Origin: Candidatus Solibacter sp. | GTDB taxonomy: Bacteria; Acidobacteriota; Terriglobia; Terriglobales; Acidobacteriaceae | DNA length: 40,903 bases | Assembly: GCA_035569515.1 (NCBI GenBank) | Contig: DATMMY010000274.1 | Location: 1-40,903, forward strand | Direction of reading: 5' to 3' | Shown here: in pieces, positions 1 through 40,903 of the stretch | Numbering within the stretch: position 1 is the first letter of the stretch | How the letters are laid out: every line of letters starts with the position of its first letter | Notes under the pieces: generated by a model | Told to the model about the DNA's origin: nothing | The model's database searches: none | Seen by the model: the letters and a program-made list of their open reading frames with translations, nothing else | Made by a program: the position numbers and the translations under genes

Positions 1-699
1 ACTGAAGCAGTGCCATCTCATGAGATTAACTAACCCTGTGTTGGTCATTACAACTGCCTTGGGAGTACCCGTCGAGCCAGAGGTGTAGATCATATAAGCA
101 GGATTGGACGGACGCAATGGCCGTACCCGCTCCGCGTTCACCGGATTACTCGCCACCATCGCTGCTAGCTTGCTCTCTGTCTCCAGGTCGTCCAGCACTA
201 ACAGCCGGGGCAGGCTGTCAGGCAATTGGGCAATTAGCGAAGAGACCGTAACCAGGCATGCCGGCTCGGCATCCCCGATCATGAACGCCAGCCGCTCCGC
301 CGGGTAGTCCGGGTCCAAGGGCAGATACGCCGCTCCCGCCTTCAGTATCCCCAGCAAGCTTACGATCATCTCTACCGATCGCGGCAGCGCCATCGCTACG
401 ATGCTCTCCGGCCCGATTCCTTCTCTAATGAGCAAGTGCGCCAGTTGATTGGCCCGCCGGTTCAGCTCCTCGTACGTGTACTCCTCCTGCTCGTAGACCA
501 GCGCTAACACCTTCGGCGTCCGCGCCACCTGCGCCTCCACCAGTTCCGGCAGCGTGGCTTCCCGCACTGCCCGCCCGGTGTCGTTCCACCCCTCCAGCAC
601 CTGCCGCCGTTCTTCCGCCGACAGGATGTTGGAGGACGGTGAAGCAAGAACACCTACGCCTGCGGCAGATGTATCCCGAGAATTCATGTTATTGGCCAT
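1..699 (-). CDS. NRPS, 5' portion only (continues past the window start); begins directly with an adenylation domain, with no condensation domain in front
   Basis: Absent from the ORF track because it has no stop inside the window. My reverse-complement translation from ATG at 699 (in-frame ATG also at 687) is stop-free to position 1. It reads SAEERRQVLEGWNDT, YTYEELNRRANQLAHLL, LKAGAAYLPLDPDYPAERL and AYMIYTSGSTGTPKAV (adenylation cores A1-A3). Confidence 0.85.
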   Translation of the reverse strand, partial: MANNMNSRDTSAAGVGVLASPSSNILSAEERRQVLEGWNDTGRAVREATLPELVEAQVARTPKVLALVYEQEEYTYEELNRRANQLAHLLIREGIGPESIVAMALPRSVEMIVSLLGILKAGAAYLPLDPDYPAERLAFMIGDAEPACLVTVSSLIAQLPDSLPRLLVLDDLETESKLAAMVASNPVNAERVRPLRPSNPAYMIYTSGSTGTPKAVVMTNTGLVNLMRWHCFS

Positions 700-750
700 A
701 AGGAACTTCGCAGTTCGCGCACTGCTTCCAATTCATCGTCACTGGAGCTT

Positions 751-1575
751 TCATTTGGCAGCCGCCGGCTTGAGGCGGGCAAGACCGGCGAGCCGCCCCA
801 GTTCCTCAACCACACTCTTCATAAAGAGCTCCTGGCAGCTGAACGGGAAGAAGTGGTCTCCATCGAAAATTCGCAGTGTGAAAGATGCGGTTGTCTGATC
901 GCGCCACGCGGCGGATTCCACGACGCTCGCCTCAGGATCGCGCAAGGCGCCCCATACGGTGAGGGGACAGTCCAGGCAGGCCTCGTCCACATATTCATGC
1001 GTCTCGCAGATTTCGAAATCCGCTCGAATGGTCGGCATCATCAGCCGCATCAGATCCAATTCATCGGCCAGCATGTCGCGATTGCCGTTGAGAGCTAATA
1101 TTTTCAGAAGAAATTCGTCGTCGGGCAGGTCATAACGAGGCGGCCGCTCGCGTGTCAGGTGTGGCGCGTACCTGCCGGAGAGCAGCAATGCGCCCGGCAA
1201 TGGAGAGCCACGCCGGCGAAGCTCTCTCGCAAGTTCAAAACTGATCAGCGCCCCCATGCTGTGGCCGTAAAACGCGAAGGGCTTCTCCAGGTAGGGTAAT
1301 ATGACATCCGCGATACGCGGCACGAGAGAGGACAACTTTGTGAAGGGTTGTTCGCTGATGCGGGCTTCGCGCCCCGGCATCTGGATCGGCCACACTTCTA
1401 CCTCTCCAGGCAGGCGCTTCGGCCAAGTTGCAAACATCGACGCGCCCGTTCCTGCGAACGGGAAGCAAAACAAACGAAGGGTACCGTCGTGCTTGGGCCT
1501 ATTACGTCCAAGCCAGAAGTCTGGGGATGGTAGAGCGTCTCCGCTCCCGCTACCCTGCTCAATGCCCGCCAACAT
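751..1575 (-). CDS. Type II (editing) thioesterase, alpha/beta hydrolase
   Basis: Motifs FCFPFAGTGAS and the GHSMGA nucleophile elbow; about 270 aa. The ORF-track start at 1809 would overlap the MFS gene by about 200 nt, whereas the internal ATG at 1575 (MLAGIEQG) leaves a 37-nt spacer, so I prefer 1575. Confidence 0.85.
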   Translation of the reverse strand: MLAGIEQGSGSGDALPSPDFWLGRNRPKHDGTLRLFCFPFAGTGASMFATWPKRLPGEVEVWPIQMPGREARISEQPFTKLSSLVPRIADVILPYLEKPFAFYGHSMGALISFELARELRRRGSPLPGALLLSGRYAPHLTRERPPRYDLPDDEFLLKILALNGNRDMLADELDLMRLMMPTIRADFEICETHEYVDEACLDCPLTVWGALRDPEASVVESAAWRDQTTASFTLRIFDGDHFFPFSCQELFMKSVVEELGRLAGLARLKPAAAK

Positions 1576-1612
1576 GCAGATTACTCCAGGGAAATCTTTC
1601 GCTGTACGAGGC

Positions 1613-3058
1613 TCACGCCACAGGGCTGCTGGGCACAGCCTGCGCGCAACTTCGATCGCCCGTAGCGCTGGCTGGTTTGCTTTCCGATTCATCCAACGCC
1701 AGCAACTGGGGAGAATGTTGTGCACAGACGAAAGCCAGGCAGGCCACAATACCGGTAAGGACCAACAATAATGCCGCGCCCCTGTTGCTGCCGACACCGA
1801 TGACTGCACCTAAAGTCCCGCTCAGTGGCCCACCAGAAACCAGCAACGGACGAAAAATCCTATCGGTGAGAGCACCGGCCACCAGAGGCGCCAGTGGAAC
1901 GGTGGAACGCCCGATGGTCAGCCGTATGGCGAAGATGCGGCCCTGCACCTCAGCAAGCGTTCTGGTCTGCCAGATGATCTGCATGCAACCGCTCATGATA
2001 GGGACGCAAAACCAGGCAATCGCCGTCGCACTTGCGATCAACAGCACCGACGGCCGCAGGCCCATGCATATAACTGCGAGTCCAAACACCAGCCCGAGTC
2101 GCAGCATCGTCCGAATTTGTTTCTGTTTCACGCCCCACGCAACCAGCAGCAGACTTCCCAGTACAGCGCCTGCCGCTCCAAGCGCCTGCACCACTCCAAG
2201 AATAGAAGGGCTGGATAGACCGAGTACGACCGGCACAATAAGCACCTGCCCAACGGTGATTACGAAATTCGCGAATGCGCCAAATAACAGAAGAATCAGC
2301 AGCCCTGGCCTAGCAGCAAGATAAGACCAGCCAAAAGTGATATCGCTCCACCATGATCTGCCCGCTAATCGACTCGAAGCAGCCGTTACAGCGGGAACCC
2401 GCACCGCGATGAGCGTAATGACGGCTACTAGAAAAGTTGCAAAGTCTATCAGAATGATTTGACCGACTTTGAACCGTGCAATGAGGACCGCTCCCAGCAG
2501 CGGTGTGACAATCTGAACACTGGCCGCGAAAAACTGGGAAACGCCATTGACACGCCCGAGATTCTGCTTAGAAACCAACAATGGGGTCACAGCCGCATAA
2601 GCCGGCGACTGAACAGCGGCAAATGACGAAACCAATGCCATCGAAAGATACACTTCCCACATCGCCAAACGACCGAAGAGCAGCGGCAAGGCGAGGCCCA
2701 GCGTGCAGAAACCGGCGCCAAGATTGCTTATTATGAGTACCCATCGGCGATCATAGCGGTCCACAATCGCTCCCGCGACCGGCAGGATCACAATCCCTGG
2801 AAGCGACGAGGACAGAATGACGGCGCCCATTCGCGTCACCGATCCCGTGTCCTGAAAAATCCTGATGCCCAGGGCAAAGGCGGTCAGCCCCGAACCGATG
2901 AGCGAAATGGCCTGGCCAAACAACAGCACGCCCATGATTCGCCCCCCATAGGGCGCCAGTTGCTGCCGGTTTGCGTCATCACCTGCCGACGCAGGCGTGG
3001 CGGAAACGATATACCGCAGCGAAGACCACCAGCTTACAATTGCTCCTATCACACTCAT
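1613..3058 (-). CDS. MFS transporter (putative exporter of the cluster product)
   Basis: 481 aa, almost entirely hydrophobic with about 12 predicted helices. ATG at 3058. Located between the TE-terminated NRPS and the type II thioesterase. Confidence 0.8.
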   Translation of the reverse strand: MSVIGAIVSWWSSLRYIVSATPASAGDDANRQQLAPYGGRIMGVLLFGQAISLIGSGLTAFALGIRIFQDTGSVTRMGAVILSSSLPGIVILPVAGAIVDRYDRRWVLIISNLGAGFCTLGLALPLLFGRLAMWEVYLSMALVSSFAAVQSPAYAAVTPLLVSKQNLGRVNGVSQFFAASVQIVTPLLGAVLIARFKVGQIILIDFATFLVAVITLIAVRVPAVTAASSRLAGRSWWSDITFGWSYLAARPGLLILLLFGAFANFVITVGQVLIVPVVLGLSSPSILGVVQALGAAGAVLGSLLLVAWGVKQKQIRTMLRLGLVFGLAVICMGLRPSVLLIASATAIAWFCVPIMSGCMQIIWQTRTLAEVQGRIFAIRLTIGRSTVPLAPLVAGALTDRIFRPLLVSGGPLSGTLGAVIGVGSNRGAALLLVLTGIVACLAFVCAQHSPQLLALDESESKPASATGDRSCAQAVPSSPVA

Positions 3059-3254
3059 CCTTGGGTTAGGTTCCGATAGCTAGCGCAGGTTTGGACGCCC
3101 TCAAGCTTCCTCCTCAATGTGCGCCTTTCTTTGAAGTAGGGGTTGGTTGGATGCCGGTACGAACAGCGATATTCCGGCCTGCGGGGCAAGTTGGATTCTC
3201 ACGCGACTGACGCCAGCGAAACCATTCACAACAATGCCGGACATGAGGAGATAC

Positions 3255-6200
3255 CTAGACCTGAGGCACAGGGCTGGCTGCATCCATACAAGTGACGAGT
3301 TCTTGGGCCAAGCGTTCAACGTGGGGCATCTGAAGCAAAGTGGCGTGGTGACCGGAGATAAAATGCGTATCCAAAGGCTTGGTCGACAGCTTGTCCCATC
3401 CGCGCTTTGGATCCAGTACATCGACCCCGGCCTCGATCAGGGCCTTTGCGCTCTCTTGCTCCACTTCCGTTGAGCGAAAAAGCGTAATGGTGCCATCATA
3501 CTGAGTGGGCGAGTAGTCTCGAATCGCCTGGCTCCGCGCCTTGATGCCGTTCAGGAAACGCCGTACCCACCCGATATCCTGGTTCGCCTTCAGGAGATTG
3601 GCGGATTTCACCTGAGCCAGGATGTACTCAAGGCCCTTTTCCGGCGACAGACTTCTGATCAGTTCGTGCGGCAGCGCGAGTTCGACTTTTTCCATGCGCG
3701 CCCAATCACGAACGATGCCCGCGAAGGTGACGGCATCCCCCCGCTCACCAATCTGGTGGAGTGCAAACGGGGAAATACCATCGACTAGCACCAACAATCC
3801 CACCTGGCGGCCCTGGGCCCTGAGCTGCTGCGCCATTTCGAAAGCGATTACGCATCCGAAAGAGTACCCACCCAGATGGTAGGGCCCATGCGGCTGCACT
3901 GAGACCATTAATTCGACGTAAGTACTCGCCATCGACCTGATTGACTGTGCCTCGTCACCCACCTCCGAAGGATGCGCCGTACGAAAAGCATAAAACGGCT
4001 GGTCTGCCGGCATACTGCGCGCAAGGTTGGAGTAGATAGCCACCTCGCCCGAGAGAGAATGGACACAGAAGAACGGAGGTCTGGTTCCGTCCGGCTTCAG
4101 GGCCACCAGCGGCGAGTCGGACCAGTGAACATCCCCTTCGCGCAACAGGGCCGCGATTTGTTCTACCGTCGGTTTTTCAAAAAATGTCGATAGCTTGATC
4201 GTTTTGTCGAACTCCCGCCGGATGTGAGCCGTCAGCCGCTCGGCTAGGAGCGAATGGCCGCCAATTTCGAAGAAGTTATCTTTAATGCTGATCGGCCTCA
4301 CGTCGAGTACCGCTTCCCAGAGTTCAACCAGCTTCTCTTCGATAGGGTCGCGTGCCGATATTGTCTTCTGCTCACCCTTACCCTGTTCGAGGACGACAGC
4401 AGGCAGGGCTCGACGGTCCACCTTGCCGTTCGGCGTGAGAGGCAGCGCCGGTAGAACAACGAATCCGGCCGGCACCATGTATTCAGGAAGTTGCTTCTTG
4501 AGGAATTCCCGGATTTCACCGGTTCCGGCCGGATGGCCGACGTGAGTGACAAGATATGCGATCAGCCGTTTGTCGTCCGCCTGCGCCTTTTGCTCTACGA
4601 CAACAGCTTCCCGGACCGCGGGATGCCGCAAAAGCGCGGCTTCGATTTCGCCCAGTTCGATCCGGAATCCACGCAGCTTGACCTGATAGTCGAGGCGTCC
4701 GCGGAACTCGATGTGGTCGCGCCGTTCGGCGAGATAATGGCACGCATCGCCGGTCCGGTAGAGACGGCTGTTCGGTTCCCGGCTGAAGGGGTCGGGCACG
4801 AACCGTTCCGCAGTAAGATCAGGACGGTTGAGATAGCCGCGCGCAACCCCAAATCCGCCTATATACAGCTCACCCTCGACACCAATGGGCGCTGGCCCAA
4901 GATTCTGGTCGAGAACGTACATCTGCATGTTAGAGATTGGCACGCCGATTGGCACCGGTCCGGAGCGTGTTGTGCCGTCCGAGATGGTATATATCGCACA
5001 GCCGACCACAGTCTCGGTCGGTCCGTATTCATTAATGATGTTCGTTCCGTCAACCTGTGCGCGCCACAGCGAGAGCGCCTCCGCCGAAAGCGCATCCGCT
5101 CCAACCACCAGGGTGCCTGTCCGGCCTTGCAGCGCCTCCGGTGGCAACTGGCGATTGAGTAGTTCGAGGTGCGCCGGGGTAATTTTGATCAGACTGAATC
5201 CCTTTTCCTCCAGCAGCTTCTCCTTGAGCCGTTCAACACCCGGAGCTTCAGAGAGCAGTTCCACAGACTTGCCGACGACCAGCGGGGGGAATAGCCCCGT
5301 CAATGTCATGTCAAAACCAATGGGAGAATGGACCAGCGCTCCCCGGCCATTCGCGGCGCGGTAGGCATCGGCGGCCCAGCGTACATAGTTGGTGATGCCG
5401 AGATGGGTGATCATCACACCCTTCGGACGGCCGGTTGATCCCGATGTATAGATGACATACGCGAGATTCAGGGGATGCAAGGGGACCGAATGGTTCTCGG
5501 CAGGCAGCGGCGCGATCAGCGAATCCCACGAGGATTCCAGCGTAATCTCAGTAATACCGGAAATCGCCAGCGTACCGGCCAGGCGCTTTTCGGTCAGTAC
5601 GATCTTCACCCCGGCGTCGGCGGCCATAAACTGCAATCGCTCGAGTGGATACGTTGGATCCAGGGGCACATAGGCGCCACCCGACTTGAGCACACCTAAG
5701 AGCGCCACCATCATCTCCGGCGACCGATGCATAAAAACGCCTACGAGAGATTCCAGTCCGATCCCGGACGACCGTAAAAAGTTCGCCAGTTGGTTGGCGC
5801 GCTCATTCAATTCCCGGTATGTCATGCGCCGGTTGTCCTGCTTCAGGGCCGTCGCATCCGGAGTTCGCTCCATCTGCGCTTCAAACATCCGGTGGAAATA
5901 AGCGACCGGGACCTCTTCCTGCGTGGCGTTGGCTTCGGTCACACACCAGTGAAGTTCATCGCCGGTCAGGAGAGGCAACTGCGAAATTGGCTGATCGGGA
6001 TTGGCAACGATCCCACTGAGCAGGACTTGGAAATGCCCCATCATCCGGTCAATCGTCGTCGCATCAAACAGATCCGCGTTGTATAAAACAAATCCATTTA
6101 AGCCATCTTCTGTCTCTGACATCGAGATGGACAAATCGTACTTGGCAATGTTGTTCCGCTCTGCGAGTTCCGGCCATTCGACTTCGAGACCCTGAAAACC

Positions 6201-7409
6201 AACTCCTTTTCCCCGCCGATGGTGCAGTTCGAATGTCACTTGAAATAGGGGCGTATGGGCCGCTGTCCGGGCCGGTTGCAACGCTTCCACCAGTTTTTCG
6301 AATGGCAGATCCTGGTGGTCATAAGCATTCAGTGTTGACTCGCGTACTCGCCGCAGTACCTCCCTGAAGTCTGGGTCGCCGGCCAGATTTGTCCTGATCG
6401 CCAGAAGGTTCAGGAAACATCCGATCAGGTCTTCAATGTCGACCCGATACCTGCCAGCTACCGACGTGCCGACGGCAAAATCATACTGATTCGCATAGCG
6501 ACTGAGCAAGATCTTGAACGCACTCATCATCGTCATGAAGAGGCTCGCCCCGTCCTGTTCGCTCAGCGATTTCAGTCCATCCGCAACCGGTTTCGGGACC
6601 GCAATGAGGGCCCGCCCGCCGCGGAATGTCTGAACCGCGGGACGGGGGTGGTCAAATGGCAGGGCCAGCAGCGGGAGCCTATCCAGATGCTCCTTCCAAT
6701 ACGAGATTCTGCTCTCAAGCACCTTGCCGCGAAGCCGCTCTTTTTGCCAGGCGGCAAAATCGCCGTACTGGATTGTCAATTCCGGCAGTTGCGAATCGCC
6801 GCCAGAGAGGTAACCCGAATAAAGAACGCTCAATTCCCCGAATAAAATGCCCAGCGACCACCCATCTGAAACGATGTGATGCATGGCAAGAAGCAGGATG
6901 TGCTCATCATCCGCCACTCTTATCAGTTGTACCCGAAAAAGACAGTCGCGCCCGAGGTTGAATGGCCGGCGAGCGTCCTCTGCCGCCAAACGCCGCACAG
7001 AAGCATCTCGTTCGGCGGCCGGACGATCACGCAGGTCGATAAAGTTAAGATTCAGCGGTTCAAACGGGTCAACGCATTGAACCGGCTGGTCCTGGATGAT
7101 CATAATCCTGGTCCTCAGGACCTCATGTCGCTGGACGATTTCGTTCAGGCTTCGCTCGAAAGCCCCGCGATCCAACTGGCCCCGCAGACGCAAACTGCCG
7201 GCAATGATGTCCGCGGAGTCCGCCGAACGAAGCTGGTATGCGAGCCACAGCCCCTGCTGCGGAAACGAGAGTGGAAACGGCGAGCGCCGGTCCGCTCGCC
7301 GCGAGATGCGGCCTGCAGTGCTGTCGCCGTCCCGCTGTTTGAGTCTCAACTCTAGCAGGGCTCTCTGCTCTGGCGTCAGTTGCGTAATGTCAAGAGAAGT
7401 AAATGTCAT
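3255..7409 (-). CDS. NRPS3, termination module C-A-T-TE
   Basis: C domain: PLSFPQQGLWL and canonical MHHIVSDGWS. A domain: AYVIYTSGSTGRPKG, FDMTLTG, NEYGPTE, YRTGD, PNGKVDR. T domain: FFEIGGHSLL. TE domain: GGYSFGC. The ORF track extends to 7478; ATG at 7409 (MTFTSLDITQL) has a GAGG a few nt upstream and is the likelier start. Confidence 0.95.
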   Translation of the reverse strand: MTFTSLDITQLTPEQRALLELRLKQRDGDSTAGRISRRADRRSPFPLSFPQQGLWLAYQLRSADSADIIAGSLRLRGQLDRGAFERSLNEIVQRHEVLRTRIMIIQDQPVQCVDPFEPLNLNFIDLRDRPAAERDASVRRLAAEDARRPFNLGRDCLFRVQLIRVADDEHILLLAMHHIVSDGWSLGILFGELSVLYSGYLSGGDSQLPELTIQYGDFAAWQKERLRGKVLESRISYWKEHLDRLPLLALPFDHPRPAVQTFRGGRALIAVPKPVADGLKSLSEQDGASLFMTMMSAFKILLSRYANQYDFAVGTSVAGRYRVDIEDLIGCFLNLLAIRTNLAGDPDFREVLRRVRESTLNAYDHQDLPFEKLVEALQPARTAAHTPLFQVTFELHHRRGKGVGFQGLEVEWPELAERNNIAKYDLSISMSETEDGLNGFVLYNADLFDATTIDRMMGHFQVLLSGIVANPDQPISQLPLLTGDELHWCVTEANATQEEVPVAYFHRMFEAQMERTPDATALKQDNRRMTYRELNERANQLANFLRSSGIGLESLVGVFMHRSPEMMVALLGVLKSGGAYVPLDPTYPLERLQFMAADAGVKIVLTEKRLAGTLAISGITEITLESSWDSLIAPLPAENHSVPLHPLNLAYVIYTSGSTGRPKGVMITHLGITNYVRWAADAYRAANGRGALVHSPIGFDMTLTGLFPPLVVGKSVELLSEAPGVERLKEKLLEEKGFSLIKITPAHLELLNRQLPPEALQGRTGTLVVGADALSAEALSLWRAQVDGTNIINEYGPTETVVGCAIYTISDGTTRSGPVPIGVPISNMQMYVLDQNLGPAPIGVEGELYIGGFGVARGYLNRPDLTAERFVPDPFSREPNSRLYRTGDACHYLAERRDHIEFRGRLDYQVKLRGFRIELGEIEAALLRHPAVREAVVVEQKAQADDKRLIAYLVTHVGHPAGTGEIREFLKKQLPEYMVPAGFVVLPALPLTPNGKVDRRALPAVVLEQGKGEQKTISARDPIEEKLVELWEAVLDVRPISIKDNFFEIGGHSLLAERLTAHIRREFDKTIKLSTFFEKPTVEQIAALLREGDVHWSDSPLVALKPDGTRPPFFCVHSLSGEVAIYSNLARSMPADQPFYAFRTAHPSEVGDEAQSIRSMASTYVELMVSVQPHGPYHLGGYSFGCVIAFEMAQQLRAQGRQVGLLVLVDGISPFALHQIGERGDAVTFAGIVRDWARMEKVELALPHELIRSLSPEKGLEYILAQVKSANLLKANQDIGWVRRFLNGIKARSQAIRDYSPTQYDGTITLFRSTEVEQESAKALIEAGVDVLDPKRGWDKLSTKPLDTHFISGHHATLLQMPHVERLAQELVTCMDAASPVPQV

Positions 7410-7484
7410 CGGGGCCTCTGTTTCAATGTCGCTTCCGATTTTCCTGGTCCACCGGGAAATGCAAAGACATTTCGGCACCGCCTG

Positions 7485-9407
7485 TCATGCCGAAGCAGCT
7501 TGAACAACGGACATAGAATGGCCCAGCGCACCCCAGTTGGGAACGATTTCCTGAATACGCAAAATCAAGGAGTGGCAGGCGCTGGCGTTATGCCATAAAC
7601 TTTGCGTCTTCATGTAGGGATACTGCCGCCGCCGATGGTCGACCGAATAGCTCATTGATCCTTCCGGCTGGTCGTGGAAAACATATTGCCTGCATAGTGA
7701 GGCCAATTCCTCAGGCACGTCGATGGAATAGCCGCGGTCGCCGTTCATCTCAATTCGCAGGCCGCATGAGGATGGCACGGGGACGTTCAGAGGCGTGGAG
7801 CCATATACATGCGGCTTCATGACATGGTCGAGCTCAAACAGGCATCTCGCCCCGGTATCGCTCCACCATGAACGCGAGGAGACAAACTTCCGCAACAACT
7901 CATTGCAGTCCTGGCGGTGCTCGTACAGGATCAGGTGGGTCGCTTTCCCGTAATTCACAAAGTCGTAAAAATTGTTGGTCTCGATTGAGTCTTCAACGAA
8001 TTTCACGTAGGCCGAATCTTTAGCGCCCTTGCAGAATTCCACGAAGTCGGTAAGCAGCGTCTTATAGCTGCACAAGCCGGTCCCATGCAGATAATTTGAC
8101 AGAAAATAGAGCGCCCGGGTGTTGCGAAGCATATGCAGGGCATAGAAATAGCGCATGCCGTCTCTGAATTCGGCCTCGCTCGCAGTCGCTGTAGCCACAA
8201 CAATTTCCGCCTCGCCCCACGGGTCCTCCGCTGCCCGGGTCACAAAACCAAAACTTTCCCGTCTCTTGAACAAGTCTGTGTTGTGCAGTAGGAGGTGCGG
8301 GTAGACAATAATCGTCGCCGCGCCGGCTTCATAGAGATTGGCGATTCCCTGTTGCAGCGAGTCCAGCGTCTCCCCCGGCAAGGGCCAGATCAGCTCAATG
8401 TACGAACTGATCTTGAGTTCATTCACCCGCTGTTGAATATTGGCGTACGCCGAGCTCTTGATGTTCTGCCGGTTGATCATCTCAAGGCTCTCCGGACTGG
8501 TGGTCTGCAGCGATACAGGTTGGGTAATCATCAAATCCGCGTCCCTCAGGAGTTGGGTGATTTCCATTACTTGAGACGGGTTGTTCTTGGCGCTCGAGTA
8601 ATAAATCATGCGTGGCGTTTCGTACTTGTTCTTGTTTTCGACAATGTGTTTGGTCAGCTCCACATCGCGCTTGAGCATTCCCCAGTTGGCGTCGGCAATG
8701 TACATGAATTGAACTTTTGCTTTGCTGATCCACGTCAATTCTTCGCGTATGCGGGATTCTTCGAACTTGAAGACCCGGTCATTGGTGGCAGCCCCCCAGA
8801 AACAGAATCCGCACCTGAAGGGGCATCCCCGGTTCGTTTCGATCACGGCCGAGCTGTACTCGCCATAATCAAAGAGACCTGACAGATAAGGGGATGGCAC
8901 AGCATCGAGATCGTGCAGGCGGTCGGCTGGCAGAGTCGTAACCAGTTCCTGATCTCGGTAAAAACTCAGCCCTTTGACCGTCGAAAGGTCATGGCGCGTG
9001 TCCGTCATCGCCCGCAGGTAATCTGCGAATGTCTGTTCGCCTTCTCCGTTGCAGACGGCGGCATTTTCGAATTGCGGATTCAGATATCGATCTGCCTGCC
9101 GCATCACCTGAGGGCCGCCCAGCAGATAATGGGAGTCAGGCTGCGCCTTCTGCAGCGCGCTGACGATCGATTTGATTAGCGCGGCGTTCCAGACATAGCA
9201 ACTGAAGGCGTAAATGTCGCTTGGATTTCGCGTCAGATATCCCAGGAGCCGGGTCGAGGCGTCCTGCGGCGTCATTGAAAGTTTCTCAAAGACGAAGCTG
9301 TTGTCCAGATGAGTATCCAGGCGCGCGAAAGCCTCGAGATAGCCGGCTACGAGTGGAACCATTCTCTCGAACATGGCGAGCTCGACAATTGTTACCTTTT
9401 TACGCAT
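7485..9407 (-). CDS. Cobalamin (B12)-binding radical SAM enzyme, 640 aa, with a long C-terminal extension
   Basis: The N-terminal region (DIYAFSCYVWN, LLGGPQV) resembles a B12-binding domain. The radical SAM cluster motif CPFRCGFC is at aa 195-202. ATG at 9407 is preceded by GAGAGGGG. About 250 aa after the radical SAM core have no motif I recognise (possibly DUF4080-like; untested). Confidence 0.9.
   Translation of the reverse strand: MRKKVTIVELAMFERMVPLVAGYLEAFARLDTHLDNSFVFEKLSMTPQDASTRLLGYLTRNPSDIYAFSCYVWNAALIKSIVSALQKAQPDSHYLLGGPQVMRQADRYLNPQFENAAVCNGEGEQTFADYLRAMTDTRHDLSTVKGLSFYRDQELVTTLPADRLHDLDAVPSPYLSGLFDYGEYSSAVIETNRGCPFRCGFCFWGAATNDRVFKFEESRIREELTWISKAKVQFMYIADANWGMLKRDVELTKHIVENKNKYETPRMIYYSSAKNNPSQVMEITQLLRDADLMITQPVSLQTTSPESLEMINRQNIKSSAYANIQQRVNELKISSYIELIWPLPGETLDSLQQGIANLYEAGAATIIVYPHLLLHNTDLFKRRESFGFVTRAAEDPWGEAEIVVATATASEAEFRDGMRYFYALHMLRNTRALYFLSNYLHGTGLCSYKTLLTDFVEFCKGAKDSAYVKFVEDSIETNNFYDFVNYGKATHLILYEHRQDCNELLRKFVSSRSWWSDTGARCLFELDHVMKPHVYGSTPLNVPVPSSCGLRIEMNGDRGYSIDVPEELASLCRQYVFHDQPEGSMSYSVDHRRRQYPYMKTQSLWHNASACHSLILRIQEIVPNWGALGHSMSVVQAASA
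8802..8825 (-). other. CxxxCxxC radical SAM [4Fe-4S] motif of the 640-aa enzyme
   Basis: The reverse complement reads TGC CCC TTC AGG TGC GGA TTC TGT, which is C P F R C G F C. Confidence 0.9.
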
Positions 9408-9514
9408 GACATCCCCTCTCGGGCTTCACGCCCTGGCACGACCGTCTGTTTCTGGAAGCTCCTGTACCAGAAACGGAAGAAAAATTACTACCCTTGAAAA
9501 GTTCATTCAATTTG

Positions 9515-10816
9515 TTAATTAACCGCCCGCAGAAAAGGGCTGGCTGATGTTGCCAGCTTTACGCGGGCCTCATTCACGCGGGTTCTTGAAGGCTGCCATC
9601 CCAGATGCTGCCACACGGCCCGCATGGATTCCTTGCCTTCGGCATGGTCAACTATCTCTTTCAGCGCCAGTTCCGGCCGTGACAAAGGATAAGGAATGCT
9701 CTTCGGCGACAGCCTGAAACTCCCGTGCTCGTCCCGAACGAAGTTCCTCTGGAGCGTCCTGGCCGGCGCCCACGCCGCCGCCATGAACGCATCGCATACT
9801 TCCTGCTCGCTTTTTCGCGGAAAAGGACTGTTCTGGCGCTGGAGATAGAACCAGAGCATTGGCGACTGATCATTCAGCAGAAGGTTGCCCATCTGCCATC
9901 GCATAACATCCGGCAGCTTTTCATACGTCTCACGCAACGGAAAATCGTCACAGTCCAGGTCCCATGAGCAAGGCAGGTTGCGATATTTCATTAAGGGACT
10001 GACGGTGGGTATGAGCAACTCCAATCCGGCCGCTTTCGCCAGCGAGGCAAGAGATTCCACGGTGTAGGTGTGTTCCACTGGCTGAATGAGCAGATCAGCG
10101 ATATCCGATTCCGATCGCTCTTCAAGTGATGTGAGCCATTGCCCCATCGGTGTATTGCCGGGCACGCTCTTGATCAACGCTCTGGCGATTTCAATATCAT
10201 CGCTGAAATCAGCCCGTCCAGCCTGCTTACCCAAAATTTGTACAGCTTCCTGAAAAGCAATCGGCAATGTCCTGTGATAGCTGTTATAAACCATCAACTC
10301 CAGGATCCCGTCAGGCTTCAATGCCGCCGCAAGCGTAGAAAGAGCAGCCGCCGGGTCGGCATTGTGGTGGATGACGCCGGTGCAGAGGATGTAGTCAAAA
10401 TGATCGCGGTCAGCCCCGGCGGCAATACTCTGTTGCCTGAGGGTAAGGTTCTCAACATTAATGGAACCTGCCACTCGGCTCGACAATTCCAACGTAGCCG
10501 CCGAAAGGTCGGTGCCAAGCACTGAGGCCTCAGGAAATCGCAGTGCAGTCTGGATGGCCTGATTCGTTCCGCAGCCAACTACCCATATCTTCGAGTCCCT
10601 TGGCAATCGCCGATGGGTGAAGTCTCCGATGCTCTGACAAAGCATTACCCGTTCAAAATCGGGGTCCTCAAGATAATCGAACTTCGCCGCCAGCGGCGGA
10701 TACGGAAACCGGCTGTAGAATTCAGCATTGAGCCGATCGACGCTCTCTACGGATGCGAGGGGATTCTCCTGGCCGATCCGCTCACTAAGATGGGTATTGG
10801 GAGCGAAACTTGTCAT
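9515..10816 (-). CDS. Class I SAM-dependent methyltransferase with a C-terminal extension of about 170 aa
   Basis: Glycine-rich motif I KIWVVGCGTNQ followed by the acidic LGTDLS; FDYILCTGVIHH and the ILELMVY post-motifs. 433 aa. ATG at 10816. Confidence 0.75.
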   Translation of the reverse strand: MTSFAPNTHLSERIGQENPLASVESVDRLNAEFYSRFPYPPLAAKFDYLEDPDFERVMLCQSIGDFTHRRLPRDSKIWVVGCGTNQAIQTALRFPEASVLGTDLSAATLELSSRVAGSINVENLTLRQQSIAAGADRDHFDYILCTGVIHHNADPAAALSTLAAALKPDGILELMVYNSYHRTLPIAFQEAVQILGKQAGRADFSDDIEIARALIKSVPGNTPMGQWLTSLEERSESDIADLLIQPVEHTYTVESLASLAKAAGLELLIPTVSPLMKYRNLPCSWDLDCDDFPLRETYEKLPDVMRWQMGNLLLNDQSPMLWFYLQRQNSPFPRKSEQEVCDAFMAAAWAPARTLQRNFVRDEHGSFRLSPKSIPYPLSRPELALKEIVDHAEGKESMRAVWQHLGWQPSRTRVNEARVKLATSASPFLRAVN

Positions 10817-10882
10817 AAGAAGTACATCAGATCCAGAGGCATATCGGCGCTGCCAGCGCCGATGACGTCCATAGAGCGCTCT

Positions 10883-13800
10883 CTACCGGGACTGCGTCGC
10901 TGCCAGGGACTTAGCGGAGATAGCCGGAATCGCCGCCGCTGCTGGAACTCCTTTGCTCATCGAGTCTTCGATGACATGGGCAAGGGCTTCAATGGTTGGG
11001 AGCTGAAACAGCCGTGGCAGGGGGATATCAATCGCAAATTCCTTTCGCACGCGAGCAATCATGCGCATAGCGAGAAGTGAATGGCCGCCGAGCCTGAAGA
11101 AGTTATCGGTGGCGCCCACTTGCTCGATATTTAGCACTGACGCCCAGATCCGCGCGAGCGCAGTCTCGACTTCACCAACGGGCGCTCTGAAATCCGTCTT
11201 GGCTTCCGAGGAGGTGGCGCCAGGATCCCGGAGCGCATCGCGGTCAAGTTTTCCATTTGCGTTGAGGGGCAGCGCCTCAAGACCAACATACGATACCGGA
11301 ATCATATATTCCGGCAAACGGGAAGCCAGAAACTCCTGCAGCGCTGAAGGAGCAGGGCTCTGCGCTCCGGATGGCACGAAATACGCTACAAGCCTGGTAT
11401 TTCCAGGGTCTTTGAAAGCTTTTATCACAGCTTCCTTTACGCCCGGATATTCCTGCAATGCGGCCGCGATCTCGCCCAGTTCAACGCGGAATCCGCGAAC
11501 TTTCACCTGATGATCAACGCGCCCCGCGTACTCGAGCGAGCCGTCCGGCAGATGCCGGACCAGGTCCCCGGTCCGATACAACCGCTCTCCCGGCTTCGCG
11601 GCAAACGGGTGCGGAACAAATCGCTCCGCCGTCAGCGGCGCTGCTCCCCAGTATCCGCGCGCCACTCCATATCCGCCAATGCATAATTCGCCGGTCGCCC
11701 CTGGAAGCACCAGTTGAAGGGACTCTTCCAGAACGTATACCTGTACATTGGTGAGAGGCCGGCCAATCGACACTTGCGCGTCCGCCTTGATTGCAACTGC
11801 CGTGCTGTCTACGGTGCATTCGGTAGGGCCATAGACATTGTAGAAAGTCGTCTGCCGGCTGGACGCCAGCTTACCCCAGAGCTGATCATCAATGGCTTCG
11901 CCGCCAATCAAAGCAATCGAGGGTGCGTACGCCTGGTCGCTTTCCAGGCCTGCTTCGAGCAGAACGCTGAGGTGAGAAGGCGTGCAGTCGAGAACGTCAA
12001 TTCGCTGCTCGCGAATGTACTCGACGAACGCGTGCGGTGTCGTGCGCACGGCTTCAGGAATCAAATGAAGCTCATGGCCGCCCAACAGGGTCACGAGTTG
12101 CTTGACCGAAGCGTCAAATGAGATTGGGGCATTGACGGTAACTTTCAGAGGCCCTGTTGCGCGGCAATACACCTCGCGTTGCAGTGCGCGCCATAGATTG
12201 ATCACCGAGCGGTGTTGCACCATTACGCCTTTGGGCCTGCCCGTGGATCCAGATGTGTAGATGATATAGGCCACGTTCTCCGGCGCCGCTTTGATCTCGC
12301 GCGGTGGCGCCCCGTCATGTAGCTGCTGCGCCGGGTCGTCCACATAGATGATTTGAGCCTGGGAATCAGCCAGGTATTCGCGGAACTTCCTTTGCGTAAC
12401 CACGACCGGGGTGCGTGTTTCCGAAAGGACGTGCTCGACGCGCTCTTTTACCGGGTAAGCCGTCTCCAGTGGCACATACGCGCCACCAGCCTTGAGAATC
12501 GCCAGGAGCCCGACGATCATTTCCACCGACGGCTCGATGAACAGACAGACCGGCACGTCTGGCCTGAGCCCTAACTTGCGGAGCCGCTGGGCCAGCAAAG
12601 ACGCCTTGCCGTGCAGCTGCTGATAGGTCAGCTTATCTTGGCCACAGACCACCGCAATTGCGTTGGGGGAACGCTCGGACTGCTCATCGAATAATTCGTG
12701 CACACACCGGCTGGCTTCGAACGGCTCGCTGGTGCTATTCCAATCGACAAGCAGCAGACGCCGGTCCTCGGCCCCCAGGCTATTGATATGCGCAACCGGT
12801 TCGTTCGGGCGGCCGGCAATGAATTCACAAAAAGACTCGAACTGGCTGGCCAGCCTCTCCACATGCTGGCGCGTCAACGATCCGGAATGGTAGACGAGTG
12901 TTCCGCCAATTTCGGCGCCAGTGTGAAAGCAATCCAGCTTTAACTCGAAGGGATAGGTATCGGCGCGCTGGGTCCGAATTTTGAACCGTATTTCACCCGC
13001 CGCGGGCGACGATGTTTCGCCGGTAAAGGAATATCCGAACGGGCCCAGTGTCGTGGCTTGGGTGTCCGTGGGGGTTGGAGGAGTGTAATAGTTTTGCCAG
13101 AGCGCCGCCTGCTCCAGACTCTCACATGCGCGCCCAATGGCGTAATGCAAGTCGGCGTCGGCGGAAAGTTGCATGGTTACGGGCACCGCCTGCGCGTAAG
13201 GCCCCATACCGGTGCGGAACTCTTCGTATGGGCGGCCGTCCATCACCACGCCGACATTCAATATTGAAGGCCCGGTGAGGCGATAAAGAAAGAGGCTCCA
13301 GCAAGCCAGCAGCAAGGCCTCAAGCGACTGCGCGGCAGCCGGCTTCAGCGCAAACAGGTTTCTGGAGACTTCCGGCGACAACCGGAATGAAACAAAACCA
13401 AGTGGCAGTGCTGCGCGCGCAGGCCGTTGCCCGGTAAGCCGCAATTCTCCCTTGCCATTGGCGGCCTGCTGCCGCCAGTAGGTTCGGCCTTGCTGCGTGA
13501 GGTCGTCGCTCTCGCTAGTGATCTCCTCACGCCAAGATGCGTATTCCACATATTGCAAAGGAGGATCAGCTTCCGCCGCCATCGGCCTCTCGTACTCTTC
13601 CGCCACTTCACGAATAATTTGCCGTAAAGTCGCGTAGTCGGCGAAAGTCCCTGGCGCACTGATAATTAGAGCGTGCCGGACTGCCGCCAGCGGGACGAGT
13701 GTTGCCCGCACAGGGTACTCGGGCTCGGCTGTGTTTGGTTCTGCCGCCCCAACCTCGATCAGTTGGTCGCTCCCCTGCTGTCCTTCTTCTAACCGCCAGA

Positions 13801-14065
13801 CCGCCGCATCAAACCGGTCCCATGCGATCTCCTTGGATACCTCTTGAACCGGGAATTTCAACCCAGGTACTGGCACGAGCCGGGAACGCAGAATTTCGTG
13901 CCGCCGGACGACCTGTTGCAAGGCCCGCCGCAGACGCGCGTGATCAAGTGCGCCTTCAACATCCCAGGTAATCTGCACATGCGGCAACTGCGTGGAACTG
14001 CGAAAAGCCCATGCACTTTTCTGCTGTGGCGACAAACCGTACAAATCAGGAGTGATCGATGACAT
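10883..14065 (-). CDS. NRPS2: C-like domain lacking catalytic histidines, then A, then T
   Basis: C1-like LSPQQKSAW and C2-like RRHEILRSRL, but SAPGTFAD in place of HHxxxDG. A domain: AYIIYTSGSTGRPKG, FDASVKQ, NVYGPTE, YRTGD, ANGKLDR. T domain: FFRLGGHSLL. ATG at 14065, 17 nt after the stop of the upstream gene. Confidence 0.95.
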   Translation of the reverse strand: MSSITPDLYGLSPQQKSAWAFRSSTQLPHVQITWDVEGALDHARLRRALQQVVRRHEILRSRLVPVPGLKFPVQEVSKEIAWDRFDAAVWRLEEGQQGSDQLIEVGAAEPNTAEPEYPVRATLVPLAAVRHALIISAPGTFADYATLRQIIREVAEEYERPMAAEADPPLQYVEYASWREEITSESDDLTQQGRTYWRQQAANGKGELRLTGQRPARAALPLGFVSFRLSPEVSRNLFALKPAAAQSLEALLLACWSLFLYRLTGPSILNVGVVMDGRPYEEFRTGMGPYAQAVPVTMQLSADADLHYAIGRACESLEQAALWQNYYTPPTPTDTQATTLGPFGYSFTGETSSPAAGEIRFKIRTQRADTYPFELKLDCFHTGAEIGGTLVYHSGSLTRQHVERLASQFESFCEFIAGRPNEPVAHINSLGAEDRRLLLVDWNSTSEPFEASRCVHELFDEQSERSPNAIAVVCGQDKLTYQQLHGKASLLAQRLRKLGLRPDVPVCLFIEPSVEMIVGLLAILKAGGAYVPLETAYPVKERVEHVLSETRTPVVVTQRKFREYLADSQAQIIYVDDPAQQLHDGAPPREIKAAPENVAYIIYTSGSTGRPKGVMVQHRSVINLWRALQREVYCRATGPLKVTVNAPISFDASVKQLVTLLGGHELHLIPEAVRTTPHAFVEYIREQRIDVLDCTPSHLSVLLEAGLESDQAYAPSIALIGGEAIDDQLWGKLASSRQTTFYNVYGPTECTVDSTAVAIKADAQVSIGRPLTNVQVYVLEESLQLVLPGATGELCIGGYGVARGYWGAAPLTAERFVPHPFAAKPGERLYRTGDLVRHLPDGSLEYAGRVDHQVKVRGFRVELGEIAAALQEYPGVKEAVIKAFKDPGNTRLVAYFVPSGAQSPAPSALQEFLASRLPEYMIPVSYVGLEALPLNANGKLDRDALRDPGATSSEAKTDFRAPVGEVETALARIWASVLNIEQVGATDNFFRLGGHSLLAMRMIARVRKEFAIDIPLPRLFQLPTIEALAHVIEDSMSKGVPAAAAIPAISAKSLAATQSR
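13637..13660 (-). other. Degenerate active-site motif of the NRPS2 C-like domain (SAPGTFAD instead of HHxxxDG)
   Basis: The reverse complement reads AGT GCG CCA GGG ACT TTC GCC GAC. Aligning on the conserved Asp places Pro-Gly where His-His is expected. Confidence 0.7.
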
Positions 14066-14082
14066 AGGTCTACCTTCTCTTA

Positions 14083-17000
14083 TTAATGTTGGCCAACCAC
14101 CATTGCCTGCTGGGCCTGGCTGTTCACAGAGGATTCGGCCATGATGACCAGGATCTTACGGGCCCCGGCAAAACTATCGCGGCCATGGGCAATCGCCATG
14201 TTATCCACGAACACGACATCGCCTTGCTGCCAGGGCAGGCGGATCGCCACCTTATCGTAGGTTTCCCGAATGTGATCAAGCATCCGGCTTTCGATAGGTG
14301 TTCCATCGCCGAAGTAGGTATTGCGCGGCAATCCTTCCTCGCCCAGTTCCGCTAGCAATGATTCCCGCAGGTTCGACTCAAGGTTCGAGGCATGGAAAAG
14401 ATGTGCGTGGTTGAACCAGATCTCCGTCCCTTTGGAGGGGTGCTTGATAATGGCCGGCGCTATGCGGGTCGTTCTCAGGCGATCGCGGCTGAGCCATTCC
14501 CATTGGGTATTCGCAGCGCGGCAGTATTCCTCGACTTCCGCCGGATTGTTGGTACCAAACACTTCCTGCCATGGCAGATCGACGCCCCCGCCATAGTTTC
14601 TGACGTACATTATCTTCTTCTCGCGGAATATCTCCCGGACAACCGGATCAAGCGCTTTCAGAAAGTCCTGATCGTCGGCAAGCGGCGTCAGTCCACCCTG
14701 TTGGGCTGGAGTCTGGCAGAAGAAGAAAACCTTCATTGGCCACTTGTAAGAGAACGCGTTTTCATGATGCATCGGAATCGGATATTCCGGAGGATACTCG
14801 GTTGAGGTATAGACCCGTTGTGCAACCTCTATCCTCGGGGCGGCCCGCTCCGAAAATTCCAGCATCTCGTCTGTAAAGCAACCTGCAAACCGGCGGAAGT
14901 CATCTTGGTTCGCAAGTCCGAACCCGCGAAACAGCAGAGCGCCATGAACTTCGAGGAGATTATTCATTTGGGTCCGATTCGAGCTGGCCCACTCAAAAGC
15001 ATCCAGATCGGGCGTTGCCGGTTGAACAACCAGGGGTAGACGATAGTCGGTGCCTTCCGGGGTGCCGAAGTGAACGAGATTGCGGTCGACTTGCAGCGGC
15101 ACACGCCGCCGTTCGAACCGGCGGGCCGCCGATGGTGACGCCGCGGGAGCGGAGTTCGCCGCGCTCTGCTGGCTCGCCTGGTTTAGGATTTTTTGCCAAA
15201 TCGTATCGGTGCCGCTTTCTTCAGCTTTGCGCCATTCCTCAATCCTGGAGGCAGCGTTGGGGGCACAGCGCACTGTCGCCCACACTTGATTCCCTTTCAT
15301 CAATAGCCTTACGGCAATGGCACCGGAGTGCGGTAGATCATCTTCAACCATGAACCCTTCGGGTTTCCAATCATCGCTTCCCGTCCACGGCTCAGCCGTT
15401 GCATATTCGAGAGTTATTGATACTGCTGCTCCCGCTTTTCGCCGGCGGAGTGCAAAAGCTTCGTGCAACTCCTTCTTCAGATTTCGCAAGTCGTCAACTA
15501 TGTTGGAGCCAGCTTCAGGCAACGACACCGTATATGTTGCGTGGAGTGGTCCACATGTATCTGCCAGATTGGGTTGCAGCATCCGGAGATCCGCGCAACA
15601 GTCAACCGTTTCGCCGCCGGTGAGGGAAAGCGCTCGAACCACGCCTCCAAAGAGCAGCTCTGTGAATGAAACCCCAATGCTCTTGAGTAACTTCGGGGTA
15701 AAGCTCTTGACCAGATCGGCCTGGAGGGCAACCGTCTCTATGCGATTGGAACTATCAGGCCGGCTGTCCGAAGCAAGGGTGTTAGATTGCTCTTCCCATA
15801 CCGCAGACCGGGAAAACAGATAGTCGCGATAGGTTATTTCGCGGGGCCGGAAAGTCACTTTATGTCCATTCGCCAGTTGCTCGTATACGCGGACCAGGTC
15901 CTCAAGCAGTAATATGGCCGTCCTGCTGTCGGCGATGGCCGGGTGAATGGCCAGGGCAACACAGGCTGAATCAGGTCCATTTATGGCCGTCACTTGCAAC
16001 GACTCGCCCGCGATCGGCTTCATCTCCCGGCAAGCAGGCCGCGCAACTTCGTTGAGTGCCGCGAGATCGGGCTCGACTGCCTGCTCAGCATAGTTCACGA
16101 TTCGCGATAAAGCGCCCTCGGGTAGCGAAGCGACACGGATCCCACCGTCAATCACGTCGTATTGCAGAATGTCGTTGTAGAGAATCAGGGCTTCGGTTGC
16201 CTGCCGCAAAATCTCCTGATCAAGCCTCTTCGATACCCGAACTCCATACATCACGCCGGACTGCGCATCGTACCTCGCCACCGCAGGCGCCGGAACCGTC
16301 ACAGTGCGCTCGTGTTGCCCCACACTGAACGGCTTGCGCGTGATCTGCGTGCCTTCAAAGAACTCTTTCGCGAGTGGATACAATGCCTGCCAACGTGCCT
16401 CAGCCTCATAGCGCGCTTGTAGTGTATGCAGATTGGGAATGCCCAGCTCCGTCGCCAGATCATTAATCCGTCGCAACCGGTCAAACTTGACCGCGCGGGG
16501 CGGGTCGCTGTTCACAATCTCCCACTGCTGGAACTTGATGGCCTTTCTCACTCGCTCGGAATAAAGCGGATAGCAGCGGTGTATCCGCGACCAAACCTGT
16601 CCGTACGGATAGTAGTAGTAATAGTGAACATCCAGTTCGTAGATATACCGATGATGTTCGCGGATAAAGTCGATGGTTTCCTGGAAATCCTCCTCGGTTT
16701 CTCCGGGAAAGCCGACGATCCACAGGGTCGTCACGCGAATGCCCGCATTGGCAAGCGTTTTGATTGCCTTGGAAATTCCTGCGGGCGTCGTCTGCTTCTG
16801 CATTGCCTTAAGGACTTTCTCGGAAGCACTCTCAATTCCGAGCCGGGTGCGGACGCATCCGGAGCGGGCCCATCTCGCCACTTTTTGTTTGTCAGTCGCG
16901 ATCTTGTCGGCCCGAAGGTAGCCGTCGTAGAGGACCGGTGCGCCCTGACGAAGCAAAGAAGTCGAAAGATCTTCGATATATGGATTCATCAGCGAGTCGC

Positions 17001-18003
17001 CCATGAAGAACGTTTTGTTCTCATAGTGCGTTGCCAGCTCGATCATCTGCTGCGCAAGAATTCCCGCCGGTTTTTTGCGATACCCGCCCCACTGGACTGT
17101 TTCCGAACAGAAACTGCATTGAAAAGGACAGCTCCTCGCCCCTTCGATACAAAGATGGAGATAATCCGGGAGGTGGAAGTCGGTGTAGTCGGGAATCCGC
17201 AGCTCAGCGGGGTTTAAAGCGGTGGAACCTACGCGCTCACGCATGAGCAAACGTTCCCCTCGCAGCTTTCCATTGAGCAGATCATGGAACAACACCTCGC
17301 CTTCTCCCATGACGATATGATCGACAAACGTGAATTCCTCAAGCAGGGCAGCAAGGTTGTCGGAACCATCGGCCAGATCGTCGGCGAAGACGCCGCCCCC
17401 CATCACCGTCATCCGATCGGGATAAAGTTCTTTGACCCGCTTCAGGATGTAAAGGGATGGTCCGAGAGAAGTCGAATACGTGCTGGTACCTACGACCGCA
17501 AATGATTTGAGGTCGACCTCCGTGGTAATGATCCTCTCAATATCGCGGAACAGGCGAGTCACGATGGGGACGAGGCCGTTGACGACTTCCGCCTTGGGCT
17601 TTAATTCGTAGACTGTCAGAATCTCATTCAGCAAGGCGGCGCAGTCGCCGGGGCCGGCGCCATTAAGGTGCGCCATCATGTGCGCTTGCAGTATGTACCA
17701 GAGATTCGTGTATCCATGCTGCACTGAGAGCCCTTCCAAATGCTGCAGCAATTCGAAATACTTGTGGTGCGCGACCCAGATGTCCGGAATTGTATTGAAG
17801 TCAAAGCACTTGACATGATAGCCGTGTTGCTCCAGATAGGACTTCAGCACGGAGATGCCCAGCGGCGGCGTATACGGCGTGTAGAAGGGTGGCAGTAAAA
17901 GCAGGATATTGCTCCCGCTTGGCACGGGCTCCCCGTGGCGTATGTCTTGAACTTTATGCTCATCCCCATTGCGAATTGAGCTCACTTCCACGTGCATCTC
18001 CAT
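14083..18003 (-). CDS. Three-part fusion: B12-binding radical SAM (aa ~30-550), degenerate condensation-like domain (aa ~570-930), TauD/TfdA Fe(II)/2-oxoglutarate dioxygenase (aa ~965-1290)
   Basis: Uninterrupted 1306-codon ORF. ATG at 18003 follows a strong AAGGAG Shine-Dalgarno 6 nt upstream. N-terminus: ILLLLPPFYTPYTPPLGISVLKSYLEQHGYHV (B12-binding-like) and CPFQCSFC. Middle: ALAIHPAIADSRTAILLLEDLVRVYEQL, a C-domain-like context around a degenerate HHxxxDG. C-terminus: PMHHENA and DNMAIAHGR, a His/Glu/His facial triad as in SyrP-like enzymes. Confidence 0.9.
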   Translation of the reverse strand: MEMHVEVSSIRNGDEHKVQDIRHGEPVPSGSNILLLLPPFYTPYTPPLGISVLKSYLEQHGYHVKCFDFNTIPDIWVAHHKYFELLQHLEGLSVQHGYTNLWYILQAHMMAHLNGAGPGDCAALLNEILTVYELKPKAEVVNGLVPIVTRLFRDIERIITTEVDLKSFAVVGTSTYSTSLGPSLYILKRVKELYPDRMTVMGGGVFADDLADGSDNLAALLEEFTFVDHIVMGEGEVLFHDLLNGKLRGERLLMRERVGSTALNPAELRIPDYTDFHLPDYLHLCIEGARSCPFQCSFCSETVQWGGYRKKPAGILAQQMIELATHYENKTFFMGDSLMNPYIEDLSTSLLRQGAPVLYDGYLRADKIATDKQKVARWARSGCVRTRLGIESASEKVLKAMQKQTTPAGISKAIKTLANAGIRVTTLWIVGFPGETEEDFQETIDFIREHHRYIYELDVHYYYYYPYGQVWSRIHRCYPLYSERVRKAIKFQQWEIVNSDPPRAVKFDRLRRINDLATELGIPNLHTLQARYEAEARWQALYPLAKEFFEGTQITRKPFSVGQHERTVTVPAPAVARYDAQSGVMYGVRVSKRLDQEILRQATEALILYNDILQYDVIDGGIRVASLPEGALSRIVNYAEQAVEPDLAALNEVARPACREMKPIAGESLQVTAINGPDSACVALAIHPAIADSRTAILLLEDLVRVYEQLANGHKVTFRPREITYRDYLFSRSAVWEEQSNTLASDSRPDSSNRIETVALQADLVKSFTPKLLKSIGVSFTELLFGGVVRALSLTGGETVDCCADLRMLQPNLADTCGPLHATYTVSLPEAGSNIVDDLRNLKKELHEAFALRRRKAGAAVSITLEYATAEPWTGSDDWKPEGFMVEDDLPHSGAIAVRLLMKGNQVWATVRCAPNAASRIEEWRKAEESGTDTIWQKILNQASQQSAANSAPAASPSAARRFERRRVPLQVDRNLVHFGTPEGTDYRLPLVVQPATPDLDAFEWASSNRTQMNNLLEVHGALLFRGFGLANQDDFRRFAGCFTDEMLEFSERAAPRIEVAQRVYTSTEYPPEYPIPMHHENAFSYKWPMKVFFFCQTPAQQGGLTPLADDQDFLKALDPVVREIFREKKIMYVRNYGGGVDLPWQEVFGTNNPAEVEEYCRAANTQWEWLSRDRLRTTRIAPAIIKHPSKGTEIWFNHAHLFHASNLESNLRESLLAELGEEGLPRNTYFGDGTPIESRMLDHIRETYDKVAIRLPWQQGDVVFVDNMAIAHGRDSFAGARKILVIMAESSVNSQAQQAMVVGQH
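15925..15951 (-). other. Degenerate HHxxxDG-equivalent (AIHPAIADS) in the middle domain of the fusion
   Basis: The reverse complement reads GCC ATT CAC CCG GCC ATC GCC GAC AGC. Only one His is present and the His-to-Asp spacing is off by one relative to the canonical motif. Confidence 0.6.
17107..17130 (-). other. CxxxCxxC radical SAM motif of the fusion protein
   Basis: The reverse complement reads TGT CCT TTT CAA TGC AGT TTC TGT, which is C P F Q C S F C (aa 292-299). Confidence 0.9.
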
Positions 18004-18075
18004 ATCAACTCCTTACGTGTCGAACAAAATTGTCAGCGGGTAAACGGTGCCCCGCATACGTTACTTGAAGGGATT

Positions 18076-21000
18076 TCAGTTTGATCGGCGAGACCGGACG
18101 AATTGCCGTAGGTGGAGGTGCAGAGAAGCCTCCATCTTCTGTGCGACCTGATCGTGCCGCCATGCTGTAAGAGATCCACGGACAGCTTCAACGGTGGATT
18201 TCGCGTGGGCTGCGATCATGGGCAAGCAGGCCGCAAACACCTCGAGAACCTGCCGCGCCCCGCCTGCAGAAAAACGTCTCTTGTCAAAGGAAGCTGTCAG
18301 CTGTATCTCCTCGTGCGGTTCAACGTCGATACAAAACGCATAGTTCGTCCAACCACCACTGAAGGCCACATTCTCAATGGGCAGCCGGATTGGCCGTCCT
18401 TCTCTGTAGCTTGAAGGAGCCAGCGCCAGATTTTGAAACCCAACGGTAGTTTCAAACAGAGGGGTTCCTCTGGGAATCTCGCTGCAAGACTGAACGTGCA
18501 CAAGCGGAACATCGCTGTACTGGCGGACTCGCGCCTGCTCGTCCTGAAGGTTCCGCAGCCACGTCTCTACTCCAGCCTGGTGTGCGAGACGGACCCTCAC
18601 AGGCACCATGTTGAGAAATAAACCAATTGTTCTCTCAATACCCGGCACTTCCGGCGGGCGCACCGCCACGGCAGATCCGAACATCACGTCCGTATCGCCG
18701 CCGTACTCGCCAAGAACCAGGGCCCAGGCCGCTTGTGTGATCGTATTGAGGGTTATCTGGCTCCGGCGGGAAAGTTGCCGCAAGGCGTCGCTGCTATCTC
18801 GATCCATTACTATCTGAACGCATTCCCAGGCGGCAGGCTGTTCAGGATTGGCTGCCAGGCCGCTTTCTCCCGGGACGGCTGTGGGAGTTCGAAATCCGCT
18901 TAAGCACTCGCGCCAGAAGCTGTCGCTCCGGGTCATGTCTTTGCTTTGCAGCCACTGCACAAAGGCGTGATACGGCGCAGGGGCTGGAAGGGTGCAGGGA
19001 ACACCACGCCGGAACCCATCGTAGAATGACTCCAATTCATCGAACAGGACGCCTTCTGACCAACCGTCCATCAGCAGATGATTGTAGATAAACACGAAAT
19101 AATACCGTGCGTCCGGCAGCGCAATCAGCGCCATCCGCATCAGTGGCGCAATATCGAGGTCTATGCCGGAGCGATGGATGTCCGCACAGTAGCGTTCAAG
19201 GCGCTCTTCGATTTCTCCAGGTGCACAGGTGCTCCAGTCCTGGCGGTCGATGCTCAAAACGAGATCGCGCTGCACTACCTGGCCTGGGTCTTCCTGGTCT
19301 CGCCAATCGAACGCGGTGCGTAATATGCTATGGCGATCAACGACGCACTGCCACGCACGCATGAAGGATTCCGGATCAAACTCTGGTCCGAATGTCCAGA
19401 CCGCCTGTGACACATAAAGCCGCTCTCCTGCGGAGCTGAGGCAATGAAAAAGGATCCCTTCCTGCACCGCGGTCAGCGGATAGCGTTCGCTCATGGCGCT
19501 TGCGCCTGCGGCATGGCCAGAGACGCTCGCCGTCGGCGAGGCAACGTCTGCCAGCCGCCTTGGCGTTGGATTCTGAAATAACTGAATGGGCGTAATCTGC
19601 ATGCCTGCGTGACGCATCAATGCGGCAACGCGAATCGCCCCGATCGAATCCCCCCCAAGCTCGAAGAAGTTGTCTTCATTGCCGATGTGAGCGCACCCAA
19701 GGACCTCTTTCCATATCTCCGTGATCGTCCGTTCGACCTTCGTTTGCGGTGCGCCTGCGATCTTCGTAGCCTCTGGTGGACCAGAAGCCAGCGCCAGCAA
19801 CTGCTTTCGGTCCGTTTTGCCATTTGGCAACAGCGGCAGGGAGTCGAGCCACACGAAGGCGGACGGCAACATCGATGGCGGGAGTTGCGCCGCGAGAGCG
19901 GCTTCAACCTCCCGTGCGCCGCTATCGCAGCCTTTTTTTGCCGTGACAAACGCAAGCAAACGCGCCGTGCCGGCTTTATCGGTCTGAACCAGGACCGCCG
20001 CGGCGGCAACGGATGGATGCTGAGTAAGAATGGCTTCAATCTCCGCCGGTTCGACGCGATGGCCTCGAATTTTTACCTGGTCATCGATGCGCCCCACAAT
20101 CTGAATCTGGCCATTTCTGCGAAGGCGCGCCCGGTCTCCGGTGCGATAGAGCCGCCGCCCGCGCCCAGATGAAAAGGGATCGGGCACAAACCGCGTCGCC
20201 GTTTCCGCGGCTTGCCTCAAGTAACCACGTCCCAAACCTGCTCCACCGATAAACAGTTCACCCGGCATGTTCACCGCAACCGGGCGCATGGCTTCGTCGA
20301 GCACGTAGCATTCCGCGCCCGGCAGTGGTCTGCCTGCATATAGAATTGCCGGCAGCAGAACCTCTTCCCGGGCATTCACTCGTTGCATCAGGCAACCGAC
20401 GGTCGTTTCCGTGGGACCATAGTGATTCGCGACAGCACAAGCTCCGCCGGCGGCCCGTATCTGTGCGTAGAGGTCCGCCGAGAAGGGCTCTCCGCCCAGA
20501 ATCAGCCAGCGCCGAGGCAGCACGTCTTTCCCATGGGTCAGCAACGCGCGAAAGTGGGATGGCACAATCTTCAGCACGTCGATGCGGTTAGAAGTTATAT
20601 ACCGGGCAAAATCGGACGCATCCATTGCCATCGTCTTCCCCACTAAATGAAGACAGCCTCCGGTGGTGAGCGCCGGAAACACGCATGTGTGCCCCAGATC
20701 AACCGCCAGACTGCAAGCCACAGCAAATGAGAGGGCGGGCCTCTTCTTTGCCAGCGCCAGTCGTTCCTGGATGCCGTGCGTATAACTGGCCAGAGCATGG
20801 TGCGGCACGCCCACAGCCTTTGGACTCCCTGTCGAACCGGAAGTGTGAATTACGTATGCAAGGCCCTCCGGATTCACCGTTTCGATCTCAGCGGTTGCCT
20901 CGCTTTTGCCTTTGGAGATGATGTCGCCAATGAAAATTGTCGGCACACCGTCTACCGCGGAATGTTCGTCGTGAGCTTGCGTGGTCAAGATGATCTCGAT

Positions 21001-22134
21001 CCCGCTCGCGGCGATTTGCTTCGCATGGTACACGGCCGGGGTATCGGGGTCGAGAGGCGCGTAGGCGCCGCCCGCCAACATGACACCCATGATTGCCGCG
21101 ACAGTATGAATCGAACGCTCGGCCAGAACGCCCACCAGAACATCCTGCCCTGCTTTTCGCCCGCGGAGGTAACGTGCGATTGCGATTGCCTCAAGGAATA
21201 GTTCTCGGTAGCTAAGCCGTCCGTCCAATGCGACAACCGCAGTCCGGTCCGGAACCCGGCGTACCTCACCAATAAACATGGCGGGCACCGATTGGGATTT
21301 TCCTTGGCGGGCCGGCGGAGTGCGGACCGGTTGAGGACGGTCGGTCACAGTCAGCATCGCAACCGAAGTATCCATCGCTGCTACGGCATCTCCGCATAGC
21401 TGCGTGAATTGGCGTGCTACGAGAGATACATCTCGACGGTCTATACGACCGGCGTCATACCCAATTTTGATACAGATACCACTTGGTGCGAGTTCACACC
21501 AGCAGCACAAGAGAAACTTATCCTGCGGTATGTTCGTTTCGCTCTTCAGCCGTGCCGGCCTGCCGGATTTCTGGGACGCTGGCAACCGTCGAGCTCCGAA
21601 CAATACCGTGAACGCAGCCGGCGCCCGCTCCTGGTCATCTTTCGGCAGAAGGCGATCCTGTTGTCGGACTTGATTGTCGATCTGCTCCTGCACGTTCCTG
21701 ACAAACTCGTCGATCAATATACCCGTCTCCGGATTGCAAATGACGGGGAACCATTGATGGCGCGGATGCAATGGGTAGGCCCGTGACGGCTCCGTCAGCC
21801 GATCCAGCGTTACGCCAGTCACGTGTGCGGAGCGATCCAGCAATTGCCAAATCAGCAGTTGCCAGACAGCAACCAGATACGCTTCTGGCTGTAACCCGGC
21901 CTGATCTGACCATTTCTGGATAACCTTGGCAAGGTTACGGCTGAGTCGTACACTCACCGTCTGCGCTTTGCATGCCTCTATGGCACTCCCGAAGCGCTCA
22001 ATTGGAAGAGTTTGCGGTATGTGTTCAACCCAGGCGCGACCTTCCAGTCCGGACGCCACCTCCATCCGCCGGCTGCGAGATGAAGACTCCGTCTCCCGAT
22101 GAATCATGGAATCTAGTTCTGCGGTTGCCTTCAT
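18076..22134 (-). CDS. NRPS1: N-terminal half condensation domain (C-terminal lobe only), then A, T, C
   Basis: The roughly 270 aa before the A domain include LQPEAYLVAVWQLLIWQLL, typical of the second half of a C domain, with no C1-C3 motifs. A domain: AYVIHTSGSTGSPKA, AVDLGHT, NHYGPTE, YRTGD, PNGKTDR. T domain: FFELGGDSIGA. C domain: YPLTAVQEGILFH and YNHLLMDGWS. The ORF-track start is TTG at 22185; ATG at 22134 (MKATAEL) has AAGGA 5 nt upstream and is preferred. Confidence 0.95.
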   Translation of the reverse strand: MKATAELDSMIHRETESSSRSRRMEVASGLEGRAWVEHIPQTLPIERFGSAIEACKAQTVSVRLSRNLAKVIQKWSDQAGLQPEAYLVAVWQLLIWQLLDRSAHVTGVTLDRLTEPSRAYPLHPRHQWFPVICNPETGILIDEFVRNVQEQIDNQVRQQDRLLPKDDQERAPAAFTVLFGARRLPASQKSGRPARLKSETNIPQDKFLLCCWCELAPSGICIKIGYDAGRIDRRDVSLVARQFTQLCGDAVAAMDTSVAMLTVTDRPQPVRTPPARQGKSQSVPAMFIGEVRRVPDRTAVVALDGRLSYRELFLEAIAIARYLRGRKAGQDVLVGVLAERSIHTVAAIMGVMLAGGAYAPLDPDTPAVYHAKQIAASGIEIILTTQAHDEHSAVDGVPTIFIGDIISKGKSEATAEIETVNPEGLAYVIHTSGSTGSPKAVGVPHHALASYTHGIQERLALAKKRPALSFAVACSLAVDLGHTCVFPALTTGGCLHLVGKTMAMDASDFARYITSNRIDVLKIVPSHFRALLTHGKDVLPRRWLILGGEPFSADLYAQIRAAGGACAVANHYGPTETTVGCLMQRVNAREEVLLPAILYAGRPLPGAECYVLDEAMRPVAVNMPGELFIGGAGLGRGYLRQAAETATRFVPDPFSSGRGRRLYRTGDRARLRRNGQIQIVGRIDDQVKIRGHRVEPAEIEAILTQHPSVAAAAVLVQTDKAGTARLLAFVTAKKGCDSGAREVEAALAAQLPPSMLPSAFVWLDSLPLLPNGKTDRKQLLALASGPPEATKIAGAPQTKVERTITEIWKEVLGCAHIGNEDNFFELGGDSIGAIRVAALMRHAGMQITPIQLFQNPTPRRLADVASPTASVSGHAAGASAMSERYPLTAVQEGILFHCLSSAGERLYVSQAVWTFGPEFDPESFMRAWQCVVDRHSILRTAFDWRDQEDPGQVVQRDLVLSIDRQDWSTCAPGEIEERLERYCADIHRSGIDLDIAPLMRMALIALPDARYYFVFIYNHLLMDGWSEGVLFDELESFYDGFRRGVPCTLPAPAPYHAFVQWLQSKDMTRSDSFWRECLSGFRTPTAVPGESGLAANPEQPAAWECVQIVMDRDSSDALRQLSRRSQITLNTITQAAWALVLGEYGGDTDVMFGSAVAVRPPEVPGIERTIGLFLNMVPVRVRLAHQAGVETWLRNLQDEQARVRQYSDVPLVHVQSCSEIPRGTPLFETTVGFQNLALAPSSYREGRPIRLPIENVAFSGGWTNYAFCIDVEPHEEIQLTASFDKRRFSAGGARQVLEVFAACLPMIAAHAKSTVEAVRGSLTAWRHDQVAQKMEASLHLHLRQFVRSRRSN

Positions 22135-22191
22135 GTCAGTCCTTATACCGCGTGTCTTTAATATTTGCGAAATGCGTGACCGCAATCCGCC

Positions 22192-23244
22192 TCAGGCGGA
22201 CGCGAGATCTGTGTATTGGACCATTTCGCCCATTGCGACCAGTATTTTGCGAGGCCCCACATAGGGATCGCGACCGTGAGCGACAAGCATGTTGTCTACC
22301 AGCAAGATATCTCGCGCCTGCCACTGGAAACGTACGGCCACTCGGGCGTATAGCTGCTCAACCTGTCTTATCGTCTCGTCCGGGATCTTCGAACCATCAC
22401 CGAAATACACGCTACGAGGCAAGTCTGTTTCCGGATACAGGGTCAGCAACGATGCGCGCACCTGTGGCGGCAGGCCGGCAACATGATGCAATAGGATCTG
22501 GTTGAAGAAAACCATCTGCCCGGTCTTCGGATGCGCGGCAAAAGCGCGGCTTTTGCGAAAGGTCTGCAAAGTTTCCCCCTTCCACGCGCATTCGATCCCC
22601 CCTGTTTTGCAGATACTCTCCACCTCTGCCCGATTATTGGTCTTAAAGAAGTCCTGCCAGCTCACGTCCAGCCCCGGGATAAAATTACGCACATACTTCA
22701 GGCCCTTGTTCCCGAACTCCTCCCGTAGAGATTCATCGAGTTCGGCATAGATCCTCCTGCCGTCCGCGATCGGCGTACAGCCGCCTGCTGTGGACGGCAG
22801 CGCACAGTAGAACCATTGCTTCAGTGGCCACTTGTGCGTGTGTGACCCTTCGTGATGGAACAAGATGGAACGATCGGGAGGATACGGCGTCGACTCGTAT
22901 ATATTCAAAGCAATCTTGGCCCGCGGCAGATCGCCATATTCCGTAAAGAGATCGGAACACAGAGCCTTGGCGCACTCTTCGAAGGTCTCCGCCGACGAGA
23001 CCGCGAATCCACGGAGCAGCACCGCACCATGCTCCAATAGCTTTGCCTGCACTGAATGCCTGTTCTGCTTCAGCCACTCAACAACATCAAGTTGACCGTC
23101 TTCAGCCTGAAATCCGAGCGGCAGCAACTGCTCGGGCTGAAAGAGAAACTCCCGGACATCAGCCAGTCGACGGCCGCGGTGTGAGGTTCGCGGCGAGACG
23201 GGCTTGCGGGTGCCCTTCTTTACTGTATCTCGCGTATCACGCAT
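22192..23244 (-). CDS. Stand-alone TauD/TfdA-family Fe(II)/2-oxoglutarate dioxygenase (SyrP-like), paralogous to the C-terminal domain of the fusion
   Basis: Motifs LFHHEGSH and DNMLVAHGR. It aligns by eye along its whole length with aa ~1015-1290 of the fusion (shared LLRGF, YPP, HHE, KYVRN, WQDFF/WQEVF, YFGDG, VDNM.AHGR, KILV.M). ATG at 23244. Confidence 0.85.
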   Translation of the reverse strand: MRDTRDTVKKGTRKPVSPRTSHRGRRLADVREFLFQPEQLLPLGFQAEDGQLDVVEWLKQNRHSVQAKLLEHGAVLLRGFAVSSAETFEECAKALCSDLFTEYGDLPRAKIALNIYESTPYPPDRSILFHHEGSHTHKWPLKQWFYCALPSTAGGCTPIADGRRIYAELDESLREEFGNKGLKYVRNFIPGLDVSWQDFFKTNNRAEVESICKTGGIECAWKGETLQTFRKSRAFAAHPKTGQMVFFNQILLHHVAGLPPQVRASLLTLYPETDLPRSVYFGDGSKIPDETIRQVEQLYARVAVRFQWQARDILLVDNMLVAHGRDPYVGPRKILVAMGEMVQYTDLASA

Positions 23245-23392
23245 ATATTGATAACTCCATCATTACGAAATGCTCAGCCCCCAATGTCCTGGACAGCCCC
23301 GCCTGGGTGCTCATCATGCCAGAGGAAAGAGCGTTGCCGTCAGAGGGGCCCCCATTGTTATGCACGATGTAATTTAGAAAAACGGCGATTTG

Positions 23393-23857
23393 TTAGGCGG
23401 AGTCGCCTGCCACTTCGAAGCCATCCGTCCCTTGCCGGATCCGATTTTTGGGGAGAACCCGAATCTGGGTGGGTGTAACACCATACTGGACCTTAAAGTC
23501 GCGGACGAAGTGACTGCTGTCGCAATACCCAACTTTGACCGCGACTTCTTTGATGGATAACAGCGTTCCGCCAATCAGATCTCGCGCGCTTTGCAGGCGC
23601 ACAAGTTTCAAGTATTTCTTGGGCGGCATGCCAATGTTCTTCCGGAACAGATGACGCAGATGTGAACGCGACATTCTCAAATGTTTGGCGACATCTTTCA
23701 GTGAGTCGTTGCGGTGTTTCCACTGTTCCAGGAGCGTCTTCGCCATCGCCACACGATAATCCATTCTGAGTTCACCGGCTCCCGCGCTTGCGATGCGCCC
23801 CAATACATCCTCAGTCATACCGTGATCTCTTCCGCTTTCTAACTTCAATCCTGGCAA
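23393..23857 (-). CDS. AraC/XylS-family transcriptional regulator; DNA-binding domain only
   Basis: Tandem HTH signature: DVAKHLRMSRSHLRHLFRKNIGMPPKKYLKLVRLQSARDLI and IKEVAVKVGYCDSSHFVRDFKVQYGVTPTQ. The ORF-track start is TTG at 23857; ATG at 23818 is an alternative. Confidence 0.8.
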   Translation of the reverse strand: MPGLKLESGRDHGMTEDVLGRIASAGAGELRMDYRVAMAKTLLEQWKHRNDSLKDVAKHLRMSRSHLRHLFRKNIGMPPKKYLKLVRLQSARDLIGGTLLSIKEVAVKVGYCDSSHFVRDFKVQYGVTPTQIRVLPKNRIRQGTDGFEVAGDSA

Positions 23858-23919
23858 CTGTTGTCCTCTTTTCTGATCATTAAGGAATTATGCCCTATAA
23901 ATTAAGAGCGAAGGCCTTG

Positions 23920-25029
23920 TCATACGGCTGCGGAAACGGTTGACTTGATTACGTCGGAATATTCGCGTCTTCCCCACTGCATTCGCGACCAGACAGGTCC
24001 CGCCTTCAAGGGATGATCAACCTCCCTGGGACACTCGGGCAGTTCCGGAAGCCAAAGATTCTCTTTCCAGAGATACTCATCACTGTAGATCGTATCCGTA
24101 TAGCGATAGCCGTCATCAGGCAGGATGCATACTACCTTTGCCTTGGGGTTTTTCTTTGCCCAATGCCGCGCCACTAGCCATGCTGCGCCGCTGGTTCCTC
24201 CGCAGAATAAGGTACTTTGCTGGTGCAGCATCCGAGTAGCTTTATAAGCTTCTGCCGCCGTGACCCAATGCACTTCGTCAAAGAGCCGGTGATCCAGGTT
24301 TTTTGGCAGAACACTGTTTCCCAGCCCCCGCAGCGTTCTGATCTGGTCAGGCTGCCCGAAAAGAACACTGCCAAAAGTGTCCACGCCGACCGTTGTCATC
24401 TCCGGGAAGAGTTCGCGCAGAAAGCCGGAAGTACCGCAGACCGAGCCACCTGATCCGACCGTCCCCACCAGGCAGTCGATCTGGCCCAGGGCTTCCACCA
24501 GTTGGGCCGCGAGAAAACTAAAAGCCCCCGGGTTGCCTGGATTGTCGTATTGATTCACCCAGAAATGTTCAGGAGATGTCTCCCTGATTTCTTCCAGCCT
24601 ATTGAGGCGGGCCCGCTGATATCCGCCATTTACCGAGGGCGCAGACACAATCTCAACCCGCGCGCCTAGGTCCTCAAGCCGGCGGCGCAGGAACCCGTCA
24701 CAGGCATAGTCGCTCACAATTGTTAGGCGATATCCCGACAAATTACAGACCAACGCCAAGCCCAGCGCCAGGTTGCCGGAAGAGGTTTCGACGATTAACG
24801 TTTGAGAACGTATCCGCCCTTCCTCCCGTGCTTTCCGCAAGCAGAACTCAGCGGGAAAGATTTTCATGAACGGAAATACAGCGGCCGTTAGGTTGTCTTC
24901 CAGGGGTACCAGCTTGGGCCTGTAAGAATCGATAATCGCTTTATAAGTCTCTTGAATCACTACTGATAACCCTTGTGGCAAGGATTTTTTAACTCTGGAA
25001 ACGCAGCATCTGCGTGATTCCCAGACCAT
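23920..25029 (-). CDS. Fold-type-II PLP-dependent enzyme (cysteine synthase / cystathionine beta-synthase / SbnA-like beta-replacement family)
   Basis: Candidate PLP lysine in FPFMKIFPAE. ETSSGNLALGLA resembles the TSGNTG loop and GTVGSGGSVCG resembles the GTGGT phosphate loop. ATG at 25029 overlaps the upstream kinase gene by 41 nt; in-frame TTG and GTG codons slightly downstream are alternative starts. Confidence 0.75.
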   Translation of the reverse strand: MVWESRRCCVSRVKKSLPQGLSVVIQETYKAIIDSYRPKLVPLEDNLTAAVFPFMKIFPAEFCLRKAREEGRIRSQTLIVETSSGNLALGLALVCNLSGYRLTIVSDYACDGFLRRRLEDLGARVEIVSAPSVNGGYQRARLNRLEEIRETSPEHFWVNQYDNPGNPGAFSFLAAQLVEALGQIDCLVGTVGSGGSVCGTSGFLRELFPEMTTVGVDTFGSVLFGQPDQIRTLRGLGNSVLPKNLDHRLFDEVHWVTAAEAYKATRMLHQQSTLFCGGTSGAAWLVARHWAKKNPKAKVVCILPDDGYRYTDTIYSDEYLWKENLWLPELPECPREVDHPLKAGPVWSRMQWGRREYSDVIKSTVSAAV

Positions 25030-25912
25030 CGAAATCGGCCTGTATTCGGTCTACCTTTTTTTCCAGGAATTCATCCGCCGGGTCAAGGAGGACACTCAGG
25101 ACAGTGCCCGAATGGGCCACTCCTACGCCCAAGGCTCCCGCCAGATCGGCGATCCGGCGAATTTCCGCGAACTTCGGCTTTGGCAGAAAATGCTCATTGA
25201 TACAGGCGCTGGCCGTCGCCACCCGCCCCAAAAGCCGGATGTCATTTTTACGGATGGCCCGACGCATCGCGCCTGCCAAAGTGCAGAATGACTGGCGTTG
25301 TCTCCATGAATAATCAGAAGGCGGATGCTGCAATGTCTCGACACGGCCTTCCGGAGCGGTATCGATGCCCAATATTTCAATCTTGGGCAAAAGTTTTGCG
25401 TAGTCCTCCAGGACCACTCCCTCGCGATGGGCAAACAAAACTGCGCGGCGGAACATAAAGTTATCACTTGCAACTTCCGCGCCCACAACCAATTTCGCCA
25501 ACTCTTCCTCCGACAACGATCGGTTGATTGAATCCGCAACGGCAACCGCCGCCACTATGCAATCCGCCGTAGAACTGCCGCAACCTTTTGCTTCCGGCAC
25601 CGTGGACTCAATGGACAGGTGTCCTCCCAATTCCGGGGCGTCCAGGTAGGCAAGTGTCATTTCCACGGCCTTCAATGACTTTTTTTTGTATGGAGGATCA
25701 ACGCTGAGAACGCCGTCAGCACCAGGACAGAATTTTGCCTCGGAAGACATTGCTCTGCATGGCAAGCTCATCAGGCATCGGCGCTGCCTGCCCTTTTCAT
25801 CTTCGACCTGACCCTGAAACAGTTCGCCATACTGGGCTATGCTCCGCCCTCGGCCTATTTTGGGCCGCACTCCGTACCTGTATTCTTCAGGCCATCCTTT
25901 CAATCTTGTCAT
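24989..25912 (-). CDS. GHMP-family kinase (PduX / L-threonine-kinase-like)
   Basis: N-terminal YGELFQG as in PduX-type kinases. GHMP motif II-like PEAKGCGSSTADCIVAAVAV. 307 aa. ATG at 25912. Confidence 0.7.
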   Translation of the reverse strand: MTRLKGWPEEYRYGVRPKIGRGRSIAQYGELFQGQVEDEKGRQRRCLMSLPCRAMSSEAKFCPGADGVLSVDPPYKKKSLKAVEMTLAYLDAPELGGHLSIESTVPEAKGCGSSTADCIVAAVAVADSINRSLSEEELAKLVVGAEVASDNFMFRRAVLFAHREGVVLEDYAKLLPKIEILGIDTAPEGRVETLQHPPSDYSWRQRQSFCTLAGAMRRAIRKNDIRLLGRVATASACINEHFLPKPKFAEIRRIADLAGALGVGVAHSGTVLSVLLDPADEFLEKKVDRIQADFDGLGITQMLRFQS

Positions 25913-26039
25913 GTCGTCCCCGCTGTTTCAGTTTGCTCCGATTAATAATGGTTAGCGGCGTAAAACGGGCCGAGCGTCGGATCTACATTGACACGGACGT
26001 GCCGCTCTGGGCCGAACGTGGCGGATAGTAAGCCGGATA

Positions 26040-27038
26040 TTAATAAGACCAGCGCAATAAAGTCGCCCCTGCCGTCATTCCTGCGCCGACAGCGGCAAGC
26101 AAGACGATGTCTCCCCTATTGAGCCGTTGTTCATTCATGGCCGACTGGAGCGCCAAAGGAATCGTGGCGGCCCCCGTGTTCCCGTACTTGTCGATATTCA
26201 CAATCACATGACTGGAACAGAGGTTCAGTCGCTCGGCTACAGCAGCCATGATGCGCCTGTTTCCTTGGTGTGGAACAAATAGTTTGATGTCGTTGATCGT
26301 CAGGTTATTCCTCGCAAGGAGCCGCTGGCACAATTCGGCAAGCTTGCACACGGAATACTTGAAGACTGAAACTCCATCCTGATGCACAAAATGCATTTTT
26401 TTCGAGACGGTTTCGTGCGAAGCGGGATGAAGACTGCCTCCGCCGGGTATTCGTAATGAACCGGCCAAGGAACCATCGCCTTCGTGTAAAAAATCGATCA
26501 AAACGCAATCATCCCGCTCATCGGCCGGCTCGATCAGCACCGCGCCGGCGCCGTCTCCAAATAAAATACACGTGGAAGGATCGGAGTAATCGGTGATAGA
26601 CGACATTACATCGACACCAATGACCAGGGCCCGTTGGAGAGCGCCGGTCCTTATGAATTGCACAGCAGCTTGCATGCCGAAAAGGAACCCTGAACAGGCG
26701 GCCGAAATATCGAACCCCCACGCGCGCCGGCACTCTAGCTTATGCTGCACCAGGCAGGCTGTGGCGGGAAAAATCATGTCCGGCGTAGCGGTTGCGACAA
26801 TAACGACGTCGACTTCCGCGGGAGAGATTCCAAGATCCTCAATCACTCTGCGGCCGGCCAGGGCCGCTAGTTCCGAACTGGGAGTGCCCGGCCGGCAGAT
26901 GCGGCGCTCTCGAATGCCGGTCCTGCGCACGATCCATTCGTCGCTTACATTGACGGTTCTTTCGAAATAGTCATTGGCCCGAATCTCAGGGGGAGCATAC
27001 ACTCCCAACCCGCTTATCTTGGCCTGGAGCAATCTCAC
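26040..27038 (-). CDS. 3-oxoacyl-ACP synthase III (FabH-like KAS III)
   Basis: Active-site Cys in DISAACSGF, His in VPHQGN, Asn in YGNTGAAT. 332 aa. GTG start at 27038. Confidence 0.9.
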   Translation of the reverse strand: MRLLQAKISGLGVYAPPEIRANDYFERTVNVSDEWIVRRTGIRERRICRPGTPSSELAALAGRRVIEDLGISPAEVDVVIVATATPDMIFPATACLVQHKLECRRAWGFDISAACSGFLFGMQAAVQFIRTGALQRALVIGVDVMSSITDYSDPSTCILFGDGAGAVLIEPADERDDCVLIDFLHEGDGSLAGSLRIPGGGSLHPASHETVSKKMHFVHQDGVSVFKYSVCKLAELCQRLLARNNLTINDIKLFVPHQGNRRIMAAVAERLNLCSSHVIVNIDKYGNTGAATIPLALQSAMNEQRLNRGDIVLLAAVGAGMTAGATLLRWSY

Positions 27039-27166
27039 GTTTCTCTCTCAGAGAGGCGGTAACTGCTCCGCCTCATGCTCTCAATGGACAGCTGTCCGTC
27101 TCCGGCGGGAAGAACCATTTGATATCCACCACCGTGTTCCGGTCCGCGCACGCTCGCCCCAGTTCC

Positions 27167-28039
27167 TCAGGCGCTGCGGGCATCGATCCGGCGCATGCTG
27201 ATTCGGGCCAGATTCATTGTCCCTGTATGAAAAGCCACAATCATGAGGGCGAGATACTTCTCGTACTGGCTGACTTTATCTGTCCCGGCAATTGCAATCG
27301 CCTCTTTTCTGCAGGCGCGCAAATTGTCGAGCCAATGCCGGAGAGTGCGGGCGTAGTGAGCCCGATCGTTTCGCCACATCTCAATTTCGAACAGTCCGGA
27401 AACGGCCTGCGCAATCTCAAACATGTGCGGCAAATCCGATTCCGGAAAAATAGTCTCGGCGAAAAACGGGCTAAACTGTTTGCGGCTGGCATTCTCATAG
27501 ATGATCGTCTGCAAAGACAGGCGTCCGCCCGGTCGCAAGCATTGATGGCAAAACGAAAAAAAATCGCGATAGCCCTCCAGTTTTTTTTCTGGGGACTGGT
27601 CCAGCCGGGCAAAATGCTCAAATGCGCCAATCGACACGATGCCGTCATAGGGACTCTCCGCCTGATGATCGAGCCAGTTTTCCAGACGCACATCCGCATT
27701 GCGCACACTATGCTCCTGGCACCATCGGACCTGCTCCATGCTTAAGGACAAGCCGACCGCCTCGCGAACTTGATAATGCTCCAGTGCCCGTTTTAAGGTG
27801 CTTCCCCATCCACACCCAACCTCCAGCAATCGCCGGACTTCGCGCCCTCCGACGTTATTCAAATGCCAGTCGATCTTGTTCATCTGGGCCGTGACCAGAT
27901 CTTCGTCTCCATACCACAAACCGCAGGAATATGTGCGTGTTTCATCCAGCCAGAGGGCGTAGAACTCATTGCCGACATCGTAATGGTGCTGTATGGCGGC
28001 AGCCGATGCTCCCGTCCGGTTTTCTGTGGAAGCCTTCAT
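27167..28039 (-). CDS. Cyclopropane-fatty-acyl / mycolic-acid-synthase-family SAM-dependent methyltransferase
   Basis: HHYDVGNEFYALWLDETRTYSCGLW is the characteristic N-terminus of the CFA synthase family. SAM motif LLEVGCGWG. The start overlaps the ACP stop in an ATGA overlap at 28036-28039. Confidence 0.85.
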   Translation of the reverse strand: MKASTENRTGASAAAIQHHYDVGNEFYALWLDETRTYSCGLWYGDEDLVTAQMNKIDWHLNNVGGREVRRLLEVGCGWGSTLKRALEHYQVREAVGLSLSMEQVRWCQEHSVRNADVRLENWLDHQAESPYDGIVSIGAFEHFARLDQSPEKKLEGYRDFFSFCHQCLRPGGRLSLQTIIYENASRKQFSPFFAETIFPESDLPHMFEIAQAVSGLFEIEMWRNDRAHYARTLRHWLDNLRACRKEAIAIAGTDKVSQYEKYLALMIVAFHTGTMNLARISMRRIDARSA

Positions 28040-28350
28040 GGCGCAGTCCCCAGAGCGCGGGAATGCAAGACCGCGGCAAACAACTTTTCGTCCATGGCAA
28101 GGGCACGAGACAGCTTCTCGATCGAAGGGTGGTCAAACGTCGCCCCCGGATCGACCTTATGGCCCAACCAGTCGCCTAAGTTCCCGGTCATTCCAACCAC
28201 TACGGAAGAATCGAGCCCATACCTCTCAAAAGAGGTTGTGAGATCAATCTCCTCTTCGGGACGCTCCAGGATCTGGGCCAGATATGCCTTGCACCAATTC
28301 GCAATTTGAGCTTGCAATAATTCAGGCGTCAATATCGTTTGTTGAGTCAT
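28036..28350 (-). CDS. Stand-alone acyl carrier protein
   Basis: 104 aa with the phosphopantetheinylation motif YGLDSSVVVGM. Translationally coupled to the methyltransferase gene. Confidence 0.8.
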   Translation of the reverse strand: MTQQTILTPELLQAQIANWCKAYLAQILERPEEEIDLTTSFERYGLDSSVVVGMTGNLGDWLGHKVDPGATFDHPSIEKLSRALAMDEKLFAAVLHSRALGTAP

Positions 28351-28491
28351 GTAATTCCCGGTCGAACTTTATTCGGTCAGATTTTTTTTGAAGTCCATCT
28401 TTACATCGATGTCCCGCGCCACCTTGCCCGGAGTGTCTGGAGAGGGCCCTGCGAGCGCCGCCATTTCACGCCAAGCCGTTACCCATCCCTA

Positions 28492-29424
28492 TCACGCCCG
28501 GTTCTTCAAGTACGCCCTGCGTACGTTCCAAACTAAACCGATGCGTTCGAGAAGTTGAATCACAATGCCCCCTCCATCGAGTTCCCACCAGCGCAAACCG
28601 AAAATTGCGGAAGTAGGATGGGCGTGATGATTGTTGTGCCAGCCCTCGCCCAGGGTCGGATAGCCCAGCCAGATGTTGTTGCGGCTTTGCTCAATCGTGG
28701 CGAACGACCGATAACCAAACATGTGGGTGATGGAATTAATGGATGCTGCCGCATGGTGCGTAAAGAAGAGCCGGACTCCGCCGCCCCACAGCAGTCCACG
28801 CCATAGCCCGTGCCAGCTGGGATCGATCACCCCTCCGATGACGGTCGGGATCAAAAGCCCGAGCAGAACCCAGTGGAAATAACGCTGGTTGACCCACGTT
28901 ATCTGGGAATCTTTGAGCAGATCTTTGCAGAAGAAGGCGGAGTTTGTGAGCTGGTGCGTGAAAGTCCAGCCAAAATGGGCGTGCCAGAAACCGCGCCAAC
29001 CTTCGAGCTCGCGATCATCGAGCCTGTGCGGAGAGTGCGGATCGCCGTTACCGTCGCCGAAACGATGATGGCGTCTATGATTACTCACCCAGTAAATGAG
29101 AGGCCCCTGCGCAGCCATGCACCCCAGGACCGCGAGACTGAACCGGACCATACTATGGCATTGAAAGGTCTGATGAGAAAATAGACGGTGGAACCCTACT
29201 GTGATGCCAAGCATCGTCAATAGATAGAGCACCACCATCAATACCGGCTCCCATATCCTGACCTCTCCCTTCCACAGGTAATAACCCGCCAGGAGCACCG
29301 CCAGAGTGGGCACCACGATAATTGACGCAGCATGCGCCTTCTGCGCAAGGCTTACTTTATACCCTTGCAGCACATAATTGCTGCTTGCCGCTTTAGCGGC
29401 CATACTTGGAGACAAAGGTTCCAT
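28492..29424 (-). CDS. Membrane fatty-acid desaturase (Delta9 acyl-CoA/acyl-lipid desaturase family)
   Basis: Three His boxes: HRLFSH, HRRHHRF and HNNHHAH. Hydrophobic N-terminal helices. The start lies 3 nt after the FAAL stop. Confidence 0.9.
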   Translation of the reverse strand: MEPLSPSMAAKAASSNYVLQGYKVSLAQKAHAASIIVVPTLAVLLAGYYLWKGEVRIWEPVLMVVLYLLTMLGITVGFHRLFSHQTFQCHSMVRFSLAVLGCMAAQGPLIYWVSNHRRHHRFGDGNGDPHSPHRLDDRELEGWRGFWHAHFGWTFTHQLTNSAFFCKDLLKDSQITWVNQRYFHWVLLGLLIPTVIGGVIDPSWHGLWRGLLWGGGVRLFFTHHAAASINSITHMFGYRSFATIEQSRNNIWLGYPTLGEGWHNNHHAHPTSAIFGLRWWELDGGGIVIQLLERIGLVWNVRRAYLKNRA

Positions 29425-29427
29425 TGG

Positions 29428-31149
29428 TCAGCCTCCTGCTGCTGCAATGGCCTTGGATTCGCTGGTTTGCAGAACCTCAAATTCCCCGGCCCGTAACATT
29501 TGCGCGCACAGGCTGCGACGCACCTTTCCACTAGACGTACGCGGCAGAGCTCCAGTCTTAATGAGCGCTACTTCATGGACGTGCAAACCATGTTCGGTGG
29601 CAATGGCTTCACGGACTCCGGCAGCTAGCTCGTCCGCATCCGCTGACCGCCAACCTTCACGGGTTACTTCCTGGACAAGGGCGATACAAACCTGCCCGTC
29701 CTTCTCAATCGCTACGACTGCTCCCGCGCCGATTGAAAGGAATGGACTCGTGCGCTGCGCCGTCAATTCCAGGTCCTGCGGATAGTGATTGCGTCCCCGG
29801 ATAATAATCACGTCTTTGATCCGCCCGGCGATGAACACCTGCCCTTCGTGCCAAAAGCCCAGGTCCCCGCTGCGCAGGAACCGCTTTCCCGAAGTACCCG
29901 CGGGCGCCGCCCCGAACGTCTCTTCTGTCAATTCCGGCTTTTTGTAATAACCTGCCGCGACACTTGCGCCGCTGATCCAGATTTCTCCAACGACATCATC
30001 CGGCAGGATCTTTCGAGTTTCCGGATCAACGATGACAATCTCGATTCCCTCCCCCGGAACGCCGCATCCCACCAGTTCGATCACCGGCTCGTCTCCGGTA
30101 GGTGTCCGCGCTATTTTCTGAGAAAGCGCCTCTGACTCCACTCGAAGGATTTTCGCTCCGCTGCCTGCGACAATTCCGGTGGCGAAGAGCGTGCATTCAG
30201 CCAGTCCATAACAGGGATAAAACGCGCTGGCCTTGAATCCGGCAGGAGCAAAGACCTTTGTGAAACGGCGAATCATATCGGCGCGCACCGGCTCTGCGCC
30301 TGAATAGGCGACGGTCCAGGTGCTCAGATCAAGTTGATCAATTTCTTCCGGCTTGCTTCTGGCGATGCATAAGTCATAGGCAAAACTGGGAGCGCCTGCG
30401 GACGTGCCTCGGTATTTGCTGATCGCCTGGAGCCAGCGAACGGGCTTTTGAATGAACGTCGCTGGTGGAATTATCACGCAATGAAATCCCGTATGCAGGG
30501 GTTGCAGCACGCTACCGATCAACCCCATATCGTGGTAAAACGGCAGCCAGCTCACCATCACGGACCTGTCATGAAAACCCATGGCTTTCATGATCACGGT
30601 TTCGTTATGCATCAACTGGCTATGTTTTACGACAACTCCCTTGGGAATGCCCGTGGATCCCGAAGTATATTGAAGGAAAGCAATATCATCAGGCTTGATT
30701 GCGGCTCGTCTTGGCTCTTCTACGCTGTAGTCTATTTCATCCAGGTAGAGCCAGGGAACATCACGCAGATTTTCTGGAAGCGCAGCCTTCAAATAACCGA
30801 ATGCACGGGAGGGCACGATGGCTGCGGCCACTCCGGCATCGGCGCTGATTGCGCGGATCGTATCGAATGACCGATTCGGTTTTGGGACTATCGCCGCAAC
30901 TGGAATGGCTCCTGCGTAACAACTGCCGATAAACGCATCAATAAACTTCAGCAGCTCCGGGACCAGAAGCAGAACGGGCCTGCCGGAAACGCCGAACAAA
31001 GCAAGTCGATGCGCAACAGCGCGCGCATGGCGGTCAAGTTCTCCAAAAGAACGTTTTTCGCCTTCAACTTCGCCATCCGGCAGATACGTAAACGCCGTCT
31101 CATGAAAGCGGGACTCCGCATGCTTCTCAAGGGTGTCTACAATGGTCAC
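29428..31149 (-). CDS. Fatty acyl-AMP ligase (FAAL)
   Basis: FAAL-type N-terminus TAFTYLPDGEVEGEKRSFGELDRHARAVAHRL, LQYTSGSTGIPKGV, and C-terminal LPRTSSGKVRR. GTG start at 31149. First gene of the minus-strand block. Confidence 0.85.
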   Translation of the reverse strand: MTIVDTLEKHAESRFHETAFTYLPDGEVEGEKRSFGELDRHARAVAHRLALFGVSGRPVLLLVPELLKFIDAFIGSCYAGAIPVAAIVPKPNRSFDTIRAISADAGVAAAIVPSRAFGYLKAALPENLRDVPWLYLDEIDYSVEEPRRAAIKPDDIAFLQYTSGSTGIPKGVVVKHSQLMHNETVIMKAMGFHDRSVMVSWLPFYHDMGLIGSVLQPLHTGFHCVIIPPATFIQKPVRWLQAISKYRGTSAGAPSFAYDLCIARSKPEEIDQLDLSTWTVAYSGAEPVRADMIRRFTKVFAPAGFKASAFYPCYGLAECTLFATGIVAGSGAKILRVESEALSQKIARTPTGDEPVIELVGCGVPGEGIEIVIVDPETRKILPDDVVGEIWISGASVAAGYYKKPELTEETFGAAPAGTSGKRFLRSGDLGFWHEGQVFIAGRIKDVIIIRGRNHYPQDLELTAQRTSPFLSIGAGAVVAIEKDGQVCIALVQEVTREGWRSADADELAAGVREAIATEHGLHVHEVALIKTGALPRTSSGKVRRSLCAQMLRAGEFEVLQTSESKAIAAAGG

Positions 31150-31347
31150 TGGTATGTCACTTTTTGTTTTGGGCGCCGTTTGGATATAAACGGTTAGGTT
31201 CCCGCGCTTAGCGGAGAGAGAATCATCAAAATGCTTGTGGGGATAGCTCGGAAGTCACCCGGAGAGATTACGCTAACGCTTAGCGGGCGGGCTGCCGCCA
31301 TTTAGGTCTCATTTTGAGAGCCACCTATTAGAGCGGCTTTAGCCCTG

Positions 31348-31686
31348 TTACGAAATGCGGCAGGAAACTTGTGCCCTGACACAAATCGTGTCTACATAAC
31401 TATGTAAATGCTCTGGCTCTTCGGACACATAATAGACCAACATTACCTGAGGCACAAGATGTTTTTTGTGTTTCACAATGGCTTCGCAAAACTCCCGAGT
31501 GTCGCATCGAAGCTCGATGGGGACTCGCACATCACGAAGCTCTCGCCGGCGCCGAAAAGCGAGTGATTGCTTGCCTCGCTACACAACTTCCGCCGTCTCG
31601 CCTTTGGCTGGGAATATCACGAAAGCAACTTCCTCGGCATAGTGATCCTTAATCCAATACAAGATGAGCCTGGATAAAGATGGCAT
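31348..31686 (-). pseudogene. Interrupted ORF of unknown function (one in-frame TAG); possibly a relic of a small mobile or addiction-module gene
   Basis: A single frame runs from ATG 31686 to stop 31348 and is broken only by TAG at 31579-31581. It translates as MPSLSRLILYWIKDHYAEEVAFVIFPAKGETAEVV*RGKQSLAF...VMLVYYVSEEPEHLHSYVDT. EPEHLH loosely resembles the HUH motif of Y1 transposases, and the YYV stretch also resembles RelE/HigB-type toxins. I cannot decide between these by eye. Confidence 0.25.
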
Positions 31687-31862
31687 GCTGAGGATTGATC
31701 ATTAGCGTGCATGAAGCCGAGAAGTTAAAGTTGGATCAGATCCAGTCTATCGACGGCATCTGGCGGAGCGTGAAAATGAGTGCCAAGCGAGGAGTATCCC
31801 GCTTTCTACAATCTCAACAGTCAAAGGGGTCTGCCGAGCGCACAAGTGCTAGAATTTCGGAC

Positions 31863-33311
31863 ATGAGCGGCATGACATGCAGCCCGCCGTCCAGTGATGC
31901 GCAGGTCGAGTTTCTCCTCAATGGCAAGCTCGTGCAGGTTGAGACTTCCATGCAGACCACTCTGCTGGACTTCCTGCGTGCACGCGGCCTCACCGGATCC
32001 AAAGAGGGCTGCGCTGAGGGTGAATGCGGCGCATGCGCCGTAGTGATGGTCAAGCAGAATGGCTCCCACAACATGCCAGGGCAGGCGGGTAGCGCGTATT
32101 GTCCGGTGAATAGCTGCCTGATCTTGCTGCCCATGGCCGCAAGCCAGGAGATTTATACGGTTGAAGCACTCTCTCCCGGCAACAGTCTGGCAGCCGTGCA
32201 GCAGGCGATGGTCGAGCATGGCGGCTCGCAGTGCGGCTACTGCACACCCGGCTTTGTGGTCAGTTTATTCGCCGAACATTACCGTCCGGGCCGAATCGGC
32301 CCTTGCGATCCGCATGCTACTGCCGGTAATCTGTGCCGTTGTACCGGCTACAGGCCCATTCGCGATGCTGCATTGTCACTCGGCCCCGCGCCTGCTGATG
32401 CCTTTCGCGAACGCCTCTCGCGGCCCGCGCCTGAGCTCGCGCCTGTCTTATTTGAATCGCGGGAAGCTAGTTTCCACCGGCCGGGAACGCTGGCCGAATG
32501 CCTGGCTCTGCTCGCAGGTCATCCCGAGGCGCGTTTAGTGGCTGGCGCTACCGATCTCGCCGTTGAGTCCAATTTGCGCGGACGTCGCTTCACGTTCCTG
32601 GTGAGCGTGGAAGCGTTGCGCGAGTTGCGCGACTTCCGCGAAACCGATGCGGAAGTCGAATTGGGCGCGGGGCTCACGCTGAGCGAAATTGCAGCGCGAT
32701 GGCAGTCAGCGCCGGCTGCCTTCGCGGAATGGCTTGCGCTGTTTGGCTCGCCGCTGATTCGCAATCGCGCGACGCTGGGCGGCAATCTTGCCACCGCCTC
32801 GCCTATTGGCGATGCGGCGCCGCTTCTTCTTGCCTTCGATGCGCAAGTCCGTATCGCAGGAGCTGCCGGCCAGCGCACGGTCCCTCTGGCAACATTCTTT
32901 TCGGGCTACCGTCGAACCGCGCTCGCTCCGGGAGAACTCATCGTCTCCATCCTGCTGCCTAAGCCATTTCCCCGGCATGTCCGCTTTTTCAAAGTGGCCA
33001 AGCGCCGCATGGATGACATCAGCACCGTGGCCGCCGGCTTCTCCGTTGATCTTGATTCGGCGGGCCGGGTCCAGCGCGCCCGCCTCGCCTATGGTGGCGT
33101 GGCGCCGGTTCCGTTGCGTGCCTTCAGGGCCGAAGAAGAGTTGCGCGGACGCCCTTGGGACGAATCTTCAATCCGCCAGGCGCAGGAAATTCTGGGCCAC
33201 ACGCTTCAGCCCATCAGCGATCATCGCGGCTCAGCTGCCTACCGGCTGGCGCTGGCGCAATCGCTGCTGGAGAAATTCTGGTGGGAACAACGCGAGCAGG
33301 TCATGGCATGA
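31863..33311 (+). CDS. xdhA: Xanthine dehydrogenase small subunit ([2Fe-2S] plus FAD-binding)
   Basis: CAEGECGACAV and CGYCTPGF iron-sulfur motifs, followed by a FAD-binding region (LVAGATDL). The ORF-track start at 31695 adds an implausible leader; ATG at 31863 or 31872 sits just before VEFLLNGK. Confidence 0.9.
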   Translation: MSGMTCSPPSSDAQVEFLLNGKLVQVETSMQTTLLDFLRARGLTGSKEGCAEGECGACAVVMVKQNGSHNMPGQAGSAYCPVNSCLILLPMAASQEIYTVEALSPGNSLAAVQQAMVEHGGSQCGYCTPGFVVSLFAEHYRPGRIGPCDPHATAGNLCRCTGYRPIRDAALSLGPAPADAFRERLSRPAPELAPVLFESREASFHRPGTLAECLALLAGHPEARLVAGATDLAVESNLRGRRFTFLVSVEALRELRDFRETDAEVELGAGLTLSEIAARWQSAPAAFAEWLALFGSPLIRNRATLGGNLATASPIGDAAPLLLAFDAQVRIAGAAGQRTVPLATFFSGYRRTALAPGELIVSILLPKPFPRHVRFFKVAKRRMDDISTVAAGFSVDLDSAGRVQRARLAYGGVAPVPLRAFRAEEELRGRPWDESSIRQAQEILGHTLQPISDHRGSAAYRLALAQSLLEKFWWEQREQVMA

Positions 33312-35629
33312 AGATCGTAGGCCAGGCCGTTCCTCATGAAAGCGCGCGCGGCCACGTTACCGGCGAGGCGCTCTACACCGATGATCTGCTGGCTCGCTTT
33401 CCACGCTTGCTGCACGCGTGGCCGGTGCTCGCGCCCCACGCCCATGCTCAACTGACAAAACTGGATGTCAATCCGGCATTGGCCGAGCCGGGAGTATGCT
33501 CTACCTTGATCGCCTCCGACGTTCCCGGCGAAGGCGACTCCGGCGCTGCCCGCCACGACGAGCCGCTCTTTTCCACTGAAATTGTTTTTCATCAGCAGCC
33601 GGTCGCGTGGGTGCTGGGCGAGACTCTTGAAGCAGCCCGCTTGGGCGCTGCTCGCGTCCAGGCCGAGTATCAGCCGCTGCCTGCCATTCTGACCATTAAC
33701 GACGCTATTGCCGCCGGCAGTTTCCACTCCGATCCCATGCGGATTGTGCGCGGCGAAGTGTACAGCGCGCTGGCCAACAGCGCCCACCGATTTCAAGGCG
33801 AACTGGCCATCGGTGGCCAGGAACATTTTTATCTTGAGACCCAATGCTCCATCGCCTGGCTCGATGAATCTGGCGGCATAATGGTGGAATCCTCCACTCA
33901 GCATCCCAGCGAAACTCAGGAGATTGTGGCGCGTGCGCTTGGCCTCGCGCGTCATAAGGTCACAGTTGAGTGCTTGCGCATGGGCGGTGCATTCGGGGGA
34001 AAAGAAGTTCAGGCAAATCCTTATGCGGCCATCGCTGCTCTGGGCGCCTGGAAGACCGGGCGTCCCGTGCGCGTGCGTTTACCCCGGTTCCTCGATATGG
34101 TCTTGACTGGCAAGCGCCATCCTTTCCTCGCGCGCTTTGGCGTCGGATTCGATCACGATGGTCGAATCCTGGCCTTGAAACTCGCGCTCTACTCCGATGG
34201 TGGCTGGAGTCTCGATCTCTCCGGGCCTGTCCTGGCGCGCGCCTTGTTCCACTGCGATAACGCCTACTTCATTCCCGCCATGGAAGCGACGGGATTAGTT
34301 TGCCGCACCAACAAGACCTCGCAGACCGCCTTCCGAGGCTTCGGCGGACCGCAAGGCATGTTGGTCATTGAGGACGTGCTGGATCGCATTGCCCGCACGC
34401 TTTCCCTTCCGCAAGAACTGGTGCGCGAACGCAACTTCTACCGCGAAGACCACAGCACGCATTACGGACAGCTTGTCAAAGATGCGGCCCGTATTCCCAG
34501 GATCTGGAACCAACTGAAAGAGACCAGTGATTTCGCGGCACGCCGCCAGGAGATCGAGCGCTGGAACGCGGCGCATCCGCACCGCAAGCGCGGCATCGCT
34601 ATCACGCCGGTCAAGTTCGGAATCTCCTTCACCGCTACCATGTTCAATCAGGCAGGCGCGTTGGTCCTTATATATAAGGACGGCAGTGTCCAGGTGAACC
34701 ACGGCGGCACCGAAATGGGCCAGGGGCTGGACACCAAGATTCGTCAGATTACGGCTGAAAGCCTTGGCCTCCCCGAAAGCGCTATTCGTATCATGCCAAC
34801 GCGCACTGACAAGGTTCCTAACACCTCGGCCACCGCCGCGTCTGCCGGGACCGACTTGAATGGCGCAGCGGTGATGGATGCCTGTACGCAACTCAAGGTG
34901 CGGCTCGCTCCAGTGGCCGCAAGCTTGCTCGGCGCTAATCCCGCAGATGTCCGGTTTGCCCATGGCCGCGTCTCAGCCGATGGCAAAGACCTGCCTTTTG
35001 CCGATTTGATTGAAGCTGCTTATCTCCAGCGCATTGCCTTGTTTGCCCAAGGTTACTACCGAACGCCCGAGATCCACTACGATCCTAAAACCATGCAGGG
35101 GCGGCCCTTCTATTACTTCGCCTATGGCGCAGCCGTGAGTGAGGTAGAGGTTGACGGCTTCACTGGCGAGTATCGCGTGCGGCGCAGCGACATCCTGCAT
35201 GATGTAGGTGAGTCGATCTCCCCGCTAGTTGATCGCGGCCAGGTCGAAGGTGGATTTATCCAGGGTTTGGGTTGGCTCACGCTGGAAGAGCTGCTCTGGG
35301 ACACGCAAGGACGGCTTCTGACCAATAGCGCGTCCACCTACAAATTGCCGGCATGTTCAGAGCTGCCGGATGAATTTCACGTCGATTTTCTGACTCGTGC
35401 CGCCGAGCCGGGAGTGGTCTTCGGAAGCAAGGCCGTGGGCGAGCCGCCGCTGATGCTCGCCATCTCCGTTCGCGAGGCCATGCGCGACGCCATTGCCGCT
35501 TTCGGGAGCGGAGGCATAGTCTCGCTCGACAGTCCCGCCACGCCCGAGCGCGTCTTCTGGGCTGTGCGCCGTGCCCGGACCCGCCAGCCCAGTCCCGAAC
35601 TCTCCGCCGCGGGCGTAAGCAACCCTTGA
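33308..35629 (+). CDS. xdhB: Xanthine dehydrogenase molybdopterin-binding subunit
   Basis: MKIVGQAVPHESARGHVTGEALYTDD, GGAFGGKE and GTEMGQGL. ATG at 33308 overlaps the xdhA stop (ATGA). The ORF-track start at 33155 lies inside xdhA. Confidence 0.9.
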   Translation: MKIVGQAVPHESARGHVTGEALYTDDLLARFPRLLHAWPVLAPHAHAQLTKLDVNPALAEPGVCSTLIASDVPGEGDSGAARHDEPLFSTEIVFHQQPVAWVLGETLEAARLGAARVQAEYQPLPAILTINDAIAAGSFHSDPMRIVRGEVYSALANSAHRFQGELAIGGQEHFYLETQCSIAWLDESGGIMVESSTQHPSETQEIVARALGLARHKVTVECLRMGGAFGGKEVQANPYAAIAALGAWKTGRPVRVRLPRFLDMVLTGKRHPFLARFGVGFDHDGRILALKLALYSDGGWSLDLSGPVLARALFHCDNAYFIPAMEATGLVCRTNKTSQTAFRGFGGPQGMLVIEDVLDRIARTLSLPQELVRERNFYREDHSTHYGQLVKDAARIPRIWNQLKETSDFAARRQEIERWNAAHPHRKRGIAITPVKFGISFTATMFNQAGALVLIYKDGSVQVNHGGTEMGQGLDTKIRQITAESLGLPESAIRIMPTRTDKVPNTSATAASAGTDLNGAAVMDACTQLKVRLAPVAASLLGANPADVRFAHGRVSADGKDLPFADLIEAAYLQRIALFAQGYYRTPEIHYDPKTMQGRPFYYFAYGAAVSEVEVDGFTGEYRVRRSDILHDVGESISPLVDRGQVEGGFIQGLGWLTLEELLWDTQGRLLTNSASTYKLPACSELPDEFHVDFLTRAAEPGVVFGSKAVGEPPLMLAISVREAMRDAIAAFGSGGIVSLDSPATPERVFWAVRRARTRQPSPELSAAGVSNP

Positions 35630-35668
35630 TCCCCTTGACGATGACCGTCGAATAATGACCATTCACGA

Positions 35669-36163
35669 ATGAACATCGACGAACTCAATTCACTCCCGCG
35701 CGACGGCTTCGTCGCCACACTCGGCTGGGTCTTCGAGCATTCCCCCTGGGTGGCCGAACGCGCATGGGAGCGGCGGCCGTTCCCCGATCTTGAGCATCTG
35801 CACGCTGCCATGACCGCGGAAGTCGAGCGTGCTACCTGCGACGAACAGTTAATCCTGCTGCGGGCCCATCCTGACCTGGGCACGCGAGCGCGCATCAGCA
35901 CCGCATCCGCCAGTGAGCAGTCCGGCGCAGGCCTGGATCGCCTTACTCCGGAGGAATACCGTCAACTCCTCAGTCGCAACACCGCCTACCGGGAAAAATT
36001 TGGCTTCCCATTTCTTTACGCCGTGAAAGGCAGCACCAGGCACGATATTCTTCAAGCGCTCCACCAGCGGCTGGGGGCCACGCCGCCGGAAGAGTTTCGC
36101 CAGGCGCTGAATCAGGTGTACCGCATCGCATTGTTCCGTCTGCAGGATATAATCGCGCACTAA
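35669..36163 (+). CDS. uraD: 2-oxo-4-hydroxy-4-carboxy-5-ureidoimidazoline (OHCU) decarboxylase
   Basis: LGWVFEHSPWVAERAW, LLRAHPDLG and FGFPFLYAVKG. 164 aa. Lies in a urate-degradation context. Confidence 0.85.
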   Translation: MNIDELNSLPRDGFVATLGWVFEHSPWVAERAWERRPFPDLEHLHAAMTAEVERATCDEQLILLRAHPDLGTRARISTASASEQSGAGLDRLTPEEYRQLLSRNTAYREKFGFPFLYAVKGSTRHDILQALHQRLGATPPEEFRQALNQVYRIALFRLQDIIAH

Positions 36164-36190
36164 ACGGCCGCAATTATAATCGGGCTTTGA

Positions 36191-36642
36191 TTGAAGCAAG
36201 AATCCATGTTTGAGCACATTCGTTATGAGACTCTCAACGCTCGGCAGAAGGAGATATTCAACTTTCAGAAAATCTCTGCCACGCTTGCCGACTACGGATT
36301 CAACTGCATTAAGTTGGCCGACGACTGGGGCAGCGCTGATTTAATTGCCTGTCACGTAAACGGAGCCACAACTTTAAAAATTCAATTGAAGTCGAGGATA
36401 ACAATTGAAAAAAATACGCCGGGAAGGATACTTGGATTGCCTTTCCACACAAAGGCTTCTGGTATCTCATCGAGCATGACCGATTAGTTGACAAGATTGG
36501 GCACTCAACGGACTGGCTGCGAACTACTTCCTGGCTAACCGGAAATGAGTATTCTTCCGTCAGCATCAATCCAAAATTGCTGAATGGCTTGGTCGAACAT
36601 AAACTCGGGCGTGTCTACGGACCCGTCCTGGAAACTGAGTGA
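36191..36642 (+). pseudogene. Small PD-(D/E)XK-nuclease-like gene split by a -1 frameshift at an A7 run
   Basis: The annotated 98-aa ORF (TTG 36191; ATG at 36206) degenerates after IEK. Shifting -1 at 36408-36414 gives a stop-free continuation, KYAGKDTWIAFPHKGFWYLIEHDRLVDKIGHSTDWL...GPVLETE, ending at TGA 36640-36642. ADLIACHVNGATTLKIQLKS resembles a D...(E/Q)xK nuclease core. Confidence 0.5.
36408..36414 (+). other. A7 homopolymer / A_AAA_AAT heptamer at the frameshift point
   Basis: The zero frame reads gaa aaa aat. The heptamer at 36409-36415 fits the X_XXY_YYZ slippery pattern, and restoring one A (A8) would also fuse the two frames. Confidence 0.6.
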
Positions 36643-36869
36643 AACTGTTCACTCCAGGATTTACCCCCAAATGTTGCGCATCCGCTCCGCTACTGCTATT
36701 AAAGTAAGTGTTCAGTGCCCCATGTGGGCTCGCGAGGTTCTATGACTGCAACCCGGAAAACAGCAGAGTCCATCGGCGGAGATCAGGATACCGTGACCGG
36801 AATTTCCAGGCGGGTTGGGAACGCTACTGGTCTGCCGCCGGCTTGTTCCAGCCGCCCCCAAGCGTCCGG

Positions 36870-36958
36870 CCTAACACTTCAAAACGTTAGGAATTCCCAA
36901 AGTGTTAGGAAAATAGTCAATGTTTATGCGGGTCCTAACACTCTAACGCTCTAACGCT
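36870..36958. promoter_or_regulatory. Cluster of six GTTAG/CTAAC core motifs upstream of the uricase gene (candidate operator array)
   Basis: CCTAACACTT at 36870-36879 is the perfect inverted repeat of AAGTGTTAGG at 36900-36909. AGTGTTAGGA at 36901-36910 is the perfect inverted repeat of TCCTAACACT at 36934-36943. There is also ACGTTAGGA at 36884-36892, the palindrome GGAATTCC at 36890-36897, and a tandem CTAACGCT at 36943-36950 and 36951-36958. The array ends 31 nt before the uricase ATG. Confidence 0.35.
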
Positions 36959-36989
36959 TTGGTTTGACTGTCACCTCGAGGAGAATCAC

Positions 36990-37859
36990 ATGCAACAGTT
37001 CGCCAGCGGCGCGAAGCGAAATTATTACGGCAAATGTGACGTTACCGTTTACCGCCTTCAGCGTGATGCCCATTCCGCGCCGGGCCAGAGCCCCTTCTTT
37101 GGCGCAAGCGTGATGATGCTGCTTTACGGCGACGCCTTCTGGCCTACCTATGTCACCGGGGACAATACCAACCTGGTGGCCACCGATTCGATGAAGAATT
37201 TCATCCAGCGCGAAACCTTGAACTTCACTGGCTGCGACTTGGAGTCGTTCTGCCGTTTTCTTGCGGAGAAATTCCTGAAAACCTATCCCCAGACGGAAGG
37301 CATTCAAGTATCGGCCACCGAGATACCCTACGAACAGCTTCCCGGCGGGAGTATGGCATTTGCGCCTTCTGGCCCGGAGCGGGCCACGGCGCGCATGGAA
37401 TTGCAACATGACGGCCCGCAGGTGCATTTCGTGGAAGCGTCTTCGGGAATCCAGGGCTTCAAGTTACTGCGCCTGGGCGGCAGCGCCTTCTCCGGCTTCG
37501 TCCGCGATCAATACACCACCCTGCCGGACATCAAGAACCGTCCCCTCCATATGTGGCTTGATCTGGAATGGTCGTATACCGCGCCCGACGCTGCCTTGAG
37601 CGACGGCAAAGTGACGGCCCTGGTGCGGCGGATCGTGAATGACGTTTTTCAGTCATTTGAGTCGGGCAGCATACAGCAGGTTATTTATTGGATTGGAGGA
37701 AAGATGCTGGCGGAAATTCCGGCGATTGCGGAAATTCGTCTGGAAGCCAATAATCGCACCTGGGACACGATCATGGAACAGGGTGAGCAAACAGGCGTTT
37801 ACACTGAAGCGCGTCCGCCGTTTGGCTGCTTAGGGCTGACGCTCAAAAGACAAACATAA
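36990..37859 (+). CDS. uox: Urate oxidase (cofactor-independent uricase)
   Basis: YGKCDVTVYRL, ATDSMKNFIQ and FKLLRLGGSAFSGFVRDQYTTLP (uricase signature region). GAGGAG lies upstream of ATG 36990. Confidence 0.9.
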   Translation: MQQFASGAKRNYYGKCDVTVYRLQRDAHSAPGQSPFFGASVMMLLYGDAFWPTYVTGDNTNLVATDSMKNFIQRETLNFTGCDLESFCRFLAEKFLKTYPQTEGIQVSATEIPYEQLPGGSMAFAPSGPERATARMELQHDGPQVHFVEASSGIQGFKLLRLGGSAFSGFVRDQYTTLPDIKNRPLHMWLDLEWSYTAPDAALSDGKVTALVRRIVNDVFQSFESGSIQQVIYWIGGKMLAEIPAIAEIRLEANNRTWDTIMEQGEQTGVYTEARPPFGCLGLTLKRQT

Positions 37860-38212
37860 TGGGCCGGCTCTCTACTCACGTGCTCGACACCGCTCAGGGC
37901 AAGCCGGCGGCGGGCGTTGCGGTTCGTCTCTACGCCTGCAACGGCGATGACCGCCGCCTGCTGAAATCTGCTGTCACCAACGCCGACGGCCGCACCACCG
38001 AACCATTGCTTCAGGGAAACGACCTGCACGCGGGCATCTACGAGCTGGTGTTCAGCGCCGGAGATTATCACCGCACGCAAAATGAAATGCTTGACGCTCC
38101 ATCATTCCTCAATGAAATCGTGGTGCGCTTCGGCGTGTCCGACCCTGTGGCCAATTATCATGTACCCTTGCTGCTCTCGCCTTATGGGTACACCACGTAT
38201 CGGGGATCGTAA
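37859..38212 (+). CDS. uraH: 5-hydroxyisourate hydrolase (transthyretin-like)
   Basis: MGRLSTHVLDTAQGKPAAGV and the C-terminal YTTYRGS tetrapeptide signature of HIU hydrolases. The start overlaps the uricase stop (TAATG). Confidence 0.9.
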   Translation: MGRLSTHVLDTAQGKPAAGVAVRLYACNGDDRRLLKSAVTNADGRTTEPLLQGNDLHAGIYELVFSAGDYHRTQNEMLDAPSFLNEIVVRFGVSDPVANYHVPLLLSPYGYTTYRGS

Positions 38213-38213
38213 A

Positions 38214-39437
38214 ATGGAGCATCGCGCCCAGGAAGTAATCAGCTTGTGCCGCAAGCTGGCCGAATTCACAGAGGAGCCGGGCCACATCACCCGCACTTTT
38301 CTTTCGCCACCCATGCGCGACGTTCATCGTGAACTTGGTGGCCGCATGGAGCGGCAGGGGATGAGCGTGAACGTGGATGCGGCCGGCAATCTGCGCGGCT
38401 TTTATCCGGCGCGAAGACCGGGAGCGCCCCGCGTAATCATCGGTTCACACCTTGACACAGTGCCCCACGCCGGCGCTTTTGATGGCATTCTGGGCGTGGT
38501 CATGGGCATTGCCATGGTGGATGCACTCGCCGCTCGTCAAATGCCCTTCGGCATTGAGGTTGTCGGATTTTCTGAGGAAGAAGGCGTGCGCTTCGGTGTG
38601 CCTTTCATCGGCTGCCGCGCCCTGGTGGGCGCCGTGGATGAAGCCTTGCTCGCGTTGCGTGATCCGCAAGGGTTGAGTGTGGCCGATGCCATACGCTCTT
38701 TCGGCCTCGACCCGGCGCGCTTGGCCGAAGCGAAGCTGGTGGAAAGCACTCTCGGCTATCTGGAGTTTCACATCGAGCAAGGCCCGGTGCTGGAAAATTT
38801 GAACTATCCGCTGGGAGTAGTAGAGGCCATTGTCGGCCAGAGCCGTCTCAGGGTTTGCTTTACTGGCAAAGCCGGGCACGCAGGAACCACTTCCATGAAG
38901 CTGCGGCATGACGCGCTTGCCGCCGCAGCCCAATGGATTGCGGTCGTGGAAAGTGTGGCGGAAAGCACGTCTGGGCTTGTGGCCACTGTCGGACGCATGG
39001 AAATCGAGCCTAACGCCGGCAATGTGATTGCCGGCAAGGTGTACGCCAGTCTCGATGTTCGTCACGCGCTGGACGAAGTGCGGCATCAGGCAGCCGAGCT
39101 CATGCTCAACAGGGCAAAACAGATTGCGGCTGGCCGTGGATTGTCCTTTGAATGGGAGCAGCATCTGGATCAGCCCGCGGTTGCCATGGACCCAACCCTG
39201 GTGAACAAGTTGGAACAAGCCGTGAAGTCAGCCGGCTACCCTGTGTACCACATGCCCAGCGGCGCTGGACACGATGCTATGATCATGGCGCAAAAAATTC
39301 CCAGCGCCATGCTGTTTCTGCGCTCTCCGGGCGGCGTGAGCCATCATCCCGACGAGAACGTGCTGGTCGAAGACGTGCAGGCCGCGCTTAACGCTGGAAT
39401 GCGTTTTCTGGAACAGTGGGAGACACGCCTTGACTGA
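38214..39437 (+). CDS. allC: Allantoate amidohydrolase (M20 family, Zn/Mn amidase)
   Basis: MEHRAQEVISLCRKLAEF, GSHLDTVPHAGAFDG, FSEEEGVRFG and MPSGAGHDAM. ATG at 38214 lies 1 nt after the HIU hydrolase stop. The ORF-track start at 38082 lies inside the previous gene. An N-carbamoyl-amino-acid hydrolase is the alternative call; genomic context favours allC. Confidence 0.8.
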   Translation: MEHRAQEVISLCRKLAEFTEEPGHITRTFLSPPMRDVHRELGGRMERQGMSVNVDAAGNLRGFYPARRPGAPRVIIGSHLDTVPHAGAFDGILGVVMGIAMVDALAARQMPFGIEVVGFSEEEGVRFGVPFIGCRALVGAVDEALLALRDPQGLSVADAIRSFGLDPARLAEAKLVESTLGYLEFHIEQGPVLENLNYPLGVVEAIVGQSRLRVCFTGKAGHAGTTSMKLRHDALAAAAQWIAVVESVAESTSGLVATVGRMEIEPNAGNVIAGKVYASLDVRHALDEVRHQAAELMLNRAKQIAAGRGLSFEWEQHLDQPAVAMDPTLVNKLEQAVKSAGYPVYHMPSGAGHDAMIMAQKIPSAMLFLRSPGGVSHHPDENVLVEDVQAALNAGMRFLEQWETRLD

Positions 39438-40830
39438 CCTGGTGGTGCGTGGCGGCACAGTCGTTACCGCGGAGAACGCCATCTCCGCCAGCATCGCAAT
39501 AGCCGACATTGCAATAGAAGATGGCCGCATCAGCGCCATCGCCCCCGAACTTCCCGGTGCTGCACAGGAAATTGATGCCCGTGGACTCACCGTACTGCCT
39601 GGACTCATAGATATTCACGTGCATTTCAATGAACCCGGCCGCACCGAATGGGAGGGCGCTGCCACAGGCAGCCGCGCACTGGCGGCAGGTGGCGGGACAC
39701 TATTCTTTGACATGCCGCTGAATTCTTCGCCCTGCACAATTGGTCCGATGGAATTCGACCAGAAGATAGCTGCGTTGGAGCGCTCTTCGGTAACCGACTT
39801 CGCGCTCTGGGGTGGCATCGTGCCCGGAAATTACGACTCGCTGGCCCCGCTGAGCGAGCGCGGTGTAATCGGCTTCAAGGCCTTCATGACCGACTCCGGC
39901 TTGCCGGAATTTCCCCGATCTGACGATCTCACGCTCTATGAAGGAATGCGCGAAGCTGCGTGTCTCGGCCTGCCTGTGGCTGTTCATGCGGAGAGTGATG
40001 AACTCATCCAGTCACTCACATCGCGCGCCGCCGCTGCCGGACTCAACGGCATACGTGATTATCTGGGTTCGCGTCCGGTGCTGGCCGAGGTCGCAGCCAT
40101 CCAGCGCGCGGCCCTCATGGCCGAAGAAACTGGCGCAAAGCTGCACATTGTCCACGTGAGCTCCGGGCGCGGCGTGGCTGCGGCTTTGGAAGCGCGCGCC
40201 CGTGGCGTGGACATCGCCATTGAAACCTGTCCGCATTACTTGTTCTTCACTAAAGAAGACATGGAACGGATAGGCGCTGTCGCCAAGTGCTCGCCGCCGT
40301 TGCGTAACACGCACGAACGCGACCGTCTATGGGACGCACTGTTGCGCGGCGCGGTCAATGTGGTTGCTTCCGACCATTCGCCCGCGCCGCCGGAGATGAA
40401 GCGCGATGCCAATTTTTTCCGCGTCTGGGGTGGAATTGCCGGAGGCCAGTCAACACTCGCCGTGCTGCTTACTGCCGGGCATCATGAGCGCGGGTTGCCC
40501 CTTACCCGCATCGCCGATCTGATAGCCGCATGGCCGGCGCGACGATTTCTCCTGGCGCACAAGGGCCGGATTGCTGTGGGCAACGATGCGGATCTCACGC
40601 TCGTGGACCTGGCCGCGTCTTACACTTTGCAGGAGAGCAGTCTGCTGCAGCGCCATCGTATGAGTCCCTACATCGGCAGGAGTTTCCGGGGCGCCGTCCG
40701 CCAAACCCTCCTCCGTGGCCAGCCGATTTTTGTGGATGGAAAAATTGTTGCGAAAGACACGGGAAAATTTGTTCGATCTTCAGAGCATTCAGCAATTAGC
40801 AATCAGCATTCAGTCCCTAAACCATCCTGA
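39430..40830 (+). CDS. allB: Allantoinase (cyclic amidohydrolase superfamily)
   Basis: LIDIHVHFNEPGRTEWEGAATGSRALAAGGGTLFFDMPLNSSP, HAES and VASDHSP. TTG start at 39430 overlaps the allC stop by 8 nt. Confidence 0.88.
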   Translation: MTDLVVRGGTVVTAENAISASIAIADIAIEDGRISAIAPELPGAAQEIDARGLTVLPGLIDIHVHFNEPGRTEWEGAATGSRALAAGGGTLFFDMPLNSSPCTIGPMEFDQKIAALERSSVTDFALWGGIVPGNYDSLAPLSERGVIGFKAFMTDSGLPEFPRSDDLTLYEGMREAACLGLPVAVHAESDELIQSLTSRAAAAGLNGIRDYLGSRPVLAEVAAIQRAALMAEETGAKLHIVHVSSGRGVAAALEARARGVDIAIETCPHYLFFTKEDMERIGAVAKCSPPLRNTHERDRLWDALLRGAVNVVASDHSPAPPEMKRDANFFRVWGGIAGGQSTLAVLLTAGHHERGLPLTRIADLIAAWPARRFLLAHKGRIAVGNDADLTLVDLAASYTLQESSLLQRHRMSPYIGRSFRGAVRQTLLRGQPIFVDGKIVAKDTGKFVRSSEHSAISNQHSVPKPS

Positions 40831-40903
40831 AGCCTCAGAAGCAAGAACTGCGCCAGCGTATGCATGATGAGGTTACCGCCACCGGGAAGTGGCTGAAGTC
40901 GGT

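What the first reader, a model, noticed from the sequence alone, without database searches (positions are those of the whole stretch)
1..31149. About 31 kb co-directional lipopeptide-type NRPS cluster with two cobalamin radical SAM enzymes, two TauD paralogs and a lipid-tailoring cassette
Seen in sequence: 18 genes lie on one strand, with short spacers or overlaps of at most 4 nt at several junctions (3 nt FAAL/desaturase, ATGA overlap ACP/methyltransferase, 17 nt fusion/NRPS2, 6-70 nt elsewhere). There are three complete A-T modules plus a fourth NRPS leaving the window, and no epimerisation domains. Established knowledge: FAAL plus ACP initiation is typical of lipopeptides, and TE, MFS and type II TE genes are standard accessory genes. 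Inference: the product is a short acylated peptide carrying several unusual modifications, namely C-methylation or rearrangement by two B12-radical SAM enzymes, up to two beta-hydroxylations, one SAM methylation, and an unsaturated and/or methyl-branched or cyclopropanated acyl chain. B12-radical SAM enzymes dedicated to NRPS assembly lines are rare, so two in one cluster is notable.
Basis: partly seen in the sequence, partly recalled or inferred. Interest (0 to 1): 0.7.

Follow-up and report, generated by a model that had tools for sequence, protein, structure and literature searches.

The report
Acidobacterial NRPS cluster with docked radical-SAM tailoring
This is a real, uncharacterised peptide-antibiotic-type gene cluster from an uncultured soil acidobacterium; its unusual feature is a vitamin-B12 radical enzyme fused to a dead copy of a peptide-bond-forming domain and to a hydroxylase, which probably lets it dock onto the assembly line and modify the growing peptide.

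Summary
Eighteen co-directional minus-strand genes (1-31149) form an NRPS cluster, bounded on the right by a purine-catabolism operon.

- **Peptide core:** the three complete modules are predicted to load Asp, Glu and Asn.
- **Lipoinitiation not established:** NRPS1 has no starter C domain, only the C-terminal lobe of one.
- **NRPS2:** its "C" domain lacks both catalytic histidines and looks like an interface domain.
- **640-aa B12-radical SAM enzyme:** a full-length homolog of CysS (PDB 9n1b, E 3.5e-151, 38% identity), the iterative methylase of cystobactamid biosynthesis.
- **Fusion protein:** the other B12-radical SAM enzyme is the N-terminus of a 1306-aa protein, rSAM / pseudo-condensation domain / TauD. 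It belongs to an apparently undescribed family of more than 270 proteins.
  - Named members are only from Acidobacteriota and Chloroflexota MAGs.
  - In the loci examined, its gene sits between NRPS genes, usually just before an Asn or Gln module.
- **GHMP kinase plus PLP enzyme:** these match DabA and DabB (diamino-acid supply), but no DabC is present.

I found no characterised cluster with this gene set, though MIBiG could not be searched. The product and the substrates of the tailoring enzymes remain inferences.

The parts
29428..31149 (-). Fatty acyl-AMP ligase (FAAL), 573 aa
   Evidence: Pfam AMP-binding E 4e-62. The best NCBIfam hits are FAAL subfamilies (NF004509 406 bits, NF006624 384 bits), all below their cut-offs.
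28492..29424 (-). Membrane fatty-acid desaturase, 310 aa. His boxes HRLFSH, HRRHH and HNNHH are present.
   Evidence: Pfam FA_desaturase E 1.7e-18. His boxes read in the translation. A 52%-identical homolog sits in the same FAAL-desaturase-ACP order in L018.
28036..28350 (-). Stand-alone acyl carrier protein, 104 aa (LDS motif)
   Evidence: Pfam PP-binding E 6.5e-13.
27167..28039 (-). CMAS-family SAM methyltransferase (cyclopropane or methyl-branch synthase type), 290 aa
   Evidence: Pfam CMAS E 6e-64. NCBIfam mycolic_MTase 176 bits and CFA synthase 170 bits, both below cut-off.
26040..27038 (-). KAS III (FabH-type) enzyme, 332 aa. The Cys-His-Asn triad is present.
   Evidence: NCBIfam PRK09352 375 bits (cut-off 249) and TIGR00747 346 bits (cut-off 292). 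Triad motifs AACSG, HQGN and GNTGAA read.
24989..25912 (-). GHMP-family kinase, DabA-like (probable Thr/Ser O-kinase), 307 aa
   Evidence: Pfam GHMP_kinases_N and _C. Weak homoserine-kinase similarity. Homologs 66-67% identical lie in kinase / PLP / ATP-grasp / ASL-lyase operons, which is the dabABC layout of PMC10906522.
23920..24960 (-). PLP-dependent beta-replacement enzyme of the SbnA/DabB type, 346 aa
   Evidence: NCBIfam TIGR03945 SbnA family 236 bits (cut-off 350). PDB SbnA 5d84 E 6e-39. SbnA Lys47, Arg132 and Tyr152 are conserved; Ser185 is Gly here. The 346-aa start comes from P0272.
23393..23857 (-). AraC-family regulator, 154 aa
   Evidence: Pfam HTH_18 E 4e-24. A 61%-identical stretch precedes the TauD gene in L003.
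22192..23244 (-). Stand-alone TauD-family Fe(II)/2-oxoglutarate oxygenase, 350 aa (HHE...AHGR)
   Evidence: Pfam TauD E 1e-43. Nearest PDB entries are At3g21360 and 9yut; the search returned only three chains. 40% identical to the TauD domain of the fusion.
18076..22185 (-). NRPS1: C-terminal lobe of a C-like domain, then A (Asp), T (GGDSI), C (NHLLMDGW, DCL-type C1 motif)
   Evidence: Pfam. Stachelhaus code DLTKIGHVGK. The N-terminal 300 aa align only to residues 225-413 of the NRPS2 C-like domain, E 1e-6.
16324..18003 (-). Fusion protein, residues 1-560: B12-binding plus radical SAM domain (CPFQCSFC)
   Evidence: Pfam Radical_SAM E 3e-20; B12-binding 30.8 bits (cut-off 32.1). NCBIfam nearest are the RiPP C-methyltransferase TIGR03975 (E 8e-37) and the PhpK family (E 8e-31). 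Strongly conserved across the family. A 261-nt metatranscriptome contig matches 17142-17402 exactly.
15124..16323 (-). Fusion protein, residues 561-960: pseudo-condensation domain C*. Its motif is HPAIADS in place of HHxxxDG.
   Evidence: Pfam Condensation E 2e-4, N-lobe only. AlphaFold2 model pLDDT 76.5, pTM 0.78. Foldseek top hits are NRPS E, C and X domains, probability 1.0, E 1e-18. The family consensus is HRAxADS.
14083..15009 (-). Fusion protein, C-terminal TauD-family oxygenase domain (HHE...AHGR)
   Evidence: Pfam TauD E 3e-43, residues 999-1286. PDB At3g21360 E 5e-32.
10883..14065 (-). NRPS2: interface-like C domain (PGTFADY, both His lost), then A (Glu), then T
   Evidence: Pfam: Condensation only 124 bits. 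Code DAKDLGVVDK. C3 motif. The order TauD, then this C type, then an A domain recurs in L087, L093 and L099.
9515..10816 (-). Class I SAM methyltransferase with a roughly 240-aa C-terminal extension, 433 aa
   Evidence: Pfam Methyltransf_12/23/31. The best PDB match is a protein lysine N-methyltransferase, 8hkr, E 2e-19. Homologs lie directly upstream of rSAM-C* genes in L088 and L090 (45-46%), and a 70% homolog is in L003.
7485..9407 (-). CysS/KedN5-family cobalamin-dependent radical SAM methylase, 640 aa (CPFRCGFC)
   Evidence: PDB 9n1b CysS E 3.5e-151 over residues 3-632; TokK E 2e-58. 38% identity. NCBIfam KedN5 family 323 bits (cut-off 700).
3255..7409 (-). NRPS3: C (MHHIVSDGW, LCL type), A (Asn-like), T, TE
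   Evidence: Pfam. Code DMTKVGEVGK.
1613..3058 (-). MFS transporter, 481 aa
   Evidence: Pfam MFS_1 E 9e-22.
751..1575 (-). Type II thioesterase, 274 aa (GHSMG)
   Evidence: Pfam Thioesterase E 7e-41. Gene call.
1..699 (-). Start of a fourth NRPS. It begins directly with an A domain and is cut off by the contig end before the specificity residues.
   Evidence: Pfam AMP-binding, profile positions 2-193 of 384. Gene call.

Best explanation
**What it is.** A biosynthetic gene cluster from an uncultured soil acidobacterium, probably related to Candidatus Angelobacter. It builds a short acidic peptide whose core is Asp-Glu-Asn, released by the TE domain of NRPS3.

**Assembly line.**
- The two catalytically competent C domains are the one ending NRPS1 and the one starting NRPS3. 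They make the two peptide bonds.
- The C-like domain at the head of NRPS2 has lost both histidines. NRPS1 starts with only half a C domain. I read both as docking surfaces, not catalysts.

**Tailoring on carrier-bound residues (inferred).**
- The 1306-aa fusion protein sits between NRPS1 and NRPS2. It carries a cobalamin-dependent radical SAM methylase, a dead condensation-fold domain (C*) and a TauD hydroxylase.
- I propose that C* anchors it to the assembly line, much as the X domain recruits P450s and the interface domain recruits beta-hydroxylases.
- The rSAM domain would then C-methylate, and the TauD domain beta-hydroxylate, carrier-bound Asp and/or Glu.
- The stand-alone TauD adds a second hydroxyl.
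- The 433-aa methyltransferase puts a methyl on a heteroatom. The CysS homolog may then extend that methyl iteratively to ethyl or isopropyl.

**Accessory functions (inferred).**
- The DabA/DabB-like pair makes an O-phospho-amino acid and performs a beta-replacement, giving a diamino-acid-type building block. This may feed the fourth NRPS.
- FAAL, desaturase, ACP, CMAS and KAS III make an unsaturated or cyclopropanated/branched acyl-ACP. It may acylate the peptide by a route that is not evident.

**Shown versus inferred.** Domain identities, motif states, A-domain codes, the C-fold of C* and gene-order conservation are shown. All substrates, the order of steps, the docking role of C* and the lipidation are inferred.
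For: - Domain content.
- A-domain codes are Asp, Glu and Asn-like. My recalled GrsA reference reproduced its own known code DAWTIAAICK.
- C3 motifs and the half-C head of NRPS1.
- C* adopts the full C/E/X fold.
- C* lacks the second His in 15 of the 16 family members aligned.
- Family distribution:
  - The rSAM-C* family is stand-alone in the loci whose reading frames were checked.
  - In the 22 MAG loci plus 3 metagenome loci, it usually follows an NRPS gene ending in a C domain wherever upstream sequence is held.
  - It precedes a module with a C-lobe-only head.
- That downstream module carries an Asn-type code in 7 loci and a Gln code in 2, out of 11 readable cases.
- In the triple fusions (window, L003, L004/L005) the next module is I-A(Glu).
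- TauD is associated with rSAM-C* in three different arrangements: fused after it here, the end of the upstream NRPS in L099, and a separate upstream gene in L106.
- The core gene set is conserved in L003.
- CysS homology.
- CysS biochemistry: PMC12846815.
- On-carrier TauD-type hydroxylation followed by methylation in cystobactamid biosynthesis: PMC7966384.
- A B12-rSAM C-methylating an NRPS peptide in vitro (DscE): PMC12858407.
- The dabABC precedent and operon context of close homologs.
Against: - No experiment or product is available.
- No starter C domain exists, so lipidation has no identified catalyst.
- The lipid cassette is missing from the part of the related cluster L003 that was read, and it serves a PKS in L018.
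- DabC is absent from the window, so the diamino-acid pathway is incomplete here.
- None of the three readable A-domain codes suggests a diamino acid.
- In the non-fused relatives the rSAM-C* gene precedes Asn/Gln modules. Here the half-C head belongs to an Asp module, so the target residue is ambiguous.
- The residues W188 and W271 that contact the substrate in CysS are Ser and Tyr here. The substrate therefore differs, and iterative alkoxy extension is only an analogy.
- The nearest structural relatives of the 433-aa methyltransferase are lysine N-methyltransferases, not O-methyltransferases.
- The C domain of NRPS1 has NHxxxDG rather than HHxxxDG.
- Transcript evidence is a single 261-nt metatranscriptome contig.
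Confidence: 0.55

Rival explanations
1. The cluster makes an amphiphilic peptide siderophore. Beta-hydroxy-Asp, and possibly beta-hydroxy-Glu/Asn, would supply alpha-hydroxy-carboxylate iron ligands. The FAAL cassette would supply a lipid tail, as in cupriachelin- or cyanochelin-type acyl peptides.
For: - A TauD gene lies next to an Asp-activating module, and another lies next to an interface-like C domain. This is the arrangement described for siderophore beta-hydroxylases (Reitz 2019, as cited in PMC12971057 and PMC12230676).
- FAAL plus ACP, and an MFS exporter, are present.
Against: - The window holds no TonB-dependent receptor, periplasmic binding protein, ABC importer or ferric reductase.
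- There is only one Asp module.
- The interface-like domain heads a Glu module, not an Asp or His module.
- B12-rSAM methylases and a CysS homolog are not among the metallophore markers listed in PMC12971057.
- The siderophore-specific hydroxylase pHMMs could not be run.
Confidence: 0.15
2. The 31 kb is a mosaic of neighbouring but functionally separate units, not one pathway. The units would be a fatty-acyl tailoring cassette (FAAL to KAS III), a remnant dabAB pair, the AraC-headed tripeptide NRPS operon, and a second NRPS system starting at the left edge. The peptide would not be lipidated.
For: - The related core cluster L003 begins at the AraC-like stretch and TauD gene. It shows no FAAL cassette in the 23.9-kb stretch read, and it places the kinase and PLP genes after the TE.
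- FAAL-desaturase-ACP occurs with a PKS in L018.
- Close homologs of the kinase/PLP pair sit in non-NRPS neighbourhoods together with DabC.
- NRPS1 has no starter C domain.
- NRPS3 ends in a TE, and NRPS4 starts with an A domain.
Against: - All 18 genes share one strand, with gaps of at most 196 nt and several of 6 nt or less, or overlapping.
- No terminator-like or promoter-like signal stands out between the units.
- Biosynthetic clusters are commonly assembled from such portable sub-clusters.
- The kinase/PLP pair is retained with the core in L003 despite rearrangement.
Confidence: 0.25
3. The rSAM domain of the fusion is not a methyltransferase. It would perform another cobalamin-dependent radical reaction, such as a rearrangement, cyclisation or C-C cross-link, on the peptide. 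Alternatively, C* is a working, non-canonical condensation or epimerisation catalyst rather than a docking domain.
For: - All NCBIfam hits for the fusion's rSAM domain are far below their cut-offs. They include non-methylating B12-rSAM families such as BchE and AprD4.
- The best PDB match is only E 1.5e-8, to an unnamed rSAM protein, 9ccb.
- The top structural neighbours of C* are epimerisation domains.
- The first His and the Asp of the motif are kept in most of the 16 family members aligned.
Against: - The two closest named families are C- and P-methyltransferases.
- The catalytic second His is replaced by Pro here and by Arg in most relatives.
- The Foldseek ranking among E, C and X domains is nearly flat, E 1e-18 to 1e-15.
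Confidence: 0.15

Closest known systems
CysS (with CysJ and CysQ) of cystobactamid biosynthesis
   Same: - The 640-aa enzyme is a full-length homolog of CysS (E 3.5e-151, 38% identity).
- As in cystobactamid, the cluster combines a TauD-type hydroxylase, which in cystobactamid biosynthesis acts on carrier-bound Asn.
- It also has a SAM methyltransferase and a B12-rSAM methylase.
   Different: - The CysS substrate contacts W188 and W271 are Ser and Tyr here.
- The window shows no aminobenzoate chemistry.
- The methyltransferase resembles lysine N-methyltransferases, and no AMDH domain or CysB-type shuttle is present.
X domain of glycopeptide NRPSs and interface (I) domain of siderophore NRPSs
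   Same: - These are condensation-fold domains that have lost catalytic residues. They recruit a trans-acting tailoring enzyme (a P450 or a TauD-type hydroxylase) to carrier-bound substrates.
- C* has the same fold, and X domains are among its structural hits.
- The NRPS2 head matches the I-domain layout.
   Different: - C* sits on the tailoring enzyme, not on the synthetase.
- The enzyme recruited would be a cobalamin radical SAM protein, for which I found no description.
- The I-like domain here heads a Glu module.
DscE (discodermin) and Arg1 (argyrin): B12-rSAM C-methyltransferases of NRPS products
   Same: Cobalamin-type radical SAM methylases encoded in NRPS clusters. DscE was shown in vitro to C-methylate the peptide.
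   Different: - DscE was shown to methylate the finished peptide in vitro. By my recollection both it and Arg1 are stand-alone enzymes, and no fused condensation-fold or TauD domain is reported for them.
- Their relationship to the fusion's rSAM domain was not tested here.
dabABC operon (2,3-diaminobutyrate/diaminopropionate supply) and SbnA/SbnB
   Same: - A GHMP kinase lies next to a cysteine-synthase-fold PLP enzyme that keeps the phosphate-binding Arg of SbnA.
- Close homologs lie in full kinase / PLP / ATP-grasp / ASL operons.
   Different: The window has neither a DabC-type lyase nor an SbnB-type dehydrogenase. SbnA Ser185 is Gly here.
Acidic calcium-dependent lipopeptides (CDA, A54145, friulimicin). 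This comparison is from my own knowledge, not tested here.
   Same: The tailoring repertoire is similar: 3-hydroxy-Asn, 3-methoxy-Asp, 3-methyl-Glu or methyl-Asp, a diamino acid, and a dedicated fatty-acid cassette including FabH.
   Different: - There are only three (or more) modules here.
- No Asp-X-Asp-Gly motif can be inferred.
- Methylation would come from radical SAM enzymes rather than GlmT or glutamate mutase.
- There is no starter C domain.

Membership tests
Modular NRPS assembly line | A, T and C domains with their core motifs, plus a releasing TE | tested here: met
   Pfam domains. T-domain serines, HHIVSDG in NRPS3 and GYSFG in the TE were read. Stachelhaus codes were extracted.
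Lipopeptide with FAAL/ACP lipoinitiation | FAAL and ACP encoded in the cluster | tested here: met
Lipopeptide with FAAL/ACP lipoinitiation | Starter condensation domain at the N-terminus of the first module | tested here: not met
   At most about 300 residues precede the A domain of NRPS1. They align only to the C-terminal lobe of a C-like domain. The reading frame cannot extend upstream.
Cobalamin-dependent (class B) radical SAM methylases | CxxxCxxC cluster motif in a radical SAM core | tested here: met
   CPFQCSFC in the fusion and CPFRCGFC in the 640-aa enzyme. Pfam Radical_SAM hits.
Cobalamin-dependent (class B) radical SAM methylases | N-terminal cobalamin-binding Rossmann domain | tested here: inconclusive
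   Pfam B12-binding scores are 30.8 and 29.0 bits against a cut-off of 32.1. Two of the four rSAM-bearing family members scanned pass it: P0070 39.1 bits and P0010 34.3 bits. The 640-aa enzyme aligns end to end with the cobalamin enzymes CysS and TokK.
Cobalamin-dependent (class B) radical SAM methylases | Methyl transfer to carbon via methylcobalamin | not testable with these tools
   This needs an anaerobic enzyme assay.
CysS/KedN5 iterative methylases | Full-length sequence homology | tested here: met
   PDB 9n1b E 3.5e-151, residues 3-632, 38% identity. The NCBIfam KedN5 family is the best hit but scores 323 bits against a cut-off of 700.
CysS/KedN5 iterative methylases | Substrate-contacting residues of CysS (Trp188, Trp271) | tested here: not met
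   Aligned residues are Ser186 and Tyr269. A different substrate is expected.
Interface domain / trans beta-hydroxylase pair (Reitz 2019) | C-like domain without the catalytic His pair, placed N-terminal to the A domain of the hydroxylated residue | tested here: met
   The NRPS2 head has PGTFADY in place of HHxxxDG. The definition of the family is recalled from memory; the papers read here only cite it.
Interface domain / trans beta-hydroxylase pair (Reitz 2019) | Partner TauD-family hydroxylase encoded next to it | tested here: met
   The fusion's TauD domain ends 17 nt before NRPS2. The same order recurs in L087, L093 and L099.
Interface domain / trans beta-hydroxylase pair (Reitz 2019) | Match to the IBH_Asp/IBH_His and interface-domain profiles | not testable with these tools
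   The antiSMASH profiles are not available. The module is Glu-specific by its code, not Asp or His.
dabABC diamino-acid operon | GHMP Thr/Ser kinase next to a PLP beta-replacement enzyme | tested here: met
   Homologs 66-78% identical lie in complete operons.
dabABC diamino-acid operon | DabC (ATP-grasp plus argininosuccinate-lyase-like protein) | tested here: not met
   No such gene is in the window. The AraC gene follows the PLP gene.
NRP metallophore cluster | Uptake genes (TonB-dependent receptor or binding-protein importer) in the cluster | tested here: not met
   None is found in the 40.9-kb window. The left side is unread.

The most novel reading that the evidence does not exclude
The rSAM / pseudo-condensation-domain proteins are a new class of NRPS tailoring enzyme. 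They would be cobalamin radical SAM C-methylases that carry their own dead condensation domain. With it they would dock between two synthetase subunits, onto modules that begin with only half a C domain. There they would methylate unactivated carbons of carrier-bound Asn, Gln, Asp or Glu during chain assembly. The triple fusion in this window adds a hydroxylase, giving a two-reaction tailoring unit on one polypeptide.
Probability: 0.4. Interest if true: 0.75.

Novelty: new variant of a known kind. Interest (0 to 1): 0.6.

Why it matters
**Mechanism.** Radical SAM C-methylation of unactivated carbons is well studied in ribosomal peptides. In non-ribosomal peptides it has been demonstrated in only a few cases. 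How such an enzyme would find a carrier-bound substrate on an assembly line was not addressed in the papers read here.

A family that carries its own condensation-fold docking domain would extend the X-domain and interface-domain principle to a third enzyme class. It would also give a portable tool for putting methyl groups on Asx and Glx residues.

**Genome mining.** The family can be recognised from three features:
- an rSAM-C* gene;
- an upstream NRPS gene that ends in a C domain;
- a downstream module that starts with only half a C domain.

Together these could flag modified Asn/Gln positions in Acidobacteriota and Chloroflexota clusters that current predictors call plain Asn/Gln.

**Source organisms.** None of the named members found here comes from a cultured strain. 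The relatives with organism labels belong to lineages that, to my knowledge, are rich in such clusters but have few known products.

Tried and rejected
**Steps that led nowhere**
1. Extending the contig to the left failed.
   - Exact look-ups with the MFS, the type II TE, the fusion protein, the 433-aa methyltransferase and the OHCU decarboxylase returned only the 41,010-bp ENA contig and short fragments.
   - A 49,305-bp JGI contig carrying near-identical proteins is on record but could not be fetched.
   - The single metagenome scan, with the type II TE, found nothing above 50% identity.
2. Rfam found no cobalamin riboswitch or any other RNA family in the window.
3. Promoter and terminator scans over 22000-32000 were at or below shuffle expectation, so they give no operon boundaries.
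4. Co-expression could not be tested.
   - Only soil DNA runs and one metatranscriptome hold the sequence.
   - That run yields a single true 261-nt contig inside the fusion gene. The rest are 21-31-nt chance matches.
5. Literature searches for an rSAM/condensation-domain fusion, and for Acidobacteria/Angelobacter with radical SAM, found no description.

**Ideas considered and dropped**
- *Isonitrile lipopeptide cluster* (FAAL, ACP, TauD-family ScoE, NRPS). The PDB search returned only three chains for TauD1, and I could not link any of them to ScoE. The window has no hotdog-type (ScoD-like) thioesterase hit.
- *Recent duplication of the two rSAM enzymes.* They are only about 25% alike over the core.

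Full report
**1. What is in the sequence**

The window matches an ENA soil-metagenome contig of 41,010 bp that carries identical copies of the looked-up genes and ends about where the window does.

ORF listing, translation and Pfam/NCBIfam scans give 18 intact genes on the minus strand from 31149 down to the left edge:

| Coordinates | Gene |
|---|---|
| 29428-31149 | FAAL |
| 28492-29424 | Membrane desaturase |
| 28036-28350 | ACP |
| 27167-28039 | CMAS-type methyltransferase |
| 26040-27038 | KAS III |
| 24989-25912 | GHMP kinase |
| 23920-24960 | SbnA-like PLP enzyme |
| 23393-23857 | AraC regulator |
| 22192-23244 | TauD |
| 18076-22185 | NRPS1 |
| 14083-18003 | 1306-aa fusion protein |
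| 10883-14065 | NRPS2 |
| 9515-10816 | 433-aa class I methyltransferase |
| 7485-9407 | 640-aa B12-type radical SAM enzyme |
| 3255-7409 | NRPS3 with TE |
| 1613-3058 | MFS transporter |
| 751-1575 | Type II thioesterase |
| 1-699 | First 230 residues of a fourth NRPS, which starts with an A domain |

- From 31695 the plus strand carries a purine/urate catabolism operon, so the right boundary is sound.
- The left boundary is unread.
- Rfam finds nothing in the window.

**2. The assembly line**

I aligned the A domains to GrsA. My recalled GrsA sequence reproduced its own known code DAWTIAAICK, which checks the numbering. After correcting two gap artefacts by eye, the specificity codes are:
- NRPS1: DLTKIGHVGK, the Asp code.
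- NRPS2: DAKDLGVVDK, the classical Glu code.
- NRPS3: DMTKVGEVGK, nine of ten positions of the Asn code DATKVGEVGK.

The assignments of these codes come from my own knowledge of published codes.

The condensation-type domains differ from one another:
- NRPS3 has a canonical MHHIVSDGW and an LCL-type start (FPLSFPQQGLW).
- The C domain ending NRPS1 has NHLLMDGW, with the catalytic second His kept. Its start, YPLTAVQEGILFH, is DCL-type.
- The T domain before it reads GGDSI, the variant that normally precedes epimerising domains. "No epimerisation domains" is therefore true only in the sense that no separate E domain exists.
- The "C" domain heading NRPS2 scores only 124 bits and has PGTFADY where HHxxxDG should be.
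- The roughly 300 residues before the A domain of NRPS1 align only to the C-terminal lobe of that NRPS2 domain (E 1e-6). The reading frame cannot be extended upstream.

The line therefore has two plausible catalytic C domains for three residues. It has no starter C domain.

**3. The fusion protein and its family**

Residues 1-560 are a B12-binding plus radical SAM unit with CPFQCSFC. The closest named families are the RiPP C-methyltransferases (TIGR03975, E 8e-37) and the PhpK P-methyltransferases (E 8e-31), both below their cut-offs.

Residues 561-960 give only a weak Pfam Condensation hit (E 2e-4).
- An AlphaFold2 model built on ten family sequences has pLDDT 76.5 and pTM 0.78.
- It matches NRPS epimerisation, condensation and X domains along its whole length, with Foldseek probability 1.0 and E down to 1e-18.
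- Its active-site motif is HPAIADS, and the family consensus is HRAxADS. The catalytic His is lost in 15 of the 16 family members aligned.

Residues 999-1286 are a TauD domain with the HxE...H triad. It is 40% identical to the stand-alone TauD.

Distribution of the family:
- A search of 5.8 billion proteins found 283 relatives. Eight have the full rSAM-C*-TauD architecture (54-68% identity). The rest are rSAM-C* proteins of about 960 or 1200 residues.
- The named ones are all from MAGs of Blastocatellia/Pyrinomonadaceae, other Acidobacteriota and Chloroflexota.
- Searching 1.84 billion representatives with C* alone gives only 39 hits at E 1e-10 or better. Most of these carry the match at the position expected for rSAM-C* proteins, and a few are giant NRPSs. 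Weaker hits are mostly N-lobes of ordinary NRPS C domains.
- A scan of 185,579 species genomes gave 22 loci, all in MAGs.

**4. Genomic grammar of the family**

In those 22 loci, plus three metagenome loci found with triple-fusion homologs, I mapped the window's domains by tblastn and checked reading frames.

- In the loci whose reading frames were checked, the rSAM-C* gene is a separate ORF, often 3 nt from its neighbour.
- Wherever flanking sequence is held, NRPS genes lie nearby.
- The upstream gene usually ends in a full C domain.
- The downstream gene usually begins with only the C-terminal lobe of a C domain (residues about 200-455 of a normal one), followed by an A domain. NRPS1 in the window has exactly this kind of head.
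- The longer (1200-aa) family members carry a further C-lobe at their own C-terminus.

The A domain of the downstream module has an Asn-type code (DLTK[IV]GEVGK, one DLTHVGEVGK, one partial) in seven loci and the Gln code DAWQFGLIDK in two, out of eleven readable cases. The other two are followed by a FAAL-initiated NRPS. Upstream modules are varied.

In the four triple-fusion loci (window, L003, L004, L005) the next module is an interface-like domain plus a Glu-specific A domain.

TauD genes recur beside this interface-like C type in L087, L093 and L099. TauD is linked to rSAM-C* in three different arrangements: fused behind it here, at the end of the upstream NRPS in L099, and as a separate upstream gene in L106.

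Homologs of the 433-aa methyltransferase lie directly upstream of rSAM-C* in L088 and L090.

These recurrent but shuffled associations are the main evidence that the parts work together on Asx/Glx residues.

**5. The second radical SAM enzyme**

- The 640-aa protein aligns over residues 3-632 with the crystal structure of CysS (PDB 9n1b) at E 3.5e-151 and 38% identity. It matches TokK at 2e-58.
- CysS methylates a methoxy group iteratively to ethoxy, isopropoxy and beyond on a pantetheine-linked aminobenzoate (PMC12846815).
- The two tryptophans that hold that substrate (W188, W271) are Ser and Tyr here. The family is the same, but the substrate is not.
- The related cluster L003 lacks this gene and keeps the 433-aa methyltransferase.
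- The nearest solved structures to that methyltransferase are protein lysine N-methyltransferases (8hkr, E 2e-19). Whether it methylates O or N is open.

**6. The kinase/PLP pair**

- The PLP enzyme is closest to SbnA (TIGR03945, 236 bits, below the 350 cut-off; PDB 5d84, E 6e-39).
- It keeps the PLP lysine, the phosphate-binding Arg132 and Tyr152. Ser185 is Gly.
- More than 2000 relatives exist. Several at about 65-71% identity are labelled Candidatus Angelobacter sp., an acidobacterial genus of class Terriglobia. This is my basis for the likely origin of the window.
- In three loci whose homologs are 74-78% identical, the operon is GHMP kinase, PLP enzyme, ATP-grasp protein and argininosuccinate-lyase-like protein. 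This is the dabABC layout shown to make 2,3-diaminobutyrate, and alternatively diaminopropionate (PMC10906522).
- The window has only the first two genes, and AraC follows. Either the lyase is encoded elsewhere, or the intermediate is used as such.
- None of the three readable A-domain codes points to a diamino acid. The fourth NRPS is the obvious candidate but cannot be read.

**7. The lipid cassette**

- FAAL, desaturase (three His boxes), ACP, a CMAS-family methyltransferase and a KAS III with an intact Cys-His-Asn triad are all present.
- FAAL-desaturase-ACP recurs in the same order in L018. There it is followed by a KS-AT-DH-cMT-KR-ACP-TE polyketide synthase and a second desaturase. It is therefore a portable "activate and desaturate" unit.
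- L003 shows no such cassette in the stretch read.
- With no starter C domain, attachment of the acyl chain to the peptide is unproven. KAS III acting as an acyltransferase is possible but speculative.

**8. Most likely mechanism**

*Shown:* domain identities, motif states, codes, fold, and conservation of gene order.

*Inferred:*
- NRPS1, NRPS2 and NRPS3 make an Asp-Glu-Asn chain released by the TE.
- The fusion docks through C* at the NRPS1/NRPS2 junction.
- Its rSAM domain C-methylates, and its TauD domain beta-hydroxylates, carrier-bound Asp and/or Glu.
- The stand-alone TauD hydroxylates another residue.
- The 433-aa methyltransferase and the CysS homolog build a methyl-derived alkyl group on a heteroatom.

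Precedents exist for each step:
- TauD-type hydroxylation of carrier-bound Asn followed by methylation (PMC7966384).
- B12-rSAM C-methylation of an NRPS peptide (DscE, PMC12858407).
- Recruitment of tailoring enzymes by dead condensation-fold domains (X and interface domains; the latter cited).

What differs is that the dead domain sits on the tailoring enzyme, and that the enzyme is a cobalamin radical SAM protein.

**9. Novelty and limits**

- I found no paper describing rSAM/condensation-domain fusions and no characterised cluster with this gene set.
- MIBiG and antiSMASH could not be run, and the paper library is incomplete.
- Transcript evidence is one 261-nt metatranscriptome contig identical to 17142-17402, so co-expression is untested.
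- I rate the cluster as a new variant of known kinds, with moderate-to-good interest. That interest rests on the fusion family rather than on the count of two rSAM genes.

Noticed in passing
window 31695-40830 (+): A complete purine/urate catabolism operon lies here: xanthine dehydrogenase small and large subunits, OHCU decarboxylase, uricase, HIU hydrolase, an M20 amidohydrolase and an allantoinase-like amidohydrolase. In L113/L114 the dabABC-like operon of a related organism also lies a few kb from xanthine dehydrogenase genes. The cluster may therefore occupy a conserved genomic neighbourhood.
   Followed up: partly
window 18076-19500 (-) and about 19550-19750 (-): The T domain of NRPS1 reads GGDSI, like T domains that feed epimerisation domains. 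The following C domain has a DCL-type C1 motif and NHLLMDGW. Residue 1 may be D-configured, or the C domain may be a dual E/C type, despite the absence of an E domain.
   Followed up: partly
window 3101-3244 (-): A 47-codon ORF is called between NRPS3 and the MFS gene on the two contigs that carry it. Its translation was read and is shorter than a typical MbtH-like protein. It was not scanned against any family, and its function is unknown.
   Followed up: no
L113 1-9980: Next to a dabABC-like operon, a related soil contig carries a different small cluster. It holds a nicotianamine-synthase-like gene, a second PALP enzyme, a haem-oxygenase-like protein, an M28 peptidase, a Rieske protein and a 559-aa B12-radical SAM enzyme directly upstream of the GHMP kinase.
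   Followed up: no
L018 1-11949: The order is FAAL, desaturase, ACP, then a single-module reducing PKS (KS-AT-DH-cMT-KR-ACP-TE), then a second desaturase. The first three genes are 44-52% identical to those of the window. It looks like a pathway for a modified long-chain lipid.
   Followed up: partly
L087, L088, L091, L095, L099, L100 (ORF after the rSAM-C* gene): NRPS proteins start with only the C-terminal lobe of a condensation domain. The 1200-aa rSAM-C* proteins end with an extra C-lobe. Why half-domains are kept on both partners is unexplained. A split or complementing domain is one possibility.
   Followed up: partly
L004 and L005: The triple fusion also occurs in a PKS-NRPS hybrid context (KS-AT, an aminotransferase-containing protein, free-standing C domains, a penicillin-amidase fragment and a further B12-rSAM gene). 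The fusion is therefore not tied to the tripeptide cluster type.
   Followed up: no
window 36164-36989: An 826-bp gap between the OHCU decarboxylase and uricase genes has no Pfam-recognisable ORF. The only long ORF there (36951-37427, minus strand) gave no family hit.
   Followed up: no

What the first reader, a model, noticed from the sequence alone, without database searches (positions are those of the whole stretch)
14083..18003. Single 1306-aa polypeptide fusing a B12-radical SAM enzyme, a degenerate condensation-like domain and a TauD dioxygenase, wedged between two NRPS genes
Seen in sequence: there is one uninterrupted ORF with a strong AAGGAG ribosome-binding site. It carries (i) a cobalamin-binding-like N-terminus plus CPFQCSFC, (ii) a roughly 360-aa middle region whose context (ALAIHPAIADSRTAILLLEDLVRVYEQL) looks like an NRPS condensation fold with the HHxxxDG motif degraded to IHPAIAD, and (iii) a complete TauD/SyrP-like domain (HHE ... 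AHGR). The gene sits 72 nt downstream of NRPS1 and 17 nt upstream of NRPS2. Established knowledge: SyrP-type TauD enzymes hydroxylate the beta-carbon of carrier-protein-bound amino acids. In siderophore pathways they are sometimes fused to, or partnered with, non-catalytic C-like 'interface' domains. Class B (B12) radical SAM enzymes typically methylate or rearrange unactivated carbons. Inference: the middle domain may act as a docking scaffold that presents a T-domain-tethered residue to two different oxidative or radical catalysts in one protein. That could yield a residue both C-methylated and hydroxylated. I am not aware of a described radical-SAM/C-like/TauD architecture, but I cannot search to confirm novelty.
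Basis: partly seen in the sequence, partly recalled or inferred. Interest (0 to 1): 0.85.

Follow-up and report, generated by a model that had tools for sequence, protein, structure and literature searches.

The report
Radical-SAM/C-like/TauD NRPS tailoring fusion
A real, conserved 1306-residue protein joins a B12-type radical SAM enzyme, a non-catalytic condensation-fold domain and an iron/2-oxoglutarate hydroxylase, and it appears to be the fused form of an undescribed enzyme pair that tailors a carrier-bound glutamate inside a peptide assembly line of uncultivated soil bacteria.

Summary
One intact 1306-aa ORF lies on the minus strand at 14083-18003. It has an AAGGAG ribosome-binding site and sits 72 nt after one NRPS gene and 17 nt before the next.

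Its parts are a class-B radical SAM region (CPFQCSFC), a roughly 365-aa condensation-fold domain (C*), and a complete TauD domain. C* is modelled at pLDDT above 90 and matches NRPS C, E and X domains at Foldseek E about 1e-17. Its catalytic histidine is lost (HPAIAD; family consensus HRxxxD).

Seven independent metagenomic loci carry the same three-part gene, so it is not an assembly artefact.

New context:
- rSAM-C* two-part proteins are a sizeable, apparently undescribed family. They occur in Acidobacteriota and Thermoflexales MAGs and are always embedded at NRPS module junctions.
- The three-part form is rare.
- In related clusters a stand-alone TauD and rSAM-C* are adjacent genes in front of an 'I-A(Glx)-T' module.
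- In the window the fusion is followed by such a module: a histidine-less interface-type domain, an A domain with a Glu code, and a T domain.

Best reading: both catalysts modify Glu tethered to NRPS2, by beta-hydroxylation and probably C-methylation, with C* as a rigid docking platform for the radical SAM part. The chemistry is inferred, not shown.

Verdict: new variant of a known kind. Interest about 0.66.

The parts
14083..18003 (-). Complete ORF of the three-part fusion protein (1306 aa plus stop)
   Evidence: Orthologues P0002-P0008 are full length at 54-68% identity.
18004..18019 (-). Ribosome-binding site AAGGAG, with a 5-nt spacer before the ATG
   Evidence: Read directly from the sequence.
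16339..18003 (-). Class-B (cobalamin-type) radical SAM region, residues 1-555. It comprises a Rossmann-like B12-binding part (about 33-250), a radical SAM core (283-470) with the cluster motif C292-x3-C296-x2-C299 (17107-17130), and a family-specific C-terminal extension containing YYYYYPYGQ.
   Evidence: Pfam. NCBIfam nearest family is TIGR03975, RiPP C-methyltransferase, at 127 bits against a cut-off of 282. Identity to orthologues is 70-80%. AF2 pLDDT is mostly above 90.
15154..16251 (-). C* : a compact, non-catalytic condensation-fold domain, residues about 585-950. In the C3 motif position it has H687-P-A-I-A-D692 (15925-15948). It also carries the family-specific motifs LLEDL and EPWxGxDxWxPxGF.
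   Evidence: Pfam 20.5 bits. phmmer against PDB C domains, with HPAIAD aligned to HHIAAD of 7kvw. AF2 plus Foldseek, E about 1e-17. Motif census: 68 of 96 members have HR, only 1 has HH.
15010..15153 (-). Low-complexity Ala/Ser/Arg linker between C* and TauD, residues about 951-998. Close two-part relatives end shortly after the equivalent RFxxRxR stretch.
   Evidence: Alignment A1. pLDDT below 50.
14146..15009 (-). TauD/TfdA-type Fe(II)/2-oxoglutarate dioxygenase domain, residues 999-1286. The facial triad is H1079, E1081, H1273.
   Evidence: Pfam 149 bits. PDB 1y0z at 2e-33 and 9yut at 9e-32. It is 40% identical to the stand-alone TauD at 22192-23244. Its nearest relatives are stand-alone TauDs at 49-61% identity.
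10883..14065 (-). NRPS2, the partner module I-A(Glu)-T. The N-terminal interface-type C-like domain has SAPGTFAD in place of HHxxxDG. The A-domain code is DAKDLGVVD (Glu).
   Evidence: Pfam. Motif and clustering. A code. The same arrangement is found in all seven three-part loci.
18076..22185 (-). NRPS1: a truncated I-type C-lobe, then A(Asp, DLTKIGHVG), T, and an active C domain (NHLLMDG) that should condense onto NRPS2.
   Evidence: Pfam. A code. The N-terminal 305 aa match the C-lobes of I-type domains at E 8e-9.
22192..23244 (-). Stand-alone TauD paralogue, probably the Asp beta-hydroxylase serving NRPS1.
   Evidence: Pfam 150 bits. It occupies the conserved position upstream of the Asp module in L001, L027 and L028.

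Best explanation
The ORF encodes a trans-acting tailoring protein of a small lipopeptide-type NRPS line. The line runs: TauD | (half-I)-A(Asp)-T-C | rSAM-C*-TauD | I-A(Glu)-T | MT | rSAM2 | C-A(Asn-like)-T-TE.

The protein is the fused form of a recurring cassette of three elements:
- a stand-alone TauD hydroxylase;
- a cobalamin-type radical SAM enzyme rigidly joined to a non-catalytic condensation-fold domain (C*);
- a downstream module that starts with a histidine-less C-like domain.

Proposed mechanism:
1. Glu is loaded on the T domain of NRPS2.
2. The T domain visits the fusion protein before, or coupled to, condensation by the active C domain at the end of NRPS1.
3. C* supplies the carrier-protein docking surface and the pantetheine channel that a normal C domain would use, but feeds the substrate to the radical SAM active site. 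The most likely reaction is methyl transfer to an unactivated side-chain carbon, as in the nearest characterised relatives.
4. The C-terminal TauD domain, working with the I-type domain of NRPS2, beta-hydroxylates the same tethered Glu.

Shown: the architecture, the fold, the loss of the catalytic His, the conservation, the gene neighbourhoods and the A-domain codes.
Inferred: carrier-tethered Glu as the common substrate, methylation as the radical chemistry, docking as the role of C*, and the order of the two reactions.
For: 1. Architecture and fold.

2. rSAM and C* are predicted as one rigid unit (mean pLDDT 87, pTM 0.88 over 960 residues). They co-occur in hundreds of proteins. Full-length C* matches are found essentially only behind an rSAM domain among 1.84 billion representatives.

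3. C* lacks the catalytic second His in 95 of 96 scored members. It evolves faster (31-49% identity) than the two catalytic domains (rSAM 70-80%, TauD 60-74%), as expected of a scaffold.

4. All seven three-part loci have the fusion followed immediately by I-A-T. Six carry a Glu code (DAKDLGV[VG]D) and one a Gln-like code.

5. Unfused equivalents exist:
- L032 repeats [TauD | rSAM-C* | I-A(DAWQFGLIE)-T-C] twice.
- In L031, TauD overlaps the start of rSAM-C*, which is followed by I-A(DAWQYGLIE).
- In L018 the upstream NRPS ends in C-TauD, then comes rSAM-C*, then halfC-A(Asn)-T.
- In L025, TauD is followed by rSAM.

6. In the long two-part loci the downstream module is Asn (6 loci) or Gln (2 loci), while the upstream modules vary. 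This points to the downstream acceptor residue as the target.

7. The upstream C keeps HHxxxDG, and the downstream N-terminal C-like domain never does.

8. Precedent: MxgA (...C-Ox) beta-hydroxylates Glu-S-PCP of MxgB (I-A(Glu)-PCP), and GlmF needs an I domain (PMC13638107).

9. The nearest curated families of the rSAM part are B12-dependent C- and P-methyltransferases. A B12 rSAM (DscE) is known to C-methylate a nonribosomal peptide (PMC12858407).
Against: - No biochemical data exist. No product is known, and all relatives come from metagenomes or MAGs.
- The rSAM part scores far below the cut-off of every curated family. Chemistry other than methylation, as seen in some class-B enzymes, is therefore open.
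- The closest two-part relatives (P0010, P0012, P0070) sit in front of FAAL-initiated giant NRPSs rather than an I-A(Glx)-T gene. An acyl-ACP or another module could therefore be the rSAM substrate in that subclade.
- DscE acts on the released peptide, not on a carrier.
- The I domain was dispensable in the myxoglucamide system.
- The TauD half of the model was poorly predicted (shallow alignment), so nothing can be said about C*-TauD packing.
- An O2-labile Fe-S enzyme fused to an O2-requiring dioxygenase is mechanistically awkward.
Confidence: 0.55

Rival explanations
1. Split targets. The TauD domain hydroxylates Glu on NRPS2. The rSAM-C* half acts on a different carrier-bound substrate: Asp on the T domain of NRPS1 (the donor side of the same junction), or the fatty acyl chain on the stand-alone ACP.
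For: - The fusion gene lies between the Asp and Glu modules.
- The closest two-part relatives precede FAAL-ACP loading modules.
- The window and L028/L029 encode FAAL, ACP and desaturase.
- A C-fold domain has both donor and acceptor carrier sites (established knowledge of C domains).
Against: - In long two-part loci the upstream module is variable while the downstream one is always Asn or Gln.
- The L032 cassette repeats with only Glx-type modules and no FAAL.
- L001 conserves the cassette without a nearby FAAL.
- Two TauDs and two I-type domains already account for the Asp and Glu hydroxylations.
Confidence: 0.2
2. Post-assembly action. C* merely anchors the enzyme to the NRPS megacomplex or binds the peptide. 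The radical SAM domain modifies the peptidyl intermediate or the released peptide, as DscE does for discodermin.
For: - DscE, a B12 rSAM, methylates free discodermin D in vitro (PMC12858407).
- The nearest curated family is a RiPP peptide C-methyltransferase.
Against: - The strict placement at 'C | rSAM-C* | (I or half-C)-A-T' junctions, and the correlation with the downstream A-domain code, argue for a module-specific, on-line step.
- DscE has no C-like domain.
Confidence: 0.12
3. C* is catalytic. It might act as an unusual acyltransferase or starter condensation domain that attaches the FAAL/ACP-delivered lipid, or as a dehydratase or epimerase, so the protein would have three active sites.
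For: - The cluster has only two canonical C domains for three modules plus a lipid tail, and no obvious starter C domain.
- D692 and several other residues are invariant.
- Some atypical C-like enzymes are active (MxgH, PMC13638107).
Against: - The second His is absent in 95 of 96 members, and even the first His is replaced by Asp in some.
- The myxoglucamide study reports that this His is essential in MxgH.
- C* is the fastest-evolving part of the protein.
- L001 conserves the cassette without the lipid genes nearby.
Confidence: 0.08
4. Artefact. The single ORF results from a sequencing or assembly error that joins separate rSAM-C* and TauD genes.
For: - Unfused neighbours exist in related clusters.
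- One orthologue (L030) is broken by a frameshift in a long-read assembly.
Against: - Seven loci from different samples and assemblers carry the same continuous three-part reading frame with a conserved linker.
- The gene order differs from the unfused form. There TauD is upstream of rSAM-C*, whereas here it is C-terminal, so a simple read-through cannot create the fusion.
Confidence: 0.02

Closest known systems
Integrated beta-hydroxylase / interface-domain systems (IbetaH and TbetaH with I domains, Reitz et al. 2019). Experimentally: myxoglucamide MxgA(FAAL-ACP-C-Ox) with MxgB(I-A(Glu)-PCP), and glidomide GlmF with its I domain (PMC13638107).
   Same: - A TauD-family dioxygenase sits C-terminal to a condensation-fold domain.
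- The next protein starts with a His-less C-like domain followed by an A domain with a Glu code and a T domain.
- The hydroxylase acts on the carrier-tethered residue (shown for MxgA/B, inferred here).
   Different: - Here the C-fold domain in front of TauD is non-catalytic and belongs to a different clade, about 13% identical to the I-type domains of these loci.
- It is preceded by a radical SAM enzyme instead of an NRPS module.
- The active C domain sits on a separate protein (NRPS1).
X-domain of glycopeptide NRPSs (teicoplanin Tcp12; PDB 4tx2, 4tx3, 6m7l)
   Same: - A condensation-fold domain that has lost the catalytic His. From memory its motif is HRxxxDD; the family consensus here is HRxxxD.
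- It serves to bring a redox tailoring enzyme and a carrier-bound substrate together.
- It appears among the Foldseek hits, at E 1e-14 to 4e-14.
   Different: - The X-domain is part of the NRPS and recruits free P450s. C* is part of the tailoring enzyme and would recruit the NRPS carrier domain.
- It is not the best structural match and shows no specific sequence relationship.
Cobalamin-dependent radical SAM C-methyltransferases acting on peptides or carrier-linked substrates (PoyB/PoyC-type, TIGR03975; DscE; CysS; TokK/ThnK)
   Same: - An N-terminal B12-type Rossmann domain plus a CxxxCxxC radical SAM core.
- The nearest curated families are C- and P-methyltransferases.
- DscE shows that such enzymes do tailor nonribosomal peptides (PMC12858407).
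   Different: - It scores far below every family cut-off (127 bits against 282 for TIGR03975).
- None of the known enzymes carries a condensation-fold domain or a dioxygenase.
- DscE acts after release of the peptide.
Stand-alone SyrP/TbetaH-type TauD hydroxylases of Acidobacteriota NRPS clusters
   Same: The TauD domain is 49-61% identical to many stand-alone proteins of about 345 aa, and 40% identical to the paralogue in the same window.
   Different: Here it is covalently attached to rSAM-C*.

Membership tests
Radical SAM superfamily, class B (cobalamin-dependent) | CxxxCxxC [4Fe-4S] motif within a radical SAM core | tested here: met
   C292-PFQ-C296-SF-C299. Pfam PF04055 scores 73.6 bits against a gathering score of 29.5.
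Radical SAM superfamily, class B (cobalamin-dependent) | N-terminal B12-binding Rossmann-like domain | tested here: inconclusive
   PF02310 scores 30.8 bits, just below the gathering score of 32.1, in this protein. It passes in homologues: 32.4-42.1 bits. Actual cobalamin binding is not testable here.
Radical SAM superfamily, class B (cobalamin-dependent) | Membership of a curated methyltransferase family (for example TIGR03975, PhpK, KedN5) | tested here: not met
   Best hit is TIGR03975 at 127 bits against a cut-off of 281.85. PhpK scores 107 against 600. These are the nearest relatives, but the protein is not a member.
NRPS condensation-domain superfamily | Two-lobed CAT-like fold | tested here: met
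   AF2 pLDDT is above 90. The top 50 Foldseek hits are all C/E/X/Cy domains, with E from 2e-17 to 4e-14 and TMt 0.5-0.63 over 420-470 columns.
NRPS condensation-domain superfamily | Pfam PF00668 above the gathering score | tested here: not met
   This protein scores 20.5 bits against 30.6, over the N-lobe only. Family members pass at 33.8-104 bits.
NRPS condensation-domain superfamily | Catalytic HHxxxDG motif (second His) | tested here: not met
   HPAIADS aligns to HHIAAD of 7kvw. In the family, 68 of 96 have HR and 1 of 96 has HH.
Interface (I) domain of beta-hydroxylase systems - test applied to the middle domain C* | Located in an NRPS module directly N-terminal to the A domain of the hydroxylated residue, and clusters with I domains | tested here: not met
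   C* lies in the tailoring protein, not in a module. Mean identity to the I-type domains of these loci is 13%, and BLASTP against the NRPS2 N-terminal domain is not significant. The curated antiSMASH I-domain profile was not available.
Interface (I) domain - test applied to the N-terminal domain of NRPS2 | C-like domain, no catalytic His, N-terminal to the A domain, partnered with a TauD enzyme | tested here: met
   PF00668 scores 124 bits. It has SAPGTFAD in place of HHxxxDG. The same domain type is next to TauD in L006, L012, L018, L031 and L032 and in all three-part loci. Phylogenetic placement with published I domains was not testable here.
Glycopeptide X-domain | Last-module C-like domain of a glycopeptide NRPS that recruits Oxy P450s | tested here: not met
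   The context is different and there are no P450s in the window. The X-domain structures 4tx2 and 4tx3 are hits but not the best ones. It is an analogy in function only.
TauD/TfdA Fe(II)/2-oxoglutarate dioxygenases (SyrP/TbetaH-type) | PF02668 domain with an HxD/E...H facial triad | tested here: met
   149 bits. H1079, E1081 and H1273 align to 1y0z. They are conserved in all orthologues.
TauD/TfdA Fe(II)/2-oxoglutarate dioxygenases (SyrP/TbetaH-type) | Beta-hydroxylation of a carrier-protein-bound amino acid | not testable with these tools
   Inferred from the context (I-A(Glu)-T downstream) and from MxgA/MxgB (PMC13638107).

The most novel reading that the evidence does not exclude
rSAM-C* proteins are a previously unrecognised class of NRPS tailoring enzymes. 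In them, a cobalamin radical SAM catalyst has captured a dead condensation domain as its own carrier-protein docking module. This lets it functionalise unactivated side-chain carbons of T-domain-tethered Asn, Gln or Glu on-line, with dedicated partner domains (C-lobe-only half-domains or I-type domains) at the start of the target module. The window's three-part protein additionally hard-wires an O2-dependent hydroxylase to this O2-sensitive enzyme, giving a doubly modified (hydroxy-, methyl-) glutamate. This could be a route to C-methylated Glx residues whose biosynthesis is unknown.
Probability: 0.4. Interest if true: 0.8.

Novelty: new variant of a known kind. Interest (0 to 1): 0.66.

Why it matters
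Carrier-protein-directed C-H functionalisation in NRPS lines is so far known for P450s (recruited through X-domains or direct PCP binding), Fe/2-oxoglutarate hydroxylases and halogenases, and flavoenzymes. Radical SAM methylation of nonribosomal peptides has only just been shown, and only after peptide release.

A family in which the radical SAM enzyme carries its own condensation-fold docking domain would matter in three ways:
- It would extend the 'dead C domain as recruitment platform' principle to radical chemistry.
- It would give a sequence handle for genome mining: the HRxxxD C* domain plus a histidine-less or half C-like domain at the start of the target module.
- It would offer a portable unit for engineering C-methylated or hydroxylated Asx/Glx residues.

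The fusion of an O2-sensitive and an O2-dependent catalyst also raises a concrete biochemical question.

The family is confined to uncultivated Acidobacteriota and Thermoflexales, groups rich in unexplored NRPS clusters.

Tried and rejected
- Artefact or frameshift: rejected, because seven independent loci keep the reading frame.
- Middle domain as the Reitz-type interface domain: rejected. It is about 13% identical to the I-type domains, and the I-type domain is in NRPS2 instead.
- Fusion derived from the two stand-alone paralogues in the same window: only partly. The TauDs are 40% identical. The stand-alone rSAM at 7485-9407 is a different, KedN5-like family, 25% identical over 188 aa.
- Direct sequence search of PDB with C*: only marginal hits (E about 1e-3), so structure prediction was needed.
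- The AF2 model of C*+TauD gave a poor TauD half because the alignment was shallow there. No conclusion on C*-TauD packing.
- Foldseek of the rSAM-C* model was dominated by C-domain hits, so the closest structural relative of the rSAM half was not resolved.
- Literature searches for any description of a radical SAM/condensation fusion returned nothing relevant.
- The Reitz 2019 paper itself is not held, so its I-domain definition is taken second-hand from PMC12230676 and PMC13638107.
- The TauD-domain homologue search did not list the three-part orthologues themselves, for reasons I did not resolve.
- One contig (P0012) could not be fetched as DNA.

Full report
**1.

- The window contains one uninterrupted 1306-codon ORF on the minus strand, 14083..18003.
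- The ATG is preceded by AAGGAG with a 5-nt spacer.
- The gene lies 72 nt after the stop of an NRPS gene (18076..22185) and 17 nt before the start of the next (10883..14065).
- Pfam finds the four predicted domains in the predicted order:
  - B12-binding: 30.8 bits, marginally below the gathering score.
  - Radical_SAM: 73.6 bits.
  - Condensation: 20.5 bits, N-lobe only, below the gathering score.
  - TauD: 149 bits.
- The cluster motif is C292-x3-C296-x2-C299.
- The C3-motif position reads H687-P-A-I-A-D692.
- The TauD facial triad is H1079/E1081/H1273.
- Full-length orthologues at 54-68% identity (P0002-P0008) come from independent JGI, ENA and Logan assemblies and read through both junctions. 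A hidden frameshift is therefore excluded.

**2. The middle region is a condensation-fold domain, but a dead and distinct one**

- Sequence evidence alone is weak: Pfam is below the cut-off, and phmmer against PDB C domains gives E about 1e-3 with HPAIAD aligned to HHIAAD.
- Two AF2 models built on family alignments give pLDDT above 90 for residues about 585-950.
- All top Foldseek hits are NRPS C, E, Cy or X domains, with E from 2e-17 to 4e-14, target-normalised TM 0.5-0.63 and 420-470 aligned columns.
- In the family the motif is HRxxxD in 68 of 96 members and HH in only one. In some members even the first His is Asp. The catalytic second His is therefore gone.
- A phmmer scan of 1.84 billion cluster representatives finds only 36 with E <= 1e-10. 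Full-length matches lie at about position 560-900 of proteins 950-1230 aa long, which are the rSAM fusions, or in fragments. Ordinary giant NRPSs match only through the N-lobe.
- I call this domain C*.
- It is the fastest-evolving part of the protein. Identity to orthologues is 31-49%, against 70-80% for rSAM and 60-74% for TauD.

**3. C* belongs to the radical SAM half**

- The homologue search returned 267 proteins at E <= 1e-10. Almost all of the 120 listed are two-part rSAM-C* proteins of about 950-1230 aa. They come from Pyrinomonadaceae, Blastocatellia, other Acidobacteriota and Thermoflexales MAGs.
- Only P0001-P0008 and the fragments P0013 and P0020 also carry TauD.
- AF2 predicts residues 1-960 as a single rigid body (mean pLDDT 87, pTM 0.88).
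- The nearest relatives of the TauD domain are stand-alone TauDs of about 345 aa from the same phyla, at 49-61% identity.
- The three-part protein is therefore rSAM-C* plus a secondarily fused stand-alone-type TauD.

**4. Gene neighbourhoods give the functional logic**

I annotated 32 related loci with the window's own domains. I extracted C3 motifs and read Stachelhaus positions from MAFFT columns.

(a) Long two-part genes always sit at a protein junction of the form '...T-C(HHxxxDG intact) | rSAM-C* | C-lobe-only half domain-A-T'.
- The downstream A code is Asn (DLTK[VI]GEVG) in six loci and Gln (DAWQFGLID) in two.
- The upstream modules vary.

(b) All seven three-part loci show '... | rSAM-C*-TauD | I-A-T'.
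- I is a full-length C-like domain without His (SxPxxxxD).
- The A code is Glu (DAKDLGV[VG]D) in six loci and Gln-like in one.
- Five of the seven are preceded by (I or half-I)-A(Asp, DLTKIGHVG)-T-C, and four of those by a stand-alone TauD before it.

(c) Unfused equivalents exist.
- L032 repeats [TauD | rSAM-C* | I-A(DAWQFGLIE)-T-C] twice.
- In L031, TauD overlaps the start codon of rSAM-C*.
- In L018, TauD is fused to the end of the upstream NRPS, directly before rSAM-C*.
- In L025, TauD precedes an rSAM without C*.

(d) The same I-type domain is found beside TauD genes or domains elsewhere (L006, L012, L018).
- The first 305 residues of NRPS1 in the window are the C-lobe of such a domain (E 8e-9).
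- The window's two TauDs thus have two I-type partners, one for Asp and one for Glu.

**5. Comparison with known systems**

- The arrangement 'C-TauD | I-A(Glu)-T' is that of myxoglucamide MxgA/MxgB. There the Ox domain beta-hydroxylates Glu-S-PCP, in a step coupled to condensation. In glidomide biosynthesis the I domain is required for GlmF (PMC13638107). antiSMASH 8 now detects these domains (PMC12230676).
- The TauD half of the window protein therefore follows known logic.
- The rSAM-C* half resembles the glycopeptide X-domain principle: a dead C domain brings a redox enzyme and a carrier-bound substrate together (PDB 4tx2 and 4tx3 are among the hits). The topology is inverted, however, because the dead C domain sits on the enzyme rather than on the NRPS.
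- B12 radical SAM methylation of a nonribosomal peptide is known only for DscE, which acts on the released peptide (PMC12858407).
- The nearest curated families of the rSAM part are B12 C- and P-methyltransferases, all far below their cut-offs.
- Seven literature searches found no description of a radical SAM/condensation fusion. The library is incomplete, so this is absence of evidence only.

**6. Most likely mechanism (inferred)**

- Glu on the T domain of NRPS2 is presented to the fusion protein before, or coupled to, condensation by the C domain of NRPS1.
- C* provides the docking surface and channel for the radical SAM site, where C-methylation of an unactivated side-chain carbon is probable.
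- The TauD domain, with the I domain of NRPS2, beta-hydroxylates the same residue.
- The stand-alone TauD does the same for Asp on NRPS1.

The main uncertainties are:
- the radical SAM chemistry and its site;
- whether the rSAM target is really the same residue, since the closest two-part relatives precede FAAL-initiated NRPSs;
- how an O2-labile and an O2-dependent catalyst work within one polypeptide.

**7. Verdict**

- The three-part fusion is a rare derivative: about 8-10 clusters at 90% identity among 5.8 billion. It derives from a larger, apparently undescribed rSAM-C* family.
- I rate it a new variant of a known kind (C-fold-mediated trans tailoring on NRPS carriers), with interest about 0.66.

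Noticed in passing
window 12731-14065 (-), N-terminal 445 aa of NRPS2: A full-length condensation-like domain with SAPGTFAD in place of HHxxxDG (Pfam 124 bits). It belongs to a domain type that always neighbours TauD in the related loci, so it is probably an interface (I) domain.
   Followed up: yes
window 21271-22185 (-), first ~305 aa of NRPS1: Pfam finds nothing here. BLAST shows it to be the C-terminal lobe only of an I-type domain (E 8e-9). The orthologue in L028 has the full domain. The annotated TTG start is probably too far upstream.
   Followed up: partly
window 7485-9407 (-) and 9515-10816 (-): A second, unrelated B12 radical SAM enzyme (KedN5-like, 323 bits against a cut-off of 700) and a 433-aa SAM methyltransferase lie between NRPS2 and NRPS3. 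The rSAM is absent from the otherwise syntenic L001. Homologues of the methyltransferase sit directly upstream of rSAM-C* in L007 and L009.
   Followed up: partly
window 23920-25912 (-): An SbnA-like PLP enzyme (236 bits against 350) overlaps a homoserine-kinase-like GHMP kinase. The pair is conserved in L001, and a PALP gene is also present at the P0012 locus. It suggests supply of a Dap-like or other beta-substituted amino acid, perhaps for the 'Asn-like' third A domain (DMTKVGEVG).
   Followed up: no
window 26040-31149 (-): A lipid-tail cassette: FAAL, membrane fatty-acid desaturase, ACP, cyclopropane-fatty-acid-synthase-like methyltransferase and KAS III. The NRPS genes contain no recognisable starter C domain, so how the acyl chain is attached is unclear.
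   Followed up: no
L006-L011, L014, L018, L019 (genes downstream of rSAM-C*); P0034, P0113 etc. C-termini: The long (~1200 aa) rSAM-C* proteins carry an extra C-terminal C-lobe, which is a second Pfam Condensation stretch (profile 189-452). The NRPS that follows them begins with a C-lobe-only half domain of about 275 aa, starting just after where the HHxxxDG motif would be. The meaning of these half-domains is unexplained.
   Followed up: partly
L032 1-15076: A tandemly repeated cassette, [TauD | rSAM-C* | I-A(DAWQFGLIE)-T-C] twice. The repeats have the same BLAST identities to the window domains (TauD 45%, rSAM 67% in both copies), which suggests a recent duplication or a repetitive assembly line.
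   Followed up: partly
L030 9298-13192: The three-part orthologue P0013 is split from its B12-binding part by a frameshift, and the neighbouring C domains are fragmented. This is probably long-read sequencing error rather than biology.
   Followed up: no
window 15130-15140 region (residue ~954): The database representative P0001 (listed at 100% identity) differs from the window translation by one residue in the linker (QQSAASSAP versus QQSAANSAP).
   Followed up: no
window 31695-35629 (+): Xanthine-dehydrogenase-type molybdenum hydroxylase subunits (2Fe-2S/FAD and MoCo) are encoded on the opposite strand directly beyond the FAAL gene. This probably marks the cluster border.
   Followed up: no
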